Source: Escherichia phage SmurfNell
Direction: 5' to 3' (one strand)
Sequence record: OR896824.1
DNA: 64,000 nucleotides
Shown: positions 1-64,000 of the stretch, one piece after another
Numbering within the stretch: position 1 is the first letter of the stretch
Layout: each line of letters begins with the position of its first letter
Notes under the pieces: model-generated
What the model was told of the DNA's origin: nothing
The model's database searches: none
What the model saw: the letters and a program-made list of their open reading frames with translations, nothing else
Program-made: the position numbers and the translations under genes

Positions 1-2196
1 AACCAACATGACGATCTTCATCTCTTTTCCTAGACCCAGGGACAGGATTTCTTCATCAGCATCAATAGCACCTAACAGGAGACTGTCAGAAGATGCAGAC
101 TGAATGATTGCGTTAAATCCAGAACGGATTTCTTCACCCTGAACACCACGATCTTCAGAATGGATATTGTGCAGACGACGCTTACGACCAAAGTGACTGT
201 AGATGAATCCAAAGTTCTTGATCTGATCGTGGCACTTATCAATCCAACGCTTAAGCTGAGGGAATTGACCGAAGTAAGTTTCGATATAGTCCTTCGCATC
301 TGCAACGGTACATTCAACAAACGGTTCGCCTGTCTTAGCGGCCTGTTCCAGAAGAGCTTCATTAACAGAATGAGCAACTTTAGCTGGGCCAGAACCATAC
401 AAAATACCGAAGGTAATTGCCTTAGCAGCCTGACGCAGAGCTGGGAACAGCTTCTTAACATCACGTGGCTCACAGGTCAGTTTAAATACCATGTGTGCGA
501 TGTTAGAGTGGAAGTCAGGGTATTTATCCGGCTCATTCTTCATGTTGATAAATACTTGTTGCATGTTTCTGTCACCAGACAGTACAGCAGCGTAATAAAC
601 TTCCGCAGTTGTTAAGTCCCATGCGATTACACGGTATCCAGGAGGAGCTACTACACAACCCTTGATAATAGATTCATCACGTGGTAACTGTTGCAGGTTC
701 AGCTTACCAGAAGAACTCAGACGACCAGAAGTAGTCATATGTTCATGGAAACCAGTACGAATGCAACCATCTGCATCAATGCTCAGAAGAATCTTCTCAA
801 CATAAGTAGAGATCAGCTTAGTCAGCTTACGAATCTCTAGCAGAGTCTTAGCAATTGGATGCTGAGTAGCCAGTTCGTTCAGAGCTTCTGCGTTTGTAGA
901 ATCTGCACCTGTATCCGTCAGTTTACCAGTTGGAGTCAAACCAACATAATCAAACAGAAGAACACGGAGTTGCTTAACAGAGTTCGGGTTAAACGCTTCG
1001 TTCTGATCCTTCTCCAGCTGAACGACTTCTGGATAAGTATACAGCTTCTCACGAGCCTTGTTCAGGTTGTGAGTTAACTGATACTGAGCTTCTTTCAAGC
1101 GATCAACAGAAATTGGTACACCACGATCTTCAACACGTTGCAGGAATACGCAACCAGGCATCAGAACATCATAGTATAGACTGCGAAGTTTTTCATTCTT
1201 CTCAATTTTCGGTAAGAAGAAGTTATGCAGACGCAGAGTAGCATCGGTATCTTTTGCAGCATAAGGCCACATAATATCAAATGGAATCAGATCATAGCTG
1301 AAATCTTCTTTCTTGATTTTATGTGCTTTGCAATAATCATCCTTGAACTTATCCAGTTCAAAGTCGTAATCGCCCATGTCAGTATACTTCATAGCCAGAG
1401 ATTTCAAGCCGTGAGTACCACGACGTTCATCGAGAACATAGTGTTGTAACATGGTATCATGAAGTCTACGCTCTTTATGTGCTTTCTCGAAGGAAAGTCC
1501 TAGATGATAGGAGTAAAAGTGCATATCAAACTTCAAGTTATGAAAAACGATCTGATGATTCTTGCTATCCAGAATTTTCTGGAGATAATGTACAGCTACT
1601 TCGGTGATACTGTCAGAGTCAATATAGACACCCTGATACTCTTGGTGAGACATAGAAACACCAAGCAGATAACCATCACGAGCATACAGAGCCGAGGTTT
1701 CGGAGTCGAATGCGATAGGCCCGATAACCATGTTATACACCATCTTGATGTATTCTTCAGCTTCATCTGGATCAGTAATAGGACGATAGTCACCGGCTTT
1801 TGCAATCTTCTCGCGACCATTAATAATGTCGTGAATACTTTCTACAGTTGCTTCAAAGACCGGTTTCATTTCAGGCTTAAAGTGTAGCTGAGCTGGACTG
1901 ATACTTGCAATCCAGTTGGCGTAGCCACCATGCTCTACACGTTTACCAGTATAATCACCGATACCTTTCTTACCTGCGAAATACAGGAAAGGTTCAGCAC
2001 CAACTAGTACCACAAAATCGTAATCGTTCGGATCGAACGGGTTATCTGGAGTTCCGATTGTAATATGCTTTTTCAGCAAACGACCAGATAACTTCTCGTT
2101 ACACATATGGAATACATCAACTTCCTCACCATAAAGCTGGAAGTGTTTATCATAACGAGTGTTATTTAGAGCTTTATCAACTACTGCAATTTTCAA
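1..2196 (-). CDS. DNA polymerase, family A with 3'-5' exonuclease domain (N-terminal part; C-terminus lies beyond window start)
   Basis: Minus-strand reading frame open from 2196 to the window edge; N-terminus MKIAVVDKALNNTRYDK... matches the T5 DNA polymerase as I recall it; TTG start at 2196 with GGAGA RBS 7 nt upstream. Not in ORF track because it lacks an in-window stop. Confidence 0.85.
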   Translation of the reverse strand, partial: MKIAVVDKALNNTRYDKHFQLYGEEVDVFHMCNEKLSGRLLKKHITIGTPDNPFDPNDYDFVVLVGAEPFLYFAGKKGIGDYTGKRVEHGGYANWIASISPAQLHFKPEMKPVFEATVESIHDIINGREKIAKAGDYRPITDPDEAEEYIKMVYNMVIGPIAFDSETSALYARDGYLLGVSMSHQEYQGVYIDSDSITEVAVHYLQKILDSKNHQIVFHNLKFDMHFYSYHLGLSFEKAHKERRLHDTMLQHYVLDERRGTHGLKSLAMKYTDMGDYDFELDKFKDDYCKAHKIKKEDFSYDLIPFDIMWPYAAKDTDATLRLHNFFLPKIEKNEKLRSLYYDVLMPGCVFLQRVEDRGVPISVDRLKEAQYQLTHNLNKAREKLYTYPEVVQLEKDQNEAFNPNSVKQLRVLLFDYVGLTPTGKLTDTGADSTNAEALNELATQHPIAKTLLEIRKLTKLISTYVEKILLSIDADGCIRTGFHEHMTTSGRLSSSGKLNLQQLPRDESIIKGCVVAPPGYRVIAWDLTTAEVYYAAVLSGDRNMQQVFINMKNEPDKYPDFHSNIAHMVFKLTCEPRDVKKLFPALRQAAKAITFGILYGSGPAKVAHSVNEALLEQAAKTGEPFVECTVADAKDYIETYFGQFPQLKRWIDKCHDQIKNFGFIYSHFGRKRRLHNIHSEDRGVQGEEIRSGFNAIIQSASSDSLLLGAIDADEEILSLGLGKEMKIVMLV

Positions 2197-2258
2197 ATTT
2201 AGTCTCCTTTTGGTAAGTAAGTATAACTTCAGTGTTTCTTCTCTAACTTACCAATATA

Positions 2259-3149
2259 TTATACCAAATCTTTGAGCGATTCGGCAACTAAAATTTCAAT
2301 ACGTTGAGCCAACATATCGATCTCTTCTTTATTTAAATCACCCGGGTCTTTACCTTCTGGAAGAAGGAAGTTACCAATTACAGGTGTTAAACGTGTTTTT
2401 GTACGAATTAGCTTCGCCAATGCTTGCGCAGCTTTATTACCAGAAGCATCGTTATCTAGCAAGATAACTACTACTCTTACTCCAGCAATAATGTAAGGAC
2501 TGAACTTATCGGCAATGTTATCAGATGTAAACTGATGTGTACCAAAGCAGCAAGAAGCATAATCCACACCGTTATCTTCTAGATTTAACATATCAAAGAT
2601 ACCTTCAACTAGAACAAGAACTGGTGTATTATATCGTACAGGGAAAATCGGTGGTGAAACTTGTTTTGGTTTTACTAAGTATTTAGGAGGGGCAGAACTG
2701 TTTATAGAACGTCCCAGGAATAGGATATTGCGTCCAACAGCATCTGTTATTGGGAATACAATTCTGCCTTCCCAGTCTGCTTGATGTTGGAAAGCAAAAT
2801 ATTTCTTCAAGGTCTTAGAACTGATACCTCGGAAATCACCTTCGAAAAGGTAAGCAGATTCAGGAATTGCAAGATTCGTAGATCCATTCCTAATCTCTGA
2901 AATCTTTTTACGTACTTGTGACAATCTTGGGGACTGTCTGTACTGAGTCTCATTAAAATAATGGTAAATGCTCGGTATTCCTCTACCGAAGCCACAGCTC
3001 AAGCAATGCATAATACCTGATTCAGGATCAATACGCAAGCTTGGGTGTTTATCATCATGATCTGGATTGAGACAACAGATGAGGATGTCCCCACCTGTGT
3101 CTTTGTATTCAATGCCTTTCAGATCAAGTAGTTCTGTTATTCTACTCAT
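2259..3149 (-). CDS. DNA primase (DnaG-like, zinc-binding N-term plus TOPRIM)
   Basis: CxxH...CxxC zinc motif (CCLNPDHDDKHPSLRID...CLSCGFGRG) and TOPRIM-like VLVLVEGIFDM; sits between helicase and polymerase. Confidence 0.75.
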   Translation of the reverse strand: MSRITELLDLKGIEYKDTGGDILICCLNPDHDDKHPSLRIDPESGIMHCLSCGFGRGIPSIYHYFNETQYRQSPRLSQVRKKISEIRNGSTNLAIPESAYLFEGDFRGISSKTLKKYFAFQHQADWEGRIVFPITDAVGRNILFLGRSINSSAPPKYLVKPKQVSPPIFPVRYNTPVLVLVEGIFDMLNLEDNGVDYASCCFGTHQFTSDNIADKFSPYIIAGVRVVVILLDNDASGNKAAQALAKLIRTKTRLTPVIGNFLLPEGKDPGDLNKEEIDMLAQRIEILVAESLKDLV

Positions 3150-4618
3150 ATATCGCTGGCCTGTTCACCTGTTGAATTTTCAGCTTTGTCTTTCTTAGCA
3201 CGTTTAGGTTGAGCTGGTTTATCCTTTTCAATAGGAATAACGAACTCAGCTTCCATTTGCGCAATATCTTCCATTGCTAGGTTGGTAGTGTTATCCATTC
3301 GCAGAGTTTCCCAGTTCATCTTAGGCATAAACTTCACACTATCAGAGGAACGAGTCTTAACGAAGTCAAACATAATAGCACCTTGACCATTATCAGCTTT
3401 TGCAGCATTAAGATTAGCAGCCATATCTGCGGAATCAAGAATCCCTTTAGACATACGCGTTCTACCATCTTGGTCAATCTGGTAAGGAGCAACACCAGCC
3501 ACGTTATGTTTCTGGCAGATAGATTTGAAAGACGAACTAACAACCATCTGTTCTTTCCAGTCATACATGTCAATGGTCTTTGAATCTGGAAGTCTTGTTT
3601 GGTTAATATAGTCTAGAAGAGCTACAGTAACCTTATCACCATACTTAGCAACTAGTTTATTTAATTCTACGTCAACCGTCGTAATAGACAGTTCAGGATC
3701 GTAAACGATGATCATAGGAGTGTGAAGCTCATAGCCTTCAAGGAGTTTACTTTCCATATCATAGAAGTCACTCATTTTAGCCATAGTGTATTGCTTAACG
3801 AAGTTATCGAAAAGCTCTTCACCACCATTAAACATCCTAGCCCTAGTTCTAGCTAATCTCAACAGAGCAGCACCTTCAAGAGTGTTATTACGCATTGCTA
3901 ATGCAGATACTCCAGCTAACATAGCCAGATTACGTCTAAACACTTCGTGCTCTTTCATCTCAATTGAGAAATATGGAGCAATGTCTCCATTCAAATATTG
4001 CTGAACCTGTATGTTTGAACAGATAATGGATTTACCAGTACCACGCCAACCACCAAGCAGTAACGTTTCTGTGCGAGCTAAACCAATTTGAGCGTCGAAC
4101 TCATTACAAATACCAAGAGCGATCAAGTTCAGTTTGGTATCTTCTTCTCTCTGGAAAATACGCATTGTGTCTGCGTTGAATACCTTTCCAGTATTCGTTA
4201 CTTTCTCTTCTAATTTTAAGTGAAGGGAGGCAACTCGGTTGAGAATTTCTCCCTGATCCAGCATTGTTAAATCTTGAAGCACGTCTGTTTCTAGAAGTTT
4301 CAGGAATAGATCCTGTGTATATTCGGCTTCTAGGACTTCAAGCGCCTGTTCCATGCTCACTTCTGGAATTTGAGTGTTAGCTAAGACGACAAGAGCTTGA
4401 GAAAGGCGGGCGTTCCTATTGGCCTCAAGCATCAGTGCGTCAATGGACGGCATTGCGTTATATTTCTTATAATAATTCTGGACGGCTTGGTAAATTGAGG
4501 AGAAAGCGTCATTAAAATGATCTTTATGCAGTTTTGAGAATGTTTCCAATGCTTCTTGCTTCTGTTCAGAAGCAAGAAGCATCTTCAACACTACAGCTTG
4601 CACGTTAAACAAGGTCAT
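3146..4618 (-). CDS. Replicative DNA helicase (DnaB-like); start uncertain (ORF extends to 4669)
   Basis: Walker A GGWRGTGKS and DnaB-like architecture; ATG at 4618 has an AAGGAG RBS, whereas the ORF-track start at 4669 lies inside the upstream terminator hairpin. Confidence 0.75.
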   Translation of the reverse strand: MTLFNVQAVVLKMLLASEQKQEALETFSKLHKDHFNDAFSSIYQAVQNYYKKYNAMPSIDALMLEANRNARLSQALVVLANTQIPEVSMEQALEVLEAEYTQDLFLKLLETDVLQDLTMLDQGEILNRVASLHLKLEEKVTNTGKVFNADTMRIFQREEDTKLNLIALGICNEFDAQIGLARTETLLLGGWRGTGKSIICSNIQVQQYLNGDIAPYFSIEMKEHEVFRRNLAMLAGVSALAMRNNTLEGAALLRLARTRARMFNGGEELFDNFVKQYTMAKMSDFYDMESKLLEGYELHTPMIIVYDPELSITTVDVELNKLVAKYGDKVTVALLDYINQTRLPDSKTIDMYDWKEQMVVSSSFKSICQKHNVAGVAPYQIDQDGRTRMSKGILDSADMAANLNAAKADNGQGAIMFDFVKTRSSDSVKFMPKMNWETLRMDNTTNLAMEDIAQMEAEFVIPIEKDKPAQPKRAKKDKAENSTGEQASDI

Positions 4619-4650
4619 TCTCCTTTGCACGCTTTCGTGCCTTCTAAATG

Positions 4651-4682
4651 CAAAAAGGGGAAGGAGCATAGCCCCCTCCCCT
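4651..4682 (-). terminator. rho-independent terminator (minus strand)
   Basis: GC-rich hairpin GGGGAGG...CCTTCCCC followed by U-run on the minus-strand transcript, just after the stop of gene 4701-5468. Confidence 0.5.
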
Positions 4683-4700
4683 TAGGTTTAATTTACCAGA

Positions 4701-5468
4701 TTATTCAGCAGCCGCAGCTTTTGCATCCAGTTTAGCACGCTTAGCGGCACCATCATAGTCCTTAGCAACCAGACCACGACGAGACAGCATAGATTTAACA
4801 CCGCGCTCAGACTTACCAGTTTTCTCAGCGATCTCAGCAACAGTCATGTTAGCCAGATCCAGACCTTCTAACAGATCTTCACGAGTTTTAGCACTTGAAG
4901 TTTCCTGTACCGGCATAGCAGCGATACGACCTTCACGAAGCAGACTCAGAGCTTTACCACGGATCTGCTTAATATTGCGACCGAAGTGAGCAGCGATAGC
5001 TTCAATAGTAGCACCAGCAACAACCTGATTAACGAAATCAGTTTCTTCGTCAGGAGTGAAGGAACGAACAGCAGCAGCTTTTTCGGTTGGCTTAACAGAA
5101 GCAGTCATTTCCAGACTCAGGATCTTACCCTGTACCTGCTTAGCACCGAACTGACCACCAGCTACAGCAGCAGCGATTTCAGCGTAAGTATACTGACCAG
5201 CATGAGCGTTCAGGAAATCAACCAGTTCAGCTTCCTGCTCAGGAGTCCACGGGGATTTCTGTACTTCGTTAGCTTTCTGTACTTCGAAACCTTCTTTACG
5301 CAGCTTAGATCCAACAGAGCGAGCGGTAACGTCTTTACCAGTCTCGGTAGCCAGTTCAGCAGCGATAGCAGCTACTTGTTCTTGAGAGATTACAGCAACA
5401 CCCAGAGCAGTGGCTTTTGCTTTCAGAGACTCGGTTACACCTTCTACGTTCCAGTTCAGTTTAGACAT
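4701..5468 (-). CDS. Ala-rich putative DNA-binding protein with three HTH-like repeats
   Basis: 255-aa ORF with three repeated HTH-like modules (YAEIAAAVAGG, IEAIAAHFGRN, VAEIAEKTGKS); codon usage resembles highly expressed E. coli genes. Confidence 0.6.
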   Translation of the reverse strand: MSKLNWNVEGVTESLKAKATALGVAVISQEQVAAIAAELATETGKDVTARSVGSKLRKEGFEVQKANEVQKSPWTPEQEAELVDFLNAHAGQYTYAEIAAAVAGGQFGAKQVQGKILSLEMTASVKPTEKAAAVRSFTPDEETDFVNQVVAGATIEAIAAHFGRNIKQIRGKALSLLREGRIAAMPVQETSSAKTREDLLEGLDLANMTVAEIAEKTGKSERGVKSMLSRRGLVAKDYDGAAKRAKLDAKAAAAE

Positions 5469-6243
5469 TATTATTTTTCTCCAATAGTTCTTTAATCGAC
5501 AGGATTTCTATCCCATTCGTTTCGGCTTTCTTATAAGATGAGGAAGAACGTTTTGATTCATCCTCACAGATTAGGTATTTGACGTCTTTGGTAACGGACT
5601 TCTTAACCGTATATCCTAGACTTTCTAAATAGTTTGTTGCATCCGTTCGATTTGCAAAATCTTGCAAAGATCCGGTAATACAGACCGTGATTCCATTTGG
5701 CTGGGCAACTAAATCATCTGTAATGATGATATCCGCTTTAGCACCTCGAATACCCGTTGAGAATTTCCACGGTAATTCAATAACATCCTTGCCTTGTGGG
5801 GAATTTAGCCAGGTTTTGTAATTTTCTCCAGCCTTGCCGTCAGCCTTCACATCGTGGAAGCTAGTGCAATTTTGGGACAGTTTCTTTGCTGCAACCTCTC
5901 CAATAAGAGGAATTCCTAAAGAACCGAGAACTGAACCAAAGTCAATGTCTCCGCGAACCTTAGTATTTAACTCGCTAATCAATTTAGCGGCAACCTTGCT
6001 ACCCACAGCTCCGACCAAATCTTCTTCGGTCAGGTAAAACAGTTCTGAGATCTTAGTCAGCTCCAGCTTCTCAATAGTTTTCGGGCCAAAGCCCTTTAAC
6101 TTCATTTTTGTGCAGAAGTTCTCGATTAACTTACTTGATTGCGCTGGACAGTTGGACTTATTCCTACAGAATAATTGCCCGTTGACAAGATCTAGCTTAG
6201 AACCACAAGAGGGACATTGTGTTGGAATTTCGATTTTCATCAA
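5461..6243 (-). CDS. ligB: NAD-dependent DNA ligase, C-terminal subunit (Zn finger, HhH, BRCT)
   Basis: CPSCGSKLDLVNGQLFCRNKSNCPAQ zinc finger and BRCT-like C-terminus typical of the LigA C-terminal half; own promoter and RBS upstream. Confidence 0.75.
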   Translation of the reverse strand: MMKIEIPTQCPSCGSKLDLVNGQLFCRNKSNCPAQSSKLIENFCTKMKLKGFGPKTIEKLELTKISELFYLTEEDLVGAVGSKVAAKLISELNTKVRGDIDFGSVLGSLGIPLIGEVAAKKLSQNCTSFHDVKADGKAGENYKTWLNSPQGKDVIELPWKFSTGIRGAKADIIITDDLVAQPNGITVCITGSLQDFANRTDATNYLESLGYTVKKSVTKDVKYLICEDESKRSSSSYKKAETNGIEILSIKELLEKNNNV

Positions 6244-6270
6244 ATTTCTTCCTTATCAATTTATATAAAT

Positions 6271-6299
6271 ATTATAGCAAGTATTTAAGCATTTAGCAA
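6271..6299 (-). promoter_or_regulatory. T5-type sigma70 promoter upstream of ligB (minus strand)
   Basis: Reverse complement reads TTGCTA-17 nt-TATAAT; lies in the gap between ligA and ligB. Confidence 0.6.
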
Positions 6300-6442
6300 C
6301 TACAATTTTAACTAACTTTGCTTACCCTCGCCATAACTTTCTATCCCTCAACTGAATGATAATAGTATATACCTAAGCGGCGAAAATGTCAATAACCACT
6401 TTATAATTCCGACATGGTAAACGGGTAGCAAAGGGTTACGAA

Positions 6443-7414
6443 TTAGTCGTATACTCGCTCTACTATACAAGGGATTACACCACCAGCACGAATCACTCGA
6501 ATCTGGCAACCGATCTCTAAATCGAGAGCGTTAATATAATCAACGTTATTAAGAGTTGCTTTAACAATTGTGGCATCATCAATAATCACCGGCTCGAAAT
6601 AACCAACTGGAGTTACTTTACCAGAAGCCCCTACTTGCCATTCAACTTTAACAAGTGTGGTAATTTCGCCTTCTTCATCCTCTTTAATAGCAAATGCACC
6701 ACGAGGAAATTTATTAGTCCAACCTTCGCGATAGAATTTGTTGTTGTCATTAATACGAACAACTTTACCATCCGTCGGAATCCACTTAAAGAAGGAACGC
6801 ACGTTAACAACTGTTAAGAAGTTCTCATTCTCTAACCAAAGCATATCTTTTAAATAGGCTTCTGTAATACCGACTGTTTCCGCTGAACACTGGATACCAT
6901 ATGCAACGAAGATTAACCCACCTTCACCAATACGTTGCATGAAATCATCACTGTCTTTCAGGTTAATAGCACCAGAAGCGTAGTTACGCTTGTTCTCTAC
7001 TTCTTTAGTAATGAGAACTTCACCAGTGATTTGAGTTGGTACTTTTTGGGAAATAGTTTTGGGGATGTTCAGCATTTTAACATTATTCGTTACATCATTC
7101 CCTAGAATACCGTTACCACGAGTTAACGCTTGAACAAATTCACCATTAATGTATAATAGAGAAATCGCACAACCATCTAACTTATCAGTTTCAACCTGAC
7201 CTAATGGATTAAACGGAGCTTTATCACCACGATCGTAATAGACTTTCTGTAAAGAATACATACGATACAAATGAGGAATATCACCTTTCGGCCCGATTTC
7301 TTCCTCTAACGGGAATCTTTTAATCAGACGATCATATTCTTCATCGGAAATAAGACTCATTCCCTGGTAGTACGCTTCTTGACAACGTTTGATAAAGTCT
7401 TTTACATTATTCAT
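6443..7414 (-). CDS. ligA: NAD-dependent DNA ligase, N-terminal adenylation/OB subunit
   Basis: KxDG adenylation motif (ETDKLDGCAIS) and N-terminal Ia-like region (YYQGMSLISDEEYD); encoded separately from the C-terminal half. Confidence 0.75.
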   Translation of the reverse strand: MNNVKDFIKRCQEAYYQGMSLISDEEYDRLIKRFPLEEEIGPKGDIPHLYRMYSLQKVYYDRGDKAPFNPLGQVETDKLDGCAISLLYINGEFVQALTRGNGILGNDVTNNVKMLNIPKTISQKVPTQITGEVLITKEVENKRNYASGAINLKDSDDFMQRIGEGGLIFVAYGIQCSAETVGITEAYLKDMLWLENENFLTVVNVRSFFKWIPTDGKVVRINDNNKFYREGWTNKFPRGAFAIKEDEEGEITTLVKVEWQVGASGKVTPVGYFEPVIIDDATIVKATLNNVDYINALDLEIGCQIRVIRAGGVIPCIVERVYD

Positions 7415-7625
7415 CGTCTGCTATTTCCATTTTGAGTTCTTTATTATACTGAGCAGCCATACCAGCTAAATCAGCAGCTTCTTTCAACCACGCATCTTTG
7501 TACGCTTTCTGGTTTGGAGTGCCGATACTATCCTGGTAATTGATTCTTGCTATGGAGAGCAAATTAAGTTTTGCTTGAATCTTTGGAAGTGTTATTGTCA
7601 TTGCCATAATTGATCCTCTCATCAA
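7407..7625 (-). CDS. hypothetical protein (72 aa)
   Basis: ORF directly downstream of a minus-strand T5-type promoter at 7637-7665. Confidence 0.5.
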   Translation of the reverse strand: MMRGSIMAMTITLPKIQAKLNLLSIARINYQDSIGTPNQKAYKDAWLKEAADLAGMAAQYNKELKMEIADDE

Positions 7626-7636
7626 TTTATATAAAT

Positions 7637-7665
7637 ATTATATATGAAAACTGAGTCGAAAGCAA
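7637..7665 (-). promoter_or_regulatory. T5-type sigma70 promoter (minus strand)
   Basis: Reverse complement reads TTGCTT-17-TATAAT followed by the conserved ATTTATATAAATTGATG leader. Confidence 0.6.
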
Positions 7666-7692
7666 GTACATTTATAAAGAAAAAGCCAAGAA

Positions 7693-8001
7693 CTAGGCAT
7701 TCTTGGCTTTGAGTTCTTCAGCTCGTTTCTGTACTTCATGCAAGACCTCGGATTCACTGAGGATTTGCGTAAAAGCGTAGAATAGCTGTGATGTAGTTTC
7801 TAGGGTATAAGGAAAAGAGAAGCCGGATTTCGTTGGAAACCACTCTCCAGTAATATCTTGGAGCCAGTAACGAATTCCCATGTATAGATTCCCACGAAAT
7901 TCAGATACGGTTAGTCTTACTTGTTCCCCCTCCTTCTCCCAAAGCATGATGGACTGGTCGTCAACGTGTCCTTCATAGTTTTGATTTACCTGATCGCTCA
8001 T
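7693..8001 (-). CDS. hypothetical protein (102 aa)
   Basis: ORF in the minus-strand operon; a minus-strand terminator follows at 8021-8042. Confidence 0.5.
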   Translation of the reverse strand: MSDQVNQNYEGHVDDQSIMLWEKEGEQVRLTVSEFRGNLYMGIRYWLQDITGEWFPTKSGFSFPYTLETTSQLFYAFTQILSESEVLHEVQKRAEELKAKNA

Positions 8002-8020
8002 TTACATATCCCAAATACAC

Positions 8021-8042
8021 AAAAAGCCCCCTATAGGGGGCT
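8021..8042 (-). terminator. rho-independent terminator (minus strand)
   Basis: AGCCCCC-TATA-GGGGGCT hairpin followed by UUUUU on the minus-strand transcript. Confidence 0.65.
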
Positions 8043-8052
8043 AATTGGTTTC

Positions 8053-8349
8053 TTATCGGCCTACTGGAGAAGCACGATCTAACTCTGACTGGAGGCTCGT
8101 CACACGGCGAACTTTCGCAACAGGAATGAAACGGAAGCTATCGTTAGTACGAGAGAAAACGAGGATTTCATCTTCTTTCGGCTTACGGATGCGCTCACGT
8201 TTAATACGCTCAGCCAGGTATTTATCCTGAGCTGGATCAAATTCCATAGTACCCTGAAGGTATGTAGTTCCTTTCTGACGAAGTTTTTCGTAATGAAGAT
8301 AAAACTCACCAAATTTTTCGCATTGAGCAATAATTTCAGCTTTATTCAT
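8053..8349 (-). CDS. hypothetical protein (98 aa)
   Basis: ORF in the compact minus-strand early operon. Confidence 0.5.
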   Translation of the reverse strand: MNKAEIIAQCEKFGEFYLHYEKLRQKGTTYLQGTMEFDPAQDKYLAERIKRERIRKPKEDEILVFSRTNDSFRFIPVAKVRRVTSLQSELDRASPVGR

Positions 8350-8385
8350 AACTGTATTCCTTGTGTTGGTGGATTTATCTAAGAA

Positions 8386-8796
8386 TTACTTAGTGATAGC
8401 TCGGATAGCTTCTGCCAGATGAGCAGCTGCTTTACCGGTCAGCTTGTCGATGATTGCGTCGTCCAGGAAGTCCGGTGCTAAGCCAGCATCAGAGAATGCA
8501 GAGCGAAGATCGGAGTGAGCCTGAGCTTTGGAAGTACGAGAACCACCAGAAGCTTTTTCTCCAGTAGATGCGTTTGATTTAGAAGTAGAGCCAGCAGCTT
8601 TCTTGATATACAGACCTGCTTTGGTCAGCTTCATACGGAAACCGTTCGGAGTTACACCATTTTCCTGAGCAATTTCGCTAACAATTTCCATGCTAACGCC
8701 CGGACGCTCATCTTCTGGGAATTGCTCCATACGAGCAACGTAGTCGGAAGACATTTTTTCGAACAGTTCATCAGTCCACTGAGTTGGAGTAGTCAT
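8386..8796 (-). CDS. hypothetical Ala/Ser-rich protein (136 aa)
   Basis: ORF downstream of minus-strand promoter at 8855-8883; host-like codon usage. Confidence 0.55.
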   Translation of the reverse strand: MTTPTQWTDELFEKMSSDYVARMEQFPEDERPGVSMEIVSEIAQENGVTPNGFRMKLTKAGLYIKKAAGSTSKSNASTGEKASGGSRTSKAQAHSDLRSAFSDAGLAPDFLDDAIIDKLTGKAAAHLAEAIRAITK

Positions 8797-8854
8797 ATTT
8801 TTCGATTTCCTTAATTAAGAATTAAACAGAATAGTTCTTTCAAACTATGAGAAT

Positions 8855-8883
8855 ATTATATCAAGAATTACAGGATTAAGCAA
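8855..8883 (-). promoter_or_regulatory. T5-type sigma70 promoter (minus strand)
   Basis: Reverse complement reads TTGCTT-17-TATAAT. Confidence 0.6.
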
Positions 8884-8903
8884 CTGAAATTTTTCAGTAA
8901 CTG

Positions 8904-9158
8904 CTACACATCTAGTTCAACGATCTCCCAATCGTCGGCCAGAGCTTCGTCTAGAGTTAGCTCAGTGGTTTTCCACGATGCATCGTCTAGCGTGAGTTTA
9001 GTACGCCCATCTTTAGACCACCACCAAGTAAATTCTATAATGTCGTTATTATCAACATCTACTTTGATGATAGTGGTAGAATAAGTATTATTTTCCCAGC
9101 TATCTCGCTGGAGATATTTTACGTCTCCAGCTTTTAACAGACCAGTTAGTTTACTCAC
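8904..9158 (-). CDS. hypothetical protein (84 aa)
   Basis: ORF overlapping the upstream gene by 8 nt (translational coupling). Confidence 0.5.
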   Translation of the reverse strand: MSKLTGLLKAGDVKYLQRDSWENNTYSTTIIKVDVDNNDIIEFTWWWSKDGRTKLTLDDASWKTTELTLDEALADDWEIVELDV

Positions 9159-9855
9159 GGCGTTTTCCTTTCTCTTTATCGAGTTTCAAGGCAGCTTTAA
9201 CAGCTTCATTAACCAATGTGATAACTTCTTCACGGCTCCACTTAAAGCCCAGAGCCTTAACATCAACTCCCAGCTTTTCCAGATGTTTAACAGAAGCTAA
9301 TTCGTAGTGCATATAGTGAACGTTCTGTTGTTTACCTTCTGATAACAACCAAACACGATAGCAACCAACTGGGTTAGTCATTGCTTTCTTGATTTCACCA
9401 ATACACTGATAGCCAGGAACCCAAACAAGTTCACCAACTTCAAATTCCTCTGCCATTGCATCATCAGGAATCAATGGAGGATTCAATGGATCAACAATAT
9501 CATTTAAACGAAGCAGAGCACCGTAACGTTCCAGGACAGATTTAATCATCGCTACAGAACGATAATTACGATCAGCAATTTCTTCAAAAGAATCACCAGA
9601 AAGATACTGTTCAATTACGTTTGCAAGCTCAACACCTTCAATCAGTGTTCCACGCTTCTTCTTTTTCATTTCCGCAACTTGAACCTGACGATCTCTCCAT
9701 TCCTCGATCATTCGTTCCATAGTTGGGTTAGAAGAAACACCGAGCATTTCACATGCTACTTTCTTAGTACCACCATTCTCCAGATGTTCAATGACCTTTT
9801 TAAAGGTTTCATCAGGGATTTCATGGATAAGTTTCTTTCTACGAGAACCAGCCAT
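9151..9855 (-). CDS. putative HTH DNA-binding protein (234 aa)
   Basis: N-terminal HTH-like segment (GGTKKVACEMLGVSSNPTMERMIEEW); first gene downstream of the P_N25-like promoter. Confidence 0.55.
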   Translation of the reverse strand: MAGSRRKKLIHEIPDETFKKVIEHLENGGTKKVACEMLGVSSNPTMERMIEEWRDRQVQVAEMKKKKRGTLIEGVELANVIEQYLSGDSFEEIADRNYRSVAMIKSVLERYGALLRLNDIVDPLNPPLIPDDAMAEEFEVGELVWVPGYQCIGEIKKAMTNPVGCYRVWLLSEGKQQNVHYMHYELASVKHLEKLGVDVKALGFKWSREEVITLVNEAVKAALKLDKEKGKRRE

Positions 9856-9886
9856 ATTTAAACTCCTCTCTCAAATTTATGAATCT

Positions 9887-9915
9887 ATTATACAGAAAAT
9901 TTTTCCTGAAAGCAA
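9887..9915 (-). promoter_or_regulatory. T5 P_N25-like early promoter (minus strand)
   Basis: Reverse complement AAAATTTATTTGCTTTCAGGAAAATTTTTCTGTATAATAGATTCATAAATTTGAGAGAGGAG matches the classic T5 P_N25 sequence as I recall it. Confidence 0.8.
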
Positions 9916-9923
9916 ATAAATTT

Positions 9924-10382
9924 TTAAGCTGGATATAGCTCGGCTTTGAAAGCAGCTCTAACTTCTATTGCCTCTTCTAACGAATTGCATTGTTGGTACT
10001 TACGAGTATTTCCTTTTTGCATAAGTACACAGTATTTTTCACCGCGCATATAGATATTAGATTCTCCTAACTTATTGTCCTTTCTCACATCTATATTATG
10101 CATTTGATCAGATCTATTGGAATCTTCTAGATTCTCTATGAAATTACAATCCTTAATTCTGTTCTTGTGGTCTATCTCCTCAGGAATATATCCTTTATGA
10201 TACAGAAAGACTAACTGATGTTCTCCCCATTTCTTGCCTTTGAAACCAATCCTGATATACCCTTTGTGCTTCCCACCCGCAAACTGCCCTATTAACCTCT
10301 TTTGGTTAGTTTTCCTCCATTTGAGGTGGCCAGTTTCTGGATCATATTCAAAGGCTTCTCTAACCTCTTCTTGAGTTATCAT
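9924..10382 (-). CDS. HNH homing endonuclease
   Basis: N-terminal EYDPETGHLKWR motif shared with the other HNH ORFs in this window, plus YHKGYIPEEIDHKNRIKDCN HNH core. Confidence 0.7.
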   Translation of the reverse strand: MITQEEVREAFEYDPETGHLKWRKTNQKRLIGQFAGGKHKGYIRIGFKGKKWGEHQLVFLYHKGYIPEEIDHKNRIKDCNFIENLEDSNRSDQMHNIDVRKDNKLGESNIYMRGEKYCVLMQKGNTRKYQQCNSLEEAIEVRAAFKAELYPA

Positions 10383-10611
10383 CTTCTTTAATTAATTCTC
10401 CTAATTCCTTATAAACACGTTCTAACTCAAAAGGGATACGTAAGGATACTCGTACCTTACGTTGTTTTAATAGCCATATAGATACGTTCGGAATACCAGC
10501 CAATCTGGGAGGGACCACTCGGCATAGTTTCTCCGCAGTATCGTAAACAGAAGTTTTACGTTCTTTTACGTAAAACTTCCTTGTTTCCCACTTTTTATTC
10601 TTCGCTGTCAT
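10360..10611 (-). CDS. hypothetical basic protein (about 83 aa)
   Basis: Small ORF between the HNH gene and the 929-aa gene; start at 10611 chosen to minimise overlap, uncertain. Confidence 0.35.
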   Translation of the reverse strand: MTAKNKKWETRKFYVKERKTSVYDTAEKLCRVVPPRLAGIPNVSIWLLKQRKVRVSLRIPFELERVYKELGELIKEDDNSRRG

Positions 10612-13384
10612 TTCTAGCCCCCAATTCAGCAAGAGCTTCCTCATGCATCTGACGTTCTTCATCTGTCATAAACTTAACTGGAATCGGCATACATTCGATC
10701 TTACAGTAAGTTCTGTACCAGTCCACAATCTTTTCCGTATCCAGATCTTTACCGATACCCATCATGCCAAGATACATACGAGCATATTTTGGGTTAGCGC
10801 TCTGACCTGTCTTAAGGAAGAAATCCTTCTTCTTATTCTTAAGAGCTTCGATAAACGGTTTGATTGTTACGTTTGAACACTTTTTAATATCTTCCCAGAA
10901 CATGTCGTGCATCTTATGGAAGAATGCAGCTCTATCGTTTGGTTTATCCTTGATATACTGTTCAACGTGTTCCACTGTTACATCTTTAATAGAATCCAGA
11001 TGATAATAGCGAACCAGAAGCAATTTAGCTTCATAGGCATCTGCATGACGTGGTGCGCAATATTCAGGAGTTGAGTGCAAAATAGCTTTGATTCGCTCTT
11101 CTGTATACTCTTTGCCTGCACCTTCGATAGTTCCCCAGCTTTCACTGAAAATATCAATAGTTGCACCCTGATCAAGCAGATAATAACGCAAAGTACTAGT
11201 ATAGTTTCTGGACTCCAGTTCACGACGACGTGCATACAGCTGCTGAGCTAACTCAACCCAACCCTCATCAATATTATATTGCTCGGAACCCGCAGAAAAT
11301 CCACTCGTAGATTTATCAATAAAATAATAAATGTTCTGAGCACCACGGTCGCGCCTGATTGCTTGGAAACGCATGTTTGGCGCTTGGTTTGAGGTTCTAG
11401 TGATAACAAATACGTTATCAAAATAGTTAAAGTCAACGCCACTCGTTACAGATGGACTACATAACAAACAATCAATCTGTTGATCAATTAGCTCATTAGT
11501 AGTGTAATCCAGAATACGTCGGATATCTACATCAGACGTAGAGTTTGAGTGAATTTCTTTAACTAACGCACCAGTGTTACGACGTAACGCCATCCCCTTT
11601 TCATTCAGTTCATCTGGCCCACAGTCAGATACTAGGATTGATTTCTCCCCCATCTCTAGTGAAGTCTGGAGTGCGACCCAAATACTGGATTCATCAGGGA
11701 ACTCATATGCATGAGCTTTTGCCAGCATTTTACGGTGATGATTATAGAACGCGACCGGTTTATCAAAATCAATCAAAGAACCATAGGCTTCAATCGTTTC
11801 TGCACTGATATCACCATCAGATAAGATAACCGTTTTTGCAGTAATAAGAATATCGCGAAGAACCTGAATACATTCACGACGGTTTTTAACAACCGGGGCG
11901 AATAACAGATCATTCATTACTGCGTCACATTCATCAATAAAGATCGTATCAATCTGACCCACAAAGCTCTTGAACTTATGGATAGAGTGAATAGTTGAAG
12001 ACATACGATCAATAGCACCACGTTTGAAGTTCAGCATATCAACTGACTTATCATACTGACCAGCACCGAATTTCTTCGCGTTTGAAGATACAAGTGCCCT
12101 AGTATTCGTGATTGCAATAAAGTTTCCTGGAAGAACACCTGCATCTAGCCACTTAGTTACTGCTGTGGTTTTACCTGTACCAAGACTTGCCTTAACAAAT
12201 GTTAAATGTCCTTTTGGGGGTACAATGTTAATCTTCAAGTATGGAACTTCTGGCGGTGAATCTGTGTCCAGACGCTTTAGTGGTACACCTTTTAAGTTGG
12301 GTGGAATCTCACGTTTGGAGTTATTCACAAAGGCTTTTAGAGCCTGCTTACGACCGTTATTAAAGTAATCTTGAATATTACGACTATTATCTTTAGTTGC
12401 AATATATTCAGATAAAGCTGGTTTAATCTCACGTTCTAACCACGTAAAGTCAACACCATCTTCTAACGCTCTGTGATAAAGTTTTGGGATAATACGCAGG
12501 TACACCCCATCCTCAGCTTCTTCTAGTTCGCTGATGGTTTCTTCCACTTTATCAGATGCAGCCTTCTTGCCTTTAATTTGGTCAAGTAAGGAGTAGAATT
12601 CTTCTTTAAACTCACCTCTAGTTGTTTCAAAGTCAACTAGGTTATTGGGTAGATTCACTTTCGAACCCTTAACATACACAAGACGTGGTTTATTCTCCGC
12701 TTTAAACGGATCGACTATACCATCATCAAATAAGGGATCTGCGAAATAGTGAAGCTGAACAGAAGAATAATAAGCTAAGTCAGCAATATCAAAGCCATAC
12801 TTTTGCTTACTACTGTCATTGATGGATGTAAATAAGAATTTTAATTGCCCCTGCGTTACCTTGACATTAGATTCTAGCATTAAGTGCATTCGGATACCTG
12901 GTTTTAATCCAGCCGAAGACGATGCATGAGCAATAAACCCTGCATCAAGAGGAAACATATCCTCACTAATACTATTCAACATCTTAATAATATGACGTGC
13001 CATGCCAACAAGATTAAACTTGTCATAGCCACCAGTATCTACAATACCATCCACGTCCATAGCAATAATATGACTAGGATTGGATACGTTAAAGTTTCCC
13101 CTGGTACGACGCACATTATCTTTTGGAGCTAAACATTTACCACGAATAGCTACAATATGCGGGTCTTTGGTAAGACGACGCATGATAGGTAACATTTCAG
13201 CAAGGTTTTGCGGGTCAAGTTCTTCAAGTACATCAAATTTGAAGGGCATGGAAGCTGGTTTACCTTCTGGATGCTCTTTAGAGAATCGCTTTGCAAAGGT
13301 GTAATCTTCCACTTTGATCTCTTTCCAGATGCCAGTGGCTTTATCTCTGGAAAATCCTGCGTGACCTTGTAGGATTGAGAACAC
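10595..13384 (-). CDS. putative replication origin-binding / helicase-like protein (929 aa from GTG 13384)
   Basis: Walker A LGTGKTT and Walker B FIDECD in the central region; GTG start at 13384 has an AGGAG RBS 8 nt upstream, while the ORF-track ATG at 13507 adds an implausible Cys-rich N-terminus. Confidence 0.65.
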   Translation of the reverse strand: MFSILQGHAGFSRDKATGIWKEIKVEDYTFAKRFSKEHPEGKPASMPFKFDVLEELDPQNLAEMLPIMRRLTKDPHIVAIRGKCLAPKDNVRRTRGNFNVSNPSHIIAMDVDGIVDTGGYDKFNLVGMARHIIKMLNSISEDMFPLDAGFIAHASSSAGLKPGIRMHLMLESNVKVTQGQLKFLFTSINDSSKQKYGFDIADLAYYSSVQLHYFADPLFDDGIVDPFKAENKPRLVYVKGSKVNLPNNLVDFETTRGEFKEEFYSLLDQIKGKKAASDKVEETISELEEAEDGVYLRIIPKLYHRALEDGVDFTWLEREIKPALSEYIATKDNSRNIQDYFNNGRKQALKAFVNNSKREIPPNLKGVPLKRLDTDSPPEVPYLKINIVPPKGHLTFVKASLGTGKTTAVTKWLDAGVLPGNFIAITNTRALVSSNAKKFGAGQYDKSVDMLNFKRGAIDRMSSTIHSIHKFKSFVGQIDTIFIDECDAVMNDLLFAPVVKNRRECIQVLRDILITAKTVILSDGDISAETIEAYGSLIDFDKPVAFYNHHRKMLAKAHAYEFPDESSIWVALQTSLEMGEKSILVSDCGPDELNEKGMALRRNTGALVKEIHSNSTSDVDIRRILDYTTNELIDQQIDCLLCSPSVTSGVDFNYFDNVFVITRTSNQAPNMRFQAIRRDRGAQNIYYFIDKSTSGFSAGSEQYNIDEGWVELAQQLYARRRELESRNYTSTLRYYLLDQGATIDIFSESWGTIEGAGKEYTEERIKAILHSTPEYCAPRHADAYEAKLLLVRYYHLDSIKDVTVEHVEQYIKDKPNDRAAFFHKMHDMFWEDIKKCSNVTIKPFIEALKNKKKDFFLKTGQSANPKYARMYLGMMGIGKDLDTEKIVDWYRTYCKIECMPIPVKFMTDEERQMHEEALAELGARNDSEE

Positions 13385-13880
13385 AACAATACTCCTATGT
13401 TGGTTATTCGGATATCTTTCTTTAGGACTATTCAAAAGAATAGAACAACTATTACTACCATTTACACAAACATTAATCATCATCAAGCAGTATGAATAAG
13501 TTATCATACCTCAGTGCTGCGCTCTCTTAACTCTTATCCAGATCAGAACCTAGGTCATTGGCCGCTAAGCCGATTCTGATTGCCCTCACTATCCTATTGG
13601 TAGGTGGCTACTGGACGTGTCACCATTCGCTGCTCTTTTCGTTCGCACCCCCATATAAAGCTCTGCCTATATAACGAGCTAAATATGCACGGTTTGGATT
13701 TACCTTTCCGAATTCAGGGTACGCAGATCACTTAATTGATAATTAACTAATGCAGTATAAACACTAGTAATAGTTAAAACAACCCTTAATGGGGCAGCCT
13801 AACTGTTCCGTATTGCGGATTGTAAACAAGAAAAATTAGCAAAATCAATTTTTACTAATGTCTCTCAATTCAATATAAAT
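13385..13880 (-). other. long ORF-free leader / possible structured RNA upstream of the 929-aa helicase-like gene
   Basis: About 500 nt between minus-strand promoter 13881-13909 and the GTG start at 13384 with no ORF of 60 aa or more on either strand; locally GC-rich segment at 13540-13660. Confidence 0.3.
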
Positions 13881-13909
13881 ATTATATCAAGATTTTGAGC
13901 ATCCTGCAA
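13881..13909 (-). promoter_or_regulatory. T5-type sigma70 promoter with ~500-nt leader (minus strand)
   Basis: Reverse complement reads TTGCAG-17-TATAAT; nearest downstream start is the GTG at 13384. Confidence 0.5.
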
Positions 13910-14000
13910 GTAAAATTTTTCCGAAGGTGCTATCAGTGTCCTTGAGCACAGAGAAAACCGAGTCATTTTGACTCGGTAATCAGGATTGAGCTAATGAAAA

Positions 14001-14396
14001 TCAATCATCATTTAGGCCTGGGACATAGATTCCAATGCGATTTAATTGACCTTTAGCTTCTTCGAGAATATCTTCGGTGTACTCCCAAATATCATCTTCT
14101 ACTTGCAAAAGATAAGGGGATTCACCAGTTTCGGGGTCACGTGTAATGGCTAAGCCACGTGGATGGAATATAGAGAAGTTGAGGGCAACAATCAAGCCCA
14201 TGCTGGACAATTCATTCCAGTCAGCTTCCCAACCATCATCTTCATCTTCGTCCACAAAGACACCTACACTAGGGTCTGTTACAGAAGTAAACGGAAATGT
14301 TACACTAACCTTGTCAACCCCCAACCAACGTGCAAGGAGCCCTTCAGCACGCTCTACCAAACTAGGATCTATCTGACGCCAAAATACTTGTTCCAT
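14001..14396 (-). CDS. hypothetical protein, paralog A (131 aa)
   Basis: Shares conserved segments with the adjacent 142-aa ORF (W.EL..MGL..ALN...F.P....I.....TGE.P). Confidence 0.55.
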   Translation of the reverse strand: MEQVFWRQIDPSLVERAEGLLARWLGVDKVSVTFPFTSVTDPSVGVFVDEDEDDGWEADWNELSSMGLIVALNFSIFHPRGLAITRDPETGESPYLLQVEDDIWEYTEDILEEAKGQLNRIGIYVPGLNDD

Positions 14397-14405
14397 TCTG
14401 CCTCC

Positions 14406-14834
14406 TTAAGCAGTTAAACCTGGGATCATATACCCGAAACGACGAAGTTTCTGAATCCCCTCATTTACTTCTTCGGGCGAATATGACCAGCCCTCACGTT
14501 CATTTACCTGGAAAGCAGGAGCTTCACCAGTGCGATAGTTTACAATAAGACGGTGATTTGCAGGCATAAACAGCTTATGGTTCAAGGCAAAAACCAGACC
14601 CATTTCATCTAGTTCTTTCCAGTCTACAATTTCTTCTACTCTCTCACCTAAATCCACGCTAACTCCAATACATGGAGCTTCCTCTAGTGGGCCTTTAAAG
14701 GATAGGAAGATATCGTTATTCTCACACCAAATCTTAAGCAGATTGATGGTTTCATTATACATACCATTAGGGAGAGAACGCCAGAAGTTGAGGAGCATAG
14801 GGTTTACCTCTTTCATGAAAAGATTATCGAACAT
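14406..14834 (-). CDS. hypothetical protein, paralog B (142 aa)
   Basis: Tandem paralog of 14001-14396. Confidence 0.55.
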   Translation of the reverse strand: MFDNLFMKEVNPMLLNFWRSLPNGMYNETINLLKIWCENNDIFLSFKGPLEEAPCIGVSVDLGERVEEIVDWKELDEMGLVFALNHKLFMPANHRLIVNYRTGEAPAFQVNEREGWSYSPEEVNEGIQKLRRFGYMIPGLTA

Positions 14835-14836
14835 AT

Positions 14837-15376
14837 TTACACCTTAAGTTTCTGAAGAGCCTTACACATTTCAAGATCTGGACTAAACTCCAGCATATAG
14901 CTGATAGCATTTAAATCTTGAAGGTTTATTCCAGTCCTGCCATTTACAATAACAGTAGGGAATTGGTACATCATAGCACCAGCATCATCTAGGACACACC
15001 AATGCTTGAGCTTATATTTTTCGACGAAACGTAAAACAGAATTACCCCGAGATAAACCACCTCCAGTAAAATCTGTTGTACCAAGGAAACGATCGATCAA
15101 ACCGAGCCCGGTCATAATCTGAACGTTCTCCATCTCATTTCGTACAGAAAACCATGAAGATACCCCAACAATCATTATTGGGGATGGCTTAAGAAAGTTC
15201 TGAAAAGCCTGGAGTAATGGCTTGTAAACCCAATCACCACCAAAGAATAGCTTCTCACTATCTGGAGCATGATGGTGAGAGATGCTCGAATTGAGCACCC
15301 CATCAATATCCAGGAAAATCACAGGAGTATTACTTATTTCCACCAGTAGCATCCCACGTCCAGACTTTAACTTCAT
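14837..15376 (-). CDS. HAD-superfamily-like hydrolase (putative nucleotidase/phosphatase)
   Basis: HAD motif I FLDIDGVLN near the N-terminus and conserved downstream Asp (WCVLDD). Confidence 0.55.
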   Translation of the reverse strand: MKLKSGRGMLLVEISNTPVIFLDIDGVLNSSISHHHAPDSEKLFFGGDWVYKPLLQAFQNFLKPSPIMIVGVSSWFSVRNEMENVQIMTGLGLIDRFLGTTDFTGGGLSRGNSVLRFVEKYKLKHWCVLDDAGAMMYQFPTVIVNGRTGINLQDLNAISYMLEFSPDLEMCKALQKLKV

Positions 15377-15515
15377 CAGTAAAAGGAACTGGAACCTTCA
15401 ATTCACCTTTACCCCACATAACAGATAGGAACAGAGAATAAATGGTAATCATACCGATTAGGTTGACAAACCATACTAGACCTTTCCAGATACCCTTAAA
15501 AATCTTCTTCACCAT
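15330..15515 (-). CDS. small membrane protein (about 61 aa)
   Basis: Internal ATG of ORF 15330-15638 yields a hydrophobic peptide (LVWFVNLIGMITIYSLFLSVMW); fits the gap between Sir2 and the HAD gene. Confidence 0.35.
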   Translation of the reverse strand: MVKKIFKGIWKGLVWFVNLIGMITIYSLFLSVMWGKGELKVPVPFTDEVKVWTWDATGGNK

Positions 15516-15663
15516 ATTCTCCCTCCTTAATAAGGAACTCTTTCCATTCTGCTGTATCCTCATAGATAACGCAGAAATCATCACTCTTCCATGAGAAGTC
15601 ATCAGTAGCAAATTCGAAACGGTAGCACCAACTACCATCTGGCCATACTAAAAGATCACACAT
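15496..15663 (-). CDS. small acidic protein (about 55 aa)
   Basis: ATG at 15663 overlaps the Sir2 stop (ATGTGTGA arrangement). Confidence 0.35.
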   Translation of the reverse strand: MCDLLVWPDGSWCYRFEFATDDFSWKSDDFCVIYEDTAEWKEFLIKEGEYGEEDF

Positions 15664-16507
15664 GCTTTTCTGGGACATAAATATTTCCCTCCATAAAAGC
15701 TTCAACTTGATCAATAAAGTGTTTATTACCAAAAACTTCGGCAGCTCCAGCACGCCATACAGTAACACCACGTTTCTCATACTCAAGCTGTTCGTCATAA
15801 CGAACTTGTGGGTTAACAACCATCATCTTAGTTCCACGACATACAGCAGGAAATAATTCCCAGTTGAAGTTGATAACTTGGTTACTACAACCCACCACAA
15901 TAACCATGTCATTGCTAGTAAGAGTATCAAACAGGTTGATTTGACCCATGTACCACGGAGCTGTCTCACCAAAGAACACCACGTTTGGTTTTACCCATTC
16001 GTAATCTTCAGGGGCAATCGCAGTATACCCAACATCTTCGATGATTTGATTGCGACCCTGATGATAGATCACCTCTTTCAAGTACCCGTGAGCGTGAATG
16101 ATTTCATCACGAGGGATACCAGCACGTTCCAGAAGGTCATCAACGTTAGTAGTGAAGTTCTTCACGCTACCCGCATCATAACGCTGGAACCATTCTGCAA
16201 TTCGCAGATGGGCAATGTTAGGCTCAACAGTCTGTAGTTCCTGACGACGCATGTTGTAGAACTCATGAGTCTTGAGATACAGATCGTTACCATCTTCATC
16301 AATGCCAGGGAAACGAGCGCTGAAGTAGTTAGGATCATCTTCACCACAGAAGCGACGGAAGCCAGCTTCAAAGTTAGGCAAGCTACATACTTCCTCTAGA
16401 TCGTACTCATCCCACAAAGATTTTCCACTAGCAGTATCAGTACGGAAAGCACGAACACCACTATCTACACTCAAACCTGCACCACTAACAACAATTAGTC
16501 TACGCAT
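15656..16507 (-). CDS. Sir2-family (sirtuin-like) NAD-dependent protein
   Basis: Sirtuin signature GAGLSVDSGVRAFR near the N-terminus and TNVDDLLERAG...HG central motif. Confidence 0.7.
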   Translation of the reverse strand: MRRLIVVSGAGLSVDSGVRAFRTDTASGKSLWDEYDLEEVCSLPNFEAGFRRFCGEDDPNYFSARFPGIDEDGNDLYLKTHEFYNMRRQELQTVEPNIAHLRIAEWFQRYDAGSVKNFTTNVDDLLERAGIPRDEIIHAHGYLKEVIYHQGRNQIIEDVGYTAIAPEDYEWVKPNVVFFGETAPWYMGQINLFDTLTSNDMVIVVGCSNQVINFNWELFPAVCRGTKMMVVNPQVRYDEQLEYEKRGVTVWRAGAAEVFGNKHFIDQVEAFMEGNIYVPEKHV

Positions 16508-16701
16508 TATACGATTCCTTGCTTGAATCCTTCGATGATATTTTGGAGCAGAATTGCTTCTTCTGGGCGAACCTTCTCTTGCTTAATAAGCATATCCAAA
16601 CCAGCAATACAGGTAGCTACTCCAGCATTATACCCAGCATTCCACTGCTCCATAAGCATATTTTCTAAATTACTTTTTAGATTCTGATTCAAGAAGTCCA
16701 T
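16507..16701 (-). CDS. hypothetical protein (64 aa)
   Basis: ATG at 16701 preceded by a strong GGAGG RBS. Confidence 0.45.
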   Translation of the reverse strand: MDFLNQNLKSNLENMLMEQWNAGYNAGVATCIAGLDMLIKQEKVRPEEAILLQNIIEGFKQGIV

Positions 16702-16873
16702 AAAGTTTTTCCTCCAATTCCATAATACGATTTTCGTAAGAAGCACGCAGCTTCTCGATGGACAAAGCACGAACTGTAACTTCATCTGAATTGATCGCTA
16801 GCTGAGCTAGATCTTCTGTTTCCATACGTCCGTTGTAAATTAAGCGATATTTAAGATGTTTTACGTTTTTCAT
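16670..16873 (-). CDS. hypothetical protein (67 aa)
   Basis: ORF with AAGGA RBS. Confidence 0.45.
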   Translation of the reverse strand: MKNVKHLKYRLIYNGRMETEDLAQLAINSDEVTVRALSIEKLRASYENRIMELEEKLYGLLESESKK

Positions 16874-16882
16874 TCTTGTTCC

Positions 16883-17164
16883 TTAGTTCTGTACTGTAAA
16901 TTCATTCTTATCACAGTGAGCATAATAATATCCATACATACGATAAATTTTCACAGCCTTAGTAGACCCCTTCGATTCTTCATAATCAATCCAGAGCCAC
17001 TTGTCTTTACCTACATAATGTACCCGAAACTTCTTAACTTTCTTATCATTCCATGTTGCAACAACACGACGATAATCAAATCCGCCCAACCAATCTAGAG
17101 CCTTACGTTCTTCACTAGGCTCTCCAAGATAGGAAACATCTACTTTCGGAAGCAATTCGCTCAT
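16883..17164 (-). CDS. hypothetical protein (93 aa)
   Basis: First ORF downstream of minus-strand promoter 17193-17221; GAGAGGAG RBS. Confidence 0.55.
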   Translation of the reverse strand: MSELLPKVDVSYLGEPSEERKALDWLGGFDYRRVVATWNDKKVKKFRVHYVGKDKWLWIDYEESKGSTKAVKIYRMYGYYYAHCDKNEFTVQN

Positions 17165-17192
17165 AGCTTTCTCCTCTCAAATTTATAAATCA

Positions 17193-17221
17193 ATTATACA
17201 TAAGTTTTAGCTCGAAAGCAA
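17193..17221 (-). promoter_or_regulatory. T5-type sigma70 promoter (minus strand)
   Basis: Reverse complement reads TTGCTT-17-TATAAT followed by TGATTTATAAATTTGAGAGGAG leader. Confidence 0.6.
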
Positions 17222-17256
17222 ATAAAATAAAAGCCAGGTCGACTAGCAACCTGGCT
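17221..17256 (-). terminator. rho-independent terminator downstream of nrdD (minus strand)
   Basis: AGCCAGGT...ACCTGGCT hairpin followed by UUUAUUUUAUU on the minus-strand transcript. Confidence 0.6.
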
Positions 17257-17262
17257 GATTCA

Positions 17263-19137
17263 TTATTTAGCGCGAATGTCCTGATGTTTCACTCGACCCA
17301 TAACCTCATGTTGTTTACCTGGGTTAAATGGACGAGCACCTGGATTTCCGAGATATCCACAAACTCGACGAGTTACCTCAAGAGTCTCAGGATCATGGTT
17401 GCCACAAATTGGGCATTTGAAACCATCCTCAGAAGCTATAGTTTCACCCAAGAACCCACATTCCCCACAAGAGTCTACTGGAGTATTAATACCAAAGTAA
17501 TGAACTTTACTTGCGGCATAGTTAATAACCCATTCCAGTGCATCTGGGAATCGTTTCATATCCGGCAATTCCACATAGGAAATGCATCCACCAGAAGCAA
17601 TTGGAGTAAAGTTAGACTCATAATCGAACTTCACGTTTGGAGCAACCTTACGTTCTACATCAAGGTGATGGGAATTAGTGTAATATCCTTTAGCCAGAAT
17701 ATCTTCATGCTCTGGAAAATACTCACGGTCTAGGCGACAGAAGCGATCACATAGAGATTCAGATGGTGTAGCATATAGACTATACCCTAATTGAGTCTCT
17801 TCCTTCTTCTGATCAGCACGATCACGCATGTATTGTAGCACACGTTGAACGAACTTGACACAAGACTCAGACATTGTATCTACATCTTTACCAAACATGA
17901 ACTGCAACATTTCGTGGCAGCCTATATATCCTAGAGATACAGAAGCACGCTTGTAGAAATGATCAAACACATATTCATCTGGCCCCAGACGTAATCCAAA
18001 GGCTCCTGACATATAGAGGATGGGTGCAGCTTTAGCTTGGATGTATTTTAAGCGATCAACCCTCCACTCCAATGCTTTTAACGCGGTATCCACACGCAGC
18101 TCAAGTAGATCGAAGAATAGATCAATATTTCCTTCCGCTTCGATAGCGATTCGAGGAAGGTTTACGGAAACAACACCTAAGTTATTACGGCCAGAAGTTT
18201 CACCATCTTCCGCAGCAGCTAGGAATGATCGACAGCCCATAGAGACTTTGTAGTCTCCCGTAACTTCTACAACCTTATCATAACTGATGTAGTCAGGATA
18301 CATACGTTCAGCAGTACATTTCATAGCTAACTTCTTGATATCATAGTTAACATCACCAGGTTTCATATTTACGCCATCACGCAAAACAAATACCAGTTTA
18401 GGGAAGATAGCTGTACGTTTATTGATACCCAAACCATCCATACGCACTTCTAAGATTGCTTTCTGTACAAGACGTGCTTCCCAGGAAGTTCCTAGACCAA
18501 AACCAAAGGTAATAAATGGACTCTGACCATTAGAGTTGAACATCGTATTGATTTCATACTCTAGACCTTGACAGGCATCGTAAACTTCTTTCTCAGTCAT
18601 TTCCGTAGCCATTACAGATGCTTTGGCTTCATCCTTAGTCCAACGCTTTGCAAACGCATGATTCTTATCATAAGACTTACGAACATAAGGAGCCAGTACT
18701 TCATCTAATCGGTCTACAGAAGTACCACCATATTGATGGGAGCTAACCTGAGTAATAATCTGAGCTGTAATAGCAGCCGCAGTAGTAATGGAGTTTGGCG
18801 TACTGATTTCAGCATTACCAACCTTCATACCGTTTTTCAACATATCTTCCAAAGCAACCAGGCAACAGTTAGTCATACCTAACACAGCGTAATCAGCATC
18901 ATGGAAGTGAATATCACCAATCATGTGAGCATTTCGAATCTGGATTGGCATTTCTTCCAGAATCAGATATTTACTCAATTCCCCTGCAAGCATGTCCCTT
19001 TGTGTAGGGAAACGTTCTGAGGGCTTATTGGCATTATTAAACAGCAGCTCTTCATCTGCTGACCCTTCGATAATCTCTTTGCAGTTTCTAATTAACGCCT
19101 GCATTTCTTTATACTTTAGTTCTTCATTGCGATTCAT
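17263..19137 (-). CDS. nrdD: anaerobic ribonucleoside-triphosphate reductase (class III RNR)
   Basis: C-terminal glycyl-radical motif RVCGYLG preceded by a Cys4 zinc ribbon (CGECGF...CPICG); 624 aa. Confidence 0.9.
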   Translation of the reverse strand: MNRNEELKYKEMQALIRNCKEIIEGSADEELLFNNANKPSERFPTQRDMLAGELSKYLILEEMPIQIRNAHMIGDIHFHDADYAVLGMTNCCLVALEDMLKNGMKVGNAEISTPNSITTAAAITAQIITQVSSHQYGGTSVDRLDEVLAPYVRKSYDKNHAFAKRWTKDEAKASVMATEMTEKEVYDACQGLEYEINTMFNSNGQSPFITFGFGLGTSWEARLVQKAILEVRMDGLGINKRTAIFPKLVFVLRDGVNMKPGDVNYDIKKLAMKCTAERMYPDYISYDKVVEVTGDYKVSMGCRSFLAAAEDGETSGRNNLGVVSVNLPRIAIEAEGNIDLFFDLLELRVDTALKALEWRVDRLKYIQAKAAPILYMSGAFGLRLGPDEYVFDHFYKRASVSLGYIGCHEMLQFMFGKDVDTMSESCVKFVQRVLQYMRDRADQKKEETQLGYSLYATPSESLCDRFCRLDREYFPEHEDILAKGYYTNSHHLDVERKVAPNVKFDYESNFTPIASGGCISYVELPDMKRFPDALEWVINYAASKVHYFGINTPVDSCGECGFLGETIASEDGFKCPICGNHDPETLEVTRRVCGYLGNPGARPFNPGKQHEVMGRVKHQDIRAK

Positions 19138-19166
19138 TATACTCTCCTTCTCTAACTAAGACTACT

Positions 19167-19195
19167 ATTATAACTCATTCGAGGGCGGATGTCAA
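19167..19195 (-). promoter_or_regulatory. consensus sigma70 promoter upstream of nrdD (minus strand)
   Basis: Reverse complement reads TTGACA-17-TATAAT, a perfect consensus. Confidence 0.6.
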
Positions 19196-19264
19196 TATAA
19201 TTTTTCTCTTAGACATTGTATTTTGATCTGTGCTAAGAAAATTGATCAGAATGTCAAAATTTTA

Positions 19265-19291
19265 TTGACACCACCATAACTTTTGTATAAG
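19265..19291 (+). promoter_or_regulatory. sigma70-like promoter upstream of the HNH gene at 19331
   Basis: TTGACA-15-TGTATAAG (extended -10). Confidence 0.45.
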
Positions 19292-19330
19292 ATATACACA
19301 TAACTTAAAAATTTTGACAAGGAAATAAAA

Positions 19331-19822
19331 ATGAATACTGAAATAACACAAGACCTACTAAGAACCTACTTTGACTATAAAGATGGAGAATTGTTTTACA
19401 AACCAACCTATAAAACCCCTGCGGGAAGAATATCCAAAAAAGCAGGTAAATCTGCCAGACTAACTCCGTGTAACGGGTACTATCGTATAAATGTACCAAG
19501 AATAGGTGTACAGAAAGAACATAGGATGATTTTCCTATATCATGAAGGATACCTACCAGAAGTAGTAGATCATATTGATAGGGATAAAGAAAATAATAGG
19601 ATAGAGAACCTTAGGGCATCTAATCTTCAGGATAACGCTATTAATCGCTCCATAAGTAAGAGTAATACCTCTGGTATTGTGGGTGTACATTATGATGAAT
19701 CATATGGTAAGTGGGTTGTAACGTATAGGGGTAAGTACTTTGGAAGATTCGATACTAAAGAAGAAGCTGCCGAAGTTAATGCTAATGTTCGTGCCCTTGA
19801 TCAAACCCGTATAAATAGTTGA
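19331..19822 (+). CDS. HNH homing endonuclease
   Basis: YLPEVVDHIDRDKENNRIENLR HNH core and N-terminal FDYKDGELFYKP motif; free-standing between nrdD and phoH. Confidence 0.7.
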   Translation: MNTEITQDLLRTYFDYKDGELFYKPTYKTPAGRISKKAGKSARLTPCNGYYRINVPRIGVQKEHRMIFLYHEGYLPEVVDHIDRDKENNRIENLRASNLQDNAINRSISKSNTSGIVGVHYDESYGKWVVTYRGKYFGRFDTKEEAAEVNANVRALDQTRINS

Positions 19823-19905
19823 GTATCTAGTACCACACATCTCCCAATAAAAGCAAGCAAATTTTTTATTTAAAAGCAATATCATAGGCTTATTTAAAAT
19901 TGTAG

Positions 19906-19934
19906 TTGCTTTCTCCCGTATATATTGGTATAAT
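19906..19934 (+). promoter_or_regulatory. T5-type sigma70 promoter upstream of phoH
   Basis: TTGCTT-17-TATAAT. Confidence 0.55.
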
Positions 19935-20007
19935 ATATTTGTAAGTTGATAAACAAGATCTTTTTGTTGATCCTCTGTTAGCGAAGTACACTATAGGAGT
20001 GTTATTT

Positions 20008-20760
20008 ATGGGAAAAGCACGTCAAAAAAGAGAGAACCGCAATGGTTCAAGAAAGCGTGGCAACAAGTACGAGAGCAACGTAATTCAAGCAGATTTCTCT
20101 GGTGATTACGCCAATCCAGTTGCTAAACCCCTAGTTGGTAAAAACCGTGAGCAAAAATCATATATCAATATGATCAAGAACAACACAGTGACTGTGGGTA
20201 TTGGTGAACCAGGTACTGGTAAAACCTTTATTCCATCCGTTCTTGCAGCTCAGGAACTCGTAGACATTCACTCAGATATTGAGCAAGTGATCCTCGTGCG
20301 TCCGAACGAACCTCTAGGTAAATCTCTTGGTATGCTCCCAGGTGATCTGGCAGAAAAGCTAGAGCCTTGGTTAGAGCCAATAGCTGATGGCATGAAATGG
20401 GCAATCGGTGATCACGCCTACAAAGGATATGTCGAACGTCAGAAAATTAAATTCCTGGCTATCGAACATGCCCGTGGCCGAACTTTCAACAACTCCTATG
20501 TAATTGTCGATGAAGCTCAGAATATCTCCGTTGAAGCAATGATCTGTCTCCTGACTCGTGTAGGACAAGATTGTCGTTTAATTATCTGTGGGGATATAGC
20601 GCAGAAAGACATCAAGGGTGATTCAGGTCTAGCACTTCTTATGGAAGTCTATGAGAAGTATGAAAACTCTCCTTTCTCTATGATCGAACTGATCGACAAC
20701 GTTCGCTCACCAGAGTCTAAAGCATTCTACGATATCTTTAAGGATATGGGGAAGGTGTAA
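20008..20760 (+). CDS. phoH: PhoH-like ATPase
   Basis: Walker A GEPGTGKTF and Walker B YVIVDEAQN; ATG 20008 with TAGGAG RBS. Confidence 0.85.
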   Translation: MGKARQKRENRNGSRKRGNKYESNVIQADFSGDYANPVAKPLVGKNREQKSYINMIKNNTVTVGIGEPGTGKTFIPSVLAAQELVDIHSDIEQVILVRPNEPLGKSLGMLPGDLAEKLEPWLEPIADGMKWAIGDHAYKGYVERQKIKFLAIEHARGRTFNNSYVIVDEAQNISVEAMICLLTRVGQDCRLIICGDIAQKDIKGDSGLALLMEVYEKYENSPFSMIELIDNVRSPESKAFYDIFKDMGKV

Positions 20761-20761
20761 T

Positions 20762-21004
20762 ATGGGAAACGTCGTACATCTGCACCGCAAAACTAAGATC
20801 CACCGTACTTCACTGAGTGCTGCTAATATGATTACACGTAAGGAAGGGGAAGAAAGTCCTAAGACTACCCTAGCGTGGAAAATTGTAGCCTCTAATCCAA
20901 ATCGGCCTTTTAATTATAATGAACTTTCAACATCAGTAGATATTCTTCTGAGGGCGAATGCGAAAGCAAAAGTAATTAATCAAGCCGAAAAACTAGACTG
21001 GTAA
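20762..21004 (+). CDS. hypothetical protein (80 aa)
   Basis: ORF immediately following phoH. Confidence 0.45.
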   Translation: MGNVVHLHRKTKIHRTSLSAANMITRKEGEESPKTTLAWKIVASNPNRPFNYNELSTSVDILLRANAKAKVINQAEKLDW

Positions 21005-21057
21005 TATAGAAGGCCTGGGTATGAAAATATCCGGGCTCTTTTTATCTGTAAAATTGT

Positions 21058-21086
21058 ACTTGCAAAATGACCCAAAACAAAGTAGA
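21058..21086 (+). promoter_or_regulatory. sigma70-like promoter upstream of nrdA
   Basis: TTGCAA-17-TAGAAT, about 40 nt upstream of the nrdA RBS. Confidence 0.45.
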
Positions 21087-21126
21087 ATATTTCCTAAATC
21101 CTGATAACTACAAAAAGGAAAGCCAA

Positions 21127-23457
21127 ATGAGCCATCGCATAGAAAAAGTAATTAAACGTGACGGTACTGTAGAAGACTTTGCTCCTGAAAAACTCAATGG
21201 TTGGGCAGTGTATGGCTGCAAAACAGTTGATGTAAGCTGGTCATCCATCACTATGGCTGCTCAAAAAACTCTACCTAAAGGTGTTGTAGACTCCGACACC
21301 CTAATGGATGCGTTAATTAAAGCCGCTGAAGGTCTTATCAAAGATAACCCAGCATATGACGTGCCGGCTAAGGAATTACGTCTTGCGCAGATGCGTAAAC
21401 GTCTATATGATTCCTTCGAGCCTCCTTCTCTGCGTTTCTTCCACGATCATATGGTTAGTGTTGGAGCTTGGGAAGACATGAGTGCATGGATTACTGATGA
21501 ACAATTTGAAGCTCTGAATCAAGTTATCGACCATGATCGTGATCGTTTATTCACCAGTGGTGGACTGAAACAGTTCTTCGACAAGTATTCCCGTCGTAAT
21601 ATTGCAACTGGTGAAATTTATGAAACTCCGCAGTTTGCCTACATGGGTATGGCAATGGCGATGCTATCTCAACCTAACTGGACAATTCTAGATGCAATCG
21701 ACCTCTACAATGCAATGTCGCTCCACAAAATCAACGTTCCTACGCCGCCACTGGTTGGCCTGCGCTCTAGTGACCGTGGATTTGCTAGTTGCTGCCTCGT
21801 GGATTCCACTGACACGCTGGATTCAATCGACACAGCCGAGCACATCGTCTTCAAAATGGTCGCAGCCAGAGCGGGAATCGGGTATCATCTTGAAAGCCGA
21901 TCAATTGCTGATCCGGTGCGAAATGGGGCATTCCCGCATTCCGGAAAACTGCCATATTATAGACACATTGACCGATCAGTAAAAGCTAACACTCAGCAAA
22001 CCCGTGGTGGTTCTGCTACTGTGTCTTACCCATACTTCGATCCTGAAATCATTCAGTTGATGCAGGTTAAACAGCAACGTGCTACAGACGAGAATAAAAT
22101 CGATAAGATGGATTACTCTCTGAGCTTTAACAACCTTCTGTTAAAACGTTACCTGAAAAACGAAGATATTACGCTAATGTCCTACTTCTACGCACCAGAA
22201 GTTCATAAAGCGTTTTATGGTGAAGATGAGGCTAAGTTTGAAGAAATCTACGTGGCAGCGGAGAAACGTGTGGCATCTCTTACAAAGATCGACCACGAAG
22301 GAAAAACAATTCCAGCAGCTCCTAGAATCTCTGCAAAAGAAATCCTAGATACTTGGTTACGTATCCGTATGGAAACAGGGCGTATGTATGCTCATCACAT
22401 TGGTGAATCTAACCGTCATGGTAACTTCCTTGACCCGATTCGTATGACCAACCTTTGTGTTGAAATTACTCAGCCAACCCGTCCATTCCATCACATTACG
22501 GAACTGTATAAGACCCAAGATCAGTTAGACGATATGCGTCCAGAAGATATTGGTGAAGTATCTTTGTGTAACTTAGGTGGTGTTGTACTAGGTCGCATGG
22601 AATCTCTAGCTGAATGGGAGAAAACTTGCTACATCCTTCTGAAATTCGTTGATACAATCATCGAGATTCAGGACTACCCATTCCCAACCATGGAATACAC
22701 GGCTAAGAAACGTCGTAACGTTGGTATTGGTCTGATGAACGCGGCAGGTGCAATGGCAGCAGAAGGTTTGGCTTACGAAGGTGTTGAAGCCCGTAACTGG
22801 ATTCACCGTGAAGCTGAAAAGCTGTCCTACTTCCTGCACAAAGCCTCTGTACGTCTGGCTAAAGAACAAGGTGCATGTGACTGGTTTAATCGTACTAAAC
22901 CATCCAAAGGAACTCTGGTAATCGACACGTACAAGAAAACTGTTGATGAACTGGTAACTGTAGGTCTAGAAATGGATTGGGAATCTCTGCGTGCAGATAT
23001 TCTGAAATATGGTATGCGCAACTCTGTTCTGACTGCTCAGATGCCGGGAGAAAGTTCCTCTGTACTGCTAGGTGTTACTAACTCTATCGAGCCGCCTCGT
23101 AAGATTGTATCTATCAAGGGTAGTGCAGTGAATAAAGTAATTGCAATTGCTCCAGGTGCAACCGATTGGGATACATTAATGAGTTATAAACTGGCTTATG
23201 ATGTAGATCGTATCGAGTGGATCAAATGGGTAGCAACCATGCAGAAATTCTTCAGTCAGTCTATCAGTACGAATATGTACTATGACTACACCAAGTTTGA
23301 GAATGAAATCATTCCTGGTCCAGTAGTAGTTCGTGATTTCATGACTGCTGTTAAGTACGGCTGGAAAACTTGGTACTACGCTAACTTCAACACTGAAAAT
23401 GGTGGTGGAGCTGGTGAAGAAGCAGCAGGTTGTGCATCAGGTGGTTGTACTATTTAA
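21127..23457 (+). CDS. nrdA: ribonucleoside-diphosphate reductase alpha subunit (class Ia)
   Basis: ATP-cone N-terminus (IEKVIKRDGTVEDF) and long RNR catalytic body; start 21127 has AAAGGAAAG RBS, while the ORF-track ATG at 21067 falls inside the promoter. Confidence 0.85.
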   Translation: MSHRIEKVIKRDGTVEDFAPEKLNGWAVYGCKTVDVSWSSITMAAQKTLPKGVVDSDTLMDALIKAAEGLIKDNPAYDVPAKELRLAQMRKRLYDSFEPPSLRFFHDHMVSVGAWEDMSAWITDEQFEALNQVIDHDRDRLFTSGGLKQFFDKYSRRNIATGEIYETPQFAYMGMAMAMLSQPNWTILDAIDLYNAMSLHKINVPTPPLVGLRSSDRGFASCCLVDSTDTLDSIDTAEHIVFKMVAARAGIGYHLESRSIADPVRNGAFPHSGKLPYYRHIDRSVKANTQQTRGGSATVSYPYFDPEIIQLMQVKQQRATDENKIDKMDYSLSFNNLLLKRYLKNEDITLMSYFYAPEVHKAFYGEDEAKFEEIYVAAEKRVASLTKIDHEGKTIPAAPRISAKEILDTWLRIRMETGRMYAHHIGESNRHGNFLDPIRMTNLCVEITQPTRPFHHITELYKTQDQLDDMRPEDIGEVSLCNLGGVVLGRMESLAEWEKTCYILLKFVDTIIEIQDYPFPTMEYTAKKRRNVGIGLMNAAGAMAAEGLAYEGVEARNWIHREAEKLSYFLHKASVRLAKEQGACDWFNRTKPSKGTLVIDTYKKTVDELVTVGLEMDWESLRADILKYGMRNSVLTAQMPGESSSVLLGVTNSIEPPRKIVSIKGSAVNKVIAIAPGATDWDTLMSYKLAYDVDRIEWIKWVATMQKFFSQSISTNMYYDYTKFENEIIPGPVVVRDFMTAVKYGWKTWYYANFNTENGGGAGEEAAGCASGGCTI

Positions 23458-23465
23458 TAAAAACA

Positions 23466-23492
23466 AGGAGATCTTCGGGTCTCCTTTTTCTT
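23466..23492 (+). terminator. rho-independent terminator downstream of nrdA
   Basis: GGAGATC-TTCG-GGTCTCC hairpin followed by TTTTTCTTT. Confidence 0.7.
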
Positions 23493-23502
23493 TGAAATTT
23501 TA

Positions 23503-23531
23503 CTTGCTAATCGCTACCAGATTTGCTATAA
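23503..23531 (+). promoter_or_regulatory. T5-type sigma70 promoter abutting the nrdA/nrdB intergenic HNH gene
   Basis: TTGCTA-17-TGCTATAAT; the HNH ATG lies 8 nt after the -10. Confidence 0.55.
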
Positions 23532-23538
23532 TATCTAT

Positions 23539-24036
23539 ATGAAATTAACACAGAGTAGATTAAAAGAGCTAATCTCCTATGACCCTGAAACTGGCGAATT
23601 TACCTGGCTCCCAAGAAAAACTTTAGCAAAGCATTTATGGAACGCTAAAGCAGGAACCTATGATAAATTAGGGTATCTTCGTATAAAAGTTGAAGGAGTT
23701 CAATATTTAGCTCATCGCCTAGCCTTCTTGTATATGACTGGAGAAATACCAGAAGGAAAAATTGACCATAAAGATACTAATCCGTCTAATTGCGCCTGGG
23801 ATAATCTCCGTGAAGCCACGAGTTCTCAAAATTCTATGAACTCGTGTGCAAGATCGGATAACCAGCTTGGAATGAAAAATATTCGTGTAAAAGGCACTTC
23901 ATTTCAGGTTAGGATAGGCAAAGACGGCAAATCTTATACAAAAACTTTTAAAACCCTAGAAGAAGCTATAGAATGGAGAGACACCAAACTACTAGAACTT
24001 CATGGGGACTTTGCAAACAACGGAGAAGCTAAATGA
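23539..24036 (+). CDS. HNH homing endonuclease (inserted between nrdA and nrdB)
   Basis: N-terminal ELISYDPETGEFTWL motif and EGKIDHKDTNPSNCAWDNLR HNH core. Confidence 0.7.
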   Translation: MKLTQSRLKELISYDPETGEFTWLPRKTLAKHLWNAKAGTYDKLGYLRIKVEGVQYLAHRLAFLYMTGEIPEGKIDHKDTNPSNCAWDNLREATSSQNSMNSCARSDNQLGMKNIRVKGTSFQVRIGKDGKSYTKTFKTLEEAIEWRDTKLLELHGDFANNGEAK

Positions 24037-25178
24037 CTACTTTACTTAACTTAGAATGGGAACATACTAACGCTGATCTTTTCCTCGGTGATTCTTTGGG
24101 TATCGCAGATTATGTGCGTGTGGCACACCCCGAACTAGAGCGATTAGCTCTGTTGCAGCGTTCCCAGTTCTGGACTGAAACTGAAATTAGTCTTGAAGCT
24201 GATAAAAAGCAGTGGGGTAATCTCCCGCGTGATATTCAGGAAATTACTCTCCTGAACTTAGCATGGCAAACCCAAACAGATTCTTTCATTAGTCGTGCTC
24301 CTGAAGCAGCTATTATGCCACTTGTAAGCCGTCCTGAACTGGAAGGTATGCTCAAGCAGTGGAGCTACTTCGAAGATCTGCACAGCCGTGCGTATAGTAA
24401 TATTATTCGTAACGTTCTGACTGATCCAGCAGAATTTATTGATTCTGTAACTAAAAACCAAGAAGCATTTGCACGTATCGCAGATTCTGTTGAACTGTTT
24501 GATGAATTGTATCTGTTAGGTCAGTATTTCCTTGCAGTACGTGATCATCGTGGTGATAATACTTATCCAGAAACTGAGTTCCCTGAAGTTAAACGTGAAA
24601 CTCAGGCTAAGCTGTTAGATGCTTACTTTGCAATCTACGGTCTGGAAGCAATGCAGTTCTACGCATCCTTTGCATGTACCTTTGCTCTAGCAGAGAACGA
24701 TATTCTGCAAGGTATTGCCAAGAACCTGCAACTAATTGCTAAAGATGAAGCTCTGCACACTCAAATGTCTAAAGCTATCATCCAGATTATGTTTCAGCAA
24801 TTTGATAAAGATCTGGTAGATGAAGCATTAGCTAAAGCACCAGCACAACTCCTAAAAACTCTGAAAACTGAGATTGAATGGGGTCACTTTATCTTTAAAG
24901 GCCGTAGTCTGATTGGTTTGAACGCAGAACTGCTTGAAGAATATCTTTACTTTGTAGGACGTAACGCATTTATGCACATTGGTGTAGAATGGCCAAGCCA
25001 CTTACCTGTAATTACTAAGAACCCTATTCCGTGGATTATGAACTGGTTGGATACTACATCTTTACAACCTGCTCCGCAAGAGATTCAGATTGGTGCAGCA
25101 TATCGTGTAGGTCAGGTAACTGAAACCTCTGCTGATACTCTGAAAGATCTTGGCAACGAATTTGAGGGTATGTTCTAA
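24033..25178 (+). CDS. nrdB: ribonucleoside-diphosphate reductase beta subunit
   Basis: Di-iron ligand motifs (YFEDLHSRAYS; EALHTQ) typical of R2 proteins. Confidence 0.8.
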   Translation: MTTLLNLEWEHTNADLFLGDSLGIADYVRVAHPELERLALLQRSQFWTETEISLEADKKQWGNLPRDIQEITLLNLAWQTQTDSFISRAPEAAIMPLVSRPELEGMLKQWSYFEDLHSRAYSNIIRNVLTDPAEFIDSVTKNQEAFARIADSVELFDELYLLGQYFLAVRDHRGDNTYPETEFPEVKRETQAKLLDAYFAIYGLEAMQFYASFACTFALAENDILQGIAKNLQLIAKDEALHTQMSKAIIQIMFQQFDKDLVDEALAKAPAQLLKTLKTEIEWGHFIFKGRSLIGLNAELLEEYLYFVGRNAFMHIGVEWPSHLPVITKNPIPWIMNWLDTTSLQPAPQEIQIGAAYRVGQVTETSADTLKDLGNEFEGMF

Positions 25179-25708
25179 TGATAGCAGCAATCTATGCAAC
25201 TGGGCCGAATGGGGAGTTCGGCCTCAATGGTAAACTCCCTTGGGGTTCTTTCAAAGAAGAACTAGATATCTTCTATGCTACTTTGGATTCTCTAGCACCT
25301 GACAATATTATTGTAGGAGCAGGAACTTGGTTAGCATTCCCTGAGACTCTGCAAAAAAGAATACTAGGAGATTCTGACCTATTTATTTATGCAAATAGAC
25401 CACTACCTAACTCTGTAGGATCAGCCACACGCATAAGTAACATTGGATACAGTCTACCTGATTTCCTCAAGGAAGAAGTAACTGTAGTATTAGGGGGAGC
25501 AACTCTGCTTCTTGAAATGTATGTCAAAAATCATCTAGATATGGCGTATATCTCTACTATTACTTCAGCTACACCATTATCTGCTGATGTACATCTGCAT
25601 CATCACATTACTTTAACTAATTCAATGGCAACTAGAATGGACTATGTGGCAGGACAGAATGCAGATAAAACGCTTTCATTCTTACAAGAATTGGTGATAT
25701 TTAAATGA
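25178..25708 (+). CDS. dihydrofolate reductase
   Basis: N-terminal [22 protein letters not shown] is DHFR-like; located between nrdB and thyA. Confidence 0.75.
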
Positions 25709-26559
25709 AGCAATATATTGAAACTGGAAAACGTATTCTTGAAGAGGGTGTATGGGTAACGAATCCTAGAACAGGGGTTCGTTGCCTAACCATTATTGAT
25801 GCAGACTTTACCTTTAACGTAGGAGCAGGAGAACTGCCGCTAGTAACTACTCGTAAAGCATTTGCTAAACAAGCAATAATGGAAATGATCGGATATCTCC
25901 GTGGGTACGACTCAGCAGCACAATTCCGCGCTATTGGTGTTAATACATGGAATGCTAATGCAAATGAAAATATTGCCTGGCTAGGTAATCCATTCCGTAA
26001 AGGCGAGGATGATATGGGACGAGTCTATGGTGTTCAAGGACGTCATTGGACTAATTCTGATGGTATGGTATTTGATCAGTTAGCCAAAGTCTATCATAAT
26101 TTGAAAAGAGGGATTGACGATCGTGGAGAAATTTTAACTTTTTGGAACCCTGGGGAATTTCGTAGAGGATGCCTACGTCCGTGTATGCATACCCATCAAT
26201 TCTCTATTTTAGGTGATACACTATACCTAAACTCTTTCCAGAGGTCTAATGATTTCTTGCTGGGCCAAGTATTTAATATGGTGCAATGCTATGCACTTCT
26301 AGCTATTATGGCACAGATTACAGGTCTTAAGCCAGGTATTGCTCGTCAAAAGATTATTAATCTTCATATCTATGAAGATCAGTATAATGTTCTGATGGAG
26401 CACAAGCAATTCGATCGTGAACCTTTTGCACCTCCTACTTTAGAAATCAATCCAAATATTAGAACTTTGGATGATGTATTAACGTGGGTAAGTAAGGATG
26501 ATTTTACTGTTCGTGGCTATGAACACCATCCTGCTATTGCATACCCATTCACAGTCTAA
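25705..26559 (+). CDS. thyA: thymidylate synthase
   Basis: ThyA-like N-terminus ([15 protein letters not shown]), PLVTTRK motif and catalytic-Cys region ([10 protein letters not shown]); overlaps DHFR stop (ATGA). Confidence 0.8.
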
Positions 26560-26565
26560 TTCAAA

Positions 26566-26590
26566 TAGCCCTTCGGGGCTATTATATTTA
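26566..26590 (+). terminator. putative terminator downstream of thyA
   Basis: TAGCCC-TTCG-GGGCTA hairpin followed by an interrupted T-run (TTATATTTA). Confidence 0.45.
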
Positions 26591-26598
26591 AATTTCAT

Positions 26599-26627
26599 TT
26601 GCTTACTGAGTGAAATTCAAATATAAT
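26599..26627 (+). promoter_or_regulatory. T5-type sigma70 promoter
   Basis: TTGCTT-17-TATAAT. Confidence 0.55.
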
Positions 26628-26657
26628 ATACTTCTAATTTGACAGAAGGATTTAATA

Positions 26658-27236
26658 ATGACAGCCATAGTAGCATTTAAATATAAAGATAAAGTATACT
26701 TAGCTGGTGATCGTATGGGTTCTAATGGCTATACGAAACTGCTGGTTAAAAATCCGAAAGTATTCAAAATCTCTGATGATTTGTACTTCGGATACACTAG
26801 TTCCTTCTACATGGGACAATTACTAGAGCATAGCTTTACTGTACCACCACGTTTAGCAGATATTTCCGATGATAAATATTTATATACGGAAATAGTACCT
26901 AAATTACGTGATATGTTTAACCAGAAAGACTTTGGCGAAAAGAAAAATGAAAAATATGCTGAACCTAATCTGGGACAATTTATTATGCTCTACAAAGGAA
27001 GAATCTTTATTTTCCAATCTAATGCTTCTATTCTAGAAGTTGAATATGCCGGTGTAGGCTGTGGAGGAGAAGATGTACTTTCCAGTATTCGTACAGGTTT
27101 AGCTATTGCGGATTGTCGAGCCACAGATTTAGATGTAGATGATATATTTGAAATCATTGATCTGGCTTTTACGCATTGTGCAGATTATATGTGTGGTGTA
27201 TCTTCCCAACATGATGTTTTAGTAATTGGAGAATAA
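26658..27236 (+). CDS. HslV/proteasome-beta-like Ntn-hydrolase protein
   Basis: N-terminus MTAIVAFKYKDKVYLAGDRMGSNG aligns by eye with HslV ([23 protein letters not shown]), including Thr1 after Met removal. Confidence 0.5.
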   Translation: MTAIVAFKYKDKVYLAGDRMGSNGYTKLLVKNPKVFKISDDLYFGYTSSFYMGQLLEHSFTVPPRLADISDDKYLYTEIVPKLRDMFNQKDFGEKKNEKYAEPNLGQFIMLYKGRIFIFQSNASILEVEYAGVGCGGEDVLSSIRTGLAIADCRATDLDVDDIFEIIDLAFTHCADYMCGVSSQHDVLVIGE

Positions 27237-27238
27237 AT

Positions 27239-27508
27239 ATGTCTATTCTTTTATCTGCTTTAGAAGCAAAACAAAATACTATTGCTAGTATTAAAAAGGA
27301 AGTAATTGACTTAGAGTCACTTATTGCCGTAGAGATTGACAAAGCCATCAAAGATAAAGAATTTAATTGCCACATCCAGGGACTGACTGAATACTCAGAA
27401 AACGCTAGAAATAGCGTTATGCAAAAACTTAGCAAACTAGGTTATGTTGTGGAAGCTAAGTATGAACAGCGTGAAGGTTTTTGGCTTGAAATTGATTGGA
27501 GCAAATAA
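27239..27508 (+). CDS. hypothetical protein (89 aa)
   Basis: ORF tightly packed between the HslV-like gene and rnh. Confidence 0.45.
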   Translation: MSILLSALEAKQNTIASIKKEVIDLESLIAVEIDKAIKDKEFNCHIQGLTEYSENARNSVMQKLSKLGYVVEAKYEQREGFWLEIDWSK

Positions 27509-27984
27509 TGTCGGTTTTCCACATATATACAGATGGTGCATGTAAAGGCAATCCTGGTTTAGGTGCGTGGGGATTCGTTGTCTATAATGATAATGATGAT
27601 CGTATTGGCTCTAAATCTGGCTTCAGCCCTAAAACTACTAATAACGAAATGGAACTTACTGCAATTGTAGAAGTTCTTCGTTGGTCTACTAAGAAAGATA
27701 ATCGTCCAGTAATTATCTACACTGATTCTGCTTACTGCAAAAATGGTATGGAAAGCTGGATGTGGTCTTGGCAGAAGAAAGGCTGGAAGAAGGGAGATGG
27801 TGAAACTCCTCTTAATCTAGAACTCTGGCAAGAAGCATTTAAACTAACTCAACAGTATATTAACTTCCATGATACCAATCCAACCTTTGTTAAGGTTAAA
27901 GGTCACTCAGGTATTCGTGGTAATGAAGAAGTTGATGCTCTATGCAATACTGTAATTACTGAGCAAGAACTTGCTGAGATGTAA
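27496..27984 (+). CDS. rnhA: ribonuclease H (RNase HI family)
   Basis: IYTDGACKGNPGLGAWG, TNNEMELTAIVEVL and IIYTDSAY motifs of RNase HI. Confidence 0.85.
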   Translation: MEQIMSVFHIYTDGACKGNPGLGAWGFVVYNDNDDRIGSKSGFSPKTTNNEMELTAIVEVLRWSTKKDNRPVIIYTDSAYCKNGMESWMWSWQKKGWKKGDGETPLNLELWQEAFKLTQQYINFHDTNPTFVKVKGHSGIRGNEEVDALCNTVITEQELAEM

Positions 27985-28004
27985 TAAATAATTTAAAAAT
28001 TCAC

Positions 28005-28033
28005 TTACTTAAAGCCCTCGAATTTAGTATAAT
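28005..28033 (+). promoter_or_regulatory. T5-type sigma70 promoter
   Basis: TTACTT-17-TATAAT with upstream A-tract. Confidence 0.5.
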
Positions 28034-28060
28034 ATTCGTATTGAAAGTGAGGAGGGCTTT

Positions 28061-28339
28061 ATGCGAATTTACAACTCAAATTCATTAGGATTTAAACCTT
28101 TGAGAAAACGCGCACAATCTCCGCGTCAGATCAGAAAGGCAAATATTGGTGAGCCAGAAACTAGGCTTCCACCACCTCCGGAGCAGCGTCTAGTTTATCT
28201 AGATGAAGAATTAGCCGAAAGGGAACGCAAAGCTCAAGAAGAAATTGAGCGTAAGAAACTGTGTACTGCTCCTGCATATAACAAGGGTGGTTATCAGTAC
28301 GTTTCCAGTGAGGAACAAGCTAAGATGATCGGCAGATAA
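28061..28339 (+). CDS. hypothetical protein (92 aa)
   Basis: First ORF after promoter 28005-28033. Confidence 0.5.
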   Translation: MRIYNSNSLGFKPLRKRAQSPRQIRKANIGEPETRLPPPPEQRLVYLDEELAERERKAQEEIERKKLCTAPAYNKGGYQYVSSEEQAKMIGR

Positions 28340-28355
28340 TTTTTAAAAAATTCAT

Positions 28356-28384
28356 TTGCTAAACGCTTCAAAATTTCGTATAAT
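28356..28384 (+). promoter_or_regulatory. T5-type sigma70 promoter
   Basis: AAAAATTCATTTGCTA-17-CGTATAATAT plus conserved CATAAATTGAT leader. Confidence 0.65.
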
Positions 28385-28422
28385 ATATCTCATAAATTGA
28401 TCAACAAAAAGGAAAACAAATA

Positions 28423-28938
28423 ATGGCTAAGCAGAAAAACGCAAAAACTCAGGCAGCTCCGGCAGTTAAAACTTTCGCTCAGACCGAAGCCAATCGTAAG
28501 GCTCGTCTGGAACGTCATCTGCGTAAGCATCCTACTGATGCTCAGGCTCAGACTGCCCTGAAGTCTGCGGCTCCGGTTCGCCAGAAGCCGAAGGCCAAGA
28601 ACTCTACTCGCGCAACTGCTAAGCAGGTTGTGTTCATCAAGGGTGAAGGTCATAAGTCTGTACCGGTAACTCTGAGCTTTAACGGCGGTGCTGAGATGTT
28701 CGCCCGCAACGGTATGGCTCTGAAAGACTACGAAAAAGCAGTCAATCAGAAGCGTAAGCCAATGGCTGACGTAATGCGTGAATCCCGTGGACAGTTTGGC
28801 TCCGTTAAACCGAATATTTTCGGTGTAGAGTATAGCCGTGACAACGTTCGCGCTCTGTGCTACGGTATCGGTATTAAGTTTACTGGTGCTTCTGATCGTA
28901 AATCCGCTAAACCTACTCGTAAGCGTAAAGCGAAGTAA
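28423..28938 (+). CDS. hypothetical highly basic protein (171 aa)
   Basis: Downstream of promoter 28356-28384; Lys/Arg-rich with markedly host-like optimal codons (CGT, CTG, GCT). Confidence 0.6.
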   Translation: MAKQKNAKTQAAPAVKTFAQTEANRKARLERHLRKHPTDAQAQTALKSAAPVRQKPKAKNSTRATAKQVVFIKGEGHKSVPVTLSFNGGAEMFARNGMALKDYEKAVNQKRKPMADVMRESRGQFGSVKPNIFGVEYSRDNVRALCYGIGIKFTGASDRKSAKPTRKRKAK

Positions 28939-28999
28939 TGATTGATGGGGCGAAAGCCCCATATACTAACTCTTTCTCTGACTAATTAAGGATATTTTT

Positions 29000-29215
29000 A
29001 TGTTCTCTAAGAAACCACGTTCCGTTACTGAAATCGTTGCTTCCTTTACCACTATTACTGATGAACTTCAAGCTCGTATTGAAGCTGACCAGAAAACTGC
29101 TGCTGATATTCAGAAACAGCAGGAAGAACTCGCTCTGAAACTGGCTGAAACCAATAAGAGTGAAAAATCTGCTCAAACTATTAAGGAAAATATCCTTAAA
29201 CTGCTGGGCAAGTAA
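29000..29215 (+). CDS. hypothetical coiled-coil protein (71 aa)
   Basis: ORF with RBS, followed by a terminator hairpin at 29224-29247. Confidence 0.5.
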   Translation: MFSKKPRSVTEIVASFTTITDELQARIEADQKTAADIQKQQEELALKLAETNKSEKSAQTIKENILKLLGK

Positions 29216-29223
29216 TTTAAATC

Positions 29224-29247
29224 AGGGGGCGAAAGCCCCTCTTATTT
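29224..29247 (+). terminator. putative terminator
   Basis: AGGGGGC-GAAA-GCCCCT hairpin followed by CTTATTT; a similar GGGGC-GAAA-GCCCC hairpin at 28947-28960 lacks a T-run. Confidence 0.45.
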
Positions 29248-29256
29248 GGAGAAACT

Positions 29257-29469
29257 ATGCGTAACTTCGTTGCAAAGAATGATTTTAACCGTGCTAGCAC
29301 TCACAAGTCTGCTAGAGACTACACTCGTCTTTCTAAACATGAGCTTCTAGAAGAAATCATGGAAGAAAACTGGGATGTTAGTGAAAATGGAACAGACCTG
29401 TTTGAAGAAGAGGAACTTCCTCTGAAAGACCCCAAACAGTGGGAGTCTATTAAAGAGACAGCTCTTTAA
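29257..29469 (+). CDS. hypothetical acidic protein (70 aa)
   Basis: ORF with GGAGA RBS. Confidence 0.5.
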   Translation: MRNFVAKNDFNRASTHKSARDYTRLSKHELLEEIMEENWDVSENGTDLFEEEELPLKDPKQWESIKETAL

Positions 29470-29499
29470 TAGTTTTCTACAACAATAAAGGACATAATT

Positions 29500-30201
29500 A
29501 TGAAATTCAAGCCCTTTGGTATGCTGGACATTGAATCTCTAGGTACTCCAGGAAATTGCGGTACTACTCATATTGCAATGCCTTCTTTCGCTTTTGTAGC
29601 GATGCACGGAATTGATAAAGATCCTGATCTGGTATTCGTTACTCTAGACGTTCAAGATCAGCTTAATGCGGGTGCTAAGGTAACTGCCTCTACTATTGCA
29701 TTCTGGATGGATCAAGCTAAAAACAGTCCATCTGCGCTCCATATTATGGAGGCTCTAAATGGTCGTAATCCTAAGCTGATTGCCTTCCGTGATGGTAAGC
29801 ATCACTGCACTAATGACGTAGGCTCTAATTATGCTGCCTTCTCTATGGCTCAGAACATTATGGAATTGTCTCTAGGAGATAATGCTCTGTATTACGGCAA
29901 TGGCCCAGAGTTTGATATGACAATCTACTCTGCAAATACGTTCCATGCCGGAACCCATGAAGAAATAGTTCCGTGGAAATTCTGGAACTTAGGTAACGTT
30001 CGATCTTTCCGTAATCAGTGGATGCAAGCTGGTTATAGCTATAAAGATCTAGAAGCCGAAGGTGCTAGCTGGGCAAAAGCTAAAATGGAAAAGATGGACA
30101 CCATTCGTTATGGAATCTATCCTGTGAAGCATGATCCAGCATTCGATGCTTTAGTTGAAAGTTATTGTGTAGCCGTCATGATCGAAAAAATCAAAATTTG
30201 A
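29500..30201 (+). CDS. putative DEDD-type 3'-5' exonuclease
   Basis: Exo I-like MLDIESLGT, Exo II-like GPEFDM and Exo III-like HDPAFDALVESY motifs. Confidence 0.5.
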   Translation: MKFKPFGMLDIESLGTPGNCGTTHIAMPSFAFVAMHGIDKDPDLVFVTLDVQDQLNAGAKVTASTIAFWMDQAKNSPSALHIMEALNGRNPKLIAFRDGKHHCTNDVGSNYAAFSMAQNIMELSLGDNALYYGNGPEFDMTIYSANTFHAGTHEEIVPWKFWNLGNVRSFRNQWMQAGYSYKDLEAEGASWAKAKMEKMDTIRYGIYPVKHDPAFDALVESYCVAVMIEKIKI

Positions 30202-30202
30202 T

Positions 30203-30231
30203 TTGCTTTCAGCTCCAAAATTCTGTATAAT
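30203..30231 (+). promoter_or_regulatory. T5-type sigma70 promoter
   Basis: TTGCTT-17-TGTATAATAT plus ATTCATAAATTTGAGAGAA leader. Confidence 0.65.
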
Positions 30232-30271
30232 ATATTCATAAATTTGAGAGAACAACAAAAGGAAAATAATT

Positions 30272-30454
30272 ATGCCAGTATCTAAAAACGTCCGTAAAAA
30301 TGGTAAAGTAGCAAAACGTAACCTGGGTCTGCGTCGTATGGCTGAGCGTCAGTCCGGCATCCAGAAAATCTTTAATGTACTGAATCGCGCCAACCCGAAT
30401 ATTGATAACAGTTCTGATACTGTTCTGCGCACTCTGCTGGCAATCGGTCTGTAA
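30272..30454 (+). CDS. hypothetical basic protein (60 aa)
   Basis: ORF after promoter 30203-30231; host-like codon usage. Confidence 0.5.
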   Translation: MPVSKNVRKNGKVAKRNLGLRRMAERQSGIQKIFNVLNRANPNIDNSSDTVLRTLLAIGL

Positions 30455-30508
30455 TAGGCCGTTTTTAAAACAAATTCAAATCTCAAACTTCATATAAGGA
30501 AGCAAATA

Positions 30509-31147
30509 ATGACTACTCGTATCTCTAAAACTCGTGCTCTGGCAACTATCAAGTCTCTGGAAGCTAAAATCCGTAAAGCTACTGAACAACAGCTTTTGAT
30601 CGCTGTTGGTGAAGGTAAGGACAAGAACCAAGTTGTCGTTGGCGCTGCAATCGAAGTAGATGCTCTGTCTACTCGTATTAAGACTGATTTCCAGTCTCTG
30701 CTGGATATGATGTCCCAGCGTGATCAGCTGAAAGCTGCGCTGATCAAGAGCAATGCTGAAACTGTTGTAGAGATCGGTTCTCGCTCTATGACTGTTGCGG
30801 AAGCAATCGAAGCTAAGCGTTCTATGGAACTCAAAGCTCAGTTGCTGGCTAACATGCGTAAGCAGTTCCATGCTGCTACTGTTAAGTTTAACACTCAGAA
30901 GGCTCAGTTTGACGCCAAGTATGAGCGTCTGCAGGATACCATGGCTACCCGCGACAAGAAGACTTCCGAGGATGAAGTTAAGATGCAGCTTAACCTGCTG
31001 GAACTCAAGAACACTCCGTTCCTGATCGATCCGCTGGAGCTAGAAAAGCTGATCAAGCAACACGACGAAGAATACCAGGACTTTGCAACTAACGTTGACT
31101 TTGTTCTGTCTGAGTCCAACGCCTCTACTTTCATCGAAGTAGAGTAA
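30509..31147 (+). CDS. hypothetical coiled-coil protein (212 aa)
   Basis: Long ORF with host-like optimal codon usage and AAGGAAG RBS. Confidence 0.6.
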   Translation: MTTRISKTRALATIKSLEAKIRKATEQQLLIAVGEGKDKNQVVVGAAIEVDALSTRIKTDFQSLLDMMSQRDQLKAALIKSNAETVVEIGSRSMTVAEAIEAKRSMELKAQLLANMRKQFHAATVKFNTQKAQFDAKYERLQDTMATRDKKTSEDEVKMQLNLLELKNTPFLIDPLELEKLIKQHDEEYQDFATNVDFVLSESNASTFIEVE

Positions 31148-31527
31148 TAATTTAAAAGACTAGTAAATCGGTAGACGAAAGCCCAAGCATCTTACCTCGC
31201 AGCAGCGGTTGAAATACGAGGTTAAATAAGACCGCTGACCATACTATAAAGTATAATCTATTGGAGATTATGTTTATTACACCAGCCTCTTAAGCTGAAC
31301 TGTAAAAACGGTCGTTGGTAGTACCAACACAACTTCAAAGATCAACGCTCAAGTATGAAAGCTGAAAAGTTAAAAGAACTCAAACTTCTAACCTTCTAAA
31401 GCTAAAAGATGCAAAGTATTCGTTGATGATTCAAACCCTAGATCAAAGGTACATGGCTCATAAGATATGGCCTGTGGCGCCTCTAGGCTGTTTATCGGTT
31501 CACTAGTCTCTCAATTTAAAAATGTAT

Positions 31528-31556
31528 TTGCTAATTAGTTTAGTTTTCTATATAAT
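31528..31556 (+). promoter_or_regulatory. T5-type sigma70 promoter
   Basis: TTGCTA-17-TATAATAT plus TTTTTAAATTGATGAGACGAGG leader. Confidence 0.65.
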
Positions 31557-31586
31557 ATATTTTTAAATTGATGAGACGAGGCTATT

Positions 31587-31904
31587 ATGATTTTTCATAT
31601 TCTGATTGATGATGTTCGTGACCTGCATGGGATGGATATTATCATTCGAACCCCCGAAGCCGCTATTGAGTTTCTGAATACAACCGATACCACCGGACAT
31701 TTCGTTTATATGGATAATGATCTGGCTGTAGATGGTATGGAAGGTTATCAAATTCTTCGTTTACTCCTAGAATTTGGACAGAGACCCAAGAAAGTGGTAC
31801 TAGTAACCTCGAACCCTGTAGCTAAGCAGAACATGCGTAATGATTTGCTTGACGAAGGGTATCAAGAAAGCCCTAATCGTATTGAGTACGATTGGCCGGA
31901 GTAA
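31587..31904 (+). CDS. hypothetical protein with receiver-domain-like features (105 aa)
   Basis: Downstream of promoter 31528-31556; ILIDDVRD ... YMDNDLAVDGMEG ... VVLVTS pattern resembles a CheY-like receiver fold. Confidence 0.4.
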   Translation: MIFHILIDDVRDLHGMDIIIRTPEAAIEFLNTTDTTGHFVYMDNDLAVDGMEGYQILRLLLEFGQRPKKVVLVTSNPVAKQNMRNDLLDEGYQESPNRIEYDWPE

Positions 31905-31909
31905 ATAAA

Positions 31910-32359
31910 ATGAAGGCAGCTTTGCTTCTAATAGCTGCCCTAACCTATAGCTTCAATAGTCATGCTACCTACGACTCAAAGCAGATTGATTGCATTGCAA
32001 AAAATATCTACTTCGAAGCACGAGGTGATGGCACAAAGGGAATGATTGCAGTTGCACAGGTTACTAAAAACCGTGTAAACTCCGGTAAATTCCCTGATTC
32101 TTACTGTAAAGTAGTATATCAGTCTAACCAATTCAGCTGGACAGCTAAAAAACCTAGGGTTGATAAAACAGATGAGACTTGGCAAGTTGCTAAGAACTTA
32201 GCTAGAGTGATATACTACGTTGATTTACCACAAGATCCAACACAGGGGGCGTTATACTTCCATAGCGGTAAAGATAAACCGTACTGGACAAAGAAGTTTA
32301 AGAAAACAACGAAGATTCAAGGCCATACGTTCTACAAGCCTGTGGTTAAGAAAACTTAA
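31910..32359 (+). CDS. secreted cell-wall hydrolase (SleB-like)
   Basis: Signal peptide MKAALLLIAALTYSFNSHA followed by IDCIAKNIYFEARGDG...AVAQVTKNRV, typical of SleB-type hydrolases; ATG 31910 has GGAG RBS. Confidence 0.65.
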   Translation: MKAALLLIAALTYSFNSHATYDSKQIDCIAKNIYFEARGDGTKGMIAVAQVTKNRVNSGKFPDSYCKVVYQSNQFSWTAKKPRVDKTDETWQVAKNLARVIYYVDLPQDPTQGALYFHSGKDKPYWTKKFKKTTKIQGHTFYKPVVKKT

Positions 32360-32367
32360 AAATTCGA

Positions 32368-32396
32368 TTGCTTAAAGACTTAAATTTCTGTATAAT
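32368..32396 (+). promoter_or_regulatory. T5-type sigma70 promoter
   Basis: TTGCTT-17-TGTATAATAC plus TTTCATAAATTAATGAGAGGAAG leader. Confidence 0.65.
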
Positions 32397-32427
32397 ACTT
32401 TCATAAATTAATGAGAGGAAGCGAAAT

Positions 32428-32598
32428 ATGAAATCAGTTGTAATTATTGGTGTTAATACCCGTGGTATCCGTACTACGAAAACAGTTAAAACTACTAACG
32501 TTGCTGAAATTACTACAAACCCTAAGAAGTTTGATTTCGCCAAAGTCTCGGCAGTTATGACAGAACAATCTTTTAACCAAGCACTGGGAATTAAATAA
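32428..32598 (+). CDS. hypothetical small protein (56 aa)
   Basis: Below ORF-track cutoff; GAGAGGAAG RBS directly downstream of promoter 32368-32396. Confidence 0.45.
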   Translation: MKSVVIIGVNTRGIRTTKTVKTTNVAEITTNPKKFDFAKVSAVMTEQSFNQALGIK

Positions 32599-33041
32599 TG
32601 GAAGAAAATATTCTAAATGTTTTGCGTAGGGCTTTGCAGGAATCTAAGATTGATGGCTCTGATAAAGAGGTAGCTAAAAGCTACCAGACCATAATCGAAG
32701 ATCTTCAGCGTGTTGATAAAGACTTCATTACTTCTGAACAGTTTGTGTCTTATCTCAAAGCTCAGCTGAAAAGCATTAATCAGACGAAAGCTAAACTTCA
32801 TGGTCAAGACCTTGATAATTATAGCTTGCAGTCTGCTCAGTATGAATATATACTGAACAAATGGCTACAACAGTATCTGCCGCCTCAGCTTTCTGATTCT
32901 GAGATTCGCAAATACTTTGCAGAATTAGTTAAGTTGAACCCTGGGATTACGAAGAGTATGCTGATGAAAGCGATTAAGGAAGAATTCCCTGGTCGTTATG
33001 ACGGTGGCATCGCTGCTCAGGTTGCTGGCGAATTTAACTAA
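32598..33041 (+). CDS. hypothetical protein (147 aa)
   Basis: ORF overlapping the preceding stop (ATAATGG). Confidence 0.55.
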   Translation: MEENILNVLRRALQESKIDGSDKEVAKSYQTIIEDLQRVDKDFITSEQFVSYLKAQLKSINQTKAKLHGQDLDNYSLQSAQYEYILNKWLQQYLPPQLSDSEIRKYFAELVKLNPGITKSMLMKAIKEEFPGRYDGGIAAQVAGEFN

Positions 33042-33049
33042 AAATTGAT

Positions 33050-33078
33050 TTGCTAAACGCTTCAAAATTCTGTATAAT
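33050..33078 (+). promoter_or_regulatory. T5-type sigma70 promoter driving the ORF-free 33.1-33.9 kb region and tRNA-Arg
   Basis: TTGCTA-17-TGTATAATAG plus ATTCATAAATTAGAGAACAG leader; no ORF for about 950 nt downstream. Confidence 0.65.
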
Positions 33079-33084
33079 AGATTC

Positions 33085-33937
33085 ATAAATTAGAGAACAG
33101 CGAGCCGATTACGCTGAGTGAGTTTAGTGATTCCTACTAGGATAGCTACTCCACTGAATAGAGTCGGTGAGTTGGAGACTAGTAAGTACTCTGAGAGAGG
33201 CTACGAGCTAACGCTTATTGCTATTGATAGGGAACTGAAAATCTGCGGAAAACTCGGGAGCTGTCCCGAAATCTCGTAAACTCTTCTCTAGTTTATGTTA
33301 GTGGGGTGTCGAACTGACTTATGTGATAACACTGCCGTCCTAGTATAAACGGTAATATCAAACCGTAACTGGTGGAAGATGCAGGTTCGAATCCTGCGGT
33401 CGGAAAGAATCAGATAACTCGGGCTTATACCGGATAAGCATTCGCTGCTGTAGTACATACTATGACGGTTCAGGAGGTACGCCTCCTGATCAGTATTAGG
33501 TTAGAATCGAAACAGCTAAACCACGAGGAAACCTGACGGCCTCAACCAAACTCGGAACTCGGGATCACTGCCTAGTGTGTACCCCGTTTAACCTGAGACT
33601 AGGCATCCAGCTTCGCATCGAAAATCGGAGGTGCGATTCTAACAGACCGCGTGAATATGAGAGTGGGAAACGCTGACATGAGAGATGTCACTAATGGTGC
33701 CCAATAGTACAGGTAATTCGCGATAATTCCTGTTGAGCGGCAGCAGTAGGCTGGGAGTCATGACCTAAGCCTAACCGAGTTCTTCACATACGGAGAACAT
33801 AACCACAAAGTCACCCTGACTTAAACTGGAAGATATTGTCTGACGGAAGGGCTGCAGAGCTTAATCTGAGGGGGCTGACCCTACCTACCGTCGGGTATCT
33901 TTAAGAGCTTTTATAAGAGTTCTTAAAAATACCTAAA
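33085..33937 (+). other. ORF-free transcribed region (putative ncRNA / tRNA precursor leader) containing a degenerate tRNA-like element
   Basis: About 850 nt downstream of promoter 33050-33078 with no ORF of 60 aa or more on either strand; ends at tRNA-Arg(TCT); contains several hairpins (e.g. CAGGAGG-TACG-CCTCCTG at 33487-33504). Confidence 0.35.
33346..33417 (+). other. degenerate tRNA-like element (canonical T-arm, 8-nt putative anticodon loop, imperfect acceptor stem)
   Basis: GCAGG-TTCGAAT-CCTGC T-arm and ACGGT/ACCGT hairpin with 8-nt loop; acceptor pairing has a U-U mismatch and no CCA. Confidence 0.25.
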
Positions 33938-34012
33938 CGGGGTGTAGTCTAAGGGATAGGCAGGAGTCTTCTAAATTCCTTTATGCAGGTTCGAATCCTG
34001 TCACCTCGGCCA
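33938..34012 (+). tRNA. tRNA-Arg (anticodon TCT)
   Basis: Hand-folded cloverleaf: acceptor CGGGGTG/CACCTCG, anticodon loop CTTCTAA, T-loop TTCGAAT, encoded CCA. Confidence 0.7.
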
Positions 34013-34038
34013 ATTTTATTAACTGCTAGGAAAATAAA

Positions 34039-34239
34039 GTGAAAACACGATATATAGTAAAAGTAGTAGGTGAACATTCACAAGTAAATACCACCGATGT
34101 TACAGCGCTAGCATTTGAAGTAGTCTCCGGTATAGTCATATTTCATAACGGAGATATCAAAGCTCCTGAATTTGCTGTGGATGCTAGCCTGTTTATTTCT
34201 GCAACTAAAGTAACTGTAGTAGCTAACCCTTCTAAATAA
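34039..34239 (+). CDS. hypothetical protein (66 aa, GTG start)
   Basis: ORF immediately after tRNA-Arg with AGGAAA RBS. Confidence 0.4.
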   Translation: MKTRYIVKVVGEHSQVNTTDVTALAFEVVSGIVIFHNGDIKAPEFAVDASLFISATKVTVVANPSK

Positions 34240-34250
34240 TAAGGAAATAT

Positions 34251-35195
34251 ATGTTTACTAAAAACACTAAAGAACTGACTTCCGATCAAAAAGTAATTCG
34301 TACTATTAAACGTTGGGGCGTTGGTGCTGTAGTTGGTCTTGGCGCTCTTATTCTGGCTCTCAATTCCTATACAGTTGTTCAGGACGGTACGGTTAAAACT
34401 CAGACTTTCCTGGGTAAAGTTAGTCCTAATCCTGTATTGCCGGGGTTCCATATTGTCAACCCATTCGCCTCTTTTGATACTTTTAGTACGAAAGATATTT
34501 CTATGAAACTGGATAAACTTCAGGTTCCTAGCCAGGATAAGTTTAAGTCCACTGTTGACATTACCGTTATGTTGCAGTTTGATGGTGCTAAAGCTCCTAT
34601 GAACCGTGTTAACGCAGGTACTCAGGATCAAGCTCTGAACAAGTACGTTGAAGAGAAGATGCTATCTACGATTCGTGAGTTTGGTAAGTCTGTACCAAAA
34701 GCACAAGATCTGTTCGACGCTAAGATTCAGGCTCAACTGCAAACTGCTATTCAGCAAGAAGTAGAAGAGTACGCGCGTCCTTATGGTTACACGGTTAAGC
34801 AAGTATTCCTTCAGGATATTACTCTGCCACCTGTAATCATGGAACAGGTACAAAACACAAAAGTTCGTGAAGAACAAGTTAACGCCGCTAAAGCTGAATT
34901 GGCTCGTGTTGAACAAGAAGCACAGCAGAAAGTTAAGCAAGCTGAAGCTGATCGTTCTGCTCGTGAAAACATGGCAGTAGCTAACGAACGTGACGCAGAT
35001 GCTAAACTGTACGCAGCTAAGAAAGAAGCTGAAGCTAACGCCGCGCTGCAACGTACCATTACTCCTGAAATGATTCGTTGGAAGCAGCTGGAAGTTGAAA
35101 TGCTTCGTGCTGAAAAATACCAAGGTGGTGTACCGCAGACTATTGTTGGTACTGGCTACGATGGTCAAATGATCATGGATATGCGTAACAAGTAA
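34251..35195 (+). CDS. SPFH/band-7 (prohibitin/HflKC-like) membrane protein
   Basis: N-terminal transmembrane helix (WGVGAVVGLGALILAL) followed by an SPFH-like domain and a long coiled coil; terminator at 35219-35260. Confidence 0.65.
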   Translation: MFTKNTKELTSDQKVIRTIKRWGVGAVVGLGALILALNSYTVVQDGTVKTQTFLGKVSPNPVLPGFHIVNPFASFDTFSTKDISMKLDKLQVPSQDKFKSTVDITVMLQFDGAKAPMNRVNAGTQDQALNKYVEEKMLSTIREFGKSVPKAQDLFDAKIQAQLQTAIQQEVEEYARPYGYTVKQVFLQDITLPPVIMEQVQNTKVREEQVNAAKAELARVEQEAQQKVKQAEADRSARENMAVANERDADAKLYAAKKEAEANAALQRTITPEMIRWKQLEVEMLRAEKYQGGVPQTIVGTGYDGQMIMDMRNK

Positions 35196-35218
35196 TAGTT
35201 ACACGTAATCTTCGAACC

Positions 35219-35260
35219 AAGCCCGCGTTTCCTCCGAGAGCGCGGGCTTTTCTGTATTTA
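35219..35260 (+). terminator. rho-independent terminator downstream of the SPFH gene
   Basis: AAGCCCGCG...CGCGGGCTT stem followed by TTCTGTATTT. Confidence 0.6.
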
Positions 35261-35407
35261 AGGCAAAAGAAAAGCCCATAAGTTATTCAACTAAGGTCTT
35301 TAGTATTTAATTCTTTAATTCTTTAGAATCATATACTATTATTGTAGCAACAACGTGCTACCACTAAATGCCTTGAGATTTTTCCACTAAAAAGTTTAAA
35401 AATTCGA

Positions 35408-35436
35408 TTGCTTGAACGCTAAATTCTCTGTATAAT
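35408..35436 (+). promoter_or_regulatory. T5-type sigma70 promoter upstream of nadR-pnuC
   Basis: TTGCTT-17-TGTATAATAT plus ATTTATAAATTTGAGAGAGGAATCAAAT leader. Confidence 0.7.
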
Positions 35437-35466
35437 ATATTTATAAATTTGAGAGAGGAATCAAAT

Positions 35467-36522
35467 ATGATTAAGACTGGTCTAGTAATTGGTAAGTTCG
35501 CGCCATTAACGCGTGGTCATATTAACCTAATAAACACAGCAGCAACTATGTGTGAACGAGTTATTGTTGTAGTTAGTCATGATAATCGTTGGCTGGATAA
35601 GCAGAACACACGTGATCAGGAAGTATTACAGTTAAAGAATCGACTTCGTTGGTTAGAACAAACTTACGCGGATATTGAGCACATTTCGGTAGAGTACATT
35701 ATTGAAGATGATATTCCTGAATATCCGAATGGTTGGCCGGAATATGCTAGAATCCTTAATGAAAATTACGGACATTTGCCTGAGATCACCGTTTTCTCTA
35801 GCGAACTAGACTATGATGCAGAATATAAGAAATATCTGCCGAAGTTTGGTCATTATATTGTAGATTCTGATCGGACTCGTGTTCCAATCTCAGCTACAAT
35901 GATTCGTAATGATCTTATGAAGTATTGGGAGTTTCTTCCTAGCGTAGTTCGTAAAGATTACGTGCGTAAGGTTGTAATCATTGGGACTGAAAGCTCGGGA
36001 AAGACTACTTTAACAAAATACCTTGCGAAGCTATACAACACTTCGTGGGTAGAAGAATATGGCCGAACGTATTGTGAAGTTGATCTAGTTGGTAACGAAA
36101 ATCTACTTATCAGTGAAGATTACAGTAAAATTGCGTTCAGACACAAAGAGCTAGAGTTTGAGGCAGAACGTACTGCAAATAAGATCATGTTTGTAGACAC
36201 AAATGCTTTTATTACTGAGTTCTACCACAGACTTTATGAACATCGTAAGAATCCTGTGGTTACAGCAATTGCAAAAGAAGAACATTACGATTTAGTAATT
36301 GTTCTAGCGCCTACTGTTAAGTGGGTAGATGATGGTTTACGTATTAACTCCGATCGTTCAATTACTTCTGAACTGTTCGAGCAGATGAAGAAAGAATTTC
36401 CAAATCAGTTCCCTGAAGGGCGTACTGTTTACATCGACTCCCCGGACTACAAAGTTCGTATGGACGAAGCAGTAAACGCAGTAGACTGGCTGATTCATCA
36501 CTTTAACGTTGGAGAGTTTTAA
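35467..36522 (+). CDS. nadR: NadR-like bifunctional NMN adenylyltransferase / ribosylnicotinamide kinase
   Basis: Cytidylyltransferase (H/T)xGH motif region (GKFAPLTRGHINLI) followed by a P-loop kinase domain (VVIIGTESSGKTTL); start 35467 after GAGAGAGGAA RBS. Confidence 0.75.
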   Translation: MIKTGLVIGKFAPLTRGHINLINTAATMCERVIVVVSHDNRWLDKQNTRDQEVLQLKNRLRWLEQTYADIEHISVEYIIEDDIPEYPNGWPEYARILNENYGHLPEITVFSSELDYDAEYKKYLPKFGHYIVDSDRTRVPISATMIRNDLMKYWEFLPSVVRKDYVRKVVIIGTESSGKTTLTKYLAKLYNTSWVEEYGRTYCEVDLVGNENLLISEDYSKIAFRHKELEFEAERTANKIMFVDTNAFITEFYHRLYEHRKNPVVTAIAKEEHYDLVIVLAPTVKWVDDGLRINSDRSITSELFEQMKKEFPNQFPEGRTVYIDSPDYKVRMDEAVNAVDWLIHHFNVGEF

Positions 36523-36523
36523 T

Positions 36524-37201
36524 ATGACTAACTATCTTGTAAATGACTTTAAAAACTGGAAACCTTTGGAATATCTGTGGCTGTTTATAGCAGTCGCCTT
36601 TATTAGTTTAGCAAACTATAATGGTACAGCTCTAGATTGGGCTACTGCAATAACCAATGTGGTTTGTGTTATTCTGGTTGCAAAAGGACGTGTTTCCAAC
36701 TATATTTGGGGCTTAGTGGGTGTTCTTACATATGGTATTACAGCTTTAAACGCAGATCTTTATGGTAACGCTGCACTAAACCTGCTATACTACGTTCCTA
36801 TGCAGTTTTATGGAATGTACTTATGGCATAAAAATAAGCCAAGTAATCTGCCAGATGTTCCAACTAAGTTTCTGACTAAAGCCCAAGCTCTGCTGACTCT
36901 AGGGATTCTAGCAGTAGCCACGTTAGGGTATGGTAGTTTCTTAGCTACTACAGCTGATCCATTCCCAATGCTCGATGCATTTACTGCGGTTGGTAGTGTG
37001 ATCGCTATGTGGCTTATGGTTAAGCAGTATGCCGAGCAGTGGCTGATCTGGATTGCTATTAACATTGGTACTGTGTACATTTGGCTTGTAACTGCTCAAT
37101 CTACAGGTGCATCTTATGCAATCCTAGCAATGTGGCTAGTATTCTTAGGTAACTCTATTATGGGAGCCTATAAAGGATACTTTGTACGCGTTAACAAATA
37201 A
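36524..37201 (+). CDS. pnuC: PnuC-like nicotinamide riboside transporter
   Basis: About 225-aa polytopic membrane protein with Trp/Tyr-rich motifs (NYIWGLVGVLTYG, LYYVPMQFYGMYLW) typical of PnuC; overlaps nadR stop. Confidence 0.7.
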   Translation: MTNYLVNDFKNWKPLEYLWLFIAVAFISLANYNGTALDWATAITNVVCVILVAKGRVSNYIWGLVGVLTYGITALNADLYGNAALNLLYYVPMQFYGMYLWHKNKPSNLPDVPTKFLTKAQALLTLGILAVATLGYGSFLATTADPFPMLDAFTAVGSVIAMWLMVKQYAEQWLIWIAINIGTVYIWLVTAQSTGASYAILAMWLVFLGNSIMGAYKGYFVRVNK

Positions 37202-37207
37202 AGTAGT

Positions 37208-37236
37208 TATAGCCCTCGCTTAGAGGGCTATTATAC
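37208..37236 (+). terminator. putative terminator downstream of pnuC
   Basis: TAGCCCTC-GCTTA-GAGGGCTA hairpin followed by a weak T-run. Confidence 0.4.
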
Positions 37237-37248
37237 AGAAATTTTCAC

Positions 37249-37277
37249 TTGCTTAATATAGAAAATTTCTGTATAAT
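37249..37277 (+). promoter_or_regulatory. T5-type sigma70 promoter
   Basis: TTGCTT-17-TGTATAATAT plus ATTTATAAATTCGAGAGAGGAATCAAAC leader. Confidence 0.7.
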
Positions 37278-37307
37278 ATATTTATAAATTCGAGAGAGGA
37301 ATCAAAC

Positions 37308-37604
37308 ATGAAACGCATTGTACTTGCATTGACTCTAGTATCTACTTCTGTATTTGCTGCTCCGCAACAGGAACTTTGTCAAGTTCAGGTTTGTAATAAG
37401 CTAGAACGATTTACTCTAAACATTTGGTCCCATATTAAAGATAATATGGGTGAACAGTGTTTTGATATTGTTCTGCCAAAAGAACAGGCTATTCCTGGTG
37501 CTGTTCTTAGCTCAGAATCACGTTGGTGGCAGGGTTCTTCTATCAATCCAACTAAGAAGTCAGTGACACGTATCAAACAAGTATATCAGTGCAAGGTTCA
37601 GTAA
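37308..37604 (+). CDS. secreted hypothetical protein (98 aa)
   Basis: Signal peptide MKRIVLALTLVSTSVFAAP; downstream of promoter 37249-37277. Confidence 0.55.
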   Translation: MKRIVLALTLVSTSVFAAPQQELCQVQVCNKLERFTLNIWSHIKDNMGEQCFDIVLPKEQAIPGAVLSSESRWWQGSSINPTKKSVTRIKQVYQCKVQ

Positions 37605-37612
37605 AATTTCAC

Positions 37613-37641
37613 TTGCTTAATGTCGAAATTTTCTGTATAAT
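37613..37641 (+). promoter_or_regulatory. T5-type sigma70 promoter driving the first tRNA block
   Basis: TTGCTT-17-TGTATAATAT; tRNA-Ser starts 15 nt after the -10. Confidence 0.65.
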
Positions 37642-37655
37642 ATATTCATAAATTC

Positions 37656-37749
37656 GGAAGATTAACCCTAATGGTAAGGGAGCTGTTTGCTAAACAGCCA
37701 GTAGCTGTGGAGACACGGTGTGCCAGTTCGAATCTGGCATCTTCCTCCA
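37656..37749 (+). tRNA. tRNA-Ser (anticodon GCT), type II
   Basis: Acceptor GGAAGAT/ATCTTCC, anticodon stem-loop GCTGT-TTGCTAA-ACAGC, long variable arm, T-arm GCCAG-TTCGAAT-CTGGC, CCA. Confidence 0.7.
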
Positions 37750-37754
37750 GATTT

Positions 37755-37832
37755 GGTTCTCAAGCTCATTTGGTATGAGCCGTCGCCTCATAAGCGAAAG
37801 GTAGGTAGGTTCGAATCCTCCGGGAGCCACCA
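37755..37832 (+). tRNA. tRNA with CAT anticodon (Met or Ile2)
   Basis: Acceptor GGTTCTC/GGGAGCC with G-U pairs, D-stem GCTC/GAGC, anticodon loop CTCATAA, CCA; one mismatch in T-stem. Confidence 0.55.
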
Positions 37833-37849
37833 ATTAATTAGGAGACTAT

Positions 37850-38035
37850 ATGTCACGCTTTCGAGAAATTGCTCAAGAGCTAGAAGAATGTGCCTGCCCA
37901 AAATGCTTCGGAGCAGGTGAATGGAACGATGCTGAACCTGGTGATACATGGTATAATACATACGTTTGTACACATTGTAATAGTTCTGGTATTAATCCTG
38001 AATGCGGTATTTCTCTAGATATTGAGCGAGGCTAA
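37850..38035 (+). CDS. small Cys-rich zinc-ribbon protein (61 aa)
   Basis: CxxC...CxxC (CACPKCFGAG...CTHCNSSG); GGAG RBS. Confidence 0.5.
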   Translation: MSRFREIAQELEECACPKCFGAGEWNDAEPGDTWYNTYVCTHCNSSGINPECGISLDIERG

Positions 38036-38369
38036 GATGGATATCTACACTACACCAGCAGTAAACCTGATTGGCTCTTGCCTTGTGCATTTCCGCTTCT
38101 TCCAAACGGATGATAGCAAAGAGGAGTATACCTATCCTCTGATGGATTTTCAGATTGAGGACTTCTTCCGTGAAGTGCGTAATATCTCTGAGAACTTCTA
38201 TTATGGCATGGATAAGGAAGACTTTGACATTAAGTTCCCTATAATCTCTCGTTATTTCCTAGAGCAGTCCGATGCTCGGTTTGAGAAGATTGAACACATG
38301 GAAGTAGCCTGGGCTATCCAGTTCGAAATTACTGGCTTTGCTCGATACATTCAAGGTTACGAACTATGA
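38022..38369 (+). CDS. hypothetical protein (115 aa)
   Basis: ORF overlapping the upstream gene. Confidence 0.5.
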   Translation: MSEAKMDIYTTPAVNLIGSCLVHFRFFQTDDSKEEYTYPLMDFQIEDFFREVRNISENFYYGMDKEDFDIKFPIISRYFLEQSDARFEKIEHMEVAWAIQFEITGFARYIQGYEL

Positions 38370-38461
38370 AATTAAAAGATTATTATATTGGTTGGTTTGT
38401 AGGACTAATAGTAGGATTTTCACTGGGCTACAACTTGTATCAACTGATAAACTGATTACAT

Positions 38462-38538
38462 GGGGGTGTAATCGAATTGGCATAGGTACTGGACTTAAAA
38501 TTCAGGTTTTGTGGGTTCGAATCCCACCACCCCTACCA
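38462..38538 (+). tRNA. tRNA with TAA anticodon (Leu-type) but short variable loop
   Basis: Acceptor GGGGGTG/CACCCCT, anticodon stem-loop CTGGA-CTTAAAA-TTCAG, T-arm GTGGG-TTCGAAT-CCCAC, A73, CCA; D-arm pairing weak. Confidence 0.5.
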
Positions 38539-38554
38539 AATTAAGGAAATAAAA

Positions 38555-38677
38555 ATGAAAGCTATTAAGAAAGCACTACGTAAATTTATGTACTGTCGTT
38601 TTCATAGCATCAAGTCTTCGACTAATGGTACGACTTATGATCGCTATGATCCTAAGTTTGGCTTACATTCTAAATAA
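38555..38677 (+). CDS. hypothetical small protein (40 aa)
   Basis: Short ORF with AAGGAAAT RBS right after tRNA 38462-38538. Confidence 0.3.
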   Translation: MKAIKKALRKFMYCRFHSIKSSTNGTTYDRYDPKFGLHSK

Positions 38678-38690
38678 CTGGAGAAAACAA

Positions 38691-38897
38691 ATGGCTAATC
38701 CTGAAATTACAGCACAACGCTTTATGCTGAAAGGAATTATTGCTGAAGCAGGCATGACAGAAGAAGTTGCAGATTTTCAAAAGCAATTCCTCAATATTCT
38801 CACTCAAGCCAAAGAGCTAGGAGAGAAAGAACATGACGCAGCTGTTATGGCAATCACGTTGGTTGGGCTTGATCTGGCAGAAGAATCAGGAGTTTAA
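38691..38897 (+). CDS. hypothetical protein (68 aa)
   Basis: ATG 38691 with GGAG RBS; the ORF-track start 38625 gives an unlikely hydrophobic extension. Confidence 0.45.
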   Translation: MANPEITAQRFMLKGIIAEAGMTEEVADFQKQFLNILTQAKELGEKEHDAAVMAITLVGLDLAEESGV

Positions 38898-38926
38898 CTC
38901 CTCCAAGCAGAAATTTTAAAAATGTA

Positions 38927-38956
38927 CTTGCTTTTTACTTAAGATTTCTGCTATAA
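38927..38956 (+). promoter_or_regulatory. T5-type sigma70 promoter
   Basis: TTGCTT-18-TGCTATAATAG plus TTATATAAATTGATGAAGGAG leader. Confidence 0.6.
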
Positions 38957-38987
38957 TAGTTATATAAATTGATGAAGGAGTTAACGA

Positions 38988-39263
38988 ATGTCAAAACGTG
39001 TTACTGCAACTGGTGTTGAAAGTGCTGTTTGTAAATCCTGGGGTGGCTGGGAAGGTGAGATTGAATGGCTTTATTTCTACGACGTAGAACTTCTGCCGGA
39101 AGTCAAAGCTAAATGTGTGGAAGCCGGTATGGCTCCTGATGCAAAGGCTGATATCGAAATCACCATGCCTAAGCTAGAAGGTCGTGTAATTACGCTCAAT
39201 GATGATTATGAAGAAGTGTTCGAGCTTCCCTTCAAACTGAGTGTCACTCCTAGCTTCGAGTAA
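38988..39263 (+). CDS. hypothetical protein (91 aa)
   Basis: Downstream of promoter 38927-38956; GAAGGAG RBS. Confidence 0.55.
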   Translation: MSKRVTATGVESAVCKSWGGWEGEIEWLYFYDVELLPEVKAKCVEAGMAPDAKADIEITMPKLEGRVITLNDDYEEVFELPFKLSVTPSFE

Positions 39264-39299
39264 CTGATATAGCACTGAGCAAGTTCTTTAAAATTTGAC

Positions 39300-39328
39300 T
39301 TGCTCAGTCCTTCAAATCTTGATATAAT
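39300..39328 (+). promoter_or_regulatory. T5-type sigma70 promoter upstream of the tRNA-Tyr block
   Basis: TTGACTTGCTC ... GATATAATAG; -35 either TTGACT or TTGCTC at 17-nt spacing. Confidence 0.55.
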
Positions 39329-39391
39329 AGTTATCTAATTTGGAAACATATTTAAAAGTGTTTAAACTAGTATTTGAATATTTCTAAATAT

Positions 39392-39482
39392 GTTGGATTA
39401 GTATCGTAGAGGTAGCGAAGCAGACTGTAAATCTGCCGACTCGGAAGGGTCTCGGGTGGTTCGACTCCATCATCCAACACCA
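39392..39482 (+). tRNA. tRNA-Tyr (anticodon GTA), type II
   Basis: Anticodon arm GCAGACTGTAAATCTGC identical to E. coli tRNA-Tyr as recalled; perfect acceptor GTTGGAT/ATCCAAC; long variable arm; CCA. Confidence 0.8.
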
Positions 39483-39489
39483 AATTTAA

Positions 39490-39566
39490 GTCCTGTTAGA
39501 CAAACTGGTAAAGTCACTACCCTTTCAAGGTAGGATTTGCGGGTTCGATCCCCGCACAGGACGCCA
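39490..39566 (+). tRNA. tRNA-Glu (anticodon TTC)
   Basis: Acceptor GTCCTGT/ACAGGAC, anticodon stem-loop CTACC-CTTTCAA-GGTAG, T-arm GCGGG-TTCGATC-CCCGC, CCA. Confidence 0.75.
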
Positions 39567-39573
39567 ATTTCTG

Positions 39574-39651
39574 CATTCCTAGAGTGTTACTGGACAGCAT
39601 GTCGGTCTCCAAAACCGTACGGTCTAGGTTCGAGTCCTAGTAGGTTTGCCA
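39574..39651 (+). tRNA. candidate tRNA-Trp (anticodon CCA); acceptor stem imperfect
   Basis: T-arm CTAGG-TTCGAGT-CCTAG and anticodon hairpin CGGT-CTCCAAA-ACCG are clear, but 5'/3' acceptor pairing has two U-U mismatches. Confidence 0.3.
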
Positions 39652-39657
39652 ATATTT

Positions 39658-39732
39658 GCGACTTTAGCTGAGATGGATTAGCGTCTCCCTGAAAAGGAGA
39701 AGAGGTACGATCGTTACGTACAGGTTGCACCA
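39658..39732 (+). tRNA. tRNA-Phe (anticodon GAA)
   Basis: Acceptor GCGACTT/AGGTTGC, anticodon stem-loop TCTCC-CTGAAAA-GGAGA, CCA; unusual T-loop ATCGTTA. Confidence 0.65.
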
Positions 39733-39749
39733 ATTTGAAGGAGATGCTG

Positions 39750-40022
39750 ATGCATCCTGAAAACTTCTTTATTTACTGTGCGGATAAGTCATTAAAACGC
39801 AGAATTAACAAAGTCTACCATTATCGTGCTAGTCAACAGCCTTATGTTTATGCTTTTGATGGAGAAACCATTCCACTAAAGCAGTTGGCATGTGATTACA
39901 TGGTCTTGAAGAACTTTGATGAGACAAAGATCTCAAGCGTTCATAATCGACAGAATCCATTAACGTGGAAGTATAAGAAGAAAAAGAAAGGCATCAAATT
40001 TCTGAAAAATGTAGTTGCTTAA
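39750..40022 (+). CDS. hypothetical protein (about 90 aa)
   Basis: ORF after tRNA-Phe; AAGGAG RBS. Confidence 0.45.
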   Translation: MHPENFFIYCADKSLKRRINKVYHYRASQQPYVYAFDGETIPLKQLACDYMVLKNFDETKISSVHNRQNPLTWKYKKKKKGIKFLKNVVA

Positions 40023-40043
40023 ATCCTTAAAGTTCTGTATAAT
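40015..40043 (+). promoter_or_regulatory. T5-type sigma70 promoter
   Basis: TTGCTT-17-TGTATAATTA plus TTACATAAATTGAACTGGAG leader. Confidence 0.6.
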
Positions 40044-40072
40044 TATTACATAAATTGAACTGGAGAAGCAAC

Positions 40073-40297
40073 ATGACAGAACAAGAATTAAAAGAACGTA
40101 AGCTGGTAATGCTTCGCTTACTAAACATTTTCTCTGGTATGGATGGTGGTATTGACTTCGTTCAACTACGCACTTTTGTAGAAGAAGCTGAAGGCGAATC
40201 TATTACTAAAATCCTTAAACATATGGGTTTATTACTAGACGCTGCTAATGTAGCTACTGAATATAAATTAGAAGATCTACCGGAGCGTGTTTCATGA
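40073..40297 (+). CDS. hypothetical protein (74 aa)
   Basis: Downstream of promoter 40015-40043; CTGGAGAAG RBS. Confidence 0.5.
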   Translation: MTEQELKERKLVMLRLLNIFSGMDGGIDFVQLRTFVEEAEGESITKILKHMGLLLDAANVATEYKLEDLPERVS

Positions 40298-40485
40298 AAA
40301 TGTTAGTTAAATTTAAGTGTTGTGGTTCTGAACATATTTTCACTCGTTATAGAGAGTTTAAGATGTGTGAGTGTGGTAAGTCAGGCTATGATGCTGGAGA
40401 TGGCTATTATGCTAGATCTATAGGACATTCTAAAGATCTAGAGTTTACTAATCTCGAAAAGCAAGATAAATCGACCGTTGGCTGA
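40294..40485 (+). CDS. small Cys-rich protein (63 aa)
   Basis: CCGSEH...CECGKSG zinc-ribbon-like; overlaps previous stop; 3' end overlaps tRNA-Cys by 14 nt. Confidence 0.45.
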   Translation: MKMLVKFKCCGSEHIFTRYREFKMCECGKSGYDAGDGYYARSIGHSKDLEFTNLEKQDKSTVG

Positions 40486-40547
40486 ATGGCTTAGGCGGAG
40501 GCCTGCAAAACCTCCTTATGTGAGTTCGAATCTCATGCGGTCGTCCA
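40472..40547 (+). tRNA. tRNA-Cys (anticodon GCA)
   Basis: Acceptor CGACCGT/GCGGTCG, anticodon loop CTGCAAA, U73 discriminator as in bacterial tRNA-Cys, CCA. Confidence 0.65.
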
Positions 40548-40554
40548 AATTTTA

Positions 40555-40637
40555 GGGTCGTTAGCCAAGCGGTTTGGCGGTGGACTGTTAATCCATGTCG
40601 AAAGACAACGTAGGTTCGAATCCTACACGGCCCGCCA
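40555..40637 (+). tRNA. tRNA with GTT anticodon (Asn-type) carrying a 13-nt variable arm
   Basis: Acceptor GGGTCGT/ACGGCCC, D-arm GCCA-AGCGGTT-TGGC, anticodon stem-loop GTGGA-CTGTTAA-TCCAT, variable arm GTCGAAAGACAAC, T-arm GTAGG-TTCGAAT-CCTAC, CCA. Confidence 0.6.
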
Positions 40638-40739
40638 TATTCTGTGTAGAGTTAAGTAAACCGGTAGCCAACCAGCTATCATTACTGATATTGAATTCAG
40701 TCACAGATACCATTTTCATTAATAACTGAGGAAATAGAT

Positions 40740-40925
40740 ATGACAACTCGTGCAATTGCTCGACTAGAAGCTGATCGTGATAGTCTGATTAATAATATTA
40801 AGGTTTGGGATCAAGAAATTGAAAACCAAAAACTGACATTAATTCAAGATATGCAGCAACAGAATGCCCGTCGTGAAGCTCTAAAAGAGGTTGAGGAAGC
40901 TATCGAAAAACTCAAAACTGAGTAA
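40740..40925 (+). CDS. hypothetical coiled-coil protein (61 aa)
   Basis: ORF with GAGGAAA RBS between tRNA genes. Confidence 0.45.
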   Translation: MTTRAIARLEADRDSLINNIKVWDQEIENQKLTLIQDMQQQNARREALKEVEEAIEKLKTE

Positions 40926-40933
40926 ATAAATTA

Positions 40934-41010
40934 TGCGATCGGGGCTGGCTTGGTAATGGTACTCCCCTGTCACGGGAGAAAATGTGGGTTCGAATCCCAT
41001 CGGTCGCGCC
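40934..41010 (+). tRNA. tRNA-Asp (anticodon GTC)
   Basis: Acceptor GCGATCG/CGGTCGC, anticodon stem-loop CTCCC-CTGTCAC-GGGAG, T-loop TTCGAAT, G73, CCA. Confidence 0.7.
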
Positions 41011-41087
41011 AATTTTTGCAGGACGCTGGTATAGATAACCACCGCGTGGGAAGTGTCTATATTTAGAGCACTGCAAAACATAATAAT

Positions 41088-41163
41088 ACATCCATAGCTC
41101 AATGGTTAGAGCTACCGCCTCTTAAGCGGAGGGTTCTAGGTTCAAGTCCTAGTGGGTGTACCA
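41088..41163 (+). tRNA. tRNA-Lys (anticodon CTT)
   Basis: Acceptor ACATCCA/TGGGTGT, D-arm GCTC-AATGGTTA-GAGC, anticodon loop CTCTTAA, T-arm CTAGG-TTCAAGT-CCTAG, CCA. Confidence 0.65.
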
Positions 41164-41169
41164 AACATC

Positions 41170-41370
41170 AGAGTAGCGTGATGTACTGCAAAGACCCAAA
41201 GTCCGGGGTGGACTTCTTGATTCAAAGGAGCAGGCATTAATTATCATTCTAGCGTGGTGGAGAGGGGACACCAGCTTGCCGAGGGTAGAAGCTCGTTCGA
41301 TTCGAGTGAAAGAATGGTTCTCGTAAATCCGCACAAGTGATAGCAGGTTCAAGTCCTGCCTAGATTGACT
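41170..41370 (+). other. unresolved tRNA-like / structured RNA region between tRNA-Lys(CTT) and tRNA-Gly(GCC)
   Basis: Contains two T-arm-like hairpins (CTCG-TTCGATT-CGAG; GCAGG-TTCAAGT-CCTGC) and a TGGTG...CACCA hairpin, but no cloverleaf could be folded by hand. Confidence 0.3.
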
Positions 41371-41376
41371 TATTAT

Positions 41377-41450
41377 GCGTTCGTAGTTAAAAGGTATAAT
41401 TTTTGGTTGCCAACCAGAAGTTGAGGGTTCGATTCCCTCCGACCGCACCA
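41377..41450 (+). tRNA. tRNA-Gly (anticodon GCC)
   Basis: Acceptor GCGTTCG/CGACCGC (one U-C mismatch), anticodon stem-loop TTTGG-TTGCCAA-CCAGA, T-arm GAGGG-TTCGATT-CCCTC, CCA. Confidence 0.65.
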
Positions 41451-41698
41451 AATTTAGGTTTCTGCTTCCTAGAGAACTGACGCCTAGATAAACAAGGCGA
41501 TGAGTTTCCGGCCGGTTCTAGTCGCTGAAAATCCTCCCGACCAGGTAGGTGTAAGTAAACGAAAGTTTACTTATTAAGTAAGTCCGACACATCGGCGGGT
41601 GTGTTCTAGTACTTAAAGAAGGTCTCGCAAACTTTCTCGCTAGCATGAGTTGATAGCTCGGTGACTTACCTAATAAGTAAATTTATTAAAAAATGTAG

Positions 41699-41727
41699 TT
41701 GCTATTTAGCTTAATTCTCTGTATAAT
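41699..41727 (+). promoter_or_regulatory. T5-type sigma70 promoter upstream of the tRNA-Pro block
   Basis: TTGCTA-17-TGTATAATAT. Confidence 0.65.
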
Positions 41728-41759
41728 ATATTTTATAAAGTGAGTTAACAAAGAATATT

Positions 41760-41837
41760 CTCCGTGTAGCTCAGTTTGGCCAGAGCGTTTCGTTTGGGGC
41801 GATAGGGTCGGGGGTTCAAATCCTCCCACGGAGACCA
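41760..41837 (+). tRNA. tRNA-Pro (anticodon TGG)
   Basis: Acceptor CTCCGTG/CACGGAG, D-arm GCTC...GAGC, anticodon loop TTTGGGG, T-loop TTCAAAT, CCA; begins about 33 nt downstream of promoter -10. Confidence 0.6.
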
Positions 41838-41843
41838 AACAAT

Positions 41844-41921
41844 TGCGGGTTAGATCTCTGGTAGAGATCGCTAGTCTCATAAGCTAGAAAGAGGTAGGTT
41901 CGATTCCTGCACCCGCTTCCA
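41844..41921 (+). tRNA. tRNA with CAT anticodon (Met or Ile2), U1-U72 mismatch
   Basis: Palindromic D-stem GATC/GATC, anticodon stem-loop CTAGT-CTCATAA-GCTAG, T-loop TTCGATT, CCA; terminal acceptor pair unpaired. Confidence 0.55.
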
Positions 41922-41942
41922 ATTTAATAGAAGGATTTCTAA

Positions 41943-42107
41943 ATGAAATTGTTTCGTTTAAAAGTAAGTGATATACGTTCTAGTAAAGATCGTAAGAAGT
42001 ATCCACTAGCTCACTACGGTAAAGATGAAAACGAAGTGATGGCGGAATTTGGTATTAATCATCCTTACTTGAAAATATACTCTATCAAAGAAGTATACAT
42101 GTATTAA
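41943..42107 (+). CDS. hypothetical small protein (54 aa)
   Basis: Short ORF between two tRNAs, below track cutoff. Confidence 0.3.
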   Translation: MKLFRLKVSDIRSSKDRKKYPLAHYGKDENEVMAEFGINHPYLKIYSIKEVYMY

Positions 42108-42109
42108 AT

Positions 42110-42188
42110 AGATCGCTAGCTCAATTGGTTTAGCAGCACCCGGCTTTTAACCGGAAGGTTCTGGGTTCGAGTCCCAGGCGGTCTACCA
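42110..42188 (+). tRNA. tRNA-Lys (anticodon TTT)
   Basis: Acceptor AGATCGC/GCGGTCT, anticodon hairpin CCGG-CTTTTAA-CCGG, T-arm CTGGG-TTCGAGT-CCCAG, CCA. Confidence 0.65.
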
Positions 42189-42205
42189 ATTTAAAGGAAT
42201 TTGTT

Positions 42206-42523
42206 ATGAATATTAACAAAGTTCTAGAAACAATATCAGAAATGTCTGGTAGAGCTGGAAAACGCTTTACTGAACTATGTATTAAAAATCAAAAAATACC
42301 AGAACATCAATGTCATTATTGTCGAGACTGTGAACAATACCATGAAATGTGTGTGGTTGAAGATTGGATCTGGGATCAGATAAGAAAAGAACAATCCAAA
42401 GATATTGTTCTATGTTTTACTTGTATGGAACGACGTTTAGGACGTAAAATTACTCTTAAAGATCTTAAACATGTTCCCTGTAACGCTCCTTACTTCATTG
42501 GTTTTAGAATGGAGAGATTTTGA
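42206..42523 (+). CDS. Cys-rich putative zinc-binding protein (105 aa)
   Basis: CHYCRDCEQYHEMC...CFTCMERR; AAGGAA RBS. Confidence 0.5.
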   Translation: MNINKVLETISEMSGRAGKRFTELCIKNQKIPEHQCHYCRDCEQYHEMCVVEDWIWDQIRKEQSKDIVLCFTCMERRLGRKITLKDLKHVPCNAPYFIGFRMERF

Positions 42524-42666
42524 TGATAATCTGGTTTTACTTAATGAAACAAAAAGTCAAGCAGTACAACGTATTTTCTGCTGATTTTACTATTGGAATG
42601 TTCTTAGCAGGATTATGTGAGTTTCTGTTTGAAGCATTCTTAATCGGAAGTCTTTTGCTCGGTTAG
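42523..42666 (+). CDS. small hydrophobic protein (47 aa)
   Basis: ATGA overlap with upstream gene; predicted single TM; 3' end overlaps tRNA-Val. Confidence 0.3.
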   Translation: MIIWFYLMKQKVKQYNVFSADFTIGMFLAGLCEFLFEAFLIGSLLLG

Positions 42667-42730
42667 TTTAATGGGAGAACCCCGTCTTTACACGGCGGTT
42701 GCGATAGTTCGATTCTATCACCGAGTACCA
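42657..42730 (+). tRNA. tRNA-Val (anticodon TAC)
   Basis: Acceptor GCTCGGT/ACCGAGT, D-stem GTTT/GAAC, anticodon stem-loop CCGTC-TTTACAC-GGCGG, T-arm GATAG-TTCGATT-CTATC, CCA. Confidence 0.7.
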
Positions 42731-42749
42731 ATTAACTCAAAATAAGGAA

Positions 42750-43109
42750 TTGCAAATGCAATTATCAAGCAAGGTTCAAGGCTACTTCGGTCATGTAACA
42801 ATGGAGTTCGCTATCTCTAAAGGTTGGGACTTCGAACAAGATTTAGCTGAGTTCTACAAAGATATTGATCTGAACGTACCGTACATGGGACTCTCTACTG
42901 GTCAGGAAATCACAGAAGCCGATGTATTCAAGGCAAGTCAAGGTGAGATAACACCTAGTTTTGCCGAGTTCTGGTTAGGAATTACTCTGAAAGATGATGC
43001 ACCGGATGGTGGTGTGGTTATGCAGAGTATGCACTCTGGAAGCTCTGATTACCTTTTCGTTAGCGACGTTAAGGAAATACAAGAAATCTGCAAAAATGTA
43101 CTTGCTTGA
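42750..43109 (+). CDS. hypothetical protein (119 aa)
   Basis: ORF with AAGGAA RBS after tRNA-Val. Confidence 0.55.
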   Translation: MQMQLSSKVQGYFGHVTMEFAISKGWDFEQDLAEFYKDIDLNVPYMGLSTGQEITEADVFKASQGEITPSFAEFWLGITLKDDAPDGGVVMQSMHSGSSDYLFVSDVKEIQEICKNVLA

Positions 43110-43131
43110 TACTTAATTTCTTGTTATAATA
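43103..43131 (+). promoter_or_regulatory. T5-type sigma70 promoter upstream of an ORF-free region and the tRNA-Ala pair
   Basis: TTGCTT-17-TGTTATAATAT plus TTATATAAATTGATGAGGAG leader. Confidence 0.65.
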
Positions 43132-43392
43132 TTTATATAAATTGATGAGGAGAAATCCTCATCAAAGTTCACTAAGGTATTAGCTCGACCTAGGACTGGC
43201 TGCCAAAAAGCACGGTTGCAATTAGACCCCTAATGGCGGGGGATACTTTGCAAGAAGTTCTAGATTAGTCCACTAGATTCAGCGGCAACTGAATAGTGTA
43301 TCGGGTTTGTGAAGAGCGGTTATCCTCTACTGGCTAATGTCTGAGGGTAATACGCACGCCGAGCTAATAGCCTTAGTAAACTTAAAGATTTT

Positions 43393-43466
43393 GGGGATAT
43401 AGTTTAATGGTAGAACATCTGCTTTGCACGCAGAAGACGAGGGTTCAACTCCCCCTTTCTCCACCA
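43393..43466 (+). tRNA. tRNA-Ala (anticodon TGC)
   Basis: Anticodon arm TCTGC-TTTGCAC-GCAGA as in E. coli tRNA-Ala; G3-U70 identity pair; CCA. Confidence 0.7.
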
Positions 43467-43472
43467 AAATTT

Positions 43473-43548
43473 GGGGTCATAGGTTATTTGGTTAAACTTA
43501 CTGCCTTGCAAGCAGTGGAACTCAGTTCAATTCTGAGTGACTCCACCA
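43473..43548 (+). tRNA. tRNA-Ala (anticodon TGC), second copy
   Basis: Acceptor GGGGTCA/TGACTCC with G3-U70, D-stem GGTT/AACT, anticodon stem-loop ACTGC-CTTGCAA-GCAGT, T-arm CTCAG-TTCAATT-CTGAG, CCA. Confidence 0.65.
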
Positions 43549-43561
43549 AATTAGAGGAAGC

Positions 43562-44023
43562 ATGGCTAGAACAGATATATTGGAAAGAAAGGATGAAATT
43601 CTTCTCTGGATAGAAGAAAATCAACCCAAAGCTGAAATTGCTAGAAGATTACGCTGCAAAGTTGATACACTGAATACTTATCTGAAAAAGATGGGAATAC
43701 AATATTCAGGTAACTCTGCTAGAAAAGGTTTTATACGTTCTGAGATACAGGATGGGTATATTCCGGCAGTGAATTACTTTTACAAAAATAGCCCAATATC
43801 TTCTAGTCAGCTTAGAATAAAGATACTACGTGATGGCTTAAAACCTCACAAATGTGAAAATTGTAATTTATCTGAATGGATGGGAGTTCCAATCCCCTTA
43901 GAGTTAGAGCATAAAGATGGTGATCATTATAATAATGAGTGGGATAATTTAGCTTTATTATGTCCCAACTGTCATACACTAACAGATACACATTCAGGTA
44001 AGAATAAAGGAACATACGCGTGA
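43562..44023 (+). CDS. HNH homing endonuclease (inside tRNA cluster)
   Basis: HNH core LELEHKDGDHYNNEWDNLALLCPNCH; flanked by tRNA genes on both sides. Confidence 0.7.
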   Translation: MARTDILERKDEILLWIEENQPKAEIARRLRCKVDTLNTYLKKMGIQYSGNSARKGFIRSEIQDGYIPAVNYFYKNSPISSSQLRIKILRDGLKPHKCENCNLSEWMGVPIPLELEHKDGDHYNNEWDNLALLCPNCHTLTDTHSGKNKGTYA

Positions 44024-44094
44024 TTGATGGAATTGGCATACATACCGTCCTTAGAAGTCGGGTTTTGAGGGTTCGAATCCCTTGTCACGCACCA
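44018..44094 (+). tRNA. tRNA with TAG anticodon (Leu-type) but short variable loop
   Basis: Acceptor GCGTGAT/GTCACGC, anticodon stem-loop CCGTC-CTTAGAA-GTCGG (one U-U), T-arm GAGGG-TTCGAAT-CCCTT, CCA; overlaps the HNH stop codon. Confidence 0.45.
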
Positions 44095-44111
44095 ATTTTG
44101 TAGTAAACAAC

Positions 44112-44203
44112 GGAAGAGCAAATCGATAGGTGACGAAAACCGCTTGGAAAGTGGCTGACTTGTGAAAGCAGGCTTGAGAGTTCGAATCTCTCTTCTTCCG
44201 CCA
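44112..44203 (+). tRNA. tRNA-Ser (anticodon GGA), type II
   Basis: Acceptor GGAAGAG/TTCTTCC, anticodon hairpin CCGC-TTGGAAA-GTGG, long variable arm, T-arm GAGAG-TTCGAAT-CTCTC, G73, CCA. Confidence 0.6.
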
Positions 44204-44209
44204 AACAAT

Positions 44210-44299
44210 AGAAGATAGGACGTAGTGGTACGTAACCGGTCTTGAAAACCGGCCCGCTGTAGTGATACGGTGATGGTTCGACTCCATTATCTTCTGCCA
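44210..44299 (+). tRNA. tRNA-Ser (anticodon TGA), type II
   Basis: Perfect acceptor AGAAGAT/ATCTTCT, anticodon stem-loop CCGGT-CTTGAAA-ACCGG, long variable arm, G73, CCA. Confidence 0.75.
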
Positions 44300-44450
44300 A
44301 ATCTTGAAGTATGCCGGAATCGGTAGACGGGGCTTCCTAAAGGGCGTAAGAGGAACATCCACTCCTCATAAGATACCCGAAAACGAGGCTGAGATAAATG
44401 GTCTATCTCGTGAAGGTTCAAGTCCTTCTGCTTCTTGATATTCAATGGCT
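44300..44450 (+). other. unresolved tRNA-like element (canonical T-arm GAAGG-TTCAAGT-CCTTC, no assignable acceptor stem)
   Basis: Perfect T-arm plus upstream 6-bp hairpin GAGATA-AATGGTC-TATCTC; about 130 nt between flanking tRNAs with no ORF. Confidence 0.3.
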
Positions 44451-44519
44451 CAAAGAGTAACGGTGCACCTTTCTAGAGAATTTTCTGGGCGAGAATCCAG
44501 AAGTAATCAACTAGTTGTT

Positions 44520-44626
44520 AGTGTGATGAGTTTCGGAGAGCCGCCACAATTGAAGTCTTTAGAATGGGTATCGCCCTTTAGCCCCTCCGAAAGGGATAAC
44601 TAGAGATTTCAATTGTGGCTATATCA
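44520..44626 (+). repeat. long-range inverted repeat (GCCACAATTGAA ... TTCAATTGTGGC) enclosing a hairpin and overlapping the 5' end of tRNA-His
   Basis: 12-bp perfect inverted repeat with arms around 44548-44559 and 44609-44620; internal hairpin CCCTTT...AAAGGG. Confidence 0.45.
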
Positions 44627-44691
44627 TAATTGGTTAATGATCCTGATTGTGAATCAGGCCTATGTGGATTCGAATTCCACTAGCCACCCCA
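44615..44691 (+). tRNA. tRNA-His (anticodon GTG)
   Basis: Acceptor GTGGCTA/TAGCCAC, D-stem TCAT/ATGA, anticodon stem-loop CCTGA-TTGTGAA-TCAGG, T-arm GTGGA-TTCGAAT-TCCAC, C73, CCA. Confidence 0.75.
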
Positions 44692-44697
44692 AATATT

Positions 44698-44772
44698 GCG
44701 TCCTTATTTCAATGGAAAGAATGTAAAGCTACGAACTTTACGATCGGGGTTCGATTCCCTGAGGATGCACCA
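44698..44772 (+). tRNA. tRNA-Arg (anticodon ACG)
   Basis: Acceptor GCGTCCT/AGGATGC, anticodon stem-loop TAAAG-CTACGAA-CTTTA, T-arm CGGGG-TTCGATT-CCCTG, CCA. Confidence 0.7.
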
Positions 44773-44796
44773 ATTAACTTATATAGGAAATAAAAT

Positions 44797-44997
44797 ATGG
44801 CTGATTTCTGCAAAGAATGCTCTATCGATATGTGGGGCAAAGATACTGGTGATCTTTCTGGTCTGATTACAGAAGCCGAAGTTAAAGAAGGCTATGGTGC
44901 TGTTGTAATCTGTGAAGGTTGTGGTATTATTCGTGTTGATCATAATGGTAAACGTCTAGAAGAACCAGATCCAATTGCCACGGTTCCTGTAGAATAA
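44797..44997 (+). CDS. small Cys-rich zinc-ribbon protein (66 aa)
   Basis: CKEC...CEGCG motifs; AGGAAA RBS. Confidence 0.5.
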   Translation: MADFCKECSIDMWGKDTGDLSGLITEAEVKEGYGAVVICEGCGIIRVDHNGKRLEEPDPIATVPVE

Positions 44998-45004
44998 AAA
45001 TTAT

Positions 45005-45080
45005 TGGGATGTAGATCAATTGGCAGATCGTCGGCCTCTGACTCCGAAGGTTCCACGTTCGATCCGTGGCATCCCAGCCA
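45005..45080 (+). tRNA. tRNA-Gln (anticodon CTG)
   Basis: U1-A72 and G73 as in E. coli tRNA-Gln; D-arm GATC-AATTGGCA-GATC; anticodon loop CTCTGAC; T-arm CCACG-TTCGATC-CGTGG; CCA. Confidence 0.7.
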
Positions 45081-45086
45081 AATACT

Positions 45087-45162
45087 TGGAGAGTAGTGTA
45101 ACGGTTAGCACAACGGCCTTTGACTCCGTTAATGGTAGGTTCGATTCCTCCTTCTCCAGCCA
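45087..45162 (+). tRNA. tRNA-Gln (anticodon TTG)
   Basis: U1-A72, G73; anticodon loop CTTTGAC; CCA; one mismatch in T-stem. Confidence 0.65.
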
Positions 45163-45168
45163 ATTTAT

Positions 45169-45243
45169 GCGTGATTAGTTCAGTGGCTAGAATAACTGGC
45201 TTCCAACCAGTAGACACGAGTTCGACTCTCGTATCCCGCACCA
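45169..45243 (+). tRNA. tRNA-Gly (anticodon TCC)
   Basis: Acceptor GCGTGAT/ATCCCGC (U4-C69 mismatch), D-arm GTTC-AGTGGCTA-GAAT, anticodon stem-loop ACTGG-CTTCCAA-CCAGT, T-arm ACGAG-TTCGACT-CTCGT, CCA. Confidence 0.65.
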
Positions 45244-45259
45244 AATATAAGAAAACGTT

Positions 45260-45481
45260 ATGGACGTTTTTGAGTTTCGTAATAAAAACCCTAGTAGACG
45301 AGTTTTAATTATTGGTGAAACATATCGAGCTTATGAGCAAGAAGATGGTTCGGTTTTATTAAATGATGAAAAGCAAGGCTATAGTTTTCATCCAGAAGAA
45401 ACATATGAGGAATTTCGTACTAAGTTTCTTTTACCAGACTGGCTAGCAATAGCTGAGCAAAGAGAACCCGAAGATGGCTGA
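45260..45481 (+). CDS. hypothetical acidic protein (73 aa)
   Basis: ORF after tRNA-Gly. Confidence 0.45.
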   Translation: MDVFEFRNKNPSRRVLIIGETYRAYEQEDGSVLLNDEKQGYSFHPEETYEEFRTKFLLPDWLAIAEQREPEDG

Positions 45482-45510
45482 TAATCTAAAGCTAAAGGTA
45501 GATAAACAAA

Positions 45511-45639
45511 TGAAGTGCGTTGAGGTTGAGTTGGGTGAAGAACGTTTAAAACTCTCCTTCGAATTCTTACAACAGTTGGCTATGACAGTAATGTCTGATA
45601 AGTCTCCTGTATTTGAAAAAGAAATTCCGTTGAAATAAC
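45511..45639 (+). CDS. hypothetical small protein (42 aa)
   Basis: Short ORF ending just before tRNA-Thr. Confidence 0.3.
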
Positions 45640-45647
45640 GGGTTTAT

Positions 45648-45722
45648 TGCTCCTAAAGCATTGCTGGCGATGCAGTTGCCTTGTAAGCATCTGAACCGGG
45701 TTCGATTCCTGGTGGGAGCACC
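45648..45722 (+). tRNA. tRNA-Thr (anticodon TGT)
   Basis: Acceptor GCTCCTA/TGGGAGC, D-arm GCAT-TGCTGGCG-ATGC, anticodon loop CTTGTAA, T-arm CCGGG-TTCGATT-CCTGG, CCA. Confidence 0.7.
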
Positions 45723-45737
45723 AAATTTAAAAATTCA

Positions 45738-45766
45738 TTTGCCTTCTCTCTTATTTCTTGTTATAA
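45738..45766 (+). promoter_or_regulatory. T5-type sigma70 promoter
   Basis: TTGCCT-17-TGTTATAATAT plus TTATATAAATTAATGAGAGGG leader. Confidence 0.6.
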
Positions 45767-45797
45767 TATTTATATAAATTAATGAGAGGGAAACCAA

Positions 45798-46091
45798 ATG
45801 AAACGTTATCTTTCTGTCGTGTTCCAAACTGGTGGTCAACGCTACACTTATGAATTTCCTGAGTCCTGGAAAATTAAAGAAGGTGATCAAGTTGTTGTAT
45901 TAACACCTCGTGAAGGCTTCAAAGTAGTAACGGTTAAACAAGTATTTCCAAAAGATCACGAACCATCTAAGTCTATTCAGTACAAGATGATTCATGGTCT
46001 AGTTCGTAAAGTACCACGAACTGAGGTAGAAGTAGATAAGACTGGTGAAGCTAAATACCAGTATACTTCTTACTTAGATGAAATGATGTAA
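45798..46091 (+). CDS. hypothetical protein (97 aa)
   Basis: Downstream of promoter 45738-45766; GAGAGGGAAA RBS. Confidence 0.55.
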   Translation: MKRYLSVVFQTGGQRYTYEFPESWKIKEGDQVVVLTPREGFKVVTVKQVFPKDHEPSKSIQYKMIHGLVRKVPRTEVEVDKTGEAKYQYTSYLDEMM

Positions 46092-46092
46092 T

Positions 46093-46168
46093 GCTCTGAT
46101 AGTTCAACAGGTTAGAACAGGCGACCGATAATCGTCAAATCTTGGTTCGATCCCAAGTCGGAGTACCA
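46093..46168 (+). tRNA. tRNA-Ile (anticodon GAT)
   Basis: Acceptor GCTCTGA/TCGGAGT, D-arm GTTC-AACAGGTTA-GAAC, anticodon stem-loop GGCGA-CCGATAA-TCGTC (C at position 33), T-arm CTTGG-TTCGATC-CCAAG, CCA. Confidence 0.6.
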
Positions 46169-46174
46169 AATTAT

Positions 46175-46247
46175 AGTTAGTTGGCAGAGCGGTTATGCAC
46201 CTCCTTCATACGGAGCGACTACAGTGGTTCAAATCCACTACTAACTA
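46175..46247 (+). tRNA. tRNA with CAT anticodon (Met-type), CCA not encoded
   Basis: Perfect acceptor AGTTAGT/ACTAACT, anticodon hairpin CTCC-TTCATAC-GGAG, T-arm AGTGG-TTCAAAT-CCACT; 3' end followed by CTA rather than CCA. Confidence 0.55.
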
Positions 46248-46619
46248 CTAAACAGAGGATCAGGTAATTGTACCAGATCCTGCTGAGAAGAGAGTCCACA
46301 TTCTATAAATGGCCGGGCGTGACAGCAGGAAGTAGACTGCAACTCCATGCTATCCAGGAGTATAAATGTAGAAGCTAAGACTTTAGATAGCCATTGTCTT
46401 AGCGTGAGCAATCACGTAGTTGCAACAGACCTGGAAGATCGCAACGTTAAAATCAAAGTTCCAGTGCTTATTTATCTAATCGAGACCATCAATCTCACCG
46501 GAATGCTAGCACCCCAACAGTAGCTAGTGATTAGATAATAAGCAAGCCTGCCTTCCAGTTTTTATCTTGCTTCTGGGTTAACAAAAAGCTGAGCCAAATT
46601 CTAACATCAGGGAGATCTA

Positions 46620-46988
46620 ATGAAAGCATATCAAAGTCTTAAGTCTGGCGTAATTAACATTGTTCATAACAATCAGATCATTCAACTATACTCTAAAGAT
46701 GGTGAACTTAAACAGAAAGTTCTAGTTGAAGATCTAGAAGGTATCACACCTCACTTTGACCCTGAGGCCTTTCGCATTGTAGATGTGGAAGTGGTTCCCC
46801 AAGTCGAGGGTGGTCAGCACCTAAATGTCAATGTGTTAAGCCGTGATCAGCTTTTGGATGCGCAGAAACATCCTGAAAAATATCCTCAGTTGACCATCCG
46901 TGTCTCTGGCTATGCTGTTCGATTTAACGCATTGACGCGTGAACAACAGAACGACGTTATTAGTCGTACATTTACTCAGGCGATATAA
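46620..46988 (+). CDS. grcA: autonomous glycyl radical cofactor (GrcA/YfiD-like)
   Basis: C-terminal [57 protein letters not shown] is near-identical to E. coli GrcA as I recall it, including the RVSGYAV glycyl-radical motif. Confidence 0.85.
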
Positions 46989-47069
46989 TGGGGTTTGGAT
47001 ACGATTTCTCCCAGCTACGCAAGGTAGTCGAGCAAACTCCATTTATCTCCCAAGTTTTAGGAGAAATGT

Positions 47070-47363
47070 GTGGATCGAGCATTAAGACGCCATCACTGGC
47101 AACGTGTGAAAAACAACCGAAAGAAGTATTGGACAGTATTCCCTCATGAAGAAAGTCCTAAGCGGTTAGGCATTATTACTACCACGCCTTGCATCTGTTC
47201 TTGTTGGATGTGTGGGAATCCTCGCAAATACTATAAGAATAGTAAAGCAGGTATGAAAATCTCGGAGATTAAAAAGATGGATGCAATGATCTTAGGTATC
47301 GGATACGGCGAAGGTATTTCAAATGATGAATTTGATGGCTTCGTAGGTTTCGGTGAAGGTTAA
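47070..47363 (+). CDS. hypothetical Cys-containing protein (97 aa)
   Basis: ORF (probable GTG start) followed by a terminator at 47372-47410. Confidence 0.45.
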   Translation: MDRALRRHHWQRVKNNRKKYWTVFPHEESPKRLGIITTTPCICSCWMCGNPRKYYKNSKAGMKISEIKKMDAMILGIGYGEGISNDEFDGFVGFGEG

Positions 47364-47371
47364 TTAATAAT

Positions 47372-47410
47372 AAACCCCGGCTATTGAATAAGTAGTCTGG
47401 GGTTTTCTTG
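47372..47410 (+). terminator. rho-independent terminator
   Basis: AAACCCCGG...CTGGGGTTT stem followed by TCTTG. Confidence 0.55.
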
Positions 47411-47427
47411 TATATAGGATTTTCGAA

Positions 47428-47613
47428 ATGAAAATTTTTAAAGTGAACTATAGCGGCCTGTGGTTAGGTGGTACAGCTATTGTTGTTGCGGAAACTGCAG
47501 AAGAAGCAATCGAACTGGCTAGAAATCATAGAAGTTCTATAGAATTCGAGAATGTGACAGTAGAAGAACTCCCTAGCAGTGGGGTAGTATACAACGACAA
47601 CGGAGATTACTAA
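47428..47613 (+). CDS. hypothetical protein (61 aa)
   Basis: ORF after terminator. Confidence 0.4.
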   Translation: MKIFKVNYSGLWLGGTAIVVAETAEEAIELARNHRSSIEFENVTVEELPSSGVVYNDNGDY

Positions 47614-47671
47614 TGTTATATTTTGAAGTTCGTCCACATTAAGTTAATTTAAAAGACTTAATGGAGGTAAT

Positions 47672-48067
47672 ATGAGCCGTACATATCGTAAACAATCTGG
47701 TGATCGTCACTGGCGTGATGCACATCGTTCTACTTATAATTTTCATAGCACTAATATCCGTATTCCGTATATCTACACGGATAGGGATGGTAAGCAGTGG
47801 AAATATTATCAAGTTCGATCCAATGAAGCATGGGCTAAAACTTGGGATGAAATTGAGAAGGAGATTCAGGAAAATATCATTCGTAACGAGAAGAAAGATG
47901 GGCACTGGTGGGATTCTATTAGTAGAAGTGTTAAGTGGCATTCTAACAAAATGGTTCGTCAGGGAAACCGTCGTGAACTTCACCGTGTGATGAAAGATCC
48001 AGAAAATTACGACTATAATCGTGATCATGACCTGCGTAAGCGTGGGTTATGGTGGGTTTACGACTAA
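47672..48067 (+). CDS. hypothetical basic protein (131 aa)
   Basis: ORF with GGAGG RBS. Confidence 0.55.
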   Translation: MSRTYRKQSGDRHWRDAHRSTYNFHSTNIRIPYIYTDRDGKQWKYYQVRSNEAWAKTWDEIEKEIQENIIRNEKKDGHWWDSISRSVKWHSNKMVRQGNRRELHRVMKDPENYDYNRDHDLRKRGLWWVYD

Positions 48068-48084
48068 TTTCATAAATAATTCAT

Positions 48085-48113
48085 TTGCTAAAACCCTCTC
48101 CTTTTGATATAAT
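48085..48113 (+). promoter_or_regulatory. T5-type sigma70 promoter
   Basis: TTGCTA-17-GATATAATAT plus TTATATAAATTGATGAGAGGG leader. Confidence 0.65.
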
Positions 48114-48143
48114 ATTTATATAAATTGATGAGAGGGCTTTGAA

Positions 48144-48416
48144 ATGAAAGAAGCAGAAATTAATGAAATGGCTAGAATATTCATCGTTTCCTATATGCAA
48201 GGCAGTTGCAATAGTTTATTCGAGTCTGCTATAGTATTTCAGGAAATGTTAGCCGAGAAAGGCGTACATATGGAAGATACTGAAATTGAAGATCTTCTAA
48301 TGGAAACTTGTAGTAGTGCTGAAGTCTTCCAGTGTGGTAACTGTAATTGGTGGTGTCCAGAGCATGATCGTTCTGAAGAAGGTTCCTACTGTTCCGATTG
48401 TGAAGGAGAAGAATAA
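48144..48416 (+). CDS. Cys-rich putative zinc-binding protein (90 aa)
   Basis: Downstream of promoter 48085-48113; CGNCNWWC...CSDC. Confidence 0.55.
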   Translation: MKEAEINEMARIFIVSYMQGSCNSLFESAIVFQEMLAEKGVHMEDTEIEDLLMETCSSAEVFQCGNCNWWCPEHDRSEEGSYCSDCEGEE

Positions 48417-48715
48417 TGAATAAGTTTATTATTGCTCTAGTAATTTCAGCAGTTAGTTTCGGTTCTCTGGCATCTACCAAAGTTTCTATGAAAAATGGTA
48501 ATGTTAAAGTTCAGCAGAATGGCATTACCACCGAATATGGTAAAGTACGTGATGTAAAAGAACGTAATGGCAAAGTAGAAATATATACTAATAAAAACTT
48601 CTCTACTCCGGCTGTTACTGTTAGTAAACGTGGTGAAATCACTACTCAACGTACTAATAGTTCTGATTCTTTTACTTGCCGTTATGACTGCGGCTTTGAA
48701 GGTGAAGATGAGTAA
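48416..48715 (+). CDS. secreted hypothetical protein (99 aa)
   Basis: Signal peptide MNKFIIALVISAVSFGSLAS. Confidence 0.55.
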   Translation: MNKFIIALVISAVSFGSLASTKVSMKNGNVKVQQNGITTEYGKVRDVKERNGKVEIYTNKNFSTPAVTVSKRGEITTQRTNSSDSFTCRYDCGFEGEDE

Positions 48716-49127
48716 TTTAGACCCTAGAATTAAACATGCAGTTGAAGAAATCCAAGATCAAATCGATGAGGATTTCACTGTTTGGTCAAGATTTGGTAAT
48801 GGTGAAGGTTGTCAGCTTTATAGCATGAAAATGGGTATCTCGATTGAACTTAGTATCAATCCCGAGGGTAACGTAGAAGCCCAACCCATGTTCAGTGTTC
48901 CAGGCTTCTCTGGATTTGTTATGGGCATGAAACTATGTCTACCAAATAAACATCTTTACCGTGTTATCTGTCAGCTAGAAACAATTAAACATTTCTTGCC
49001 AGAAGATAACATTAATGACTACTATCATGAAGTTGTAGCAGCTTACATGATGAAAGAACGCAAACGTCGGAGAGCAGAACGTGAAAGAGCTAAATCTCAA
49101 CAGTCTAGTACAGATTCCAGCAACTGA
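48708..49127 (+). CDS. hypothetical protein (about 139 aa)
   Basis: ATG 48708 overlapping previous stop; the ORF-track start 48630 would overlap the upstream gene extensively. Confidence 0.45.
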   Translation: MSNLDPRIKHAVEEIQDQIDEDFTVWSRFGNGEGCQLYSMKMGISIELSINPEGNVEAQPMFSVPGFSGFVMGMKLCLPNKHLYRVICQLETIKHFLPEDNINDYYHEVVAAYMMKERKRRRAERERAKSQQSSTDSSN

Positions 49128-49377
49128 TGCTGTACTAGACTTCCTCAAGCAGGAACATATTAAGTTCTGGACTAACTATGCAGAACAGTACGAAGAAACT
49201 TCTAGTGCAATAACATTCGCGGATAAACGAATAGCTGAGTATACAGATCCTAGAGTTAAAAATGGTATGATTACCTTACCACTTTGGGATGTAATGGAAA
49301 AGTTTGGTAAAGATTTGTGCCCAGGTTGTATACCATTGTTTGTTACTATTCTAATTGACGAAAAGGATCTTAAATGA
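49081..49377 (+). CDS. hypothetical protein (98 aa, start uncertain)
   Basis: ORF with GTG start overlapping the previous gene by 47 nt. Confidence 0.35.
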   Translation: MKELNLNSLVQIPATDAVLDFLKQEHIKFWTNYAEQYEETSSAITFADKRIAEYTDPRVKNGMITLPLWDVMEKFGKDLCPGCIPLFVTILIDEKDLK

Positions 49378-49658
49378 TTATCTCTCCATTTGCTTTGTGG
49401 TTTGTTATTGGTGCAGTTGTCGCGATTTACAGTCTGATTGATGATCTGTATATCTCTAAAAATAAAGATGTTATTCTTTATGTTATAAACAAATATCGTC
49501 CGCCAGAATTAGCAGAATTTGACGATGAAAAGATGTTCAAATTCATTATGTCAGGTATGCTTATTATGGACACCTTGTTCGGGCCAGTAGCTACTTACTT
49601 CTTCTTCCGTAAAACTCGTAAGATGAAAAAGTTTCGCGCTGAAATGCAGAGCAAGTAA
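49374..49658 (+). CDS. small membrane protein (94 aa)
   Basis: Two predicted TM segments; ATGA overlap with the upstream gene. Confidence 0.5.
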   Translation: MIISPFALWFVIGAVVAIYSLIDDLYISKNKDVILYVINKYRPPELAEFDDEKMFKFIMSGMLIMDTLFGPVATYFFFRKTRKMKKFRAEMQSK

Positions 49659-49774
49659 AGAACTCGCGTAGGACCGAGTTGCGTCACCTGCAACTGTTAC
49701 GGATAAGGGAGTCGTGCCCCTTAGTGCGGTAAGTGGTGAGTTGGTCGCTGACCTCAACTTTAACTGGAGATATC

Positions 49775-50125
49775 ATGAGCTTTATTTTATTCATTGTAGC
49801 AGCATGGTTTATTATTGGTTTAGGCTATGCTATTGCAGTTATTCGTCATCTGGATGAATATTCTGCTGAATGGTTTATTAAGTACCTACGTTTAGACGAT
49901 CAAGAACACGAGTTCGACAGTGCTGAGGAAAGACAGGCTGTCCAGTCAATGACTCCCAAAGAATGCTTGCTATACATGCGTGTTATTGGCTTCTTTGGTT
50001 TACTGGTTCTAGGGCCGATCGGTTCCACCATCGCCCCATACAAAGAAACAGTTGCCGACATTAAATTATGGAGAACTGCCGGGTCGCTACGTCGTGCTAG
50101 AGAATTGAGTACCAAAGAAGATTGA
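49775..50125 (+). CDS. membrane protein (about 116 aa)
   Basis: ATG 49775 with GGAG RBS; two hydrophobic segments. Confidence 0.5.
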   Translation: MSFILFIVAAWFIIGLGYAIAVIRHLDEYSAEWFIKYLRLDDQEHEFDSAEERQAVQSMTPKECLLYMRVIGFFGLLVLGPIGSTIAPYKETVADIKLWRTAGSLRRARELSTKED

Positions 50126-50161
50126 CATCAAGTCAACTTACTAGCAAAATAATAATGACAA

Positions 50162-50197
50162 AGCCCAGCCTGCACTTTTGCGACTGGGCTATTTTTG
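50162..50197 (+). terminator. rho-independent terminator
   Basis: AGCCCAG...CTGGGCT stem followed by ATTTTTG. Confidence 0.55.
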
Positions 50198-50211
50198 TAA
50201 TAAAATTTTAG

Positions 50212-50240
50212 TTGCATAGATGCCCAAACTTTTGTATAAT
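50212..50240 (+). promoter_or_regulatory. T5-type sigma70 promoter
   Basis: TTGCAT-17-TGTATAATAT. Confidence 0.6.
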
Positions 50241-50271
50241 ATGTTTATAGATTGAGGCAAGAGGATTAAAT

Positions 50272-50970
50272 ATGAGAATCATTTCTAAATTCGCCGATGT
50301 GTATGACTTGCAGAACAGTTTATTCGACCCCGATCGTGTGTGGGAGCGTAAAACTGAAGAGTTACTGGTAAAAGTAACTGATGATGCAGAAAAGAACATT
50401 GTGCATAATCGCCAAGTATTTCGTGATGGTTCACTATCTTTCCGTGGCGACTTCGAATACTTTGTAAACCCACTGTTTGTTGCAGGTGAAGTTTACTGGT
50501 TACATGAGCTATACTGCTGGCATCCAGCATTTAGTTTCAAAACGTTCAACCTCGACGCTATGTTCGATAAAATGGAAGAGATGGGATTACATGCTCGCTC
50601 TTACCTACTGGATAAGAGTCGTGTGGATGTTCGTGAAACAATGCGTGATTTGCTTGTTGAAGCAAAACCTAAAGCAGAACGTATCTTGTCCGAGCTGCGT
50701 GTACCGATTGCATATGTGAAAGGTATTAAGAAGAACGATAACGACGATGTTCGTAACTTCGTGATTCAGACTAACATTCGTTTCCATCAGTCCGGTATTC
50801 CGTGGCAGGAAATTGAAAGTAACTTATACCGTTTACACCAAGTTCTCGAACAGTATATCTTCGGTGTACTAGGAACTGGTGAGCCTGATATGATTAAAGT
50901 ATCAGATAAAGACAGGTTAGCAGCACATGGATTTGATACAAAAACTTCTTTCAGGAATATGGCAAGGTAA
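50272..50970 (+). CDS. hypothetical protein (232 aa)
   Basis: Downstream of promoter 50212-50240; AAGAGGA RBS. Confidence 0.6.
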   Translation: MRIISKFADVYDLQNSLFDPDRVWERKTEELLVKVTDDAEKNIVHNRQVFRDGSLSFRGDFEYFVNPLFVAGEVYWLHELYCWHPAFSFKTFNLDAMFDKMEEMGLHARSYLLDKSRVDVRETMRDLLVEAKPKAERILSELRVPIAYVKGIKKNDNDDVRNFVIQTNIRFHQSGIPWQEIESNLYRLHQVLEQYIFGVLGTGEPDMIKVSDKDRLAAHGFDTKTSFRNMAR

Positions 50971-51376
50971 GTGGTATATCCTGGGAGCAGGTATAGCGAT
51001 AGGCATCGGATTCGGTGCTTATCACTTAGTAAATAAGGTAGAAACTCTAGCAGGTGATCTTGCAGTAGCTACTAAAAAGATCTCTTCTCTAGAGACTTCT
51101 CTTAATAATGTGAAAGCTGAGAGCGAACTTCGTGAGACTCGTATGAATCAGTATTTCACAATGAATAATGTTTCCCAAGCAGATCTAGACAAGAAAATTA
51201 GTCAGCTTGATAAAGCGCTTAGTCGTCAAGACATTATAGCTGCAAAGCCTGGATTGGTTACATTAATTGCTAAAAAGCAGAGTAAGGAGTTCGAGGAAAG
51301 ATTAGCATGTTTAACTGGAAACTTGGAGTACTGCTCGCAGCCGCAATCACAATCACAGGCTGTGCAGAAGAAATAA
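50927..51376 (+). CDS. putative i-spanin-like membrane protein (N-terminal TM plus coiled coil)
   Basis: N-terminal TM (WYILGAGIAIGIGFGAY) followed by coiled coil; overlaps the downstream lipoprotein gene in another frame. Confidence 0.45.
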   Translation: MDLIQKLLSGIWQGKWYILGAGIAIGIGFGAYHLVNKVETLAGDLAVATKKISSLETSLNNVKAESELRETRMNQYFTMNNVSQADLDKKISQLDKALSRQDIIAAKPGLVTLIAKKQSKEFEERLACLTGNLEYCSQPQSQSQAVQKK

Positions 51377-51660
51377 AACCAGAGCCTTCACATGAGTTAA
51401 AGCAAGCTCATGTTGACTGGCCCAAAGGACTTCAGCCGTGTAGCTTTGATTTCAAATTCGAAAAGAAATTAGCTACAAATGGTGAAGATGGCGTAGTAGT
51501 TGTTGTACCATACAAAGATTGGAATGCAAAAGCAAAATGCGAGGAAGCAGTTTACTCTTACATTTCACGGCTGACTAGTATGGTTTGCTTCTACCGCCAA
51601 GATTTACAAGAAAAACGTTGCTTAGTTTACTATCCACCCATTACAAATAGGAAAGATTAA
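51307..51660 (+). CDS. putative o-spanin-like lipoprotein
   Basis: Lipobox signal peptide (LLAAAITITGC); embedded/overlapping arrangement with the upstream membrane protein. Confidence 0.45.
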   Translation: MFNWKLGVLLAAAITITGCAEEIKPEPSHELKQAHVDWPKGLQPCSFDFKFEKKLATNGEDGVVVVVPYKDWNAKAKCEEAVYSYISRLTSMVCFYRQDLQEKRCLVYYPPITNRKD

Positions 51661-52409
51661 TGTCAGTATTAGTCGGTTTACATGGTGAGGCTGGTGCAGG
51701 GAAAGATACCGTTGCAAAATTAATGATTGACTGGTGCAATGACACGTATCCAACGTGTTTATCCCGTCGTTACAGTTTTGCTAAACCCGTTTACGAACTT
51801 GCATCCGTAATCCTCGGGGTAACTCCAGAGTTTCTGGGAGAGCGCAGGGGAAAAGAGATTAGTCAATGGTTTACAGTGACTCAATCTCAATTGGAGCGAG
51901 CTAGAGACGTATGGTTTAAGTACGGTATTGATAAGTTTGAGGACTTCTCGTACATTTGGCCGATTTTTGAAGGAAAATACCTTGATCCTCAGCAATTGAT
52001 TGGACAAGAAGATGATGCACTCTATAGTGTGTTTATCTCCCCAAGAAAGATGCTACAGCTTGTAGGTACTGAGTTAGGAAGGCAGCTGGTGCATGAACGC
52101 ATTTGGCTCATAATTCTGGAGCAATCCATCGCTAAAGACGACCCAGACGTCGCAATAGTTACAGATGTGAGATTCCCTAATGAAGGAGAGTTAATCCGAG
52201 AAACCAATCATCTAGATATGGATTCTTTGTTGATAAATGTAGTACCAGCAGAGCAGGAATACACTATTAAGACAGATCATCCGTCTGAAAAAGGTATCCC
52301 AGCTAAATACATAATCCATGAACTGGTGAATCCGTTCATCGGTATGGATAACCTTAAACTAGAAGTGTATAACTTCTGTGACTTAGAGCTAGAACCACTA
52401 GTTGGATAA
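51660..52409 (+). CDS. dnk: deoxynucleoside monophosphate kinase
   Basis: N-terminal P-loop GLHGEAGAGKDTVAK typical of phage dNMP kinases. Confidence 0.65.
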   Translation: MSVLVGLHGEAGAGKDTVAKLMIDWCNDTYPTCLSRRYSFAKPVYELASVILGVTPEFLGERRGKEISQWFTVTQSQLERARDVWFKYGIDKFEDFSYIWPIFEGKYLDPQQLIGQEDDALYSVFISPRKMLQLVGTELGRQLVHERIWLIILEQSIAKDDPDVAIVTDVRFPNEGELIRETNHLDMDSLLINVVPAEQEYTIKTDHPSEKGIPAKYIIHELVNPFIGMDNLKLEVYNFCDLELEPLVG

Positions 52410-52421
52410 TTAAGGATCACT

Positions 52422-53021
52422 ATGACTAATAAGAAAGAAGAAAAGACTAACCTGTTCCACTCCGTTCACCAATCTAACGAGTATACTTTTTTCTTTGACG
52501 AGGAACTCGGGCCAGCAGATGAGTATCGTGACTTATCTATGATCCTGGTGCAGGCTAATGAAGGAGATGTCATTAATCTGATGATTAATGGGCCTGGTGG
52601 TTATGTTGATACTGCTGCACAGCTATCTAACCTGATCGCTAACTGTCGTGGAACGGTTATTGGACACCTGCTCGGTCCTAGTGCTTCTGCTTACTGCACA
52701 ATCTTCCTGTCTTGCCACGGTTGGGTTGTTCATCCACACTCTACGCTTATGGGACATACGTTCTCTGGCGGATTCTGTGAGAAGGGTCAAGAAATCAAGA
52801 AAGCCTATGAATCTTACAATCAGTTTGTAGAAGATATGATGCTCGATATCTACTTCCCGTTCTTCTCCATCGAAGAAATTGAGGATATGGTAAAAGAGAA
52901 CAAGAATATCTATCTCAACAGCAAGGAAATCAATAAGCGTATTGAGAAATTGGCAGCATACCGCGAGGAGCAATTCAGCAAAGCTCAATGTCCTCACCCT
53001 GAGGAACATGGAGAAGTGTAA
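52422..53021 (+). CDS. ClpP-like serine peptidase
   Basis: INGPGG, GPSASA (Ser) and VVHPHSTLMGH (His) segments resemble the ClpP catalytic motifs. Confidence 0.5.
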   Translation: MTNKKEEKTNLFHSVHQSNEYTFFFDEELGPADEYRDLSMILVQANEGDVINLMINGPGGYVDTAAQLSNLIANCRGTVIGHLLGPSASAYCTIFLSCHGWVVHPHSTLMGHTFSGGFCEKGQEIKKAYESYNQFVEDMMLDIYFPFFSIEEIEDMVKENKNIYLNSKEINKRIEKLAAYREEQFSKAQCPHPEEHGEV

Positions 53022-53031
53022 GTAGTTTTAA

Positions 53032-53063
53032 GCCAGAGTTTAACGACTCTGGCTTTTCTTTTG
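53032..53063 (+). terminator. rho-independent terminator downstream of the ClpP-like gene
   Basis: AGCCAGAG-TTTAACGA-CTCTGGCT hairpin followed by TTTCTTTT. Confidence 0.7.
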
Positions 53064-53177
53064 CCTAAAATTCTTCTTGACAACGACAAAATTTTGTGCT
53101 CCAGAAGTGATCTTTAAAAACACGTTGTAATTTTCCTCTAGAATTAGTATAATGGTAATGGTTAGAGGAGGTTACAA

Positions 53178-53834
53178 GTGGAAAAGTTTCTACAACTATT
53201 AACGGTACTGCTCCAAGAAGCGAAAGATCCAGCATCGCTTCTTAAACGTCTGCTAACTATCTTAGTTGCTGTCATTATTTTCTTATTTGTTAGTAATACT
53301 AGCGAGGTGATGTCGTTCTTAAAGACTTTCTCCACGTCTGCGGTTTTACAGGATGTTCAAACCCAAAGGATAGATAACTTTCCTAATATAGCGAGAGAAA
53401 AGAGCATGGTTCTTTTCTCCCAGACGGGTGCGGATGCTGTTTTTGTAGTCAAGTATAAACCCGATGCTATCAATGATTATTCCAACATTATTGCATGGGA
53501 AAGCAATGCGCAATTAGATAGGGCTGACTTGGCCGATAAAGCAGTAAATAAGACGTCTGAGATGTATAGACGTCACCTAGAAGGTTTTAACTACGCTTCG
53601 GATTTAACTGTAAAGATTAATAAATACATGGGGGCAAATATCCCTTCGTTTAAAAACGTAACATTTAATTATATTTACACGTGTCCGTACTTCAACCTAA
53701 ACAACATCTATGCTGGATATATTGGTGTTGCTTGGAAGGATAAACCCGTAGATAATGCCGACTCGGAACAATTTAACGAGTACTTAACAAAGCTCTGTTC
53801 ACCACAGCAGAGATCATTAGGTAGATCAATATGA
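53178..53834 (+). CDS. holin (T5-type, 218 aa)
   Basis: Single TM (LLTILVAVIIFLFV); immediately upstream of and overlapping the endolysin gene; length matches the T5 holin as I recall it. Confidence 0.6.
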   Translation: MEKFLQLLTVLLQEAKDPASLLKRLLTILVAVIIFLFVSNTSEVMSFLKTFSTSAVLQDVQTQRIDNFPNIAREKSMVLFSQTGADAVFVVKYKPDAINDYSNIIAWESNAQLDRADLADKAVNKTSEMYRRHLEGFNYASDLTVKINKYMGANIPSFKNVTFNYIYTCPYFNLNNIYAGYIGVAWKDKPVDNADSEQFNEYLTKLCSPQQRSLGRSI

Positions 53835-54244
53835 GTTTTAAATTTGGTAAAAATAGTGAAAAACAATTAGCTACTGTTAAGCCTGAGCTACAAAAAGTAG
53901 CTCGTAGGGCTTTAGAACTATCTCCGTATGACTTCACAATCGTACAAGGTATTCGTACAGTAGCACAAAGTGCCCAAAACATTGCTAACGGTACTTCATT
54001 CTTGAAAGACCCTAGCAAGAGTAAGCATGTGACTGGAAATGCCCTCGATTTCGCACCATATATTAATGGTAAGATTGACTGGAAAGATCTAGAAGCATTT
54101 TGGGCAGTTAAGAAGGCTTTTGAACAAGCTGGAAAAGAACTTGGTATCAAACTTCGTTTTGGTGCTGACTGGAATGCCTCAGGGGATTATCATGACGAAA
54201 TCGATCGTGGTACCTATGACGGCGGTCATGTAGAATTGGTTTAA
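53831..54244 (+). CDS. endolysin (L-alanyl-D-glutamate peptidase, T5-type)
   Basis: 137 aa; H...D...H zinc-peptidase arrangement (SKHVTGNALDF...DGGHVEL); terminator at 54256-54278. Confidence 0.75.
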   Translation: MSFKFGKNSEKQLATVKPELQKVARRALELSPYDFTIVQGIRTVAQSAQNIANGTSFLKDPSKSKHVTGNALDFAPYINGKIDWKDLEAFWAVKKAFEQAGKELGIKLRFGADWNASGDYHDEIDRGTYDGGHVELV

Positions 54245-54255
54245 ATAGTAAGTTA

Positions 54256-54278
54256 AGGCGGGCTTGTCCCGCCTTTTA
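54256..54278 (+). terminator. rho-independent terminator downstream of endolysin
   Basis: AGGCGGG-CTTGT-CCCGCCT hairpin followed by TTTT. Confidence 0.7.
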
Positions 54279-54319
54279 AAGCAAAGGGGGCTTTAAAAAC
54301 TTAATGATAGGAGAAAGCC

Positions 54320-54736
54320 ATGTTTGCAGAACTATTCACCATGATATTACTAGGAGTATGGAAAATAAGCCTAGTAGTTTTCATCTTAATGATAATTCTC
54401 ACTGTTGTCGCACTAGTTACCCAAAATGATACATTAAAGAAAGTCGTTCATGGGCTAGAGTATATAATTATGGGCACATTCGGCGTTTGCAAATGCAACT
54501 GCCAGAGGAATACGAAATATTGTTGGCTTTGGATGGAGTTAGAGAACTGCATCACAGTAGCCCTGGCTGTCTCATTCGGTATGATTCTTATGGCCCTTAC
54601 TCTAGCATTGATACCACTAATGTTAGCTGGGGGAGTCACGGCTTATTTCACCCTTTTCTCCCCTATACTTATGTATTCAATATATCCAATAACTATGTAC
54701 TTAGTTAGGAAGAGATTCCCACATCAAGCACACTAA
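54320..54736 (+). CDS. polytopic membrane protein (138 aa)
   Basis: Three to four hydrophobic helices. Confidence 0.5.
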   Translation: MFAELFTMILLGVWKISLVVFILMIILTVVALVTQNDTLKKVVHGLEYIIMGTFGVCKCNCQRNTKYCWLWMELENCITVALAVSFGMILMALTLALIPLMLAGGVTAYFTLFSPILMYSIYPITMYLVRKRFPHQAH

Positions 54737-54749
54737 TATAAAAAAGTAG

Positions 54750-54778
54750 TTGACTTTCCACTGAAATTTTTATATAAT
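54750..54778 (+). promoter_or_regulatory. T5-type sigma70 promoter
   Basis: TTGACT-17-TATATAATAT plus TTGTATAAATTGAATCAGAGGAG leader. Confidence 0.65.
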
Positions 54779-54811
54779 ATTTGTATAAATTGAATCAGAG
54801 GAGTTTCACAA

Positions 54812-55222
54812 ATGTCAGATCGTTACTATACTCAGATGGCTAACCATTACAATATGGCTCCGTATGAATTGAACATCGCATTACGTGACCTCGATTCACC
54901 AGAGCGTGCAAAACTTGAGAAAAAGGCGGGAATTCGTATGTCTAGCAAGGGCAAGAAACTTACTCGTATTGACTTAAATACCATGCTAATGGAAGAGCTT
55001 GGCGTGAATATTGAAGGTCAGAAGTTGCCTCTCAATGTTCTTGAAACGATGCTGGATAAAGTCAAAAAGAAAACCTATAAGAAAGTACAAGTACCGGAAG
55101 GCAGGCTAAAAGCCCCTTATCAGGCTGCTGTATCTGAGTGCTTAGGTGCTACCTTAGATCTTAGCACTGCAACTGTTAAAGTGATGAAGGCATTTTTGGA
55201 GGCCATTAATAAACATGAGTAA
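54812..55222 (+). CDS. hypothetical protein (136 aa)
   Basis: Downstream of promoter 54750-54778; CAGAGGAG RBS. Confidence 0.55.
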   Translation: MSDRYYTQMANHYNMAPYELNIALRDLDSPERAKLEKKAGIRMSSKGKKLTRIDLNTMLMEELGVNIEGQKLPLNVLETMLDKVKKKTYKKVQVPEGRLKAPYQAAVSECLGATLDLSTATVKVMKAFLEAINKHE

Positions 55223-55505
55223 ATTAGTATATCTACTGAAGGGATCTACCTGCAATCCTTGTAAACTTTTCGAGCCTGTATTCGATAAAGTAGTACAGGA
55301 CTACAGTCTAGAAGTTCATAAAGAGACTGATAACACAGAACTTATGCAGAAATTTGGCGTTCGTCAGGTTCCTGTAGTAGTTCTAGCAGATCGTCTCCCT
55401 AATGGTCGTGTGGAAGCCAACCACATTCTGATTGGTCGTCAACTTCGTAAAGAAACTATGCATGACGCAATAAAAAACTTCCTGGAAGATAATCCAGAAG
55501 ATTAA
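55215..55505 (+). CDS. thioredoxin/glutaredoxin-like protein
   Basis: CxxC active-site motif (STCNPCK) near the N-terminus in a 96-aa protein; terminator at 55515-55542. Confidence 0.55.
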   Translation: MSKLVYLLKGSTCNPCKLFEPVFDKVVQDYSLEVHKETDNTELMQKFGVRQVPVVVLADRLPNGRVEANHILIGRQLRKETMHDAIKNFLEDNPED

Positions 55506-55514
55506 TAAATCTAA

Positions 55515-55542
55515 CCCAGATCTTAGCTGATCTGGGTTTTTT
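55515..55542 (+). terminator. rho-independent terminator
   Basis: CCCAGATC-TTAGCT-GATCTGGG hairpin followed by TTTTTT. Confidence 0.75.
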
Positions 55543-55547
55543 ATTAC

Positions 55548-55576
55548 TTGCTTTCTGCTAAAAATTTTGATATAAT
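55548..55576 (+). promoter_or_regulatory. T5-type sigma70 promoter
   Basis: TTGCTT-17-GATATAATAT plus ATGTATAAATTGATGAGAGGAG leader. Confidence 0.65.
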
Positions 55577-55607
55577 ATATGTATAAATTGATGAGAGGAG
55601 TATCACA

Positions 55608-55988
55608 TTGAATTACGCATATCTTATAATACATAACAACGTGGTCTGTGGTACTCGTGCTGTAGAGATGGGAATCACAGAAGAAAAGTATAACTCTTTG
55701 TCTAAATCGGAGCAAGAATACTATGTTGAACAGGCTGCTTGGGAATATGCTGAGGCTTATCCCGAAGAACGTGAAGGCCGTGTTACTATTGTTGTTACTT
55801 TGGGGCTGGTGGGCTGTGATACCGAAGTTGATACAGATCTAGAAACACTTGAAGAATGGGAAGAATTGGATATTGCAGAACAAAATGCTATCATCCGTCA
55901 ATCTTTCTGGGAAGCAGTAGACTGTCACGTTGTCTTTGAGCCAAATGATACAGAAGCTGAAAAACACACTAATTGGATGACTCGATAA
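55608..55988 (+). CDS. hypothetical acidic protein (126 aa, TTG start)
   Basis: Downstream of promoter 55548-55576. Confidence 0.5.
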   Translation: MNYAYLIIHNNVVCGTRAVEMGITEEKYNSLSKSEQEYYVEQAAWEYAEAYPEEREGRVTIVVTLGLVGCDTEVDTDLETLEEWEELDIAEQNAIIRQSFWEAVDCHVVFEPNDTEAEKHTNWMTR

Positions 55989-56851
55989 TGAAAAAAGAAT
56001 TTAACCTGCACGAAATGTTAGTAGTACCAGACGATGTTAACCTGTTCTTCGTAGGAGATATTCACGGCTGTAATGATATGCTGGAAGATGCTCTTAAACT
56101 AGCAGGATATAAAGAAAAGCGTGACTATGTTGTCTGTGTTGGCGACTTAATTGACCGTGGCCCGCAGAACTTACAGGTTCTAGCCAAATTCTTATATAAC
56201 CCACGCTTCCGCAGCGTTCGTGGCAACCATGATCAGTTTATGATTGCTGGTGACTACGCCAACTGGATGTATAATGGTGGAATGTGGGCAATGAATGATC
56301 TGGATACCGATACAATTAAAGGTATCGCAGAAGATATGGCAGTTAAAATGCCAGTATTCATGACTGTACTCCATCGTGGCAAGAAATACGGTGTTGTTCA
56401 TGGTGGAATACCATTCCAATATAAAGATGCGGGATTCGATGTACATACACCTAATTGGGACGATATTATTGATCATATCGCTGCAAGTGAAAATGATCAT
56501 AATGATCATCCTAGTTATTACATTGAGCCATATCTATGGGATCGTGATGTAATTCAGGAAATTGGTTTTCATCTGTCTAAGCAAGGTGCAGAGCACCCCT
56601 ATTTCCAGCGTTATGCAGGATTTAAAGATGAACTGACTGTGGAAGTGCCAGAAGTTGAAAGTGTAGATTTCGTATTCCATGGTCACACTGGTGTTCCTTA
56701 CCCAATTCTGTACAAGAACCGTGTTTATCTCGATACTGGCGGTGTTTTCAACGGGCAGTTGACGGTTGCGCAAGTTAATGATGAAGCCGGTAAAATCATG
56801 ACATTTACCACAGATAAAAATGATAGCTGTGGTGTACAGAGGATTCTATAA
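55973..56851 (+). CDS. Ser/Thr protein phosphatase (PPP-family metallophosphoesterase)
   Basis: GDIHGC, GDLIDRG and RGNHD metallophosphatase motifs. Confidence 0.8.
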   Translation: MDDSIMKKEFNLHEMLVVPDDVNLFFVGDIHGCNDMLEDALKLAGYKEKRDYVVCVGDLIDRGPQNLQVLAKFLYNPRFRSVRGNHDQFMIAGDYANWMYNGGMWAMNDLDTDTIKGIAEDMAVKMPVFMTVLHRGKKYGVVHGGIPFQYKDAGFDVHTPNWDDIIDHIAASENDHNDHPSYYIEPYLWDRDVIQEIGFHLSKQGAEHPYFQRYAGFKDELTVEVPEVESVDFVFHGHTGVPYPILYKNRVYLDTGGVFNGQLTVAQVNDEAGKIMTFTTDKNDSCGVQRIL

Positions 56852-57219
56852 TGGAACGTGAAGAACGTTATGTAGTTATAAAGCTATCTGATATTGAGAA
56901 AGCCATAGAATTAGGGCATATCACTCAAAGTAACTTTACTACTTTGGAGCATATCTTGTCCAAACTATGGTATAGTCGAGCACAACGTGGTAAAGAGGAT
57001 CTTAAAACAGTCGTAGTAGAGCATGATTGGCCAGAGTACGAAGAAGTCTGGAAGATGCTAGAGAATCGTGTTGAATTTGAACAAGCACGACAGGAAGAGG
57101 TTGACAAAGGCTACCAAGAAGCGAAAGAGCACCATGAGGTTTATGATGAAATATTCAAACTTCGTGGTATTAGTAGTTATTGTCAGGGTTGGAATAAATA
57201 TGCGGAGGAAGTTCTGTAA
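56851..57219 (+). CDS. hypothetical protein (122 aa)
   Basis: ORF overlapping the previous stop (ATAATGG). Confidence 0.5.
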   Translation: MEREERYVVIKLSDIEKAIELGHITQSNFTTLEHILSKLWYSRAQRGKEDLKTVVVEHDWPEYEEVWKMLENRVEFEQARQEEVDKGYQEAKEHHEVYDEIFKLRGISSYCQGWNKYAEEVL

Positions 57220-57425
57220 TGAAGAGATTACTACTATTATCAGTACTAATACTAGCTGGATGTGATTCCTACGACGATAATATGAGATTTACTGCAGAAG
57301 ATACAAAACACTTATGTGATGTAGCTGGAGGTGAGCTAGATTATTCCAGTATTCAAATTGGACTCACAAAAGGTATATTCTACGATAGTTATACTATTAC
57401 ATCCACATGTGTAAGGAATAAATAA
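57219..57425 (+). CDS. small lipoprotein (68 aa)
   Basis: Lipobox signal peptide MKRLLLLSVLILAGC. Confidence 0.5.
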   Translation: MKRLLLLSVLILAGCDSYDDNMRFTAEDTKHLCDVAGGELDYSSIQIGLTKGIFYDSYTITSTCVRNK

Positions 57426-58009
57426 TGAAAGTTAAATTCTGGAGTGAACTCCACTTAGACCACCCAGGGATTCTTCGTTTTCGCCCCTGGTTTAAGAACA
57501 TGAAAGAGCACGATGAGTATATCCTAGATACTTTGTCCAAGCACATTGGCAAGCGTACAAAACTTGTGCTGCTAGGAGATAGTGCCGTGGGGCGAGAAGG
57601 GTTGGCCAAGTTGAAGTCGGTTATCCACAACGTGCCTAACCAACTAATTATGGGAAACCACGATGCTGAGCGTCAGGGTCTGCATATTAAAGATCTTGTA
57701 GACGTTTATGATGATATTCAGGCTCTAGGTAAGCAAACAGGTGGTGGCAAGAAGTTTTGGCTGTCACATTGTCCATTGCACGAAGCAGAACTTCGTGGTA
57801 GGCTAAACATTCACGGACATGTGCACACCAATTCTGTACGTGACCAACGCTATATCAACGTCTCCTTTGAAATGAGTAAGACACCTATTTCCTTGGAAGA
57901 TATCGTATCTGGCAAGTTTCAGACGTGGAACAAGATTGTTGATCCAGTAACTGGTGTTGTATCTGAAATTGATGCTGGCGATTTGGCGATGGGAGTATAC
58001 GATGTTTGA
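57425..58009 (+). CDS. calcineurin-like metallophosphoesterase
   Basis: LLGDS, GNHD and GHVH motifs. Confidence 0.65.
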   Translation: MKVKFWSELHLDHPGILRFRPWFKNMKEHDEYILDTLSKHIGKRTKLVLLGDSAVGREGLAKLKSVIHNVPNQLIMGNHDAERQGLHIKDLVDVYDDIQALGKQTGGGKKFWLSHCPLHEAELRGRLNIHGHVHTNSVRDQRYINVSFEMSKTPISLEDIVSGKFQTWNKIVDPVTGVVSEIDAGDLAMGVYDV

Positions 58010-58111
58010 TTTTGATGGAATGACTCGTGATATAGTTGTAGCAGCAGCAATAATTGTTGTTGTTTCTTTCTTACTTGGCGTAGGAATAGGTATTTTATTA
58101 TAAAAATTCAG

Positions 58112-58140
58112 TTGCTAAAATACCTTAATTTCTGTATAAT
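58112..58140 (+). promoter_or_regulatory. T5-type sigma70 promoter
   Basis: TTGCTA-17-TGTATAATTA plus CTTTATAAATTGATGAGAAGG leader. Confidence 0.65.
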
Positions 58141-58170
58141 TACTTTATAAATTGATGAGAAGGAATCAAA

Positions 58171-58602
58171 ATGCAAAAGATTGATAAAGCACTTTTAATC
58201 GCAACAGCAGATAAGTTTGAGCAAGTTAAAGCTACTTTTAAGGCAGTCTTTCAGTCCTATGTTCAAGACAAATCTAACCCTATTTCTGAGCGTTTGATGA
58301 TGTGGGAATGTTTTGCTTGCAATGCTCTGCTAATTTCCGATTATAATGGAGAAGTATCTGAGGAATTGCATGAGATCTTTATTAATGAGGATACTCCACG
58401 CTATCAGTTAGTGAACTTCCAAGATCTAGCTGAGCAAGTTATTCCTGATGATCTTTGGGACAAGTATTACGGTGATCCTGAAGAAGATGGTATGGAACCT
58501 GAGAAGTGCATCGAACTGATCTGTAAGGATCACATTGAAATTGCTGAGAAATTTGAGCTAGTATTTGCTTCTGAGTTCTCAGGTTTCGTTAACGATTGGT
58601 AA
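58171..58602 (+). CDS. hypothetical acidic protein (143 aa)
   Basis: Downstream of promoter 58112-58140; GAAGGAA RBS. Confidence 0.55.
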   Translation: MQKIDKALLIATADKFEQVKATFKAVFQSYVQDKSNPISERLMMWECFACNALLISDYNGEVSEELHEIFINEDTPRYQLVNFQDLAEQVIPDDLWDKYYGDPEEDGMEPEKCIELICKDHIEIAEKFELVFASEFSGFVNDW

Positions 58603-58619
58603 GTAAATAAAAAATTCAG

Positions 58620-58648
58620 TTGCTTCTAGCTTTAAAATTCTGTATAAT
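58620..58648 (+). promoter_or_regulatory. T5-type sigma70 promoter
   Basis: TTGCTT-17-TGTATAATAA plus GTTCATAAATTAATGAGAGAGG leader. Confidence 0.65.
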
Positions 58649-58680
58649 AAGTTCATAAATTAATGAGAGAGGAAATTCTA

Positions 58681-58932
58681 ATGGAAAACATGACTAAAAC
58701 TGAAATGGCTAACGTTCTGGCAATTCTCCTCGATATGCAGGGTTTTGAAGGTCAGCTCATGAAGATGTCTATTCCGGCAATGAAAAAGATGTATGATTCT
58801 CTGAACAAGAATGCTATGGCATTCAACCTTGCGAAACAAGAAGCACGTTTTGCGAAAGAGCATCAGGCAACTGCCGAACGTCGTGCAGCATCTTTTGAGC
58901 GTGAAGTTAAGCAACTGAAAGGTAAGAAATAA
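58681..58932 (+). CDS. hypothetical protein (83 aa)
   Basis: Downstream of promoter 58620-58648; ATG 58681 after GAGAGAGG RBS. Confidence 0.5.
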   Translation: MENMTKTEMANVLAILLDMQGFEGQLMKMSIPAMKKMYDSLNKNAMAFNLAKQEARFAKEHQATAERRAASFEREVKQLKGKK

Positions 58933-59330
58933 TGACTAACGGAAAATTCTTACTTGTACTAGGGCTGAATGCCCTAGTCTCCCTAGCTATCACACTCGGT
59001 GTTAGTGACTTTATGCTTAATCAGCATGAGAAGAAAGAAGCTCTTGAACAAGTATACATTAGCCCGGAAGTCAAAGAACAAGCAAAACGTAATAAAATGC
59101 TCGCAGAAGCAAACCTTGTGCTTAATCAAGCAGAGTTTGATATAGCTCTCTCAAAATATTCCGGTGCTAAAGTAAAAGATGCACACGTTATGAAAGACTT
59201 GGAAGAAATAAAGCATCAAATTGAAGAGGCCAAAAGATTTTGTAAATCAATTGACCAATCTTTAGAAAAAATCACGTTTTATAGAACTATAAGCCCATAT
59301 ATTGAATGTGGCAACGGAGTATTTAAATGA
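58932..59330 (+). CDS. membrane-anchored protein (132 aa)
   Basis: N-terminal TM; overlaps previous stop. Confidence 0.5.
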   Translation: MTNGKFLLVLGLNALVSLAITLGVSDFMLNQHEKKEALEQVYISPEVKEQAKRNKMLAEANLVLNQAEFDIALSKYSGAKVKDAHVMKDLEEIKHQIEEAKRFCKSIDQSLEKITFYRTISPYIECGNGVFK

Positions 59331-59608
59331 TTACAGAAATTTTAATTGGATTGCTGGTTCTCACGACTTTAGCAGCAATTGGTGGAATCATTGGCATTCT
59401 TAATGCTAATAAAAATATGGAGAGGATGCGCCTCACCAATGATGGGCTAGTTAAACGCCTTGTCGAACAGGAAGAAGATATCGAATTAGCCCAAAGACGT
59501 TCAGATCTCCTTAAAGAAAAGCTAATGAATATTGAAACTCTTGTTGGTAACACTAAACTTCCTATTAAAGTCCTGCGCGCTCAGGTAATCACGGAGATTA
59601 AGAAATGA
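59327..59608 (+). CDS. membrane-anchored coiled-coil protein (93 aa)
   Basis: N-terminal TM; ATGA overlap. Confidence 0.5.
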   Translation: MITEILIGLLVLTTLAAIGGIIGILNANKNMERMRLTNDGLVKRLVEQEEDIELAQRRSDLLKEKLMNIETLVGNTKLPIKVLRAQVITEIKK

Positions 59609-59850
59609 TGTTAATTATCTTAGCTTTTTATCTGGTTATTGTTGGTGTTCTGGTTACTAAGTATCATACCTGGACCCCGAAGAACGTTGGTAAAGTAGCA
59701 CTGTTTGTTCTGCCAGTTCCTATCATCATCGTTGCAATGCTGTTCACGATGTTGGCTGGTAAAGTGACAAAAACTGACGTTAAACGCATTGTAGACGAAC
59801 TACAGCAATCTTCTGACATGATCGAGGATATTCTGAAAGATGAAGCTTAA
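59605..59850 (+). CDS. small membrane protein (81 aa)
   Basis: Two TM helices; ATGA overlap. Confidence 0.5.
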   Translation: MMLIILAFYLVIVGVLVTKYHTWTPKNVGKVALFVLPVPIIIVAMLFTMLAGKVTKTDVKRIVDELQQSSDMIEDILKDEA

Positions 59851-60172
59851 TTTTAGTGAATTAACCCTGCTGGACGAGTTTCTAGGTTTTGTTACTGAAC
59901 GTGGGTTTATTAATGTAGATCCTCAGACACTAGAAGTCTTGCAATCCATCCAGAATAAAACTAAAACAGATCTGGAAGACTTATGGCGACCACTTTCTGA
60001 GCTAACTCCTCTTAATATGAAAGTGATTGTTAAAAATATTGAAACTGGTGAAGAACGTGAGATGGTTCGTAAAGAACTGGCTAATAGTTATTCTCCAGAG
60101 TCCCTAGTGATGCATCATGACGATGAACCAGAAACACTTTGGACAGCCCATTATATGTGGCGTCTGCCTTGA
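59840..60172 (+). CDS. hypothetical protein (110 aa)
   Basis: Overlapping ORF in a tightly packed operon. Confidence 0.5.
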   Translation: MKLNFSELTLLDEFLGFVTERGFINVDPQTLEVLQSIQNKTKTDLEDLWRPLSELTPLNMKVIVKNIETGEEREMVRKELANSYSPESLVMHHDDEPETLWTAHYMWRLP

Positions 60173-60272
60173 TTGATTTAACAACTGTTACGGCAATCCT
60201 AATCTTCGGTTTAGTGGTTGCCGTTTTCATAATCGTTGAGCAGGCCAAAGTAATACGGAGACTTAAAAATAG

Positions 60273-60473
60273 ATGATTAATTTTTATAACCCTAACTTGC
60301 AGAAAGCAACGTGGGATTACTTTATAATTCTACCAGCTTTTATGTTAAGTTGTGCAATCATTAACATTATGTATCAAGAAGCTGGTTGGACAGTCCAAGA
60401 TTTCCACATTTCACAAGTTCTTCCTTTCATGTATGAAGGCGTTATCGCAGCAATAAATGGAGTTCGTAAATGA
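60273..60473 (+). CDS. small membrane protein (66 aa)
   Basis: Hydrophobic ORF. Confidence 0.4.
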   Translation: MINFYNPNLQKATWDYFIILPAFMLSCAIINIMYQEAGWTVQDFHISQVLPFMYEGVIAAINGVRK

Positions 60474-60937
60474 CAGCACTGCAAAGATTACAGAATTACT
60501 GGTTTGATGGCCAATTTAATGATTTATTCATCCAGTTGTTTGTCGAAACGAACGGACGTTTTAATTACCGCTTCTTTAATACTTTCCATGAAACGAAGTT
60601 CTCGCATACAGAGATTAACGCAGCGATTCAAGATCTCACTGGTTCTAAGGTAATTCCTTATCGTGATGTAGATTTTGCACCTGACTGTTTTGGTTTTGAA
60701 CTGTTTAAGAAAGCATATAAGTTCGGTAAGTTCGAAGATGCACGACATTGGGTTCATGACTTCTGGTATAATACCGATATCGTCCCTAGCCGTGTACTGA
60801 TCCTCAACTGGATTGCTAAACAACATCCGCCGAAGGCACAATCGGCATTCCTTCCAACTGATACAGGAAATCTTTACCATGACACAAAAGAAAAATCCAG
60901 TGCTAGAGCAGATGAAGCAGTTGGAGAAGCAGATTGA
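60470..60937 (+). CDS. hypothetical protein (155 aa)
   Basis: ATGA overlap with upstream ORF. Confidence 0.5.
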   Translation: MTALQRLQNYWFDGQFNDLFIQLFVETNGRFNYRFFNTFHETKFSHTEINAAIQDLTGSKVIPYRDVDFAPDCFGFELFKKAYKFGKFEDARHWVHDFWYNTDIVPSRVLILNWIAKQHPPKAQSAFLPTDTGNLYHDTKEKSSARADEAVGEAD

Positions 60938-61262
60938 GGAAGGAAGCGTTGATGGACAGTCAATTGTCAATCATGCTTTTGATCTTACAGTAGGATGTGC
61001 TAATCCGCTGGTGGCAGGTGAAACAGCAGATATTCTTGGGCTTTTAATGGCAGTTGGCCAGTTAATCGAGATTACCCAAGAAGAGCTAGACAATGATGAA
61101 GAAGTAACTGTTCATGATGTTCTTGGTGCTCTAGATCTGATTGTTAATGCTTATGCCTATAAACGCCGCCACTCAATTGATGAATATCTAGTTTCTCGTG
61201 AGATTACCGAATCTCTTCTGGAAACTGCTGATATGGCCTTAAACGGCAAGCAACTTCACTAA
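60879..61262 (+). CDS. hypothetical acidic protein (about 127 aa)
   Basis: Internal ATG of ORF 60813-61262 chosen to reduce overlap; weak terminator hairpin follows at 61271-61298. Confidence 0.4.
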   Translation: MTQKKNPVLEQMKQLEKQIEEGSVDGQSIVNHAFDLTVGCANPLVAGETADILGLLMAVGQLIEITQEELDNDEEVTVHDVLGALDLIVNAYAYKRRHSIDEYLVSREITESLLETADMALNGKQLH

Positions 61263-61282
61263 TCCTAGAGGCCAGGACTTAA

Positions 61283-61825
61283 TTGTTCTGGCCTTTCGTG
61301 TATACTATGAGAGATAAAATAAACGAATTACTTTATGAGGAAGCATTACAGTTTCCCATAAATAGATTCACTAAATCAGATGGATCTATTAATAGAATTA
61401 AACTCAAACAACTTCATCCAGACTTCCAGCAAGATGCACTTAATCTAATCTTTATCAGGAGAGCTGTAGAAGCACATGGTAAGTTCTTTGGATATGAAAG
61501 AGTTAAGTATAGAACTATGCAACAGCAGGTTGAGATCTATTGCCCAGATCACGATGGTTACTTCTTACAAACTGCACGGTCTCACTTAGAAGGACATGGT
61601 TGCCGATTATGTGCTCATAAAGTTGTAACACGCTTAACAGAATATGGAGTGTATACCGTACCAGCACCTTTCCACAAATTTGTAGTTGACGGTGAGCACA
61701 TAATTTGGTATAATAAAGATCAAAAGTTAAAACAGGAGTTAAAGAAAGATGGAGTACGTAGTCTGGTCAAACCCCTTAGCTCTACTCTCCCACAAACTGT
61801 TCAAGACGACGTGGGGAAGGAATGA
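61283..61825 (+). CDS. hypothetical protein (180 aa)
   Basis: ORF containing a His/Cys cluster (CPDHDGY...HLEGHGCRLCAH). Confidence 0.5.
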   Translation: MFWPFVYTMRDKINELLYEEALQFPINRFTKSDGSINRIKLKQLHPDFQQDALNLIFIRRAVEAHGKFFGYERVKYRTMQQQVEIYCPDHDGYFLQTARSHLEGHGCRLCAHKVVTRLTEYGVYTVPAPFHKFVVDGEHIIWYNKDQKLKQELKKDGVRSLVKPLSSTLPQTVQDDVGKE

Positions 61826-62036
61826 GATAATTGTTAACGAGAGTCCTCTTAATCATCAACATCCTTTAGTTCCAGCTCTCTACAAGATTATTATAAATGG
61901 TACAGGATACCTAGTAGATGATTTCGGTAAAGAGTTTGTACAAAAAGCCATAGACAACAATAACATTTCTATGGGCGAATTAATTAATAGAGCATCTAAC
62001 TTTGATAAGAGTTGGATGTTAATTTGGAGTAACTAA
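61749..62036 (+). CDS. hypothetical protein (95 aa, start uncertain)
   Basis: Overlaps previous ORF by 77 nt; no alternative in-frame start found. Confidence 0.3.
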   Translation: MEYVVWSNPLALLSHKLFKTTWGRNEIIVNESPLNHQHPLVPALYKIIINGTGYLVDDFGKEFVQKAIDNNNISMGELINRASNFDKSWMLIWSN

Positions 62037-62269
62037 TGGAATATGTATTAATTATCTTAGCAATTGCATTAGTATTTGCTATTAACACTGCTGTGCATAA
62101 GACTCGTGAAGCCAATCAGGTTATTGACGATAACGTGAAGTTGCGTAGCAAAGTTACTAATCTCAAACAACAGCGTGAAGCTCTGAAGTTATTCGTGGCT
62201 CAAGGTAGCCTAGAGCATGCACCGGAAGACTTCATTGTTTATCTTAAACGTTACATGGGAATCAAATAA
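62036..62269 (+). CDS. membrane-anchored protein (77 aa)
   Basis: N-terminal TM; overlaps upstream stop. Confidence 0.45.
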   Translation: MEYVLIILAIALVFAINTAVHKTREANQVIDDNVKLRSKVTNLKQQREALKLFVAQGSLEHAPEDFIVYLKRYMGIK

Positions 62270-62454
62270 TGGAAACATTACTTCTTATATTACTGGGCGG
62301 TTCACTCTTAACCATTCTAGGCTTGATAATTGTATGTAGTCGCCTCAATGTTAAGAATCTAGAATTAGATAGTGAGAATCAGATTCTTAACCGAGAAATT
62401 AAACAACATAATATCGCAGCTCGTAAGCTGTTAGATAAACTGGAGAATAGATAA
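62269..62454 (+). CDS. small membrane protein (61 aa)
   Basis: N-terminal TM; overlapping stop/start. Confidence 0.45.
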   Translation: METLLLILLGGSLLTILGLIIVCSRLNVKNLELDSENQILNREIKQHNIAARKLLDKLENR

Positions 62455-63065
62455 TGTTTACACAACAAACCATTAAAGTAGTTGCAGATCATGAACTCGA
62501 CACATGGGATTACAGCTTTAAAGATCTGACTGCTACAGTACAGTTTAAATCTATGCAACTGTCGTTTTTGCACATTGATCTTCAGGCTTGCAAAGAGTTT
62601 CAGGCTAAGCTCATGAATGCTCGTAAGATCTTTGGCACGGCTCGCATCCCGGCTGATAATCTGATTAATGCACTAATCGATGCTGGATACAAACTCGTGA
62701 AGACTGAGGTGAACCGCCCGAGTACTCCAGTAACTATTCGAGATCCGTGGCAGTCAGGGCCAATCGCAATGCTGAATAATTCTGATAAAAGATTAATGTC
62801 GGATTTGCACAATGTTCCGTGTGGTGGCGTGGTAAGTAATACGCAATCATATAAGTTTGGGGAAGCATCTAGTGTAGACGAGTGGAATAAAGCTGGAGTT
62901 GCAATGATGAGTTTCGCAAAGGATCGCGGAGCACAGGAAGACTCCGGAGTTTCTAGGAATTCGTACACAATTCGTTTAAGCAATCCTAGCAAAGAAGGTG
63001 AGCTTGAAGAAATGTTAACGAAAGTATTCGAAGCTATTGATGCAGATAAGGCTAGAGGTCGTTAA
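62454..63065 (+). CDS. hypothetical protein (203 aa)
   Basis: ATAATG overlap with upstream ORF. Confidence 0.55.
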   Translation: MFTQQTIKVVADHELDTWDYSFKDLTATVQFKSMQLSFLHIDLQACKEFQAKLMNARKIFGTARIPADNLINALIDAGYKLVKTEVNRPSTPVTIRDPWQSGPIAMLNNSDKRLMSDLHNVPCGGVVSNTQSYKFGEASSVDEWNKAGVAMMSFAKDRGAQEDSGVSRNSYTIRLSNPSKEGELEEMLTKVFEAIDADKARGR

Positions 63066-63796
63066 TGAAAGATTTGGCAGTAAAATTTAAGAATATTCTA
63101 GCCCTCGCTAAGGGGGCTGATCATCGCTGTTTCTCTGATCTAACCGCTGGGGAGAAACATGCAGTAATGTTTGTTTGTGAGATGTTCCCTGCTAGATGGG
63201 AAGGTGGTAAGATTAAGTATGATAACAAAGCTGCAAAAGCTGACCTTGCTTACTCTTACGTTGATATGAATAAACTTCTCAAGTCTTTAGACCCAACTGC
63301 TAAAGGCCACATGGGAAACTATATTCACGTTATTATTGATGAACCTCTCCCAGCTTATAGAGAAACATCCGCTAGAGAAGCATTAGAAGCATATCCAGAA
63401 CAATTATACATTCCACCTAAGAAATGTAAGTTCGATCATCTTCCAACATTAGCATTTGAAACTAGCATCACATTTGAAGATATTTATAGAACGATTGGAG
63501 CTGTAGTAGCACGGATTGCAGTGGCACATTATCGTGATATAGAACTTACTACAGCGGAAGATTATATTCTATATGCTATTCATGATGAAAAGGATTCTTT
63601 CAAACGTTTAATGGATGCCCTAGGATTAGGTAGTCTCACTGCGCTTGTGCTTAACCAGGCTCCTAGAACCAAGCGTTATGCAAAAGGATCTATTACTCTC
63701 GAAGAAACAGGATCTACATCTTCATTCCTTGCTACATATATTTATCTAGCATCTAAAGGAATCTATCTAAAGGCTAGAAAGAATGTCACTATATAA
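63065..63796 (+). CDS. hypothetical protein (243 aa)
   Basis: Overlapping stop/start with upstream ORF. Confidence 0.55.
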   Translation: MKDLAVKFKNILALAKGADHRCFSDLTAGEKHAVMFVCEMFPARWEGGKIKYDNKAAKADLAYSYVDMNKLLKSLDPTAKGHMGNYIHVIIDEPLPAYRETSAREALEAYPEQLYIPPKKCKFDHLPTLAFETSITFEDIYRTIGAVVARIAVAHYRDIELTTAEDYILYAIHDEKDSFKRLMDALGLGSLTALVLNQAPRTKRYAKGSITLEETGSTSSFLATYIYLASKGIYLKARKNVTI

Positions 63797-63860
63797 AGTA
63801 TATATTCTTGCAAATAGGGATCTGACGAAGATCCCTAAGAGAACAAAGATCGGTATTAGT

Positions 63861-64000
63861 ATGAATCCACATAATAGGATTCAAACACTAAACTTAGATA
63901 AGATAGTTTATCGAGGTTTTGACGATCTATATGTGTATGGAATCTATGAAACCCACAATCCTAGAGATCTAGAAGCCGCTGCACATATCTACTTTAAGAA
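63861..64000 (+). CDS. hypothetical protein (N-terminal fragment, continues past window end)
   Basis: ATG 63861 opens a frame that stays open to the window edge. Confidence 0.3.
   Translation, partial: MNPHNRIQTLNLDKIVYRGFDDLYVYGIYETHNPRDLEAAAHIYFK

What the first reader, a model, noticed from the sequence alone, without database searches (positions are those of the whole stretch)
28356..58648. Repeated promoter-leader cassette: more than 25 near-identical early promoters with a conserved initial transcribed sequence
Across the window the same about 65-nt cassette recurs on both strands: A-tract, TTGCTw, 17-nt spacer, TGTATAATAT, then ATTCATAAATTGATGAGAGGAatcaaa and the start codon. Conservation extends beyond the -35/-10 hexamers into the transcribed leader and RBS, suggesting selection for a common 5' UTR (translation efficiency, RNase protection or a regulator binding site) and providing dispersed homology for recombination.
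Basis: seen in the sequence. Interest (0 to 1): 0.5.

Follow-up and report, generated by a model that had tools for sequence, protein, structure and literature searches.

The report
Known T5-type early promoter cassettes
The repeated 75-nt cassette is real, but it is the already described and annotated set of strong early promoters of T5-like phages (including the orthologue of the PN25 'T5 promoter' used in expression vectors), so the finding is ordinary.

Summary
The window is the early-gene region of a T5-like coliphage (Epseptimavirus, up to 99.9% identical to phage SuperGirl). There are 32 cassettes in the window: 20 in the stated interval, all on the + strand, and 7 on the - strand at 2.2-17.2 kb. 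With sites chosen on the hexamers alone (24 found, 0.1 expected), conservation still runs from -45 to +17.

"Near-identical" is overstated: mean pairwise identity is 56%.

21 of the 32 cassettes are at least 80% identical, in syntenic order, to 75-bp promoter features annotated in the T5 reference genome. These include P-K28a (75/75), P-N26, P-N25, P-H207 and P-D/E33. The consensus, including the -43 and +1 AT-rich blocks, was published for T5 and AKFV33.

The +1..+8 block ATAAATT persists at promoters that drive tRNAs. It changes less between orthologues than the -35 hexamer (0.7% vs 2.7% mismatch). This fits the published role of the N25 initial transcribed sequence in promoter escape. Positions +9..+17 are the ribosome-binding site.

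I found no RNA structure and no Rfam family in the leaders. Mosaic breakpoints are no more frequent at cassettes than at other gene junctions.

Verdict: already known, low interest.

The parts
2227..2301 (-). Cassette (-50..+25), +1 about 2251; spacer 18; upstream of the DNA polymerase gene
   Evidence: PWM 36.9 bits; 73/75 identical to T5 promoter feature 70987-71061
6240..6314 (-). Cassette, +1 about 6264; orthologue of T5 P-K28a (ligase subunit B gene)
   Evidence: PWM 71.0; 75/75 identical to T5 P-K28a
7606..7680 (-). Cassette, +1 about 7630; upstream of a 72-aa ORF and the ligase subunit A gene
   Evidence: PWM 60.7; 64/75 to T5 65284-65358
8824..8898 (-). Cassette, +1 about 8848; orthologue of T5 P-N26 (D3 gene); 52-nt leader
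   Evidence: PWM 58.4; 72/75 to P-N26
9856..9930 (-). Cassette, +1 about 9880; orthologue of T5 P-N25 (D2 helicase gene). +1..+20 ATAAATTTGAGAGAGGAGTT is identical to T5 P-N25
   Evidence: PWM 66.0; 67/75 to P-N25, one difference from -38 to +20
13850..13924 (-). Cassette, +1 about 13874; about 367-nt leader before the replication-origin-binding protein gene
   Evidence: PWM 52.3; 72/75 to T5 58999-59073; first ORF start at +368
17162..17236 (-). Cassette, +1 about 17186; abuts a terminator hairpin
   Evidence: PWM 54.7; hairpin ends at -45; 56/75 to T5 55708-55782
19891..19965 (+). Cassette, +1 about 19941; first + strand promoter (PhoH-like gene)
   Evidence: PWM 59.0; 72/75 to T5 53638-53712
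23489..23563 (+). Cassette, +1 about 23539; the ATG of an HNH endonuclease ORF sits at the predicted +1
   Evidence: PWM 47.9; HNH_3 E=1.2e-16; homology with 4 relatives breaks at -4
26584..26658 (+). Cassette, +1 about 26634; abuts a terminator hairpin; no T5 orthologue found
   Evidence: PWM 49.6; hairpin; best T5 match only 47/75
27990..28064 (+). Cassette, +1 about 28040; -35 is TTACTT
   Evidence: PWM 40.6; 69/75 to T5 46337-46411
28341..28415 (+).
   Evidence: PWM 51.9; 70/75 to P-H207
30188..30262 (+). Cassette, +1 about 30238
   Evidence: PWM 68.4; 72/75 to T5 44393-44467
31513..31587 (+). Cassette, +1 about 31563
   Evidence: PWM 63.9; 70/75 to T5 43067-43141
32353..32427 (+). Cassette, +1 about 32403; orthologue of T5 P-D/E33
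   Evidence: PWM 67.2; 70/75
33035..33109 (+). Cassette, +1 about 33085; no ribosome-binding site or ORF; leads into non-coding RNA and tRNA-Arg. Corresponds to T5 P16-17, which precedes 'RNAX'
   Evidence: PWM 65.9; no ORF; 58/75 to P16-17; T5 annotation
35393..35467 (+). Cassette, +1 about 35443; orthologue of T5 P15a, but here it drives NadR-like and PnuC genes
   Evidence: PWM 69.9; 71/75 to P15a
37234..37308 (+). Cassette, +1 about 37284; paralogue-like copy of the cassette at 35443 (75% identical)
   Evidence: PWM 66.6
37598..37672 (+). Cassette, +1 about 37648; tRNA-Ser begins at +9. Syntenic with T5 P15b
   Evidence: PWM 63.0; tRNA at +9; T5 P15b sequence
38914..38988 (+). Cassette, +1 about 38964; spacer 18; orthologue of T5 P15c
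   Evidence: PWM 37.0; 69/75
39285..39359 (+). Cassette, +1 about 39335; drives tRNA-Tyr (at +58); orthologue of T5 P14a
   Evidence: PWM 55.7; 65/75
40000..40074 (+). Cassette, +1 about 40050; orthologue of T5 P14b
   Evidence: PWM 59.5; 64/75
41684..41758 (+). Cassette, +1 about 41734; drives tRNA-Pro (at +27); corresponds to T5 P13a
   Evidence: PWM 47.8; 57/75
43087..43161 (+). Cassette, +1 about 43137; drives a 256-nt structured non-coding RNA, then tRNA-Ala; orthologue of T5 P13b
   Evidence: PWM 62.4; 66/75; fold z = -6.45
45724..45798 (+). Cassette, +1 about 45774; orthologue of T5 'P11' (tRNA region)
   Evidence: PWM 66.3; 70/75
48070..48144 (+). Cassette, +1 about 48120
   Evidence: PWM 64.7; 64/75 to T5 26722-26796
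50197..50271 (+). Cassette, +1 about 50247; -35 is TTGCAT; preceded by a terminator
   Evidence: PWM 50.9; 73/75 to T5 24443-24517
54735..54809 (+). Cassette, +1 about 54785; -35 is TTGACT
   Evidence: PWM 49.2; 53/75 to T5 19368-19442
55533..55607 (+). Cassette, +1 about 55583; abuts a terminator hairpin; the downstream gene is replaced in relatives
   Evidence: PWM 59.2; hairpin; breakpoint at +19
58097..58171 (+). Cassette, +1 about 58147; corresponds by sequence and synteny to the T5 P-F30 site
   Evidence: PWM 61.0; T5 site at locus L004 position 6808; P-F30 annotation
58605..58679 (+).
   Evidence: PWM 65.9; 71/75 to T5 16245-16319
61671..61745 (+). Weak, atypical member (TTGACG -35, no ATAAATT); lies inside an ORF
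   Evidence: PWM 35.0; 56/75 to T5 13212-13286, a promoter feature annotated inside gene T5.023

Best explanation
The cassettes are the host-sigma70-dependent early promoters of a T5-like phage (Demerecviridae), each with its short leader. Every conserved block has an assigned role in the well-studied member T5 P-N25:
- the A-tract at -45..-39 is an UP-type contact for the RNA polymerase alpha subunit;
- TTGCTw is the -35 element;
- the AT-rich spacer block (-21..-16) is a second UP-like or bending element;
- TATAAT is a consensus -10, with a true extended-10 TG in about 40% of members;
- an A/T-rich 6-nt discriminator follows;
- ATAAATT at +1..+7 is the start of an AT- and purine-rich initial transcribed sequence. 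It lets polymerase escape from an otherwise escape-limited, very tightly bound promoter.

In about two thirds of the cassettes the purine run at +9..+17 (GAGAGGA) is the Shine-Dalgarno sequence, and the start codon lies at about +25. The unit therefore gives a short, unstructured, efficiently translated leader. The same promoter module, without the ribosome-binding site, drives tRNA and stable-RNA transcription units.

Shown here: recurrence, position-specific conservation, orthology to annotated and named T5 promoters, early-class specificity, retention at non-coding units, and purifying selection between orthologues and across genera.

Inferred from the literature on N25: the biochemical role of each block, and the extension of that role to the other 31 cassettes.
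For: - Identity of the window: megablast gives 99.9% to Escherichia phage SuperGirl (Epseptimavirus), and gene content matches the T5 early region.
- Site counts: 24 exact hexamer-defined sites vs 0.10 expected; 32 by PWM.
- Information profile from -45 to +17.
- Orthology: 21/32 cassettes are at least 80% identical over 75 nt, in syntenic order, to 'promoter' features of T5 NC_005859. These include P-K28a 75/75, P-N26 72/75, P-H207 70/75, P-D/E33 70/75 and P-N25 67/75.
- The AKFV33 record annotates the same sites as 'T5 promoter consensus TTGCTT (N17-18) TATAATA (Wang et al. 2005)'.
- Niu et al. 2012 report 32 such promoters, with TTGCTw, TATAATA, AAAAATT at -43 and TAAATT at +1 (PMC3326045).
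- Klimuk et al. 2020 state that all T5 early promoters share an ATATT discriminator (PMC7472727).
- N25 is escape-limited. [quoted passage not shown] UP elements lie near -49 and in the spacer near -19 (PMC12464699; PMC5961368).
- ATAAATT is retained at tRNA and non-coding-RNA promoters.
- Orthologue mismatch rates: +1..+8 0.7%, -35 2.7%, spacer 13.6%.
- The same cassette is present in Klebsiella, Vibrio and Pantoea Demerecviridae.
- T5 pre-early and late promoters lack it.
Against: - No transcription data exist for this phage. Start sites and timing are inferred by orthology.
- The escape role of the initial transcribed sequence is demonstrated only for N25 and its engineered variants.
- 11 of 32 cassettes match no annotated T5 feature at 80% or more. 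Two (2251, 61721) deviate in the +1 block.
- The orthologue mismatch analysis used pairs pre-selected for at least 62/75 identity and anchored on TATAAT. Only the relative rates inside the cassette are informative.
- I could not read the primary Bujard-lab papers (not held). Their content is cited through later papers and from my own knowledge.
Confidence: 0.88

Rival explanations
1. The conserved leader acts mainly at the RNA level as a common 5' UTR. An A/U-rich 5' end plus a strong Shine-Dalgarno sequence would be selected for translation efficiency or mRNA stability.
For: - A GAGAGGA-type purine run at +9..+17 is followed by a start codon at +22..+35 in about 22 of 32 cassettes.
- The leaders are essentially unstructured, with mean MFE -2.3 kcal/mol. 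That is compatible with open ribosome-binding sites.
Against: - The most conserved block, +1..+8, is retained where nothing is translated: tRNA-Ser at +9, tRNA-Pro at +27, and structured non-coding RNA at 43137.
- Leader MFE does not differ from shuffles (z = -0.02), so there is no sign of selection on structure.
- No Rfam family matches.
- For N25, changing +3..+20 lowers RNA output about 10-fold at the transcription step (PMC12464699).
- This reading is probably true for +9..+17 only.
Confidence: 0.25
2. The cassettes are portable recombination modules, like the PeSL cassettes of T4-type phages. Their dispersed homology would mediate modular shuffling of early genes.
For: - 16 of 118 homology breakpoints against five relatives fall within 15 bp of a cassette, against 6.2 expected if uniform (p = 4e-4).
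- Some replaced segments are bounded by two cassettes: 41743-43102 against LmqsSP1, and 35354-37627 against T5 and LmqsSP1.
- The cassettes at 35443 and 37284, which flank the NadR/PnuC module, are 75% identical.
Against: - Against the proper null there is no enrichment. 17/31 junctions with a cassette and 49/105 junctions without one carry a breakpoint (Fisher p = 0.54). For junctions with a gap of 40 bp or more the counts are 17/30 vs 18/30.
- Three cassette-adjacent indels are HNH homing-endonuclease genes, which move by their own mechanism.
- Exact shared words between cassettes have median 9 nt and maximum 29 nt.
- Only 6 of 32 cassettes abut a terminator hairpin, so the composite PeSL architecture is absent.
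Confidence: 0.1
3. The discriminator plus +1..+8 block is a class-specific operator. A phage factor (for example the RNAP-binding gpT5.026, or D5) or a sigma70-dependent promoter-proximal pause would read it to shut off early transcription when late genes turn on.
For: - The block is present in early promoters but absent from T5 pre-early and late promoters.
- It is more conserved between orthologues than the -35 hexamer.
- It is conserved in Demerecviridae of four host genera.
- Klimuk et al. propose that the early-specific ATATT discriminator underlies the differential effect of gpT5.026 (PMC7472727).
- TAAATT at +2..+7 matches TATAAT at 4 of 6 positions, including the A at position 2 and the T at position 6 (seen in the sequence).
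Against: - There is no direct evidence. Purely in vitro host-RNAP experiments on N25 already explain a strong ITS effect without any phage factor.
- gpT5.026 has only a moderate effect in vitro.
- To my knowledge no sigma-dependent pausing has been reported for N25.
Confidence: 0.15
4. The similarity reflects only recent duplication or gene conversion of one promoter, without position-specific selection.
For: A few pairs share long exact words, up to 29 nt (12 pairs share 20 nt or more). Examples are 35443/37284 and 37284/37648.
Against: - Mean pairwise identity is only 56%. Variation is concentrated in the spacer, while functional positions are near-invariant.
- Each cassette has its own syntenic orthologue in T5, AKFV33 and LmqsSP1.
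- The same position-specific pattern exists in distant genera.
Confidence: 0.03

Closest known systems
Bacteriophage T5 early promoters (P-N25, P-N26, P-K28a, P-H207, P-D/E33, P13-P16 series). Sources: Gentz & Bujard 1985; Wang et al. 2005 consensus TTGCTT-N17-18-TATAATA; annotated as 75-bp features in NC_005859
   Same: - Same consensus in every block: AAAAwTT at -43, TTGCTw, 17-18 bp spacer, TATAATA, an ATATT-type discriminator, and TAAATT at +1.
- Same genes downstream and same order along the genome.
- 21 of 32 cassettes are at least 80% identical to a T5 feature; P-K28a is 75/75.
   Different: - Nothing of kind differs.
- A few cassettes sit in front of different genes: the P15a orthologue drives NadR/PnuC here, and HNH endonuclease genes are inserted next to three cassettes.
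- Two or three cassettes (26634, 37284) have no T5 counterpart.
AKFV33 promoter set (Niu et al. 2012, PMC3326045)
   Same: Also 32 promoters per genome. The published logo has TTGCTw, TATAATA, -43 AAAAATT and +1 TAAATT.
   Different: AKFV33 belongs to a different genus (Tequintavirus rather than Epseptimavirus). That paper does not separate the +1..+8 block from the ribosome-binding site and does not test it at tRNA promoters.
PeSL (promoter-early stem-loop) cassettes of T4-type phages (Arbiol et al. 2010, PMC2839356; Comeau et al. 2014, PMC4122927)
   Same: Many copies of a strong sigma70 early promoter motif are dispersed among small early genes. Some copies abut a terminator and lie at indel boundaries.
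   Different: The stem-loop is part of only 6 of 32 cassettes. Breakpoints show no excess over other gene junctions. The phage family is unrelated.

Membership tests
T5-type early sigma70 promoters | -35 TTGCTw and -10 TATAAT(A) separated by 17-18 bp | tested here: met
   24 exact sites vs 0.10 expected; 32 by PWM, of which 30 have a 17-bp and 2 an 18-bp spacer
T5-type early sigma70 promoters | AT-rich block at about -43 (AAAAATT) and AT-rich block at +1 (TAAATT) | tested here: met
   A in 28-29 of 32 at each of -45..-42; +2..+7 TAAATT in 26-30 of 32 per position. These match the blocks described in PMC3326045
T5-type early sigma70 promoters | A/T-rich discriminator of the ATATT type, shared by early promoters | tested here: met
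   -6 is A in 29/32, -5 is T in 22/32, -3 is T in 28/32; statement in PMC7472727
T5-type early sigma70 promoters | Positional orthology to mapped or annotated T5 promoters in the early region | tested here: met
   21 of 32 are at least 80% identical over 75 nt, in colinear order; annotations
T5-type early sigma70 promoters | Transcription by host RNAP with early kinetics, starting 6-7 nt after the -10 | not testable with these tools
   Needs RNA 5'-end mapping in infected cells
PeSL-type mobile regulatory cassette | Composite of an early promoter and an adjacent terminator stem-loop | tested here: not met
   Only 6 of 32 cassettes have a hairpin plus T-run ending between -81 and -44
PeSL-type mobile regulatory cassette | Indels and replacements between relatives preferentially bounded by the cassettes | tested here: not met
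   17/31 vs 49/105 junctions with a breakpoint, Fisher p = 0.54. The sample is five genomes only
Structured cis-regulatory leader RNA (riboswitch, thermosensor or protective 5' hairpin) | Conserved secondary structure in the leader, or a match to an RNA family | tested here: not met
   Rfam returned tRNAs only; leader MFE z = -0.02
Sigma70-dependent promoter-proximal pause element | A -10-like hexamer in the initial transcribed region, with a pause about 10-12 nt downstream | tested here: inconclusive
   TAAATT at +2..+7 matches TATAAT at 4 of 6 positions (seen in the sequence). Pausing itself cannot be tested here

The most novel reading that the evidence does not exclude
The discriminator plus +1..+8 block (ATwTTy-ATAAATT) may be more than an escape-optimised sequence. 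It could be a family-wide, early-class-specific recognition signal. It is conserved in Demerecviridae infecting Escherichia/Salmonella, Klebsiella, Pantoea and Vibrio, and it changes less between orthologues than the -35 hexamer. A conserved phage factor (gpT5.026, D5 or another) or a sigma70-dependent pause would read it to time the early-to-late switch, whose mechanism in T5 is still unknown.
Probability: 0.12. Interest if true: 0.5.

Novelty: already known. Interest (0 to 1): 0.1.

Why it matters
The finding matters little as a discovery. These promoters have been studied since the 1980s, they are annotated in reference genomes, and one of them (N25) is the commercial 'T5 promoter' and a standard model for promoter escape.

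This analysis adds some modest points:
- It separates the +1..+8 block cleanly from the ribosome-binding site, using the tRNA-driving copies as natural controls.
- It shows that +1..+8 is the slowest-evolving non-hexamer part of the cassette between orthologues and across four host genera.
- It gives a negative result for cassette-mediated mosaicism.

These points bear on the open question of how T5 switches off early transcription, but they do not answer it.

Tried and rejected
- The generic sigma70 consensus scan (TTGACA/TATAAT) is not selective here: 51 hits against 47 +/- 7.5 in shuffles. It lists only the TTGCTA members. The family is visible only with its own -35.
- Rfam at gathering thresholds returned only tRNAs and no leader family.
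- Leader folding showed no structure beyond shuffles, so the RNase-protection and riboregulator ideas were dropped.
- The PeSL-like recombination idea looked promising against a uniform null but vanished against the gene-junction null. Several cassette-edge indels turned out to be HNH endonuclease genes.
- Recent duplication was rejected from pairwise identities and locus-specific orthology.
- Splitting the cassettes into two subtypes (TGn vs nTG) gave only marginal, uncorrected associations with the discriminator (p about 0.03-0.04). I did not pursue this.
- The primary papers (Gentz & Bujard 1985; Kammerer 1986; Deuschle 1986; Hsu 2006) could not be retrieved.
- One repeat finder on the 13.5-14.0 kb leader failed on a strand argument and was not repeated.

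Full report
**What the window is.** Megablast of 28000-36000 finds 519 phage records. The best is Escherichia phage SuperGirl (Demerecviridae, Epseptimavirus) at 99.9% identity. The SuperGirl annotation over the corresponding 64 kb shows the classical T5 early region. On the - strand lie the replication genes: DNA polymerase, primase, helicase, a split NAD-ligase, D2, D3 and the origin-binding protein. On the + strand lie nucleotide-metabolism genes, a block of many small ORFs and a large tRNA cluster. ARAGORN finds 30 tRNAs at 33.9-46.2 kb. Transcription diverges at about 17.2-19.9 kb, where cumulative GC skew is lowest.

**Checking the observation.** TGTATAATAT with at most 1 mismatch occurs 26 times (8.2 +/- 2.8 in shuffles). 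The 21-nt leader consensus with at most 3 mismatches occurs 5 times (0.01 expected). Exact TTGCT-N18-TATAAT occurs 24 times against 0.10 expected. An iterated position-weight scan converges on 32 sites: 7 on the - strand (2.2-17.2 kb) and 25 on the + strand (19.9-61.7 kb). The ends of that interval are exactly a -35 start (28356) and a -10 end (58648).

To avoid circularity I measured information content only in the 24 sites chosen on the two hexamers:

| Block | Bits |
|---|---|
| -50..-36 | 10.6 |
| spacer | 7.7 (concentrated at -21..-16) |
| discriminator | 4.3 |
| +1..+8 | 7.95 (random 8-mers 0.02 +/- 0.22) |
| +9..+17 | 5.3 |
| +18..+30 | 1.5 |
| +31..+50 | about 0 |

The cassettes are not 'near-identical'. 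Mean pairwise identity over -50..+25 is 56%, with a maximum of 77%, against 26% for random 75-mers.

**What it is.** The cassette at 9856-9930 (-), upstream of the D2 helicase gene, is T5 P-N25. From -38 to +20 it differs by one base from the T5 sequence, and its +1..+20, ATAAATTTGAGAGAGGAGTT, is identical to T5 P-N25. The T5 reference record NC_005859 annotates about 40 'promoter' features, most of them exactly 75 bp long, many with the historical names. 21 of the 32 window cassettes are at least 80% identical, ungapped over 75 nt, to one of these features. Their order is strictly colinear: T5 coordinates run from 71 kb down to 13 kb as window coordinates rise.

| T5 promoter | Identity to window cassette |
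|---|---|
| P-K28a | 75/75 |
| P-N26 | 72/75 |
| P15a | 71/75 |
| P-H207 | 70/75 |
| P-D/E33 | 70/75 |
| P11 | 70/75 |
| P15c | 69/75 |
| P-N25 | 67/75 |
| P13b | 66/75 |
| P14a | 65/75 |
| P14b | 64/75 |

The AKFV33 record labels the same sites 'sequence similarity to T5 promoter consensus: TTGCTT (N17-18) TATAATA (J. Wang et al. 2005)'. The AKFV33 paper reports 32 promoters with TTGCTw, TATAATA, an AT-rich -43 region (AAAAATT) and an AT-rich +1 region (TAAATT) (PMC3326045). Klimuk et al. 2020 state that all T5 early promoters identified share an ATATT discriminator and differ from late promoters mainly there (PMC7472727). My own comparison agrees. The annotated T5 pre-early (P-H22, P011) and late (P-G25, P-J5) promoters lack TTGCTw and ATAAATT, whereas N25, N26, K28a, H207, D/E33, 31A and 31B have them. 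The finding is thus a rediscovery of a known, annotated promoter class.

**How it works.** For P-N25 the literature assigns a role to each conserved block (PMC12464699; PMC5961368):
- a canonical UP element upstream of -35;
- TTGctt/17 bp/TATAAT as the core;
- a second, AT-rich UP-like element in the spacer around -19;
- a 6-bp discriminator;
- an AT- and purine-rich native initial transcribed sequence.

N25 forms an extremely stable open complex and is rate-limited at escape. [quoted passage not shown]

Three results from this window argue that this DNA/RNAP-level role, rather than a 5' UTR role, explains the +1..+8 block in the whole family.
1. The block is retained where nothing is translated. 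tRNA-Ser starts at +9 of the cassette at 37648, tRNA-Pro at +27 of 41734 and tRNA-Tyr at +58 of 39335. The cassettes at 33085 and 43137 lead into non-coding RNA.
2. Between orthologues in T5, AKFV33 and LmqsSP1 (55 pairs), +1..+8 has 0.7% mismatches. The -35 hexamer has 2.7%, +9..+17 3.6%, the discriminator 4.8%, the spacer 13.6% and the flanks about 23%. The pairs were pre-selected for overall cassette identity, so only the relative values count.
3. The same pattern, including ATAAATT, appears in hexamer-selected sites of Klebsiella phage PWKp9S (Sugarlandvirus), Vibrio phage River4 (Thalassavirus) and Pantoea phage AAS21.

The +9..+17 purine run is a Shine-Dalgarno sequence. About 22 of 32 cassettes have a start codon at +22..+35, with a mode of +25.

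The leaders have no significant secondary structure (mean MFE -2.3 kcal/mol, z = -0.02) and match no Rfam family.

**The recombination idea.** I aligned the window to five relatives (SuperGirl, T5, AKFV33, LmqsSP1, atrejo) and collected 118 distinct homology breakpoints. Sixteen lie within 15 bp of a cassette, against 6.2 expected under a uniform null (p = 4e-4). However, 89 of the 118 lie at gene junctions. Junctions with a cassette are no more often broken than junctions without one: 17/31 vs 49/105 (Fisher p = 0.54), and 17/30 vs 18/30 for junctions with a gap of 40 bp or more. Three cassette-adjacent indels are HNH homing-endonuclease ORFs. Exact words shared between cassettes have a median of 9 nt and a maximum of 29 nt. 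Only 6 of 32 cassettes abut a terminator hairpin. This differs from the composite promoter/stem-loop PeSL cassettes of T4-type phages, which do mediate shuffling (PMC2839356, PMC4122927). Cassette-mediated exchange is not excluded, but this sample does not support it.

**Verdict.** The feature is already known. The residual novel reading is that the discriminator/ITS block is an early-class operator read by a phage factor or a pause. It is compatible with the early-class specificity and family-wide conservation shown here, but it is untested.

Noticed in passing
window 23539-24036 (+): A 165-aa HNH endonuclease ORF (Pfam HNH_3, E=1.2e-16) is inserted between the cassette at 23489-23563 and nrdB. 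Its ATG lies exactly at the predicted +1, so the transcript from this promoter would be leaderless for it. The insert is absent from SuperGirl and LmqsSP1, and other, non-homologous sequence of similar length (annotated as HNH endonuclease genes) occupies this position in T5 and atrejo. Homology to all four breaks at -4 of the cassette.
   Followed up: partly
window 9924-10382 (-) and 19331-19822 (+): Two more HNH_3 endonuclease ORFs are present. One sits just upstream of the P-N25 orthologue. The other sits in the divergent-promoter region and has a weak AP2-domain hit. Both are presence/absence polymorphisms among relatives.
   Followed up: partly
window 43137-43392 (+): The transcript from the P13b-type cassette up to tRNA-Ala has no ORF and folds very stably (-91.5 kcal/mol, z = -6.45 against shuffles). 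It begins with a hairpin, GATGAGGAgaaaTCCTCATC, that sequesters the Shine-Dalgarno-like run. T5 annotates 'RNA2H, stable RNA with unknown functions' at this position. No Rfam family matches.
   Followed up: partly
window 33085-33937 (+): The cassette at 33085 has no ribosome-binding site. About 850 nt of mostly non-coding sequence follow before tRNA-Arg. This stretch includes a borderline tRNA-like Rfam hit at 33334-33405 (29.3 bits, threshold 29) that ARAGORN does not call. T5 annotates 'RNAX, stable RNA with unknown functions' here.
   Followed up: no
window 13507-13874 (-): A leader of about 367 nt lies between the cassette at 13874 and the replication-origin-binding protein gene. It contains further promoter-like hexamers (13848-13819 and 13782-13754). 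It could hold an origin or a regulatory region. My repeat search on it failed and was not repeated.
   Followed up: no
all 32 cassettes: There are two sub-types. Thirteen have TG at -15/-14 (a true extended -10), often with the discriminator ATTTAT and +8..+10 GAT. Thirteen have TG directly abutting TATAAT (cTGTATAAT), often with -1 = C. The associations are marginal (Fisher p = 0.03-0.07, uncorrected). The sub-type appears conserved between the orthologues inspected (N25, N26, K28a).
   Followed up: partly
window 1-64000 compared with SuperGirl (L001/L002): Identity to the closest relative is mosaic: 99.7% at 26.5-32 kb, 98.9% at 32-38 kb and 96-98.5% over 0-26.5 kb. It is only 76-95% over most of 38-63 kb, with many small gene replacements in the tRNA and small-ORF region.
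   Followed up: partly
window 35443-37308 (+): The NadR-like adenylyltransferase plus PnuC transporter module is absent from T5 and LmqsSP1. It is bracketed by two cassettes that are 75% identical to each other and share a long identical core, tctgTATAATatatttATAAATT.GAGAGAGGAATCAAA. This is the best single candidate for a cassette-bounded module.
   Followed up: partly
window 17236-19891: This is the divergent promoter pair and strand switch. Cumulative GC skew reaches its minimum here (about 18-20 kb), which coincides with the change of coding strand.
   Followed up: no

What the first reader, a model, noticed from the sequence alone, without database searches (positions are those of the whole stretch)
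33050..34012. 850-nt ORF-free RNA transcribed from a strong promoter, ending in tRNA-Arg and containing a degenerate tRNA-like element
A canonical T5-type promoter at 33050-33078 is followed by about 850 nt without any ORF of 60 aa or more on either strand before tRNA-Arg(TCT). The region is structured (multiple stable hairpins) and includes a tRNA-like element at 33346-33417 with a perfect T-arm but an 8-nt anticodon-type loop. It could be a large noncoding RNA, a processed precursor yielding small RNAs, or decayed tRNA genes.
Basis: seen in the sequence. Interest (0 to 1): 0.6.

Follow-up and report, generated by a model that had tools for sequence, protein, structure and literature searches.

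The report
T5-type phage structured RNA "RNAX"
The ORF-free stretch is this phage's copy of RNAX, a large non-coding RNA long annotated in phage T5 with unknown function; comparison across T5-like phages shows it folds into a conserved multi-domain structure carrying a tRNA look-alike arm.

Summary
The window is Escherichia phage SuperGirl, a T5-like Epseptimavirus. The promoter, the roughly 850-nt stretch without a long ORF and tRNA-Arg(UCU) are all present. The tRNA-like element lies at 33334-33405, not 33346-33417, and its anticodon-type arm is a 3-bp stem with a 6-nt loop.

The homologous stretch is annotated in the T5 and BF23 records as "RNAX, stable RNA with unknown functions". It runs from promoter P16-17 to tRNA-Arg. 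The entity is therefore known, but it has no Rfam family, and I found no paper on its structure or function.

Across 21 non-redundant homologues from eight named Demerecviridae genera and two unclassified phages, it is a modular structured RNA:
- a 5'-terminal helix P0 with a variable insertion;
- a four-way junction, Domain 1 (93% of cells paired; 17 of 27 pairs show compensatory changes);
- a swappable arm that is a maintained tRNA mimic;
- further covarying helices;
- a nearly invariant 3' hairpin.

No reading frame is conserved. The T5 st0 deletion mutant lacks RNAX, so it is accessory.

Best reading: a trans-acting, end-protected, stable structured RNA released by tRNA-Arg processing. Its molecular target is unknown.

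The parts
33050..33078 (+). Early promoter (-35 TTGCTA, 17-nt spacer, -10 TATAAT), homologue of T5 promoter P16-17
   Evidence: 10 of 12 matches. Annotated as P16-17 in T5 and BF23 and as 'P16-17-like' in S114. The promoter block is 80-91% identical in T5, BF23 and DU_PP_V.
33085..33937 (+). RNAX transcript, 853 nt. The 5' end is inferred; the 3' end is inferred to be the RNase P cut at the 5' end of tRNA-Arg.
   Evidence: Homology to misc_RNA rnaX of T5 (719 nt) and BF23 (784 nt), which run from the promoter to tRNA-Arg. The start at the A seven nt after the -10 box follows my recollection of the T5 PN25 promoter (TATAATAGATTCATAAATTT), not a measurement.
33085..33097 (+). P0, 5' strand (AUAAAUUAGAGAA), pairing with 33284-33296
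   Evidence: A 13-bp helix appears in the MFE fold. In T5 and AKFV33 the same helix closes a loop of only a few nt. Compensatory changes occur in AKFV33, AAS21 and My1, and G.U-compatible changes occur in BF23 and SuperGirl.
33098..33283 (+). Variable insertion in the loop of P0, absent in T5 and of different size and sequence in other lineages
   Evidence: The distance from promoter to core varies from 75 to about 600 nt. The 53-aa ORF annotated here is frameshifted or interrupted in close relatives.
33284..33296 (+). P0, 3' strand (UUCUCUAGUUUAU)
33301..33524 (+). Domain 1, a four-way junction. P1 is 33301-04:33521-24. The joiner GGUGUCGAA is 33305-13. P2 is 33314-27:33409-22, with conserved CxC and GxG mismatches. 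P4 is the hairpin 33423-39. P5 is 33447-50:33513-16, with an expansion at 33451-33512.
   Evidence: On 21 non-redundant sequences, 93.1% of cells are paired, against 28-38% when the partner is slid. 17 of 27 pairs have changes on both sides (101 cells). The covariation score is 0.524, against 0.03-0.08 slid and 0.20 shuffled; 0 of 500 shuffles reach it.
33334..33405 (+). tRNA-like arm capping P2. Acceptor, D and T arms are kept. The anticodon arm is reduced to 3 bp plus a 6-nt loop. There is no CCA, and the 3' side runs directly into P2.
   Evidence: Rfam tRNA 29.3 bits. The cloverleaf is 86% paired, against 27-54% slid, and 8 pairs have compensatory changes. ARAGORN calls the homologue tRNA-Ser(act) in T5, TrudiGerster and S124, and tRNA-Leu(tag) in DU_PP_V. 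A plain hairpin takes its place in Proteus, Providencia and HildyBeyeler-type phages.
33525..33658 (+). Variable linker containing hairpins, with lineage-specific modules
   Evidence: Alignments. One hairpin, UCGCAUC..GUGCGA (UCACA..UGUGA in Klebsiella phages), is shared by several lineages.
33663..33806 (+). Domain 2, closed by P6 (GUGG 33663-66 : CCAC 33803-06). Hairpins lie at 33674-90, 33709-33, 33749-71 and 33779-98. The loop AGUCAUGA (33756-63) contains the palindrome UCAUGA.
   Evidence: RNAalifold on 8 sequences predicts 72 pairs across Domains 2 and 3 together, 18 of them with compensatory changes. GGAGUCAUGACC is present in 16 of 17 sequences that have Domain 2; My1 has one change.
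33809..33893 (+). Domain 3: hairpin AGUCAcccUGACU (33809-21), conserved UAAACUGGAA, helix 33842-50:33884-92 enclosing two small hairpins, and the motif CUUAAU
   Evidence: Helix 33842-50:33884-92 was read by eye from those alignments (GACGGAAGG:CCUACCGUC, against GACGUUACUG:CGGUAUCGUC in BF23 and GACAGUAGUG:CGCUACUGGC in Klebsiella phages). It was not counted formally.
33894..33933 (+). Terminal hairpin GGUAUCUUUAAGAGCUUUUAUAAGAGUUCUUAAAAAUACC, nearly invariant, 5 nt upstream of tRNA-Arg
   Evidence: 94.7-100% identity over 38 nt, out to Pectobacterium phage DU_PP_V. It stays with RNAX when ORFs separate RNAX from tRNA-Arg. Its G.U wobbles are conserved. It occurs only once in the window.
33938..34012 (+). 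tRNA-Arg(UCU), co-transcribed with RNAX. Its 5' maturation would create the RNAX 3' end.
   Evidence: ARAGORN, Rfam 49.3 bits, and the same arrangement in T5 and BF23.

Best explanation
Positions 33085-33937 encode the SuperGirl orthologue of phage T5 RNAX, a non-coding, highly structured RNA of about 0.85 kb. It is transcribed by host RNA polymerase from a strong early promoter, together with tRNA-Arg(UCU) and the downstream genes. RNase P cleavage at the 5' end of tRNA-Arg would release it (inferred). Both ends are buried in helices: P0 starts at the first nucleotide, and a 17-18-bp hairpin closes the 3' end. This would explain why the T5 annotators describe it as a 'stable RNA' (inferred). 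The body is modular. Domain 1 is an invariant four-way junction. Its long arm P2 carries a swappable cap, which in most lineages is a maintained tRNA mimic with a tRNA elbow but no decoding anticodon loop and no CCA. Domain 2 is a second multi-helix domain with an invariant palindromic loop. Domain 3 is a three-way 3' domain. Shown here: orthology, lack of coding potential, conservation across Demerecviridae, covariation-supported helices, RNA-level and + strand constraint, and absence from the T5 st0 deletion mutant. Inferred: that it acts in trans as an accessory RNA that binds or titrates a protein partner. The candidates I favour are host enzymes that recognise the tRNA elbow and acceptor stem, or a sequence-specific binder of the invariant 3' hairpin. 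The actual target and benefit are unknown.
For: Identity: the window is 100% identical to phage SuperGirl. T5 and BF23 annotate the syntenic, homologous stretch as misc_RNA rnaX, 'stable RNA with unknown functions', between promoter P16-17 and tRNA-Arg. Homologous DNA is found in 526 phage records. The arrangement of YqeY-like gene, ORF-free region of 0.8-1.2 kb and tRNA-Arg(UCU) holds in Pectobacterium and Proteus phages; in Providencia phages annotated ORFs lie between Domain 1 and tRNA-Arg. Structure: Domain 1 is 93.1% paired, 17 of 27 pairs are compensatory, and 0 of 500 shuffles reach the score; slid controls are 28-38% paired. The tRNA-like arm is 86% paired with 8 compensatory pairs. 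Domains 2 and 3 have 72 predicted pairs, 18 compensatory. MFE z = -3.5. Strand and RNA level: many G.U pairs would be A.C mismatches on the other strand, for example UG:9, UG:8 and GU:4 in P2 and three wobbles in the 3' hairpin. Non-coding: substitutions are evenly spread over codon positions (20/18/21, 25/25/21, 14/15/16). Most indels are 1-2 nt. Open frames differ in place and frame between relatives. The annotated ORFs are broken in close relatives and have no Pfam hit. Accessory status: the T5 st0 record joins the remnant of T5.068 to the remnant of T5.081, which removes RNAX and its promoter. Specificity: a degenerate Domain 1 motif gave only T5-like phage contigs plus a few chance hits in IMG/VR, JGI/ENA metagenomes and 185,579 bacterial and archaeal species genomes. 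There is no match in 5,426 complete E. coli genomes.
Against: There are no expression or end-mapping data for this phage. 'Stable RNA' rests on GenBank notes whose experimental basis I could not read. The trans-acting role and the choice of partner are inference only. Proteus and Providencia phages keep only Domain 1 and part of Domain 3, and in Providencia phages and Proteus phage PM135 a protein gene follows Domain 1, so the full-length RNA is not universally required. Frequent module swapping shows that large parts are replaceable. Dispensability in T5 st0 shows no role in basic lytic growth. The pairing scheme of the two GUGG and two CCAC motifs is ambiguous. The alignments behind searches were spliced and chosen by me after inspecting the sequences, which favours the structure somewhat.
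Confidence: 0.8

Rival explanations
1. A cis-acting leader. On this view the structured RNA is only a long 5' leader or processing scaffold that controls maturation or expression of tRNA-Arg and the downstream genes (the 66-aa ORF and the SPFH protein). In Providencia and Proteus phages it would control the DUF7448 ORF that follows Domain 1.
For: No terminator-like site was found between RNAX and tRNA-Arg or the downstream genes. The first annotated terminator lies after the SPFH gene. In PSTCR5, PR1 and PM135 an ORF with its own Shine-Dalgarno sequence starts just after the 3' strand of P1.
Against: RNAX stays intact, with its own 3' hairpin, when 0.5 kb of ORFs separate it from tRNA-Arg (S124, S126, Klebsiella phages, AAS21). 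The downstream gene differs between lineages. 600-850 nt with three covarying domains is far beyond known tRNA leaders. RNase P processing of tRNA-Arg would cut it away from the mRNA. T5 and BF23 annotate it as a separate stable RNA.
Confidence: 0.1
2. A decayed tRNA array or neutral spacer. On this view the stretch is the remains of tRNA genes and intergenic filler in the tRNA region, with chance hairpins.
For: It lies at the edge of a 30-tRNA region. It contains one tRNA-like element whose T-arm is identical over 18 nt to that of tRNA-Arg. Annotation pipelines call that element tRNA-Ser, tRNA-Sec, tRNA-OTHER or pseudo-tRNA.
Against: Only one Rfam tRNA hit appears in 2.1 kb even at E<=10. Non-tRNA helices covary strongly. 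The tRNA-like element shows compensatory changes, so it is under selection. Core motifs are kept between subfamilies whose flanking YqeY-like proteins are only 30-37% identical.
Confidence: 0.03
3. One or more small proteins are encoded here, such as the CDS annotated in several GenBank records.
For: SuperGirl, Seabear, TrudiGerster, Kpn02 and others annotate 33-70-aa 'hypothetical proteins' here.
Against: The annotated ORFs differ in place, strand and frame from record to record. The 53-aa frame is shifted or stopped in close relatives. There is no codon-position bias in substitutions, and 1-nt indels are common. There is no Pfam hit.
Confidence: 0.03
4. A DNA-level element, such as a replication, recombination or protein-binding site, rather than an RNA.
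For: The terminal hairpin is conserved in sequence rather than by covariation. Module borders are hot spots for insertions of homing-endonuclease and other ORFs.
Against: Conserved G.U wobble pairs are strand-specific. A promoter is directed into the element. The covariation pattern is that of single-stranded RNA helices with long-range pairs more than 200 nt apart (P0, P1).
Confidence: 0.03

Closest known systems
RNAX of bacteriophages T5 and BF23 (misc_RNA rnaX, GenBank NC_005859 / AY692264 / NC_042564)
   Same: It has the same position: after the T5.081 homologue and promoter P16-17, and directly before tRNA-Arg(UCU) and the T5.080 (SPFH) homologue. It shares sequence blocks (about 82% identity over about 55% of the length). 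It has the same Domain 1, tRNA-like arm, Domain 2, Domain 3 and 3' hairpin.
   Different: The SuperGirl copy is 853 nt, against 719 nt in T5 and 784 nt in BF23. It has a 186-nt insertion in the P0 loop, a larger P5 expansion and a different linker. T5 has an internal duplication in Domain 3. The SuperGirl record does not annotate the RNA and instead carries two doubtful CDS.
GOLLD and ROOL, large 'ornate' RNAs of phages and prophages (Rfam families; cryo-EM in PMC12286853)
   Same: They are large (0.5-0.8 kb), multi-domain, covarying non-coding RNAs of unknown function. As I recall from the literature, they are phage-encoded and typically sit next to tRNA genes.
   Different: No Rfam model matches, even at E<=10. 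The hosts differ (Enterobacterales phages of Demerecviridae). RNAX carries an internal tRNA mimic. Self-assembly of RNAX is untested; only an invariant palindromic loop hints at it.
Bacterial Y RNAs (YrlA), a helix bound by Rsr/Ro60 and capped by a tRNA-like module
   Same: The architecture of P2 plus arm is similar. P2 is a long helix with conserved sequence and conserved non-canonical pairs, capped by a module that mimics the tRNA acceptor, T and D arms but lacks a decoding anticodon loop. The comparison with YrlA is from memory.
   Different: RNAX is 5-8 times larger, and the module is only one arm of a four-way junction. There is no Rfam match. No Rsr gene was looked for, and E. coli K-12 is not known to have one (my knowledge). 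Some lineages replace the arm with a plain hairpin.
tmRNA and tRNA-like processing signals (for example the mascRNA element of MALAT1, or RNase P substrates such as phage P1/P7 C4 RNA)
   Same: A tRNA-like fold is embedded in a longer RNA. U at -1 and G at +1 of the acceptor stem (33333/33334) fit the RNase P preference (my knowledge). The downstream tRNA-Arg would give RNase P-dependent 3' end formation.
   Different: ARAGORN finds no tmRNA, and there is no tag ORF. Cleavage at the internal element is untested. It would cut inside Domain 1, and the element is dispensable in several lineages.

Membership tests
RNAX (stable RNA annotated in T5 and BF23) | Lies between the T5.081 homologue with promoter P16-17 and tRNA-Arg(UCU) followed by the T5.080 homologue | tested here: met
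   The upstream gene is YqeY-like and the downstream gene is an SPFH/Band_7 protein.
RNAX (stable RNA annotated in T5 and BF23) | Sequence homology to the annotated T5 and BF23 RNAX | tested here: met
   BF23: 56% of the query covered at 81.5% identity, under the feature 'rnaX'. Block-wise homology to T5. Shared covarying structure.
RNAX (stable RNA annotated in T5 and BF23) | Accumulates as a stable transcript in infected cells | not testable with these tools
   Only the GenBank note 'stable RNA with unknown functions' is available. No paper describing it turned up in the held library.
tRNA (Rfam RF00005), for the element at 33334-33405 | Cloverleaf scoring at or above the curated threshold | tested here: met
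   29.3 bits against a gathering score of 29, which is borderline. The acceptor and T stems covary.
tRNA (Rfam RF00005), for the element at 33334-33405 | 5-bp anticodon stem with a 7-nt loop presenting an anticodon | tested here: not met
   The arm is a 3-bp stem with a 6-nt loop, ACC-GUAACU-GGU. It differs in length and sequence between lineages and is expanded by 14 nt in Klebsiella phages. ARAGORN makes no call in the window, and its anticodon assignments in relatives are inconsistent: act in some, tag in another.
tRNA (Rfam RF00005), for the element at 33334-33405 | Free acceptor end (discriminator plus CCA, or a processable 3' trailer) | tested here: not met
   The 3' acceptor strand runs through AAAG directly into the 3' strand of P2, and no CCA is present.
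GOLLD, ROOL, OLE and other curated large bacterial or phage ncRNAs (Rfam 15) | Match to the family covariance model | tested here: not met
   No hit apart from tRNA in 32500-34600 at E<=10, nor in the whole window at gathering thresholds.
tmRNA | tRNA-like domain formed by the 5' and 3' ends, plus a tag-peptide ORF | tested here: not met
   ARAGORN reports tRNAs only. There is no Rfam tmRNA hit.
Group I intron (for example in tRNA genes) | Match to the intron model and interruption of a host gene | tested here: not met
   There is no Rfam hit. The element is flanked by a promoter and an intact tRNA-Arg, not by exon halves.
Y RNA / YrlA | Ro/Rsr-binding helix, an Rsr partner and a family-model match | tested here: inconclusive
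   No Rfam family of any kind matched. I did not verify which Y-RNA models the library holds, and I did not search for an Rsr gene. Only the architectural resemblance was seen.

The most novel reading that the evidence does not exclude
RNAX is the founding member of an undescribed class of large, modular, 'ornate' phage RNAs restricted to T5-like phages. Its invariant four-way junction, tRNA-mimic arm, invariant palindromic loop (UCAUGA) and invariant 3' hairpin would make it a trans-acting particle, possibly self-associating through a kissing loop. It would engage host machinery that recognises the tRNA shape, such as RNase P, tRNA-modifying or repair enzymes, or tRNA-directed defence nucleases. 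It would give an accessory advantage in natural hosts while being dispensable in laboratory E. coli.
Probability: 0.3. Interest if true: 0.8.

Novelty: new member of a known kind. Interest (0 to 1): 0.5.

Why it matters
T5 is a classical model phage, and its tRNA region has recently been tied to escape from tRNA-targeting defences (PMC11464382). RNAX has sat in the T5 record for about twenty years as a 'stable RNA with unknown functions'. It is not in Rfam, and I found no description of its fold or role.

This analysis shows three things:
- RNAX is conserved across Demerecviridae.
- It has a covariation-supported multi-domain architecture with a maintained tRNA mimic.
- Natural minimal versions (about 200 nt in Proteus phage Stubb) and a natural deletion (T5 st0) exist.

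Together these turn an annotation note into a testable object. Defined domains can be mutated, viable deletion backgrounds are available, and the hypotheses are clear: end protection, RNase P processing, protein binding and dimerisation.

There is also a practical point. Many GenBank records of T5-like phages carry spurious small CDS or pseudo-tRNA calls over this RNA.

Tried and rejected
- **Rfam.** Scans at E<=10 on the region and at gathering thresholds on the window gave only tRNA hits.
- **IMG/VR scans.** The 3' hairpin pattern and a loose Domain 1 pattern returned only the same isolate genomes plus chance hits in unrelated UViGs. They added no diversity.
- **Metagenome scan.** A tighter Domain 1 pattern gave 12 true T5-like contigs, mostly T5/BF23-type, and one chance hit. 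This helped for distribution but not for covariation.
- **Bacterial and archaeal genome scan.** It gave 3 chance hits and no homologue.
- **blastn against 5,426 complete E. coli genomes.** No match, so there is no host homologue or long antisense target.
- **A naive all-against-all search for stacked complementary columns on a global MAFFT alignment.** It was dominated by false positives and was abandoned.
- **Single-sequence MFE folds of the minimal Stubb RNA and global RNAalifold on the whole RNA.** They gave inconsistent long-range pairs and were used only as leads.
- **Literature searches for RNAX, T5 stable RNAs, and Demerecviridae structured RNA.** None found a paper on this RNA. One 2026 preprint could not be opened.
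- **Considered and rejected:** group I intron, tmRNA, small proteins, decayed tRNA array, DNA-level element. See the rival explanations and membership tests.
- **Not done:** I did not build a covariance model. The variable arms exceed what a single model of 400 columns or fewer would align cleanly.
Full report
**What the window is**

The stretch 33040-34020 is 100% identical to Escherichia phage SuperGirl (MZ501105; Demerecviridae, Markadamsvirinae, Epseptimavirus), a T5-like phage. It lies at the upstream edge of a region with 30 tRNA genes.

**Check of the observation**

- The promoter TTGCTA-17-TATAAT is at 33050-33078. The consensus scan alone is not above chance. The site is, however, homologous to the promoter annotated as P16-17 in T5 and BF23 and as 'P16-17-like' in Salmonella phage S114.
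- From memory, the -10 box and initial transcribed sequence (TATAATAGATTCATAAATTAGAGA) closely resemble the classical strong T5 promoter PN25. That places the start at A33085.
- tRNA-Arg(tct) is at 33938-34012.
- Between promoter and tRNA, the longest ORFs are 53 aa (+) and 56 aa (-).
- The tRNA-like element is real but lies at 33334-33405 (Rfam tRNA, 29.3 bits against a threshold of 29). This is 12 nt upstream of the coordinates given. Its anticodon-type arm is a 3-bp stem with a 6-nt loop.

**It is already annotated in the model phages**

blastn finds homologous DNA in 526 phage records. In the BF23 tRNA-region record and in the T5 reference genome, the homologous stretch is annotated as misc_RNA rnaX, 'RNAX, stable RNA with unknown functions'. 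It is 784 nt in BF23 and 719 nt in T5. In both it runs from promoter P16-17 to the first base of tRNA-Arg. It is one of eight 'stable RNAs' annotated in the T5 tRNA region.

The SuperGirl record does not annotate it. Instead it carries two 'hypothetical protein' CDS inside it.

I found no paper in the held library that describes RNAX. No Rfam family matches apart from tRNA.

**Distribution**

The arrangement of YqeY-like gene, ORF-free stretch and tRNA-Arg(UCU), together with recognisable core motifs, is present in these groups:

- Tequintavirus, Epseptimavirus, and unclassified Markadamsvirinae (Eos, Pantoea phage AAS21);
- Sugarlandvirus (Klebsiella phages);
- Mccorquodalevirinae (Pectobacterium phages DU_PP_V and My1);
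- Novosibvirus (Proteus phages);
- Priunavirus (Providencia phages).

Their flanking YqeY-like proteins are only 30-37% identical to SuperGirl's.

A degenerate Domain 1 motif retrieved only T5-like phage contigs, plus a few chance hits, from three collections: IMG/VR, the metagenome collection, and one genome for each of 185,579 bacterial and archaeal species. blastn against 5,426 complete E. coli genomes found nothing. The element therefore appears confined to this phage family, within the reach of these searches.

**Anatomy** (window coordinates checked)

After clustering at 97% identity I had 21 distinct homologues.

1. **P0.** The first 13 nt (33085-33097) pair with 33284-33296.
   - In T5 and AKFV33 the same helix closes a small loop. 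In SuperGirl a 186-nt insertion sits in that loop. The distance from promoter to core ranges from 75 to about 600 nt.
   - AKFV33, AAS21 and My1 show compensatory changes in P0.
2. **Domain 1** (33301-33524) is a four-way junction.
   - P1 is 33301-04:33521-24. The invariant joiner GGUGUCGAA follows.
   - P2 (33314-27:33409-22) is a 14-position helix with conserved CxC and GxG mismatches.
   - P4 is the hairpin 33423-39. P5 is 33447-50:33513-16, with a variable expansion.
3. **The arm.** P2 is capped, through the internal loop AACACU/AAAG, by the tRNA-like element 33334-33405.
4. **A variable linker** spans 33525-33658.
5. **Domain 2** (33663-33806) is closed by a second GUGG:CCAC helix and holds four hairpins. 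One of them presents the motif GGAGUCAUGACC, found in 16 of the 17 sequences that have Domain 2. Its loop contains the palindrome UCAUGA.
6. **Domain 3** (33809-33893) comes next, followed by a terminal hairpin (33894-33933) 5 nt before tRNA-Arg.

**Evidence that this is a structured RNA**

- **Domain 1.** I spliced out the two variable insertions and counted pairs on 21 sequences.
  - 93.1% of 567 cells form standard pairs, against 28-38% when the 3' partner is slid by 1-3 columns.
  - 17 of 27 pairs, covering 101 cells, changed on both sides.
  - The covariation score is 0.524, against 0.03-0.08 slid and 0.20 shuffled. 0 of 500 shuffles reach it.
  - P1 shows three different Watson-Crick pairs at each of two positions (GC/UA/AU and UA/GC/CG).
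- **The tRNA-like cloverleaf**, on 13 sequences, is 86% paired against 27-54% slid. Eight pairs are compensatory, mostly in the acceptor and T stems.
- **Domains 2 and 3.** RNAalifold on 8 sequences predicts 72 pairs, 18 of them with compensatory changes.
- **Thermodynamics.** The single-sequence MFE has z = -3.5.
- **Strand.** Many conserved G.U pairs would be A.C mismatches on the opposite strand, so the constraint acts on + strand RNA.
- **Caveat.** I chose and spliced the alignments after inspecting the sequences, and the sequences are related. The shuffle numbers are therefore not probabilities. The slid controls and the number of independent pair types carry the argument.

**Not coding**

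Substitutions between SuperGirl and relatives that are 90-98% identical fall evenly on the three codon positions (20/18/21, 25/25/21, 14/15/16). Most indels are 1-2 nt. Open frames differ in position, strand and frame between homologues. The 53-aa frame annotated in SuperGirl is frameshifted or stopped in close relatives. Neither annotated ORF has a Pfam match.

**The tRNA-like arm**

Its acceptor stem, D arm with GG, and T arm with UUCGAAU are maintained. For example, acceptor pair 5:68 is A-U in T5, U-A in BF23 and UxU in most others, and the T stem alternates between GCAGG, GUAGG and GUGGG with matching partners.

The 'anticodon' arm is short and differs between lineages. It is expanded by 14 nt in Klebsiella phages, where the extension itself covaries in a metagenomic variant. 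There is no CCA, and the 3' strand continues into P2.

ARAGORN and annotation pipelines call the homologues tRNA-Ser(ACU), tRNA-Leu(UAG), tRNA-Sec, tRNA-Pro or 'OTHER'. I regard these as artefacts.

In Proteus, Providencia and HildyBeyeler-type phages, an ordinary hairpin occupies the same position. The element is thus a maintained tRNA mimic that serves as a replaceable peripheral arm. It is neither a decoding tRNA nor a decaying pseudogene.

**Modularity**

- Proteus phage Stubb has a minimal version of about 200 nt from Domain 1 to tRNA-Arg, consisting of Domain 1 plus part of Domain 3.
- T5 has an internal duplication in Domain 3.
- mar003J3 combines a T5-like 5' half with a different 3' half.
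- ORFs are inserted at module borders. There is an HNH endonuclease gene upstream in mar003J3, ORFs between the 3' hairpin and tRNA-Arg in S124, S126, the Klebsiella phages and AAS21, and a DUF7448 gene with its own Shine-Dalgarno sequence right after Domain 1 in Providencia phages.
- The 3' hairpin stays with RNAX in these cases. It is 94.7-100% identical over 38 nt out to Pectobacterium phages, while other helices drift and covary. This suggests sequence-specific recognition.

**Dispensability**

In the record of the T5 st0 deletion mutant, the remnant of T5.068 is joined to the remnant of T5.081. This removes the interval that in wild type holds nine tRNA genes, RNA3, RNAX and promoter P16-17. 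RNAX is therefore not needed for lytic growth on laboratory E. coli, like other parts of the tRNA region (PMC11464382).

**How it most likely works**

- **Shown:** it is an orthologue of T5 RNAX; it is non-coding; it is conserved; it is structured at the RNA level on the + strand; it is preceded by a conserved strong-promoter sequence; it is followed by tRNA-Arg; and it is accessory.
- **Inferred:** host RNA polymerase makes it early and abundantly. RNase P cleavage at tRNA-Arg releases it. P0 at the very 5' end and the long 3' hairpin protect it from 5'-end-dependent and 3' exonucleolytic decay, which would make it 'stable'.
- **Also inferred:** it acts in trans as an RNA or RNP whose conserved junctions, tRNA-mimic arm, palindromic loop and invariant hairpin are recognition surfaces.
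- **Not known:** I cannot name the target. I favour proteins that read the tRNA elbow and acceptor stem, and a specific binder or processing enzyme at the 3' hairpin.
- **Rivals:** cis-acting leader, decayed tRNAs, small proteins and a DNA-level element are each less consistent with the data, as set out in the rival explanations.

**Comparison with known systems**

It is a member of the RNAX family annotated in T5 and BF23. It resembles GOLLD and ROOL in size, ornateness, phage origin and proximity to tRNA genes. The P2-plus-arm module resembles bacterial Y RNAs (YrlA). It matches no curated model, however, and it fails the defining tests for tRNA, tmRNA and group I introns.

**Verdict**

The object is not new as an entity. 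Its family-wide conservation, its covariation-supported architecture and the nature of the tRNA-like arm appear to be undescribed. Interest is moderate (0.5).

Noticed in passing
window 33118-33279 (+) and 33288-33458 (-): The SuperGirl GenBank record annotates two 'hypothetical protein' CDS (bas29_0079, bas29_0080) inside RNAX. The second is antisense to the tRNA-like arm and P2. Neither frame is kept in relatives and neither has a Pfam hit, so they are probably spurious.
   Followed up: yes
window 32598-33041 (+): The upstream gene is a weak YqeY-like protein (PF09424, 23.8 bits, below the cut-off of 27). Different records name it 'recombination-related exonuclease', 'tRNA amidotransferase' or 'YqeY-like'. 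It sits next to RNAX in most lineages but not in Klebsiella phages.
   Followed up: partly
window 33379-33396 and 33983-34000: An 18-nt exact repeat: the T-arm of the tRNA-like arm is identical to the T-arm of tRNA-Arg(UCU) 600 nt downstream. It may mark the origin of the mimic or a substrate for recombination.
   Followed up: no
window 33756-33763 (loop of hairpin 33749-33771): The loop AGUCAUGA within the motif GGAGUCAUGACC, present in 16 of 17 homologues that have Domain 2, contains the 6-nt palindrome UCAUGA. This could allow kissing-loop dimerisation. My1 has one change that breaks the palindrome.
   Followed up: partly
L040 (T5) about 3540-3650, homologous to window about 33809-33831: T5 RNAX carries an internal duplication of AGUCACCUUGACUUAAACUGGAA, with about 85 nt between the copies. 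It is absent from BF23 and SuperGirl.
   Followed up: no
L045 1916-2323 (Providencia phage PSTCR5); also L046 and L041: In Providencia phages a DUF7448 protein gene (PF24240, 85.9 bits) with its own Shine-Dalgarno sequence starts just after the 3' strand of P1. Proteus phage PM135 has an untyped ORF with a Shine-Dalgarno sequence at the same place. Only Domain 1 and a short 3' part of RNAX are recognisable in these phages.
   Followed up: partly
L051 215-697 (mar003J3); L006 1305-1814 (S124); L007 and L008 (Klebsiella phages): An HNH endonuclease gene and other small ORFs are inserted at the borders of RNAX: between the YqeY-like gene and RNAX, or between the RNAX 3' hairpin and tRNA-Arg. RNAX modules are shuffled between lineages, which suggests recombination driven by homing endonucleases.
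   Followed up: no
window 44112-44203 and 44210-44299: ARAGORN calls two tRNA-Ser genes (gga, tga) that the Rfam tRNA model does not report at its gathering threshold. Otherwise the two tools agree on the tRNA set.
   Followed up: no
L054 (T5 22000-42100); window about 37000-46300: The T5 record annotates seven further 'stable RNAs' in the tRNA region (RNAI, RNAIII, RNAIV, RNA1, RNA2, RNA2H, RNA3; some described as tRNA-like). Whether this window holds homologues in its tRNA-free gaps was not examined.
   Followed up: no
L074 (T5 st0, AY692264) 7668-7847: The st0 deletion joint, a 10-bp 'recombination site', fuses remnants of T5.068 and T5.081. It removes RNAX, its promoter and nine tRNA genes.
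   Followed up: yes
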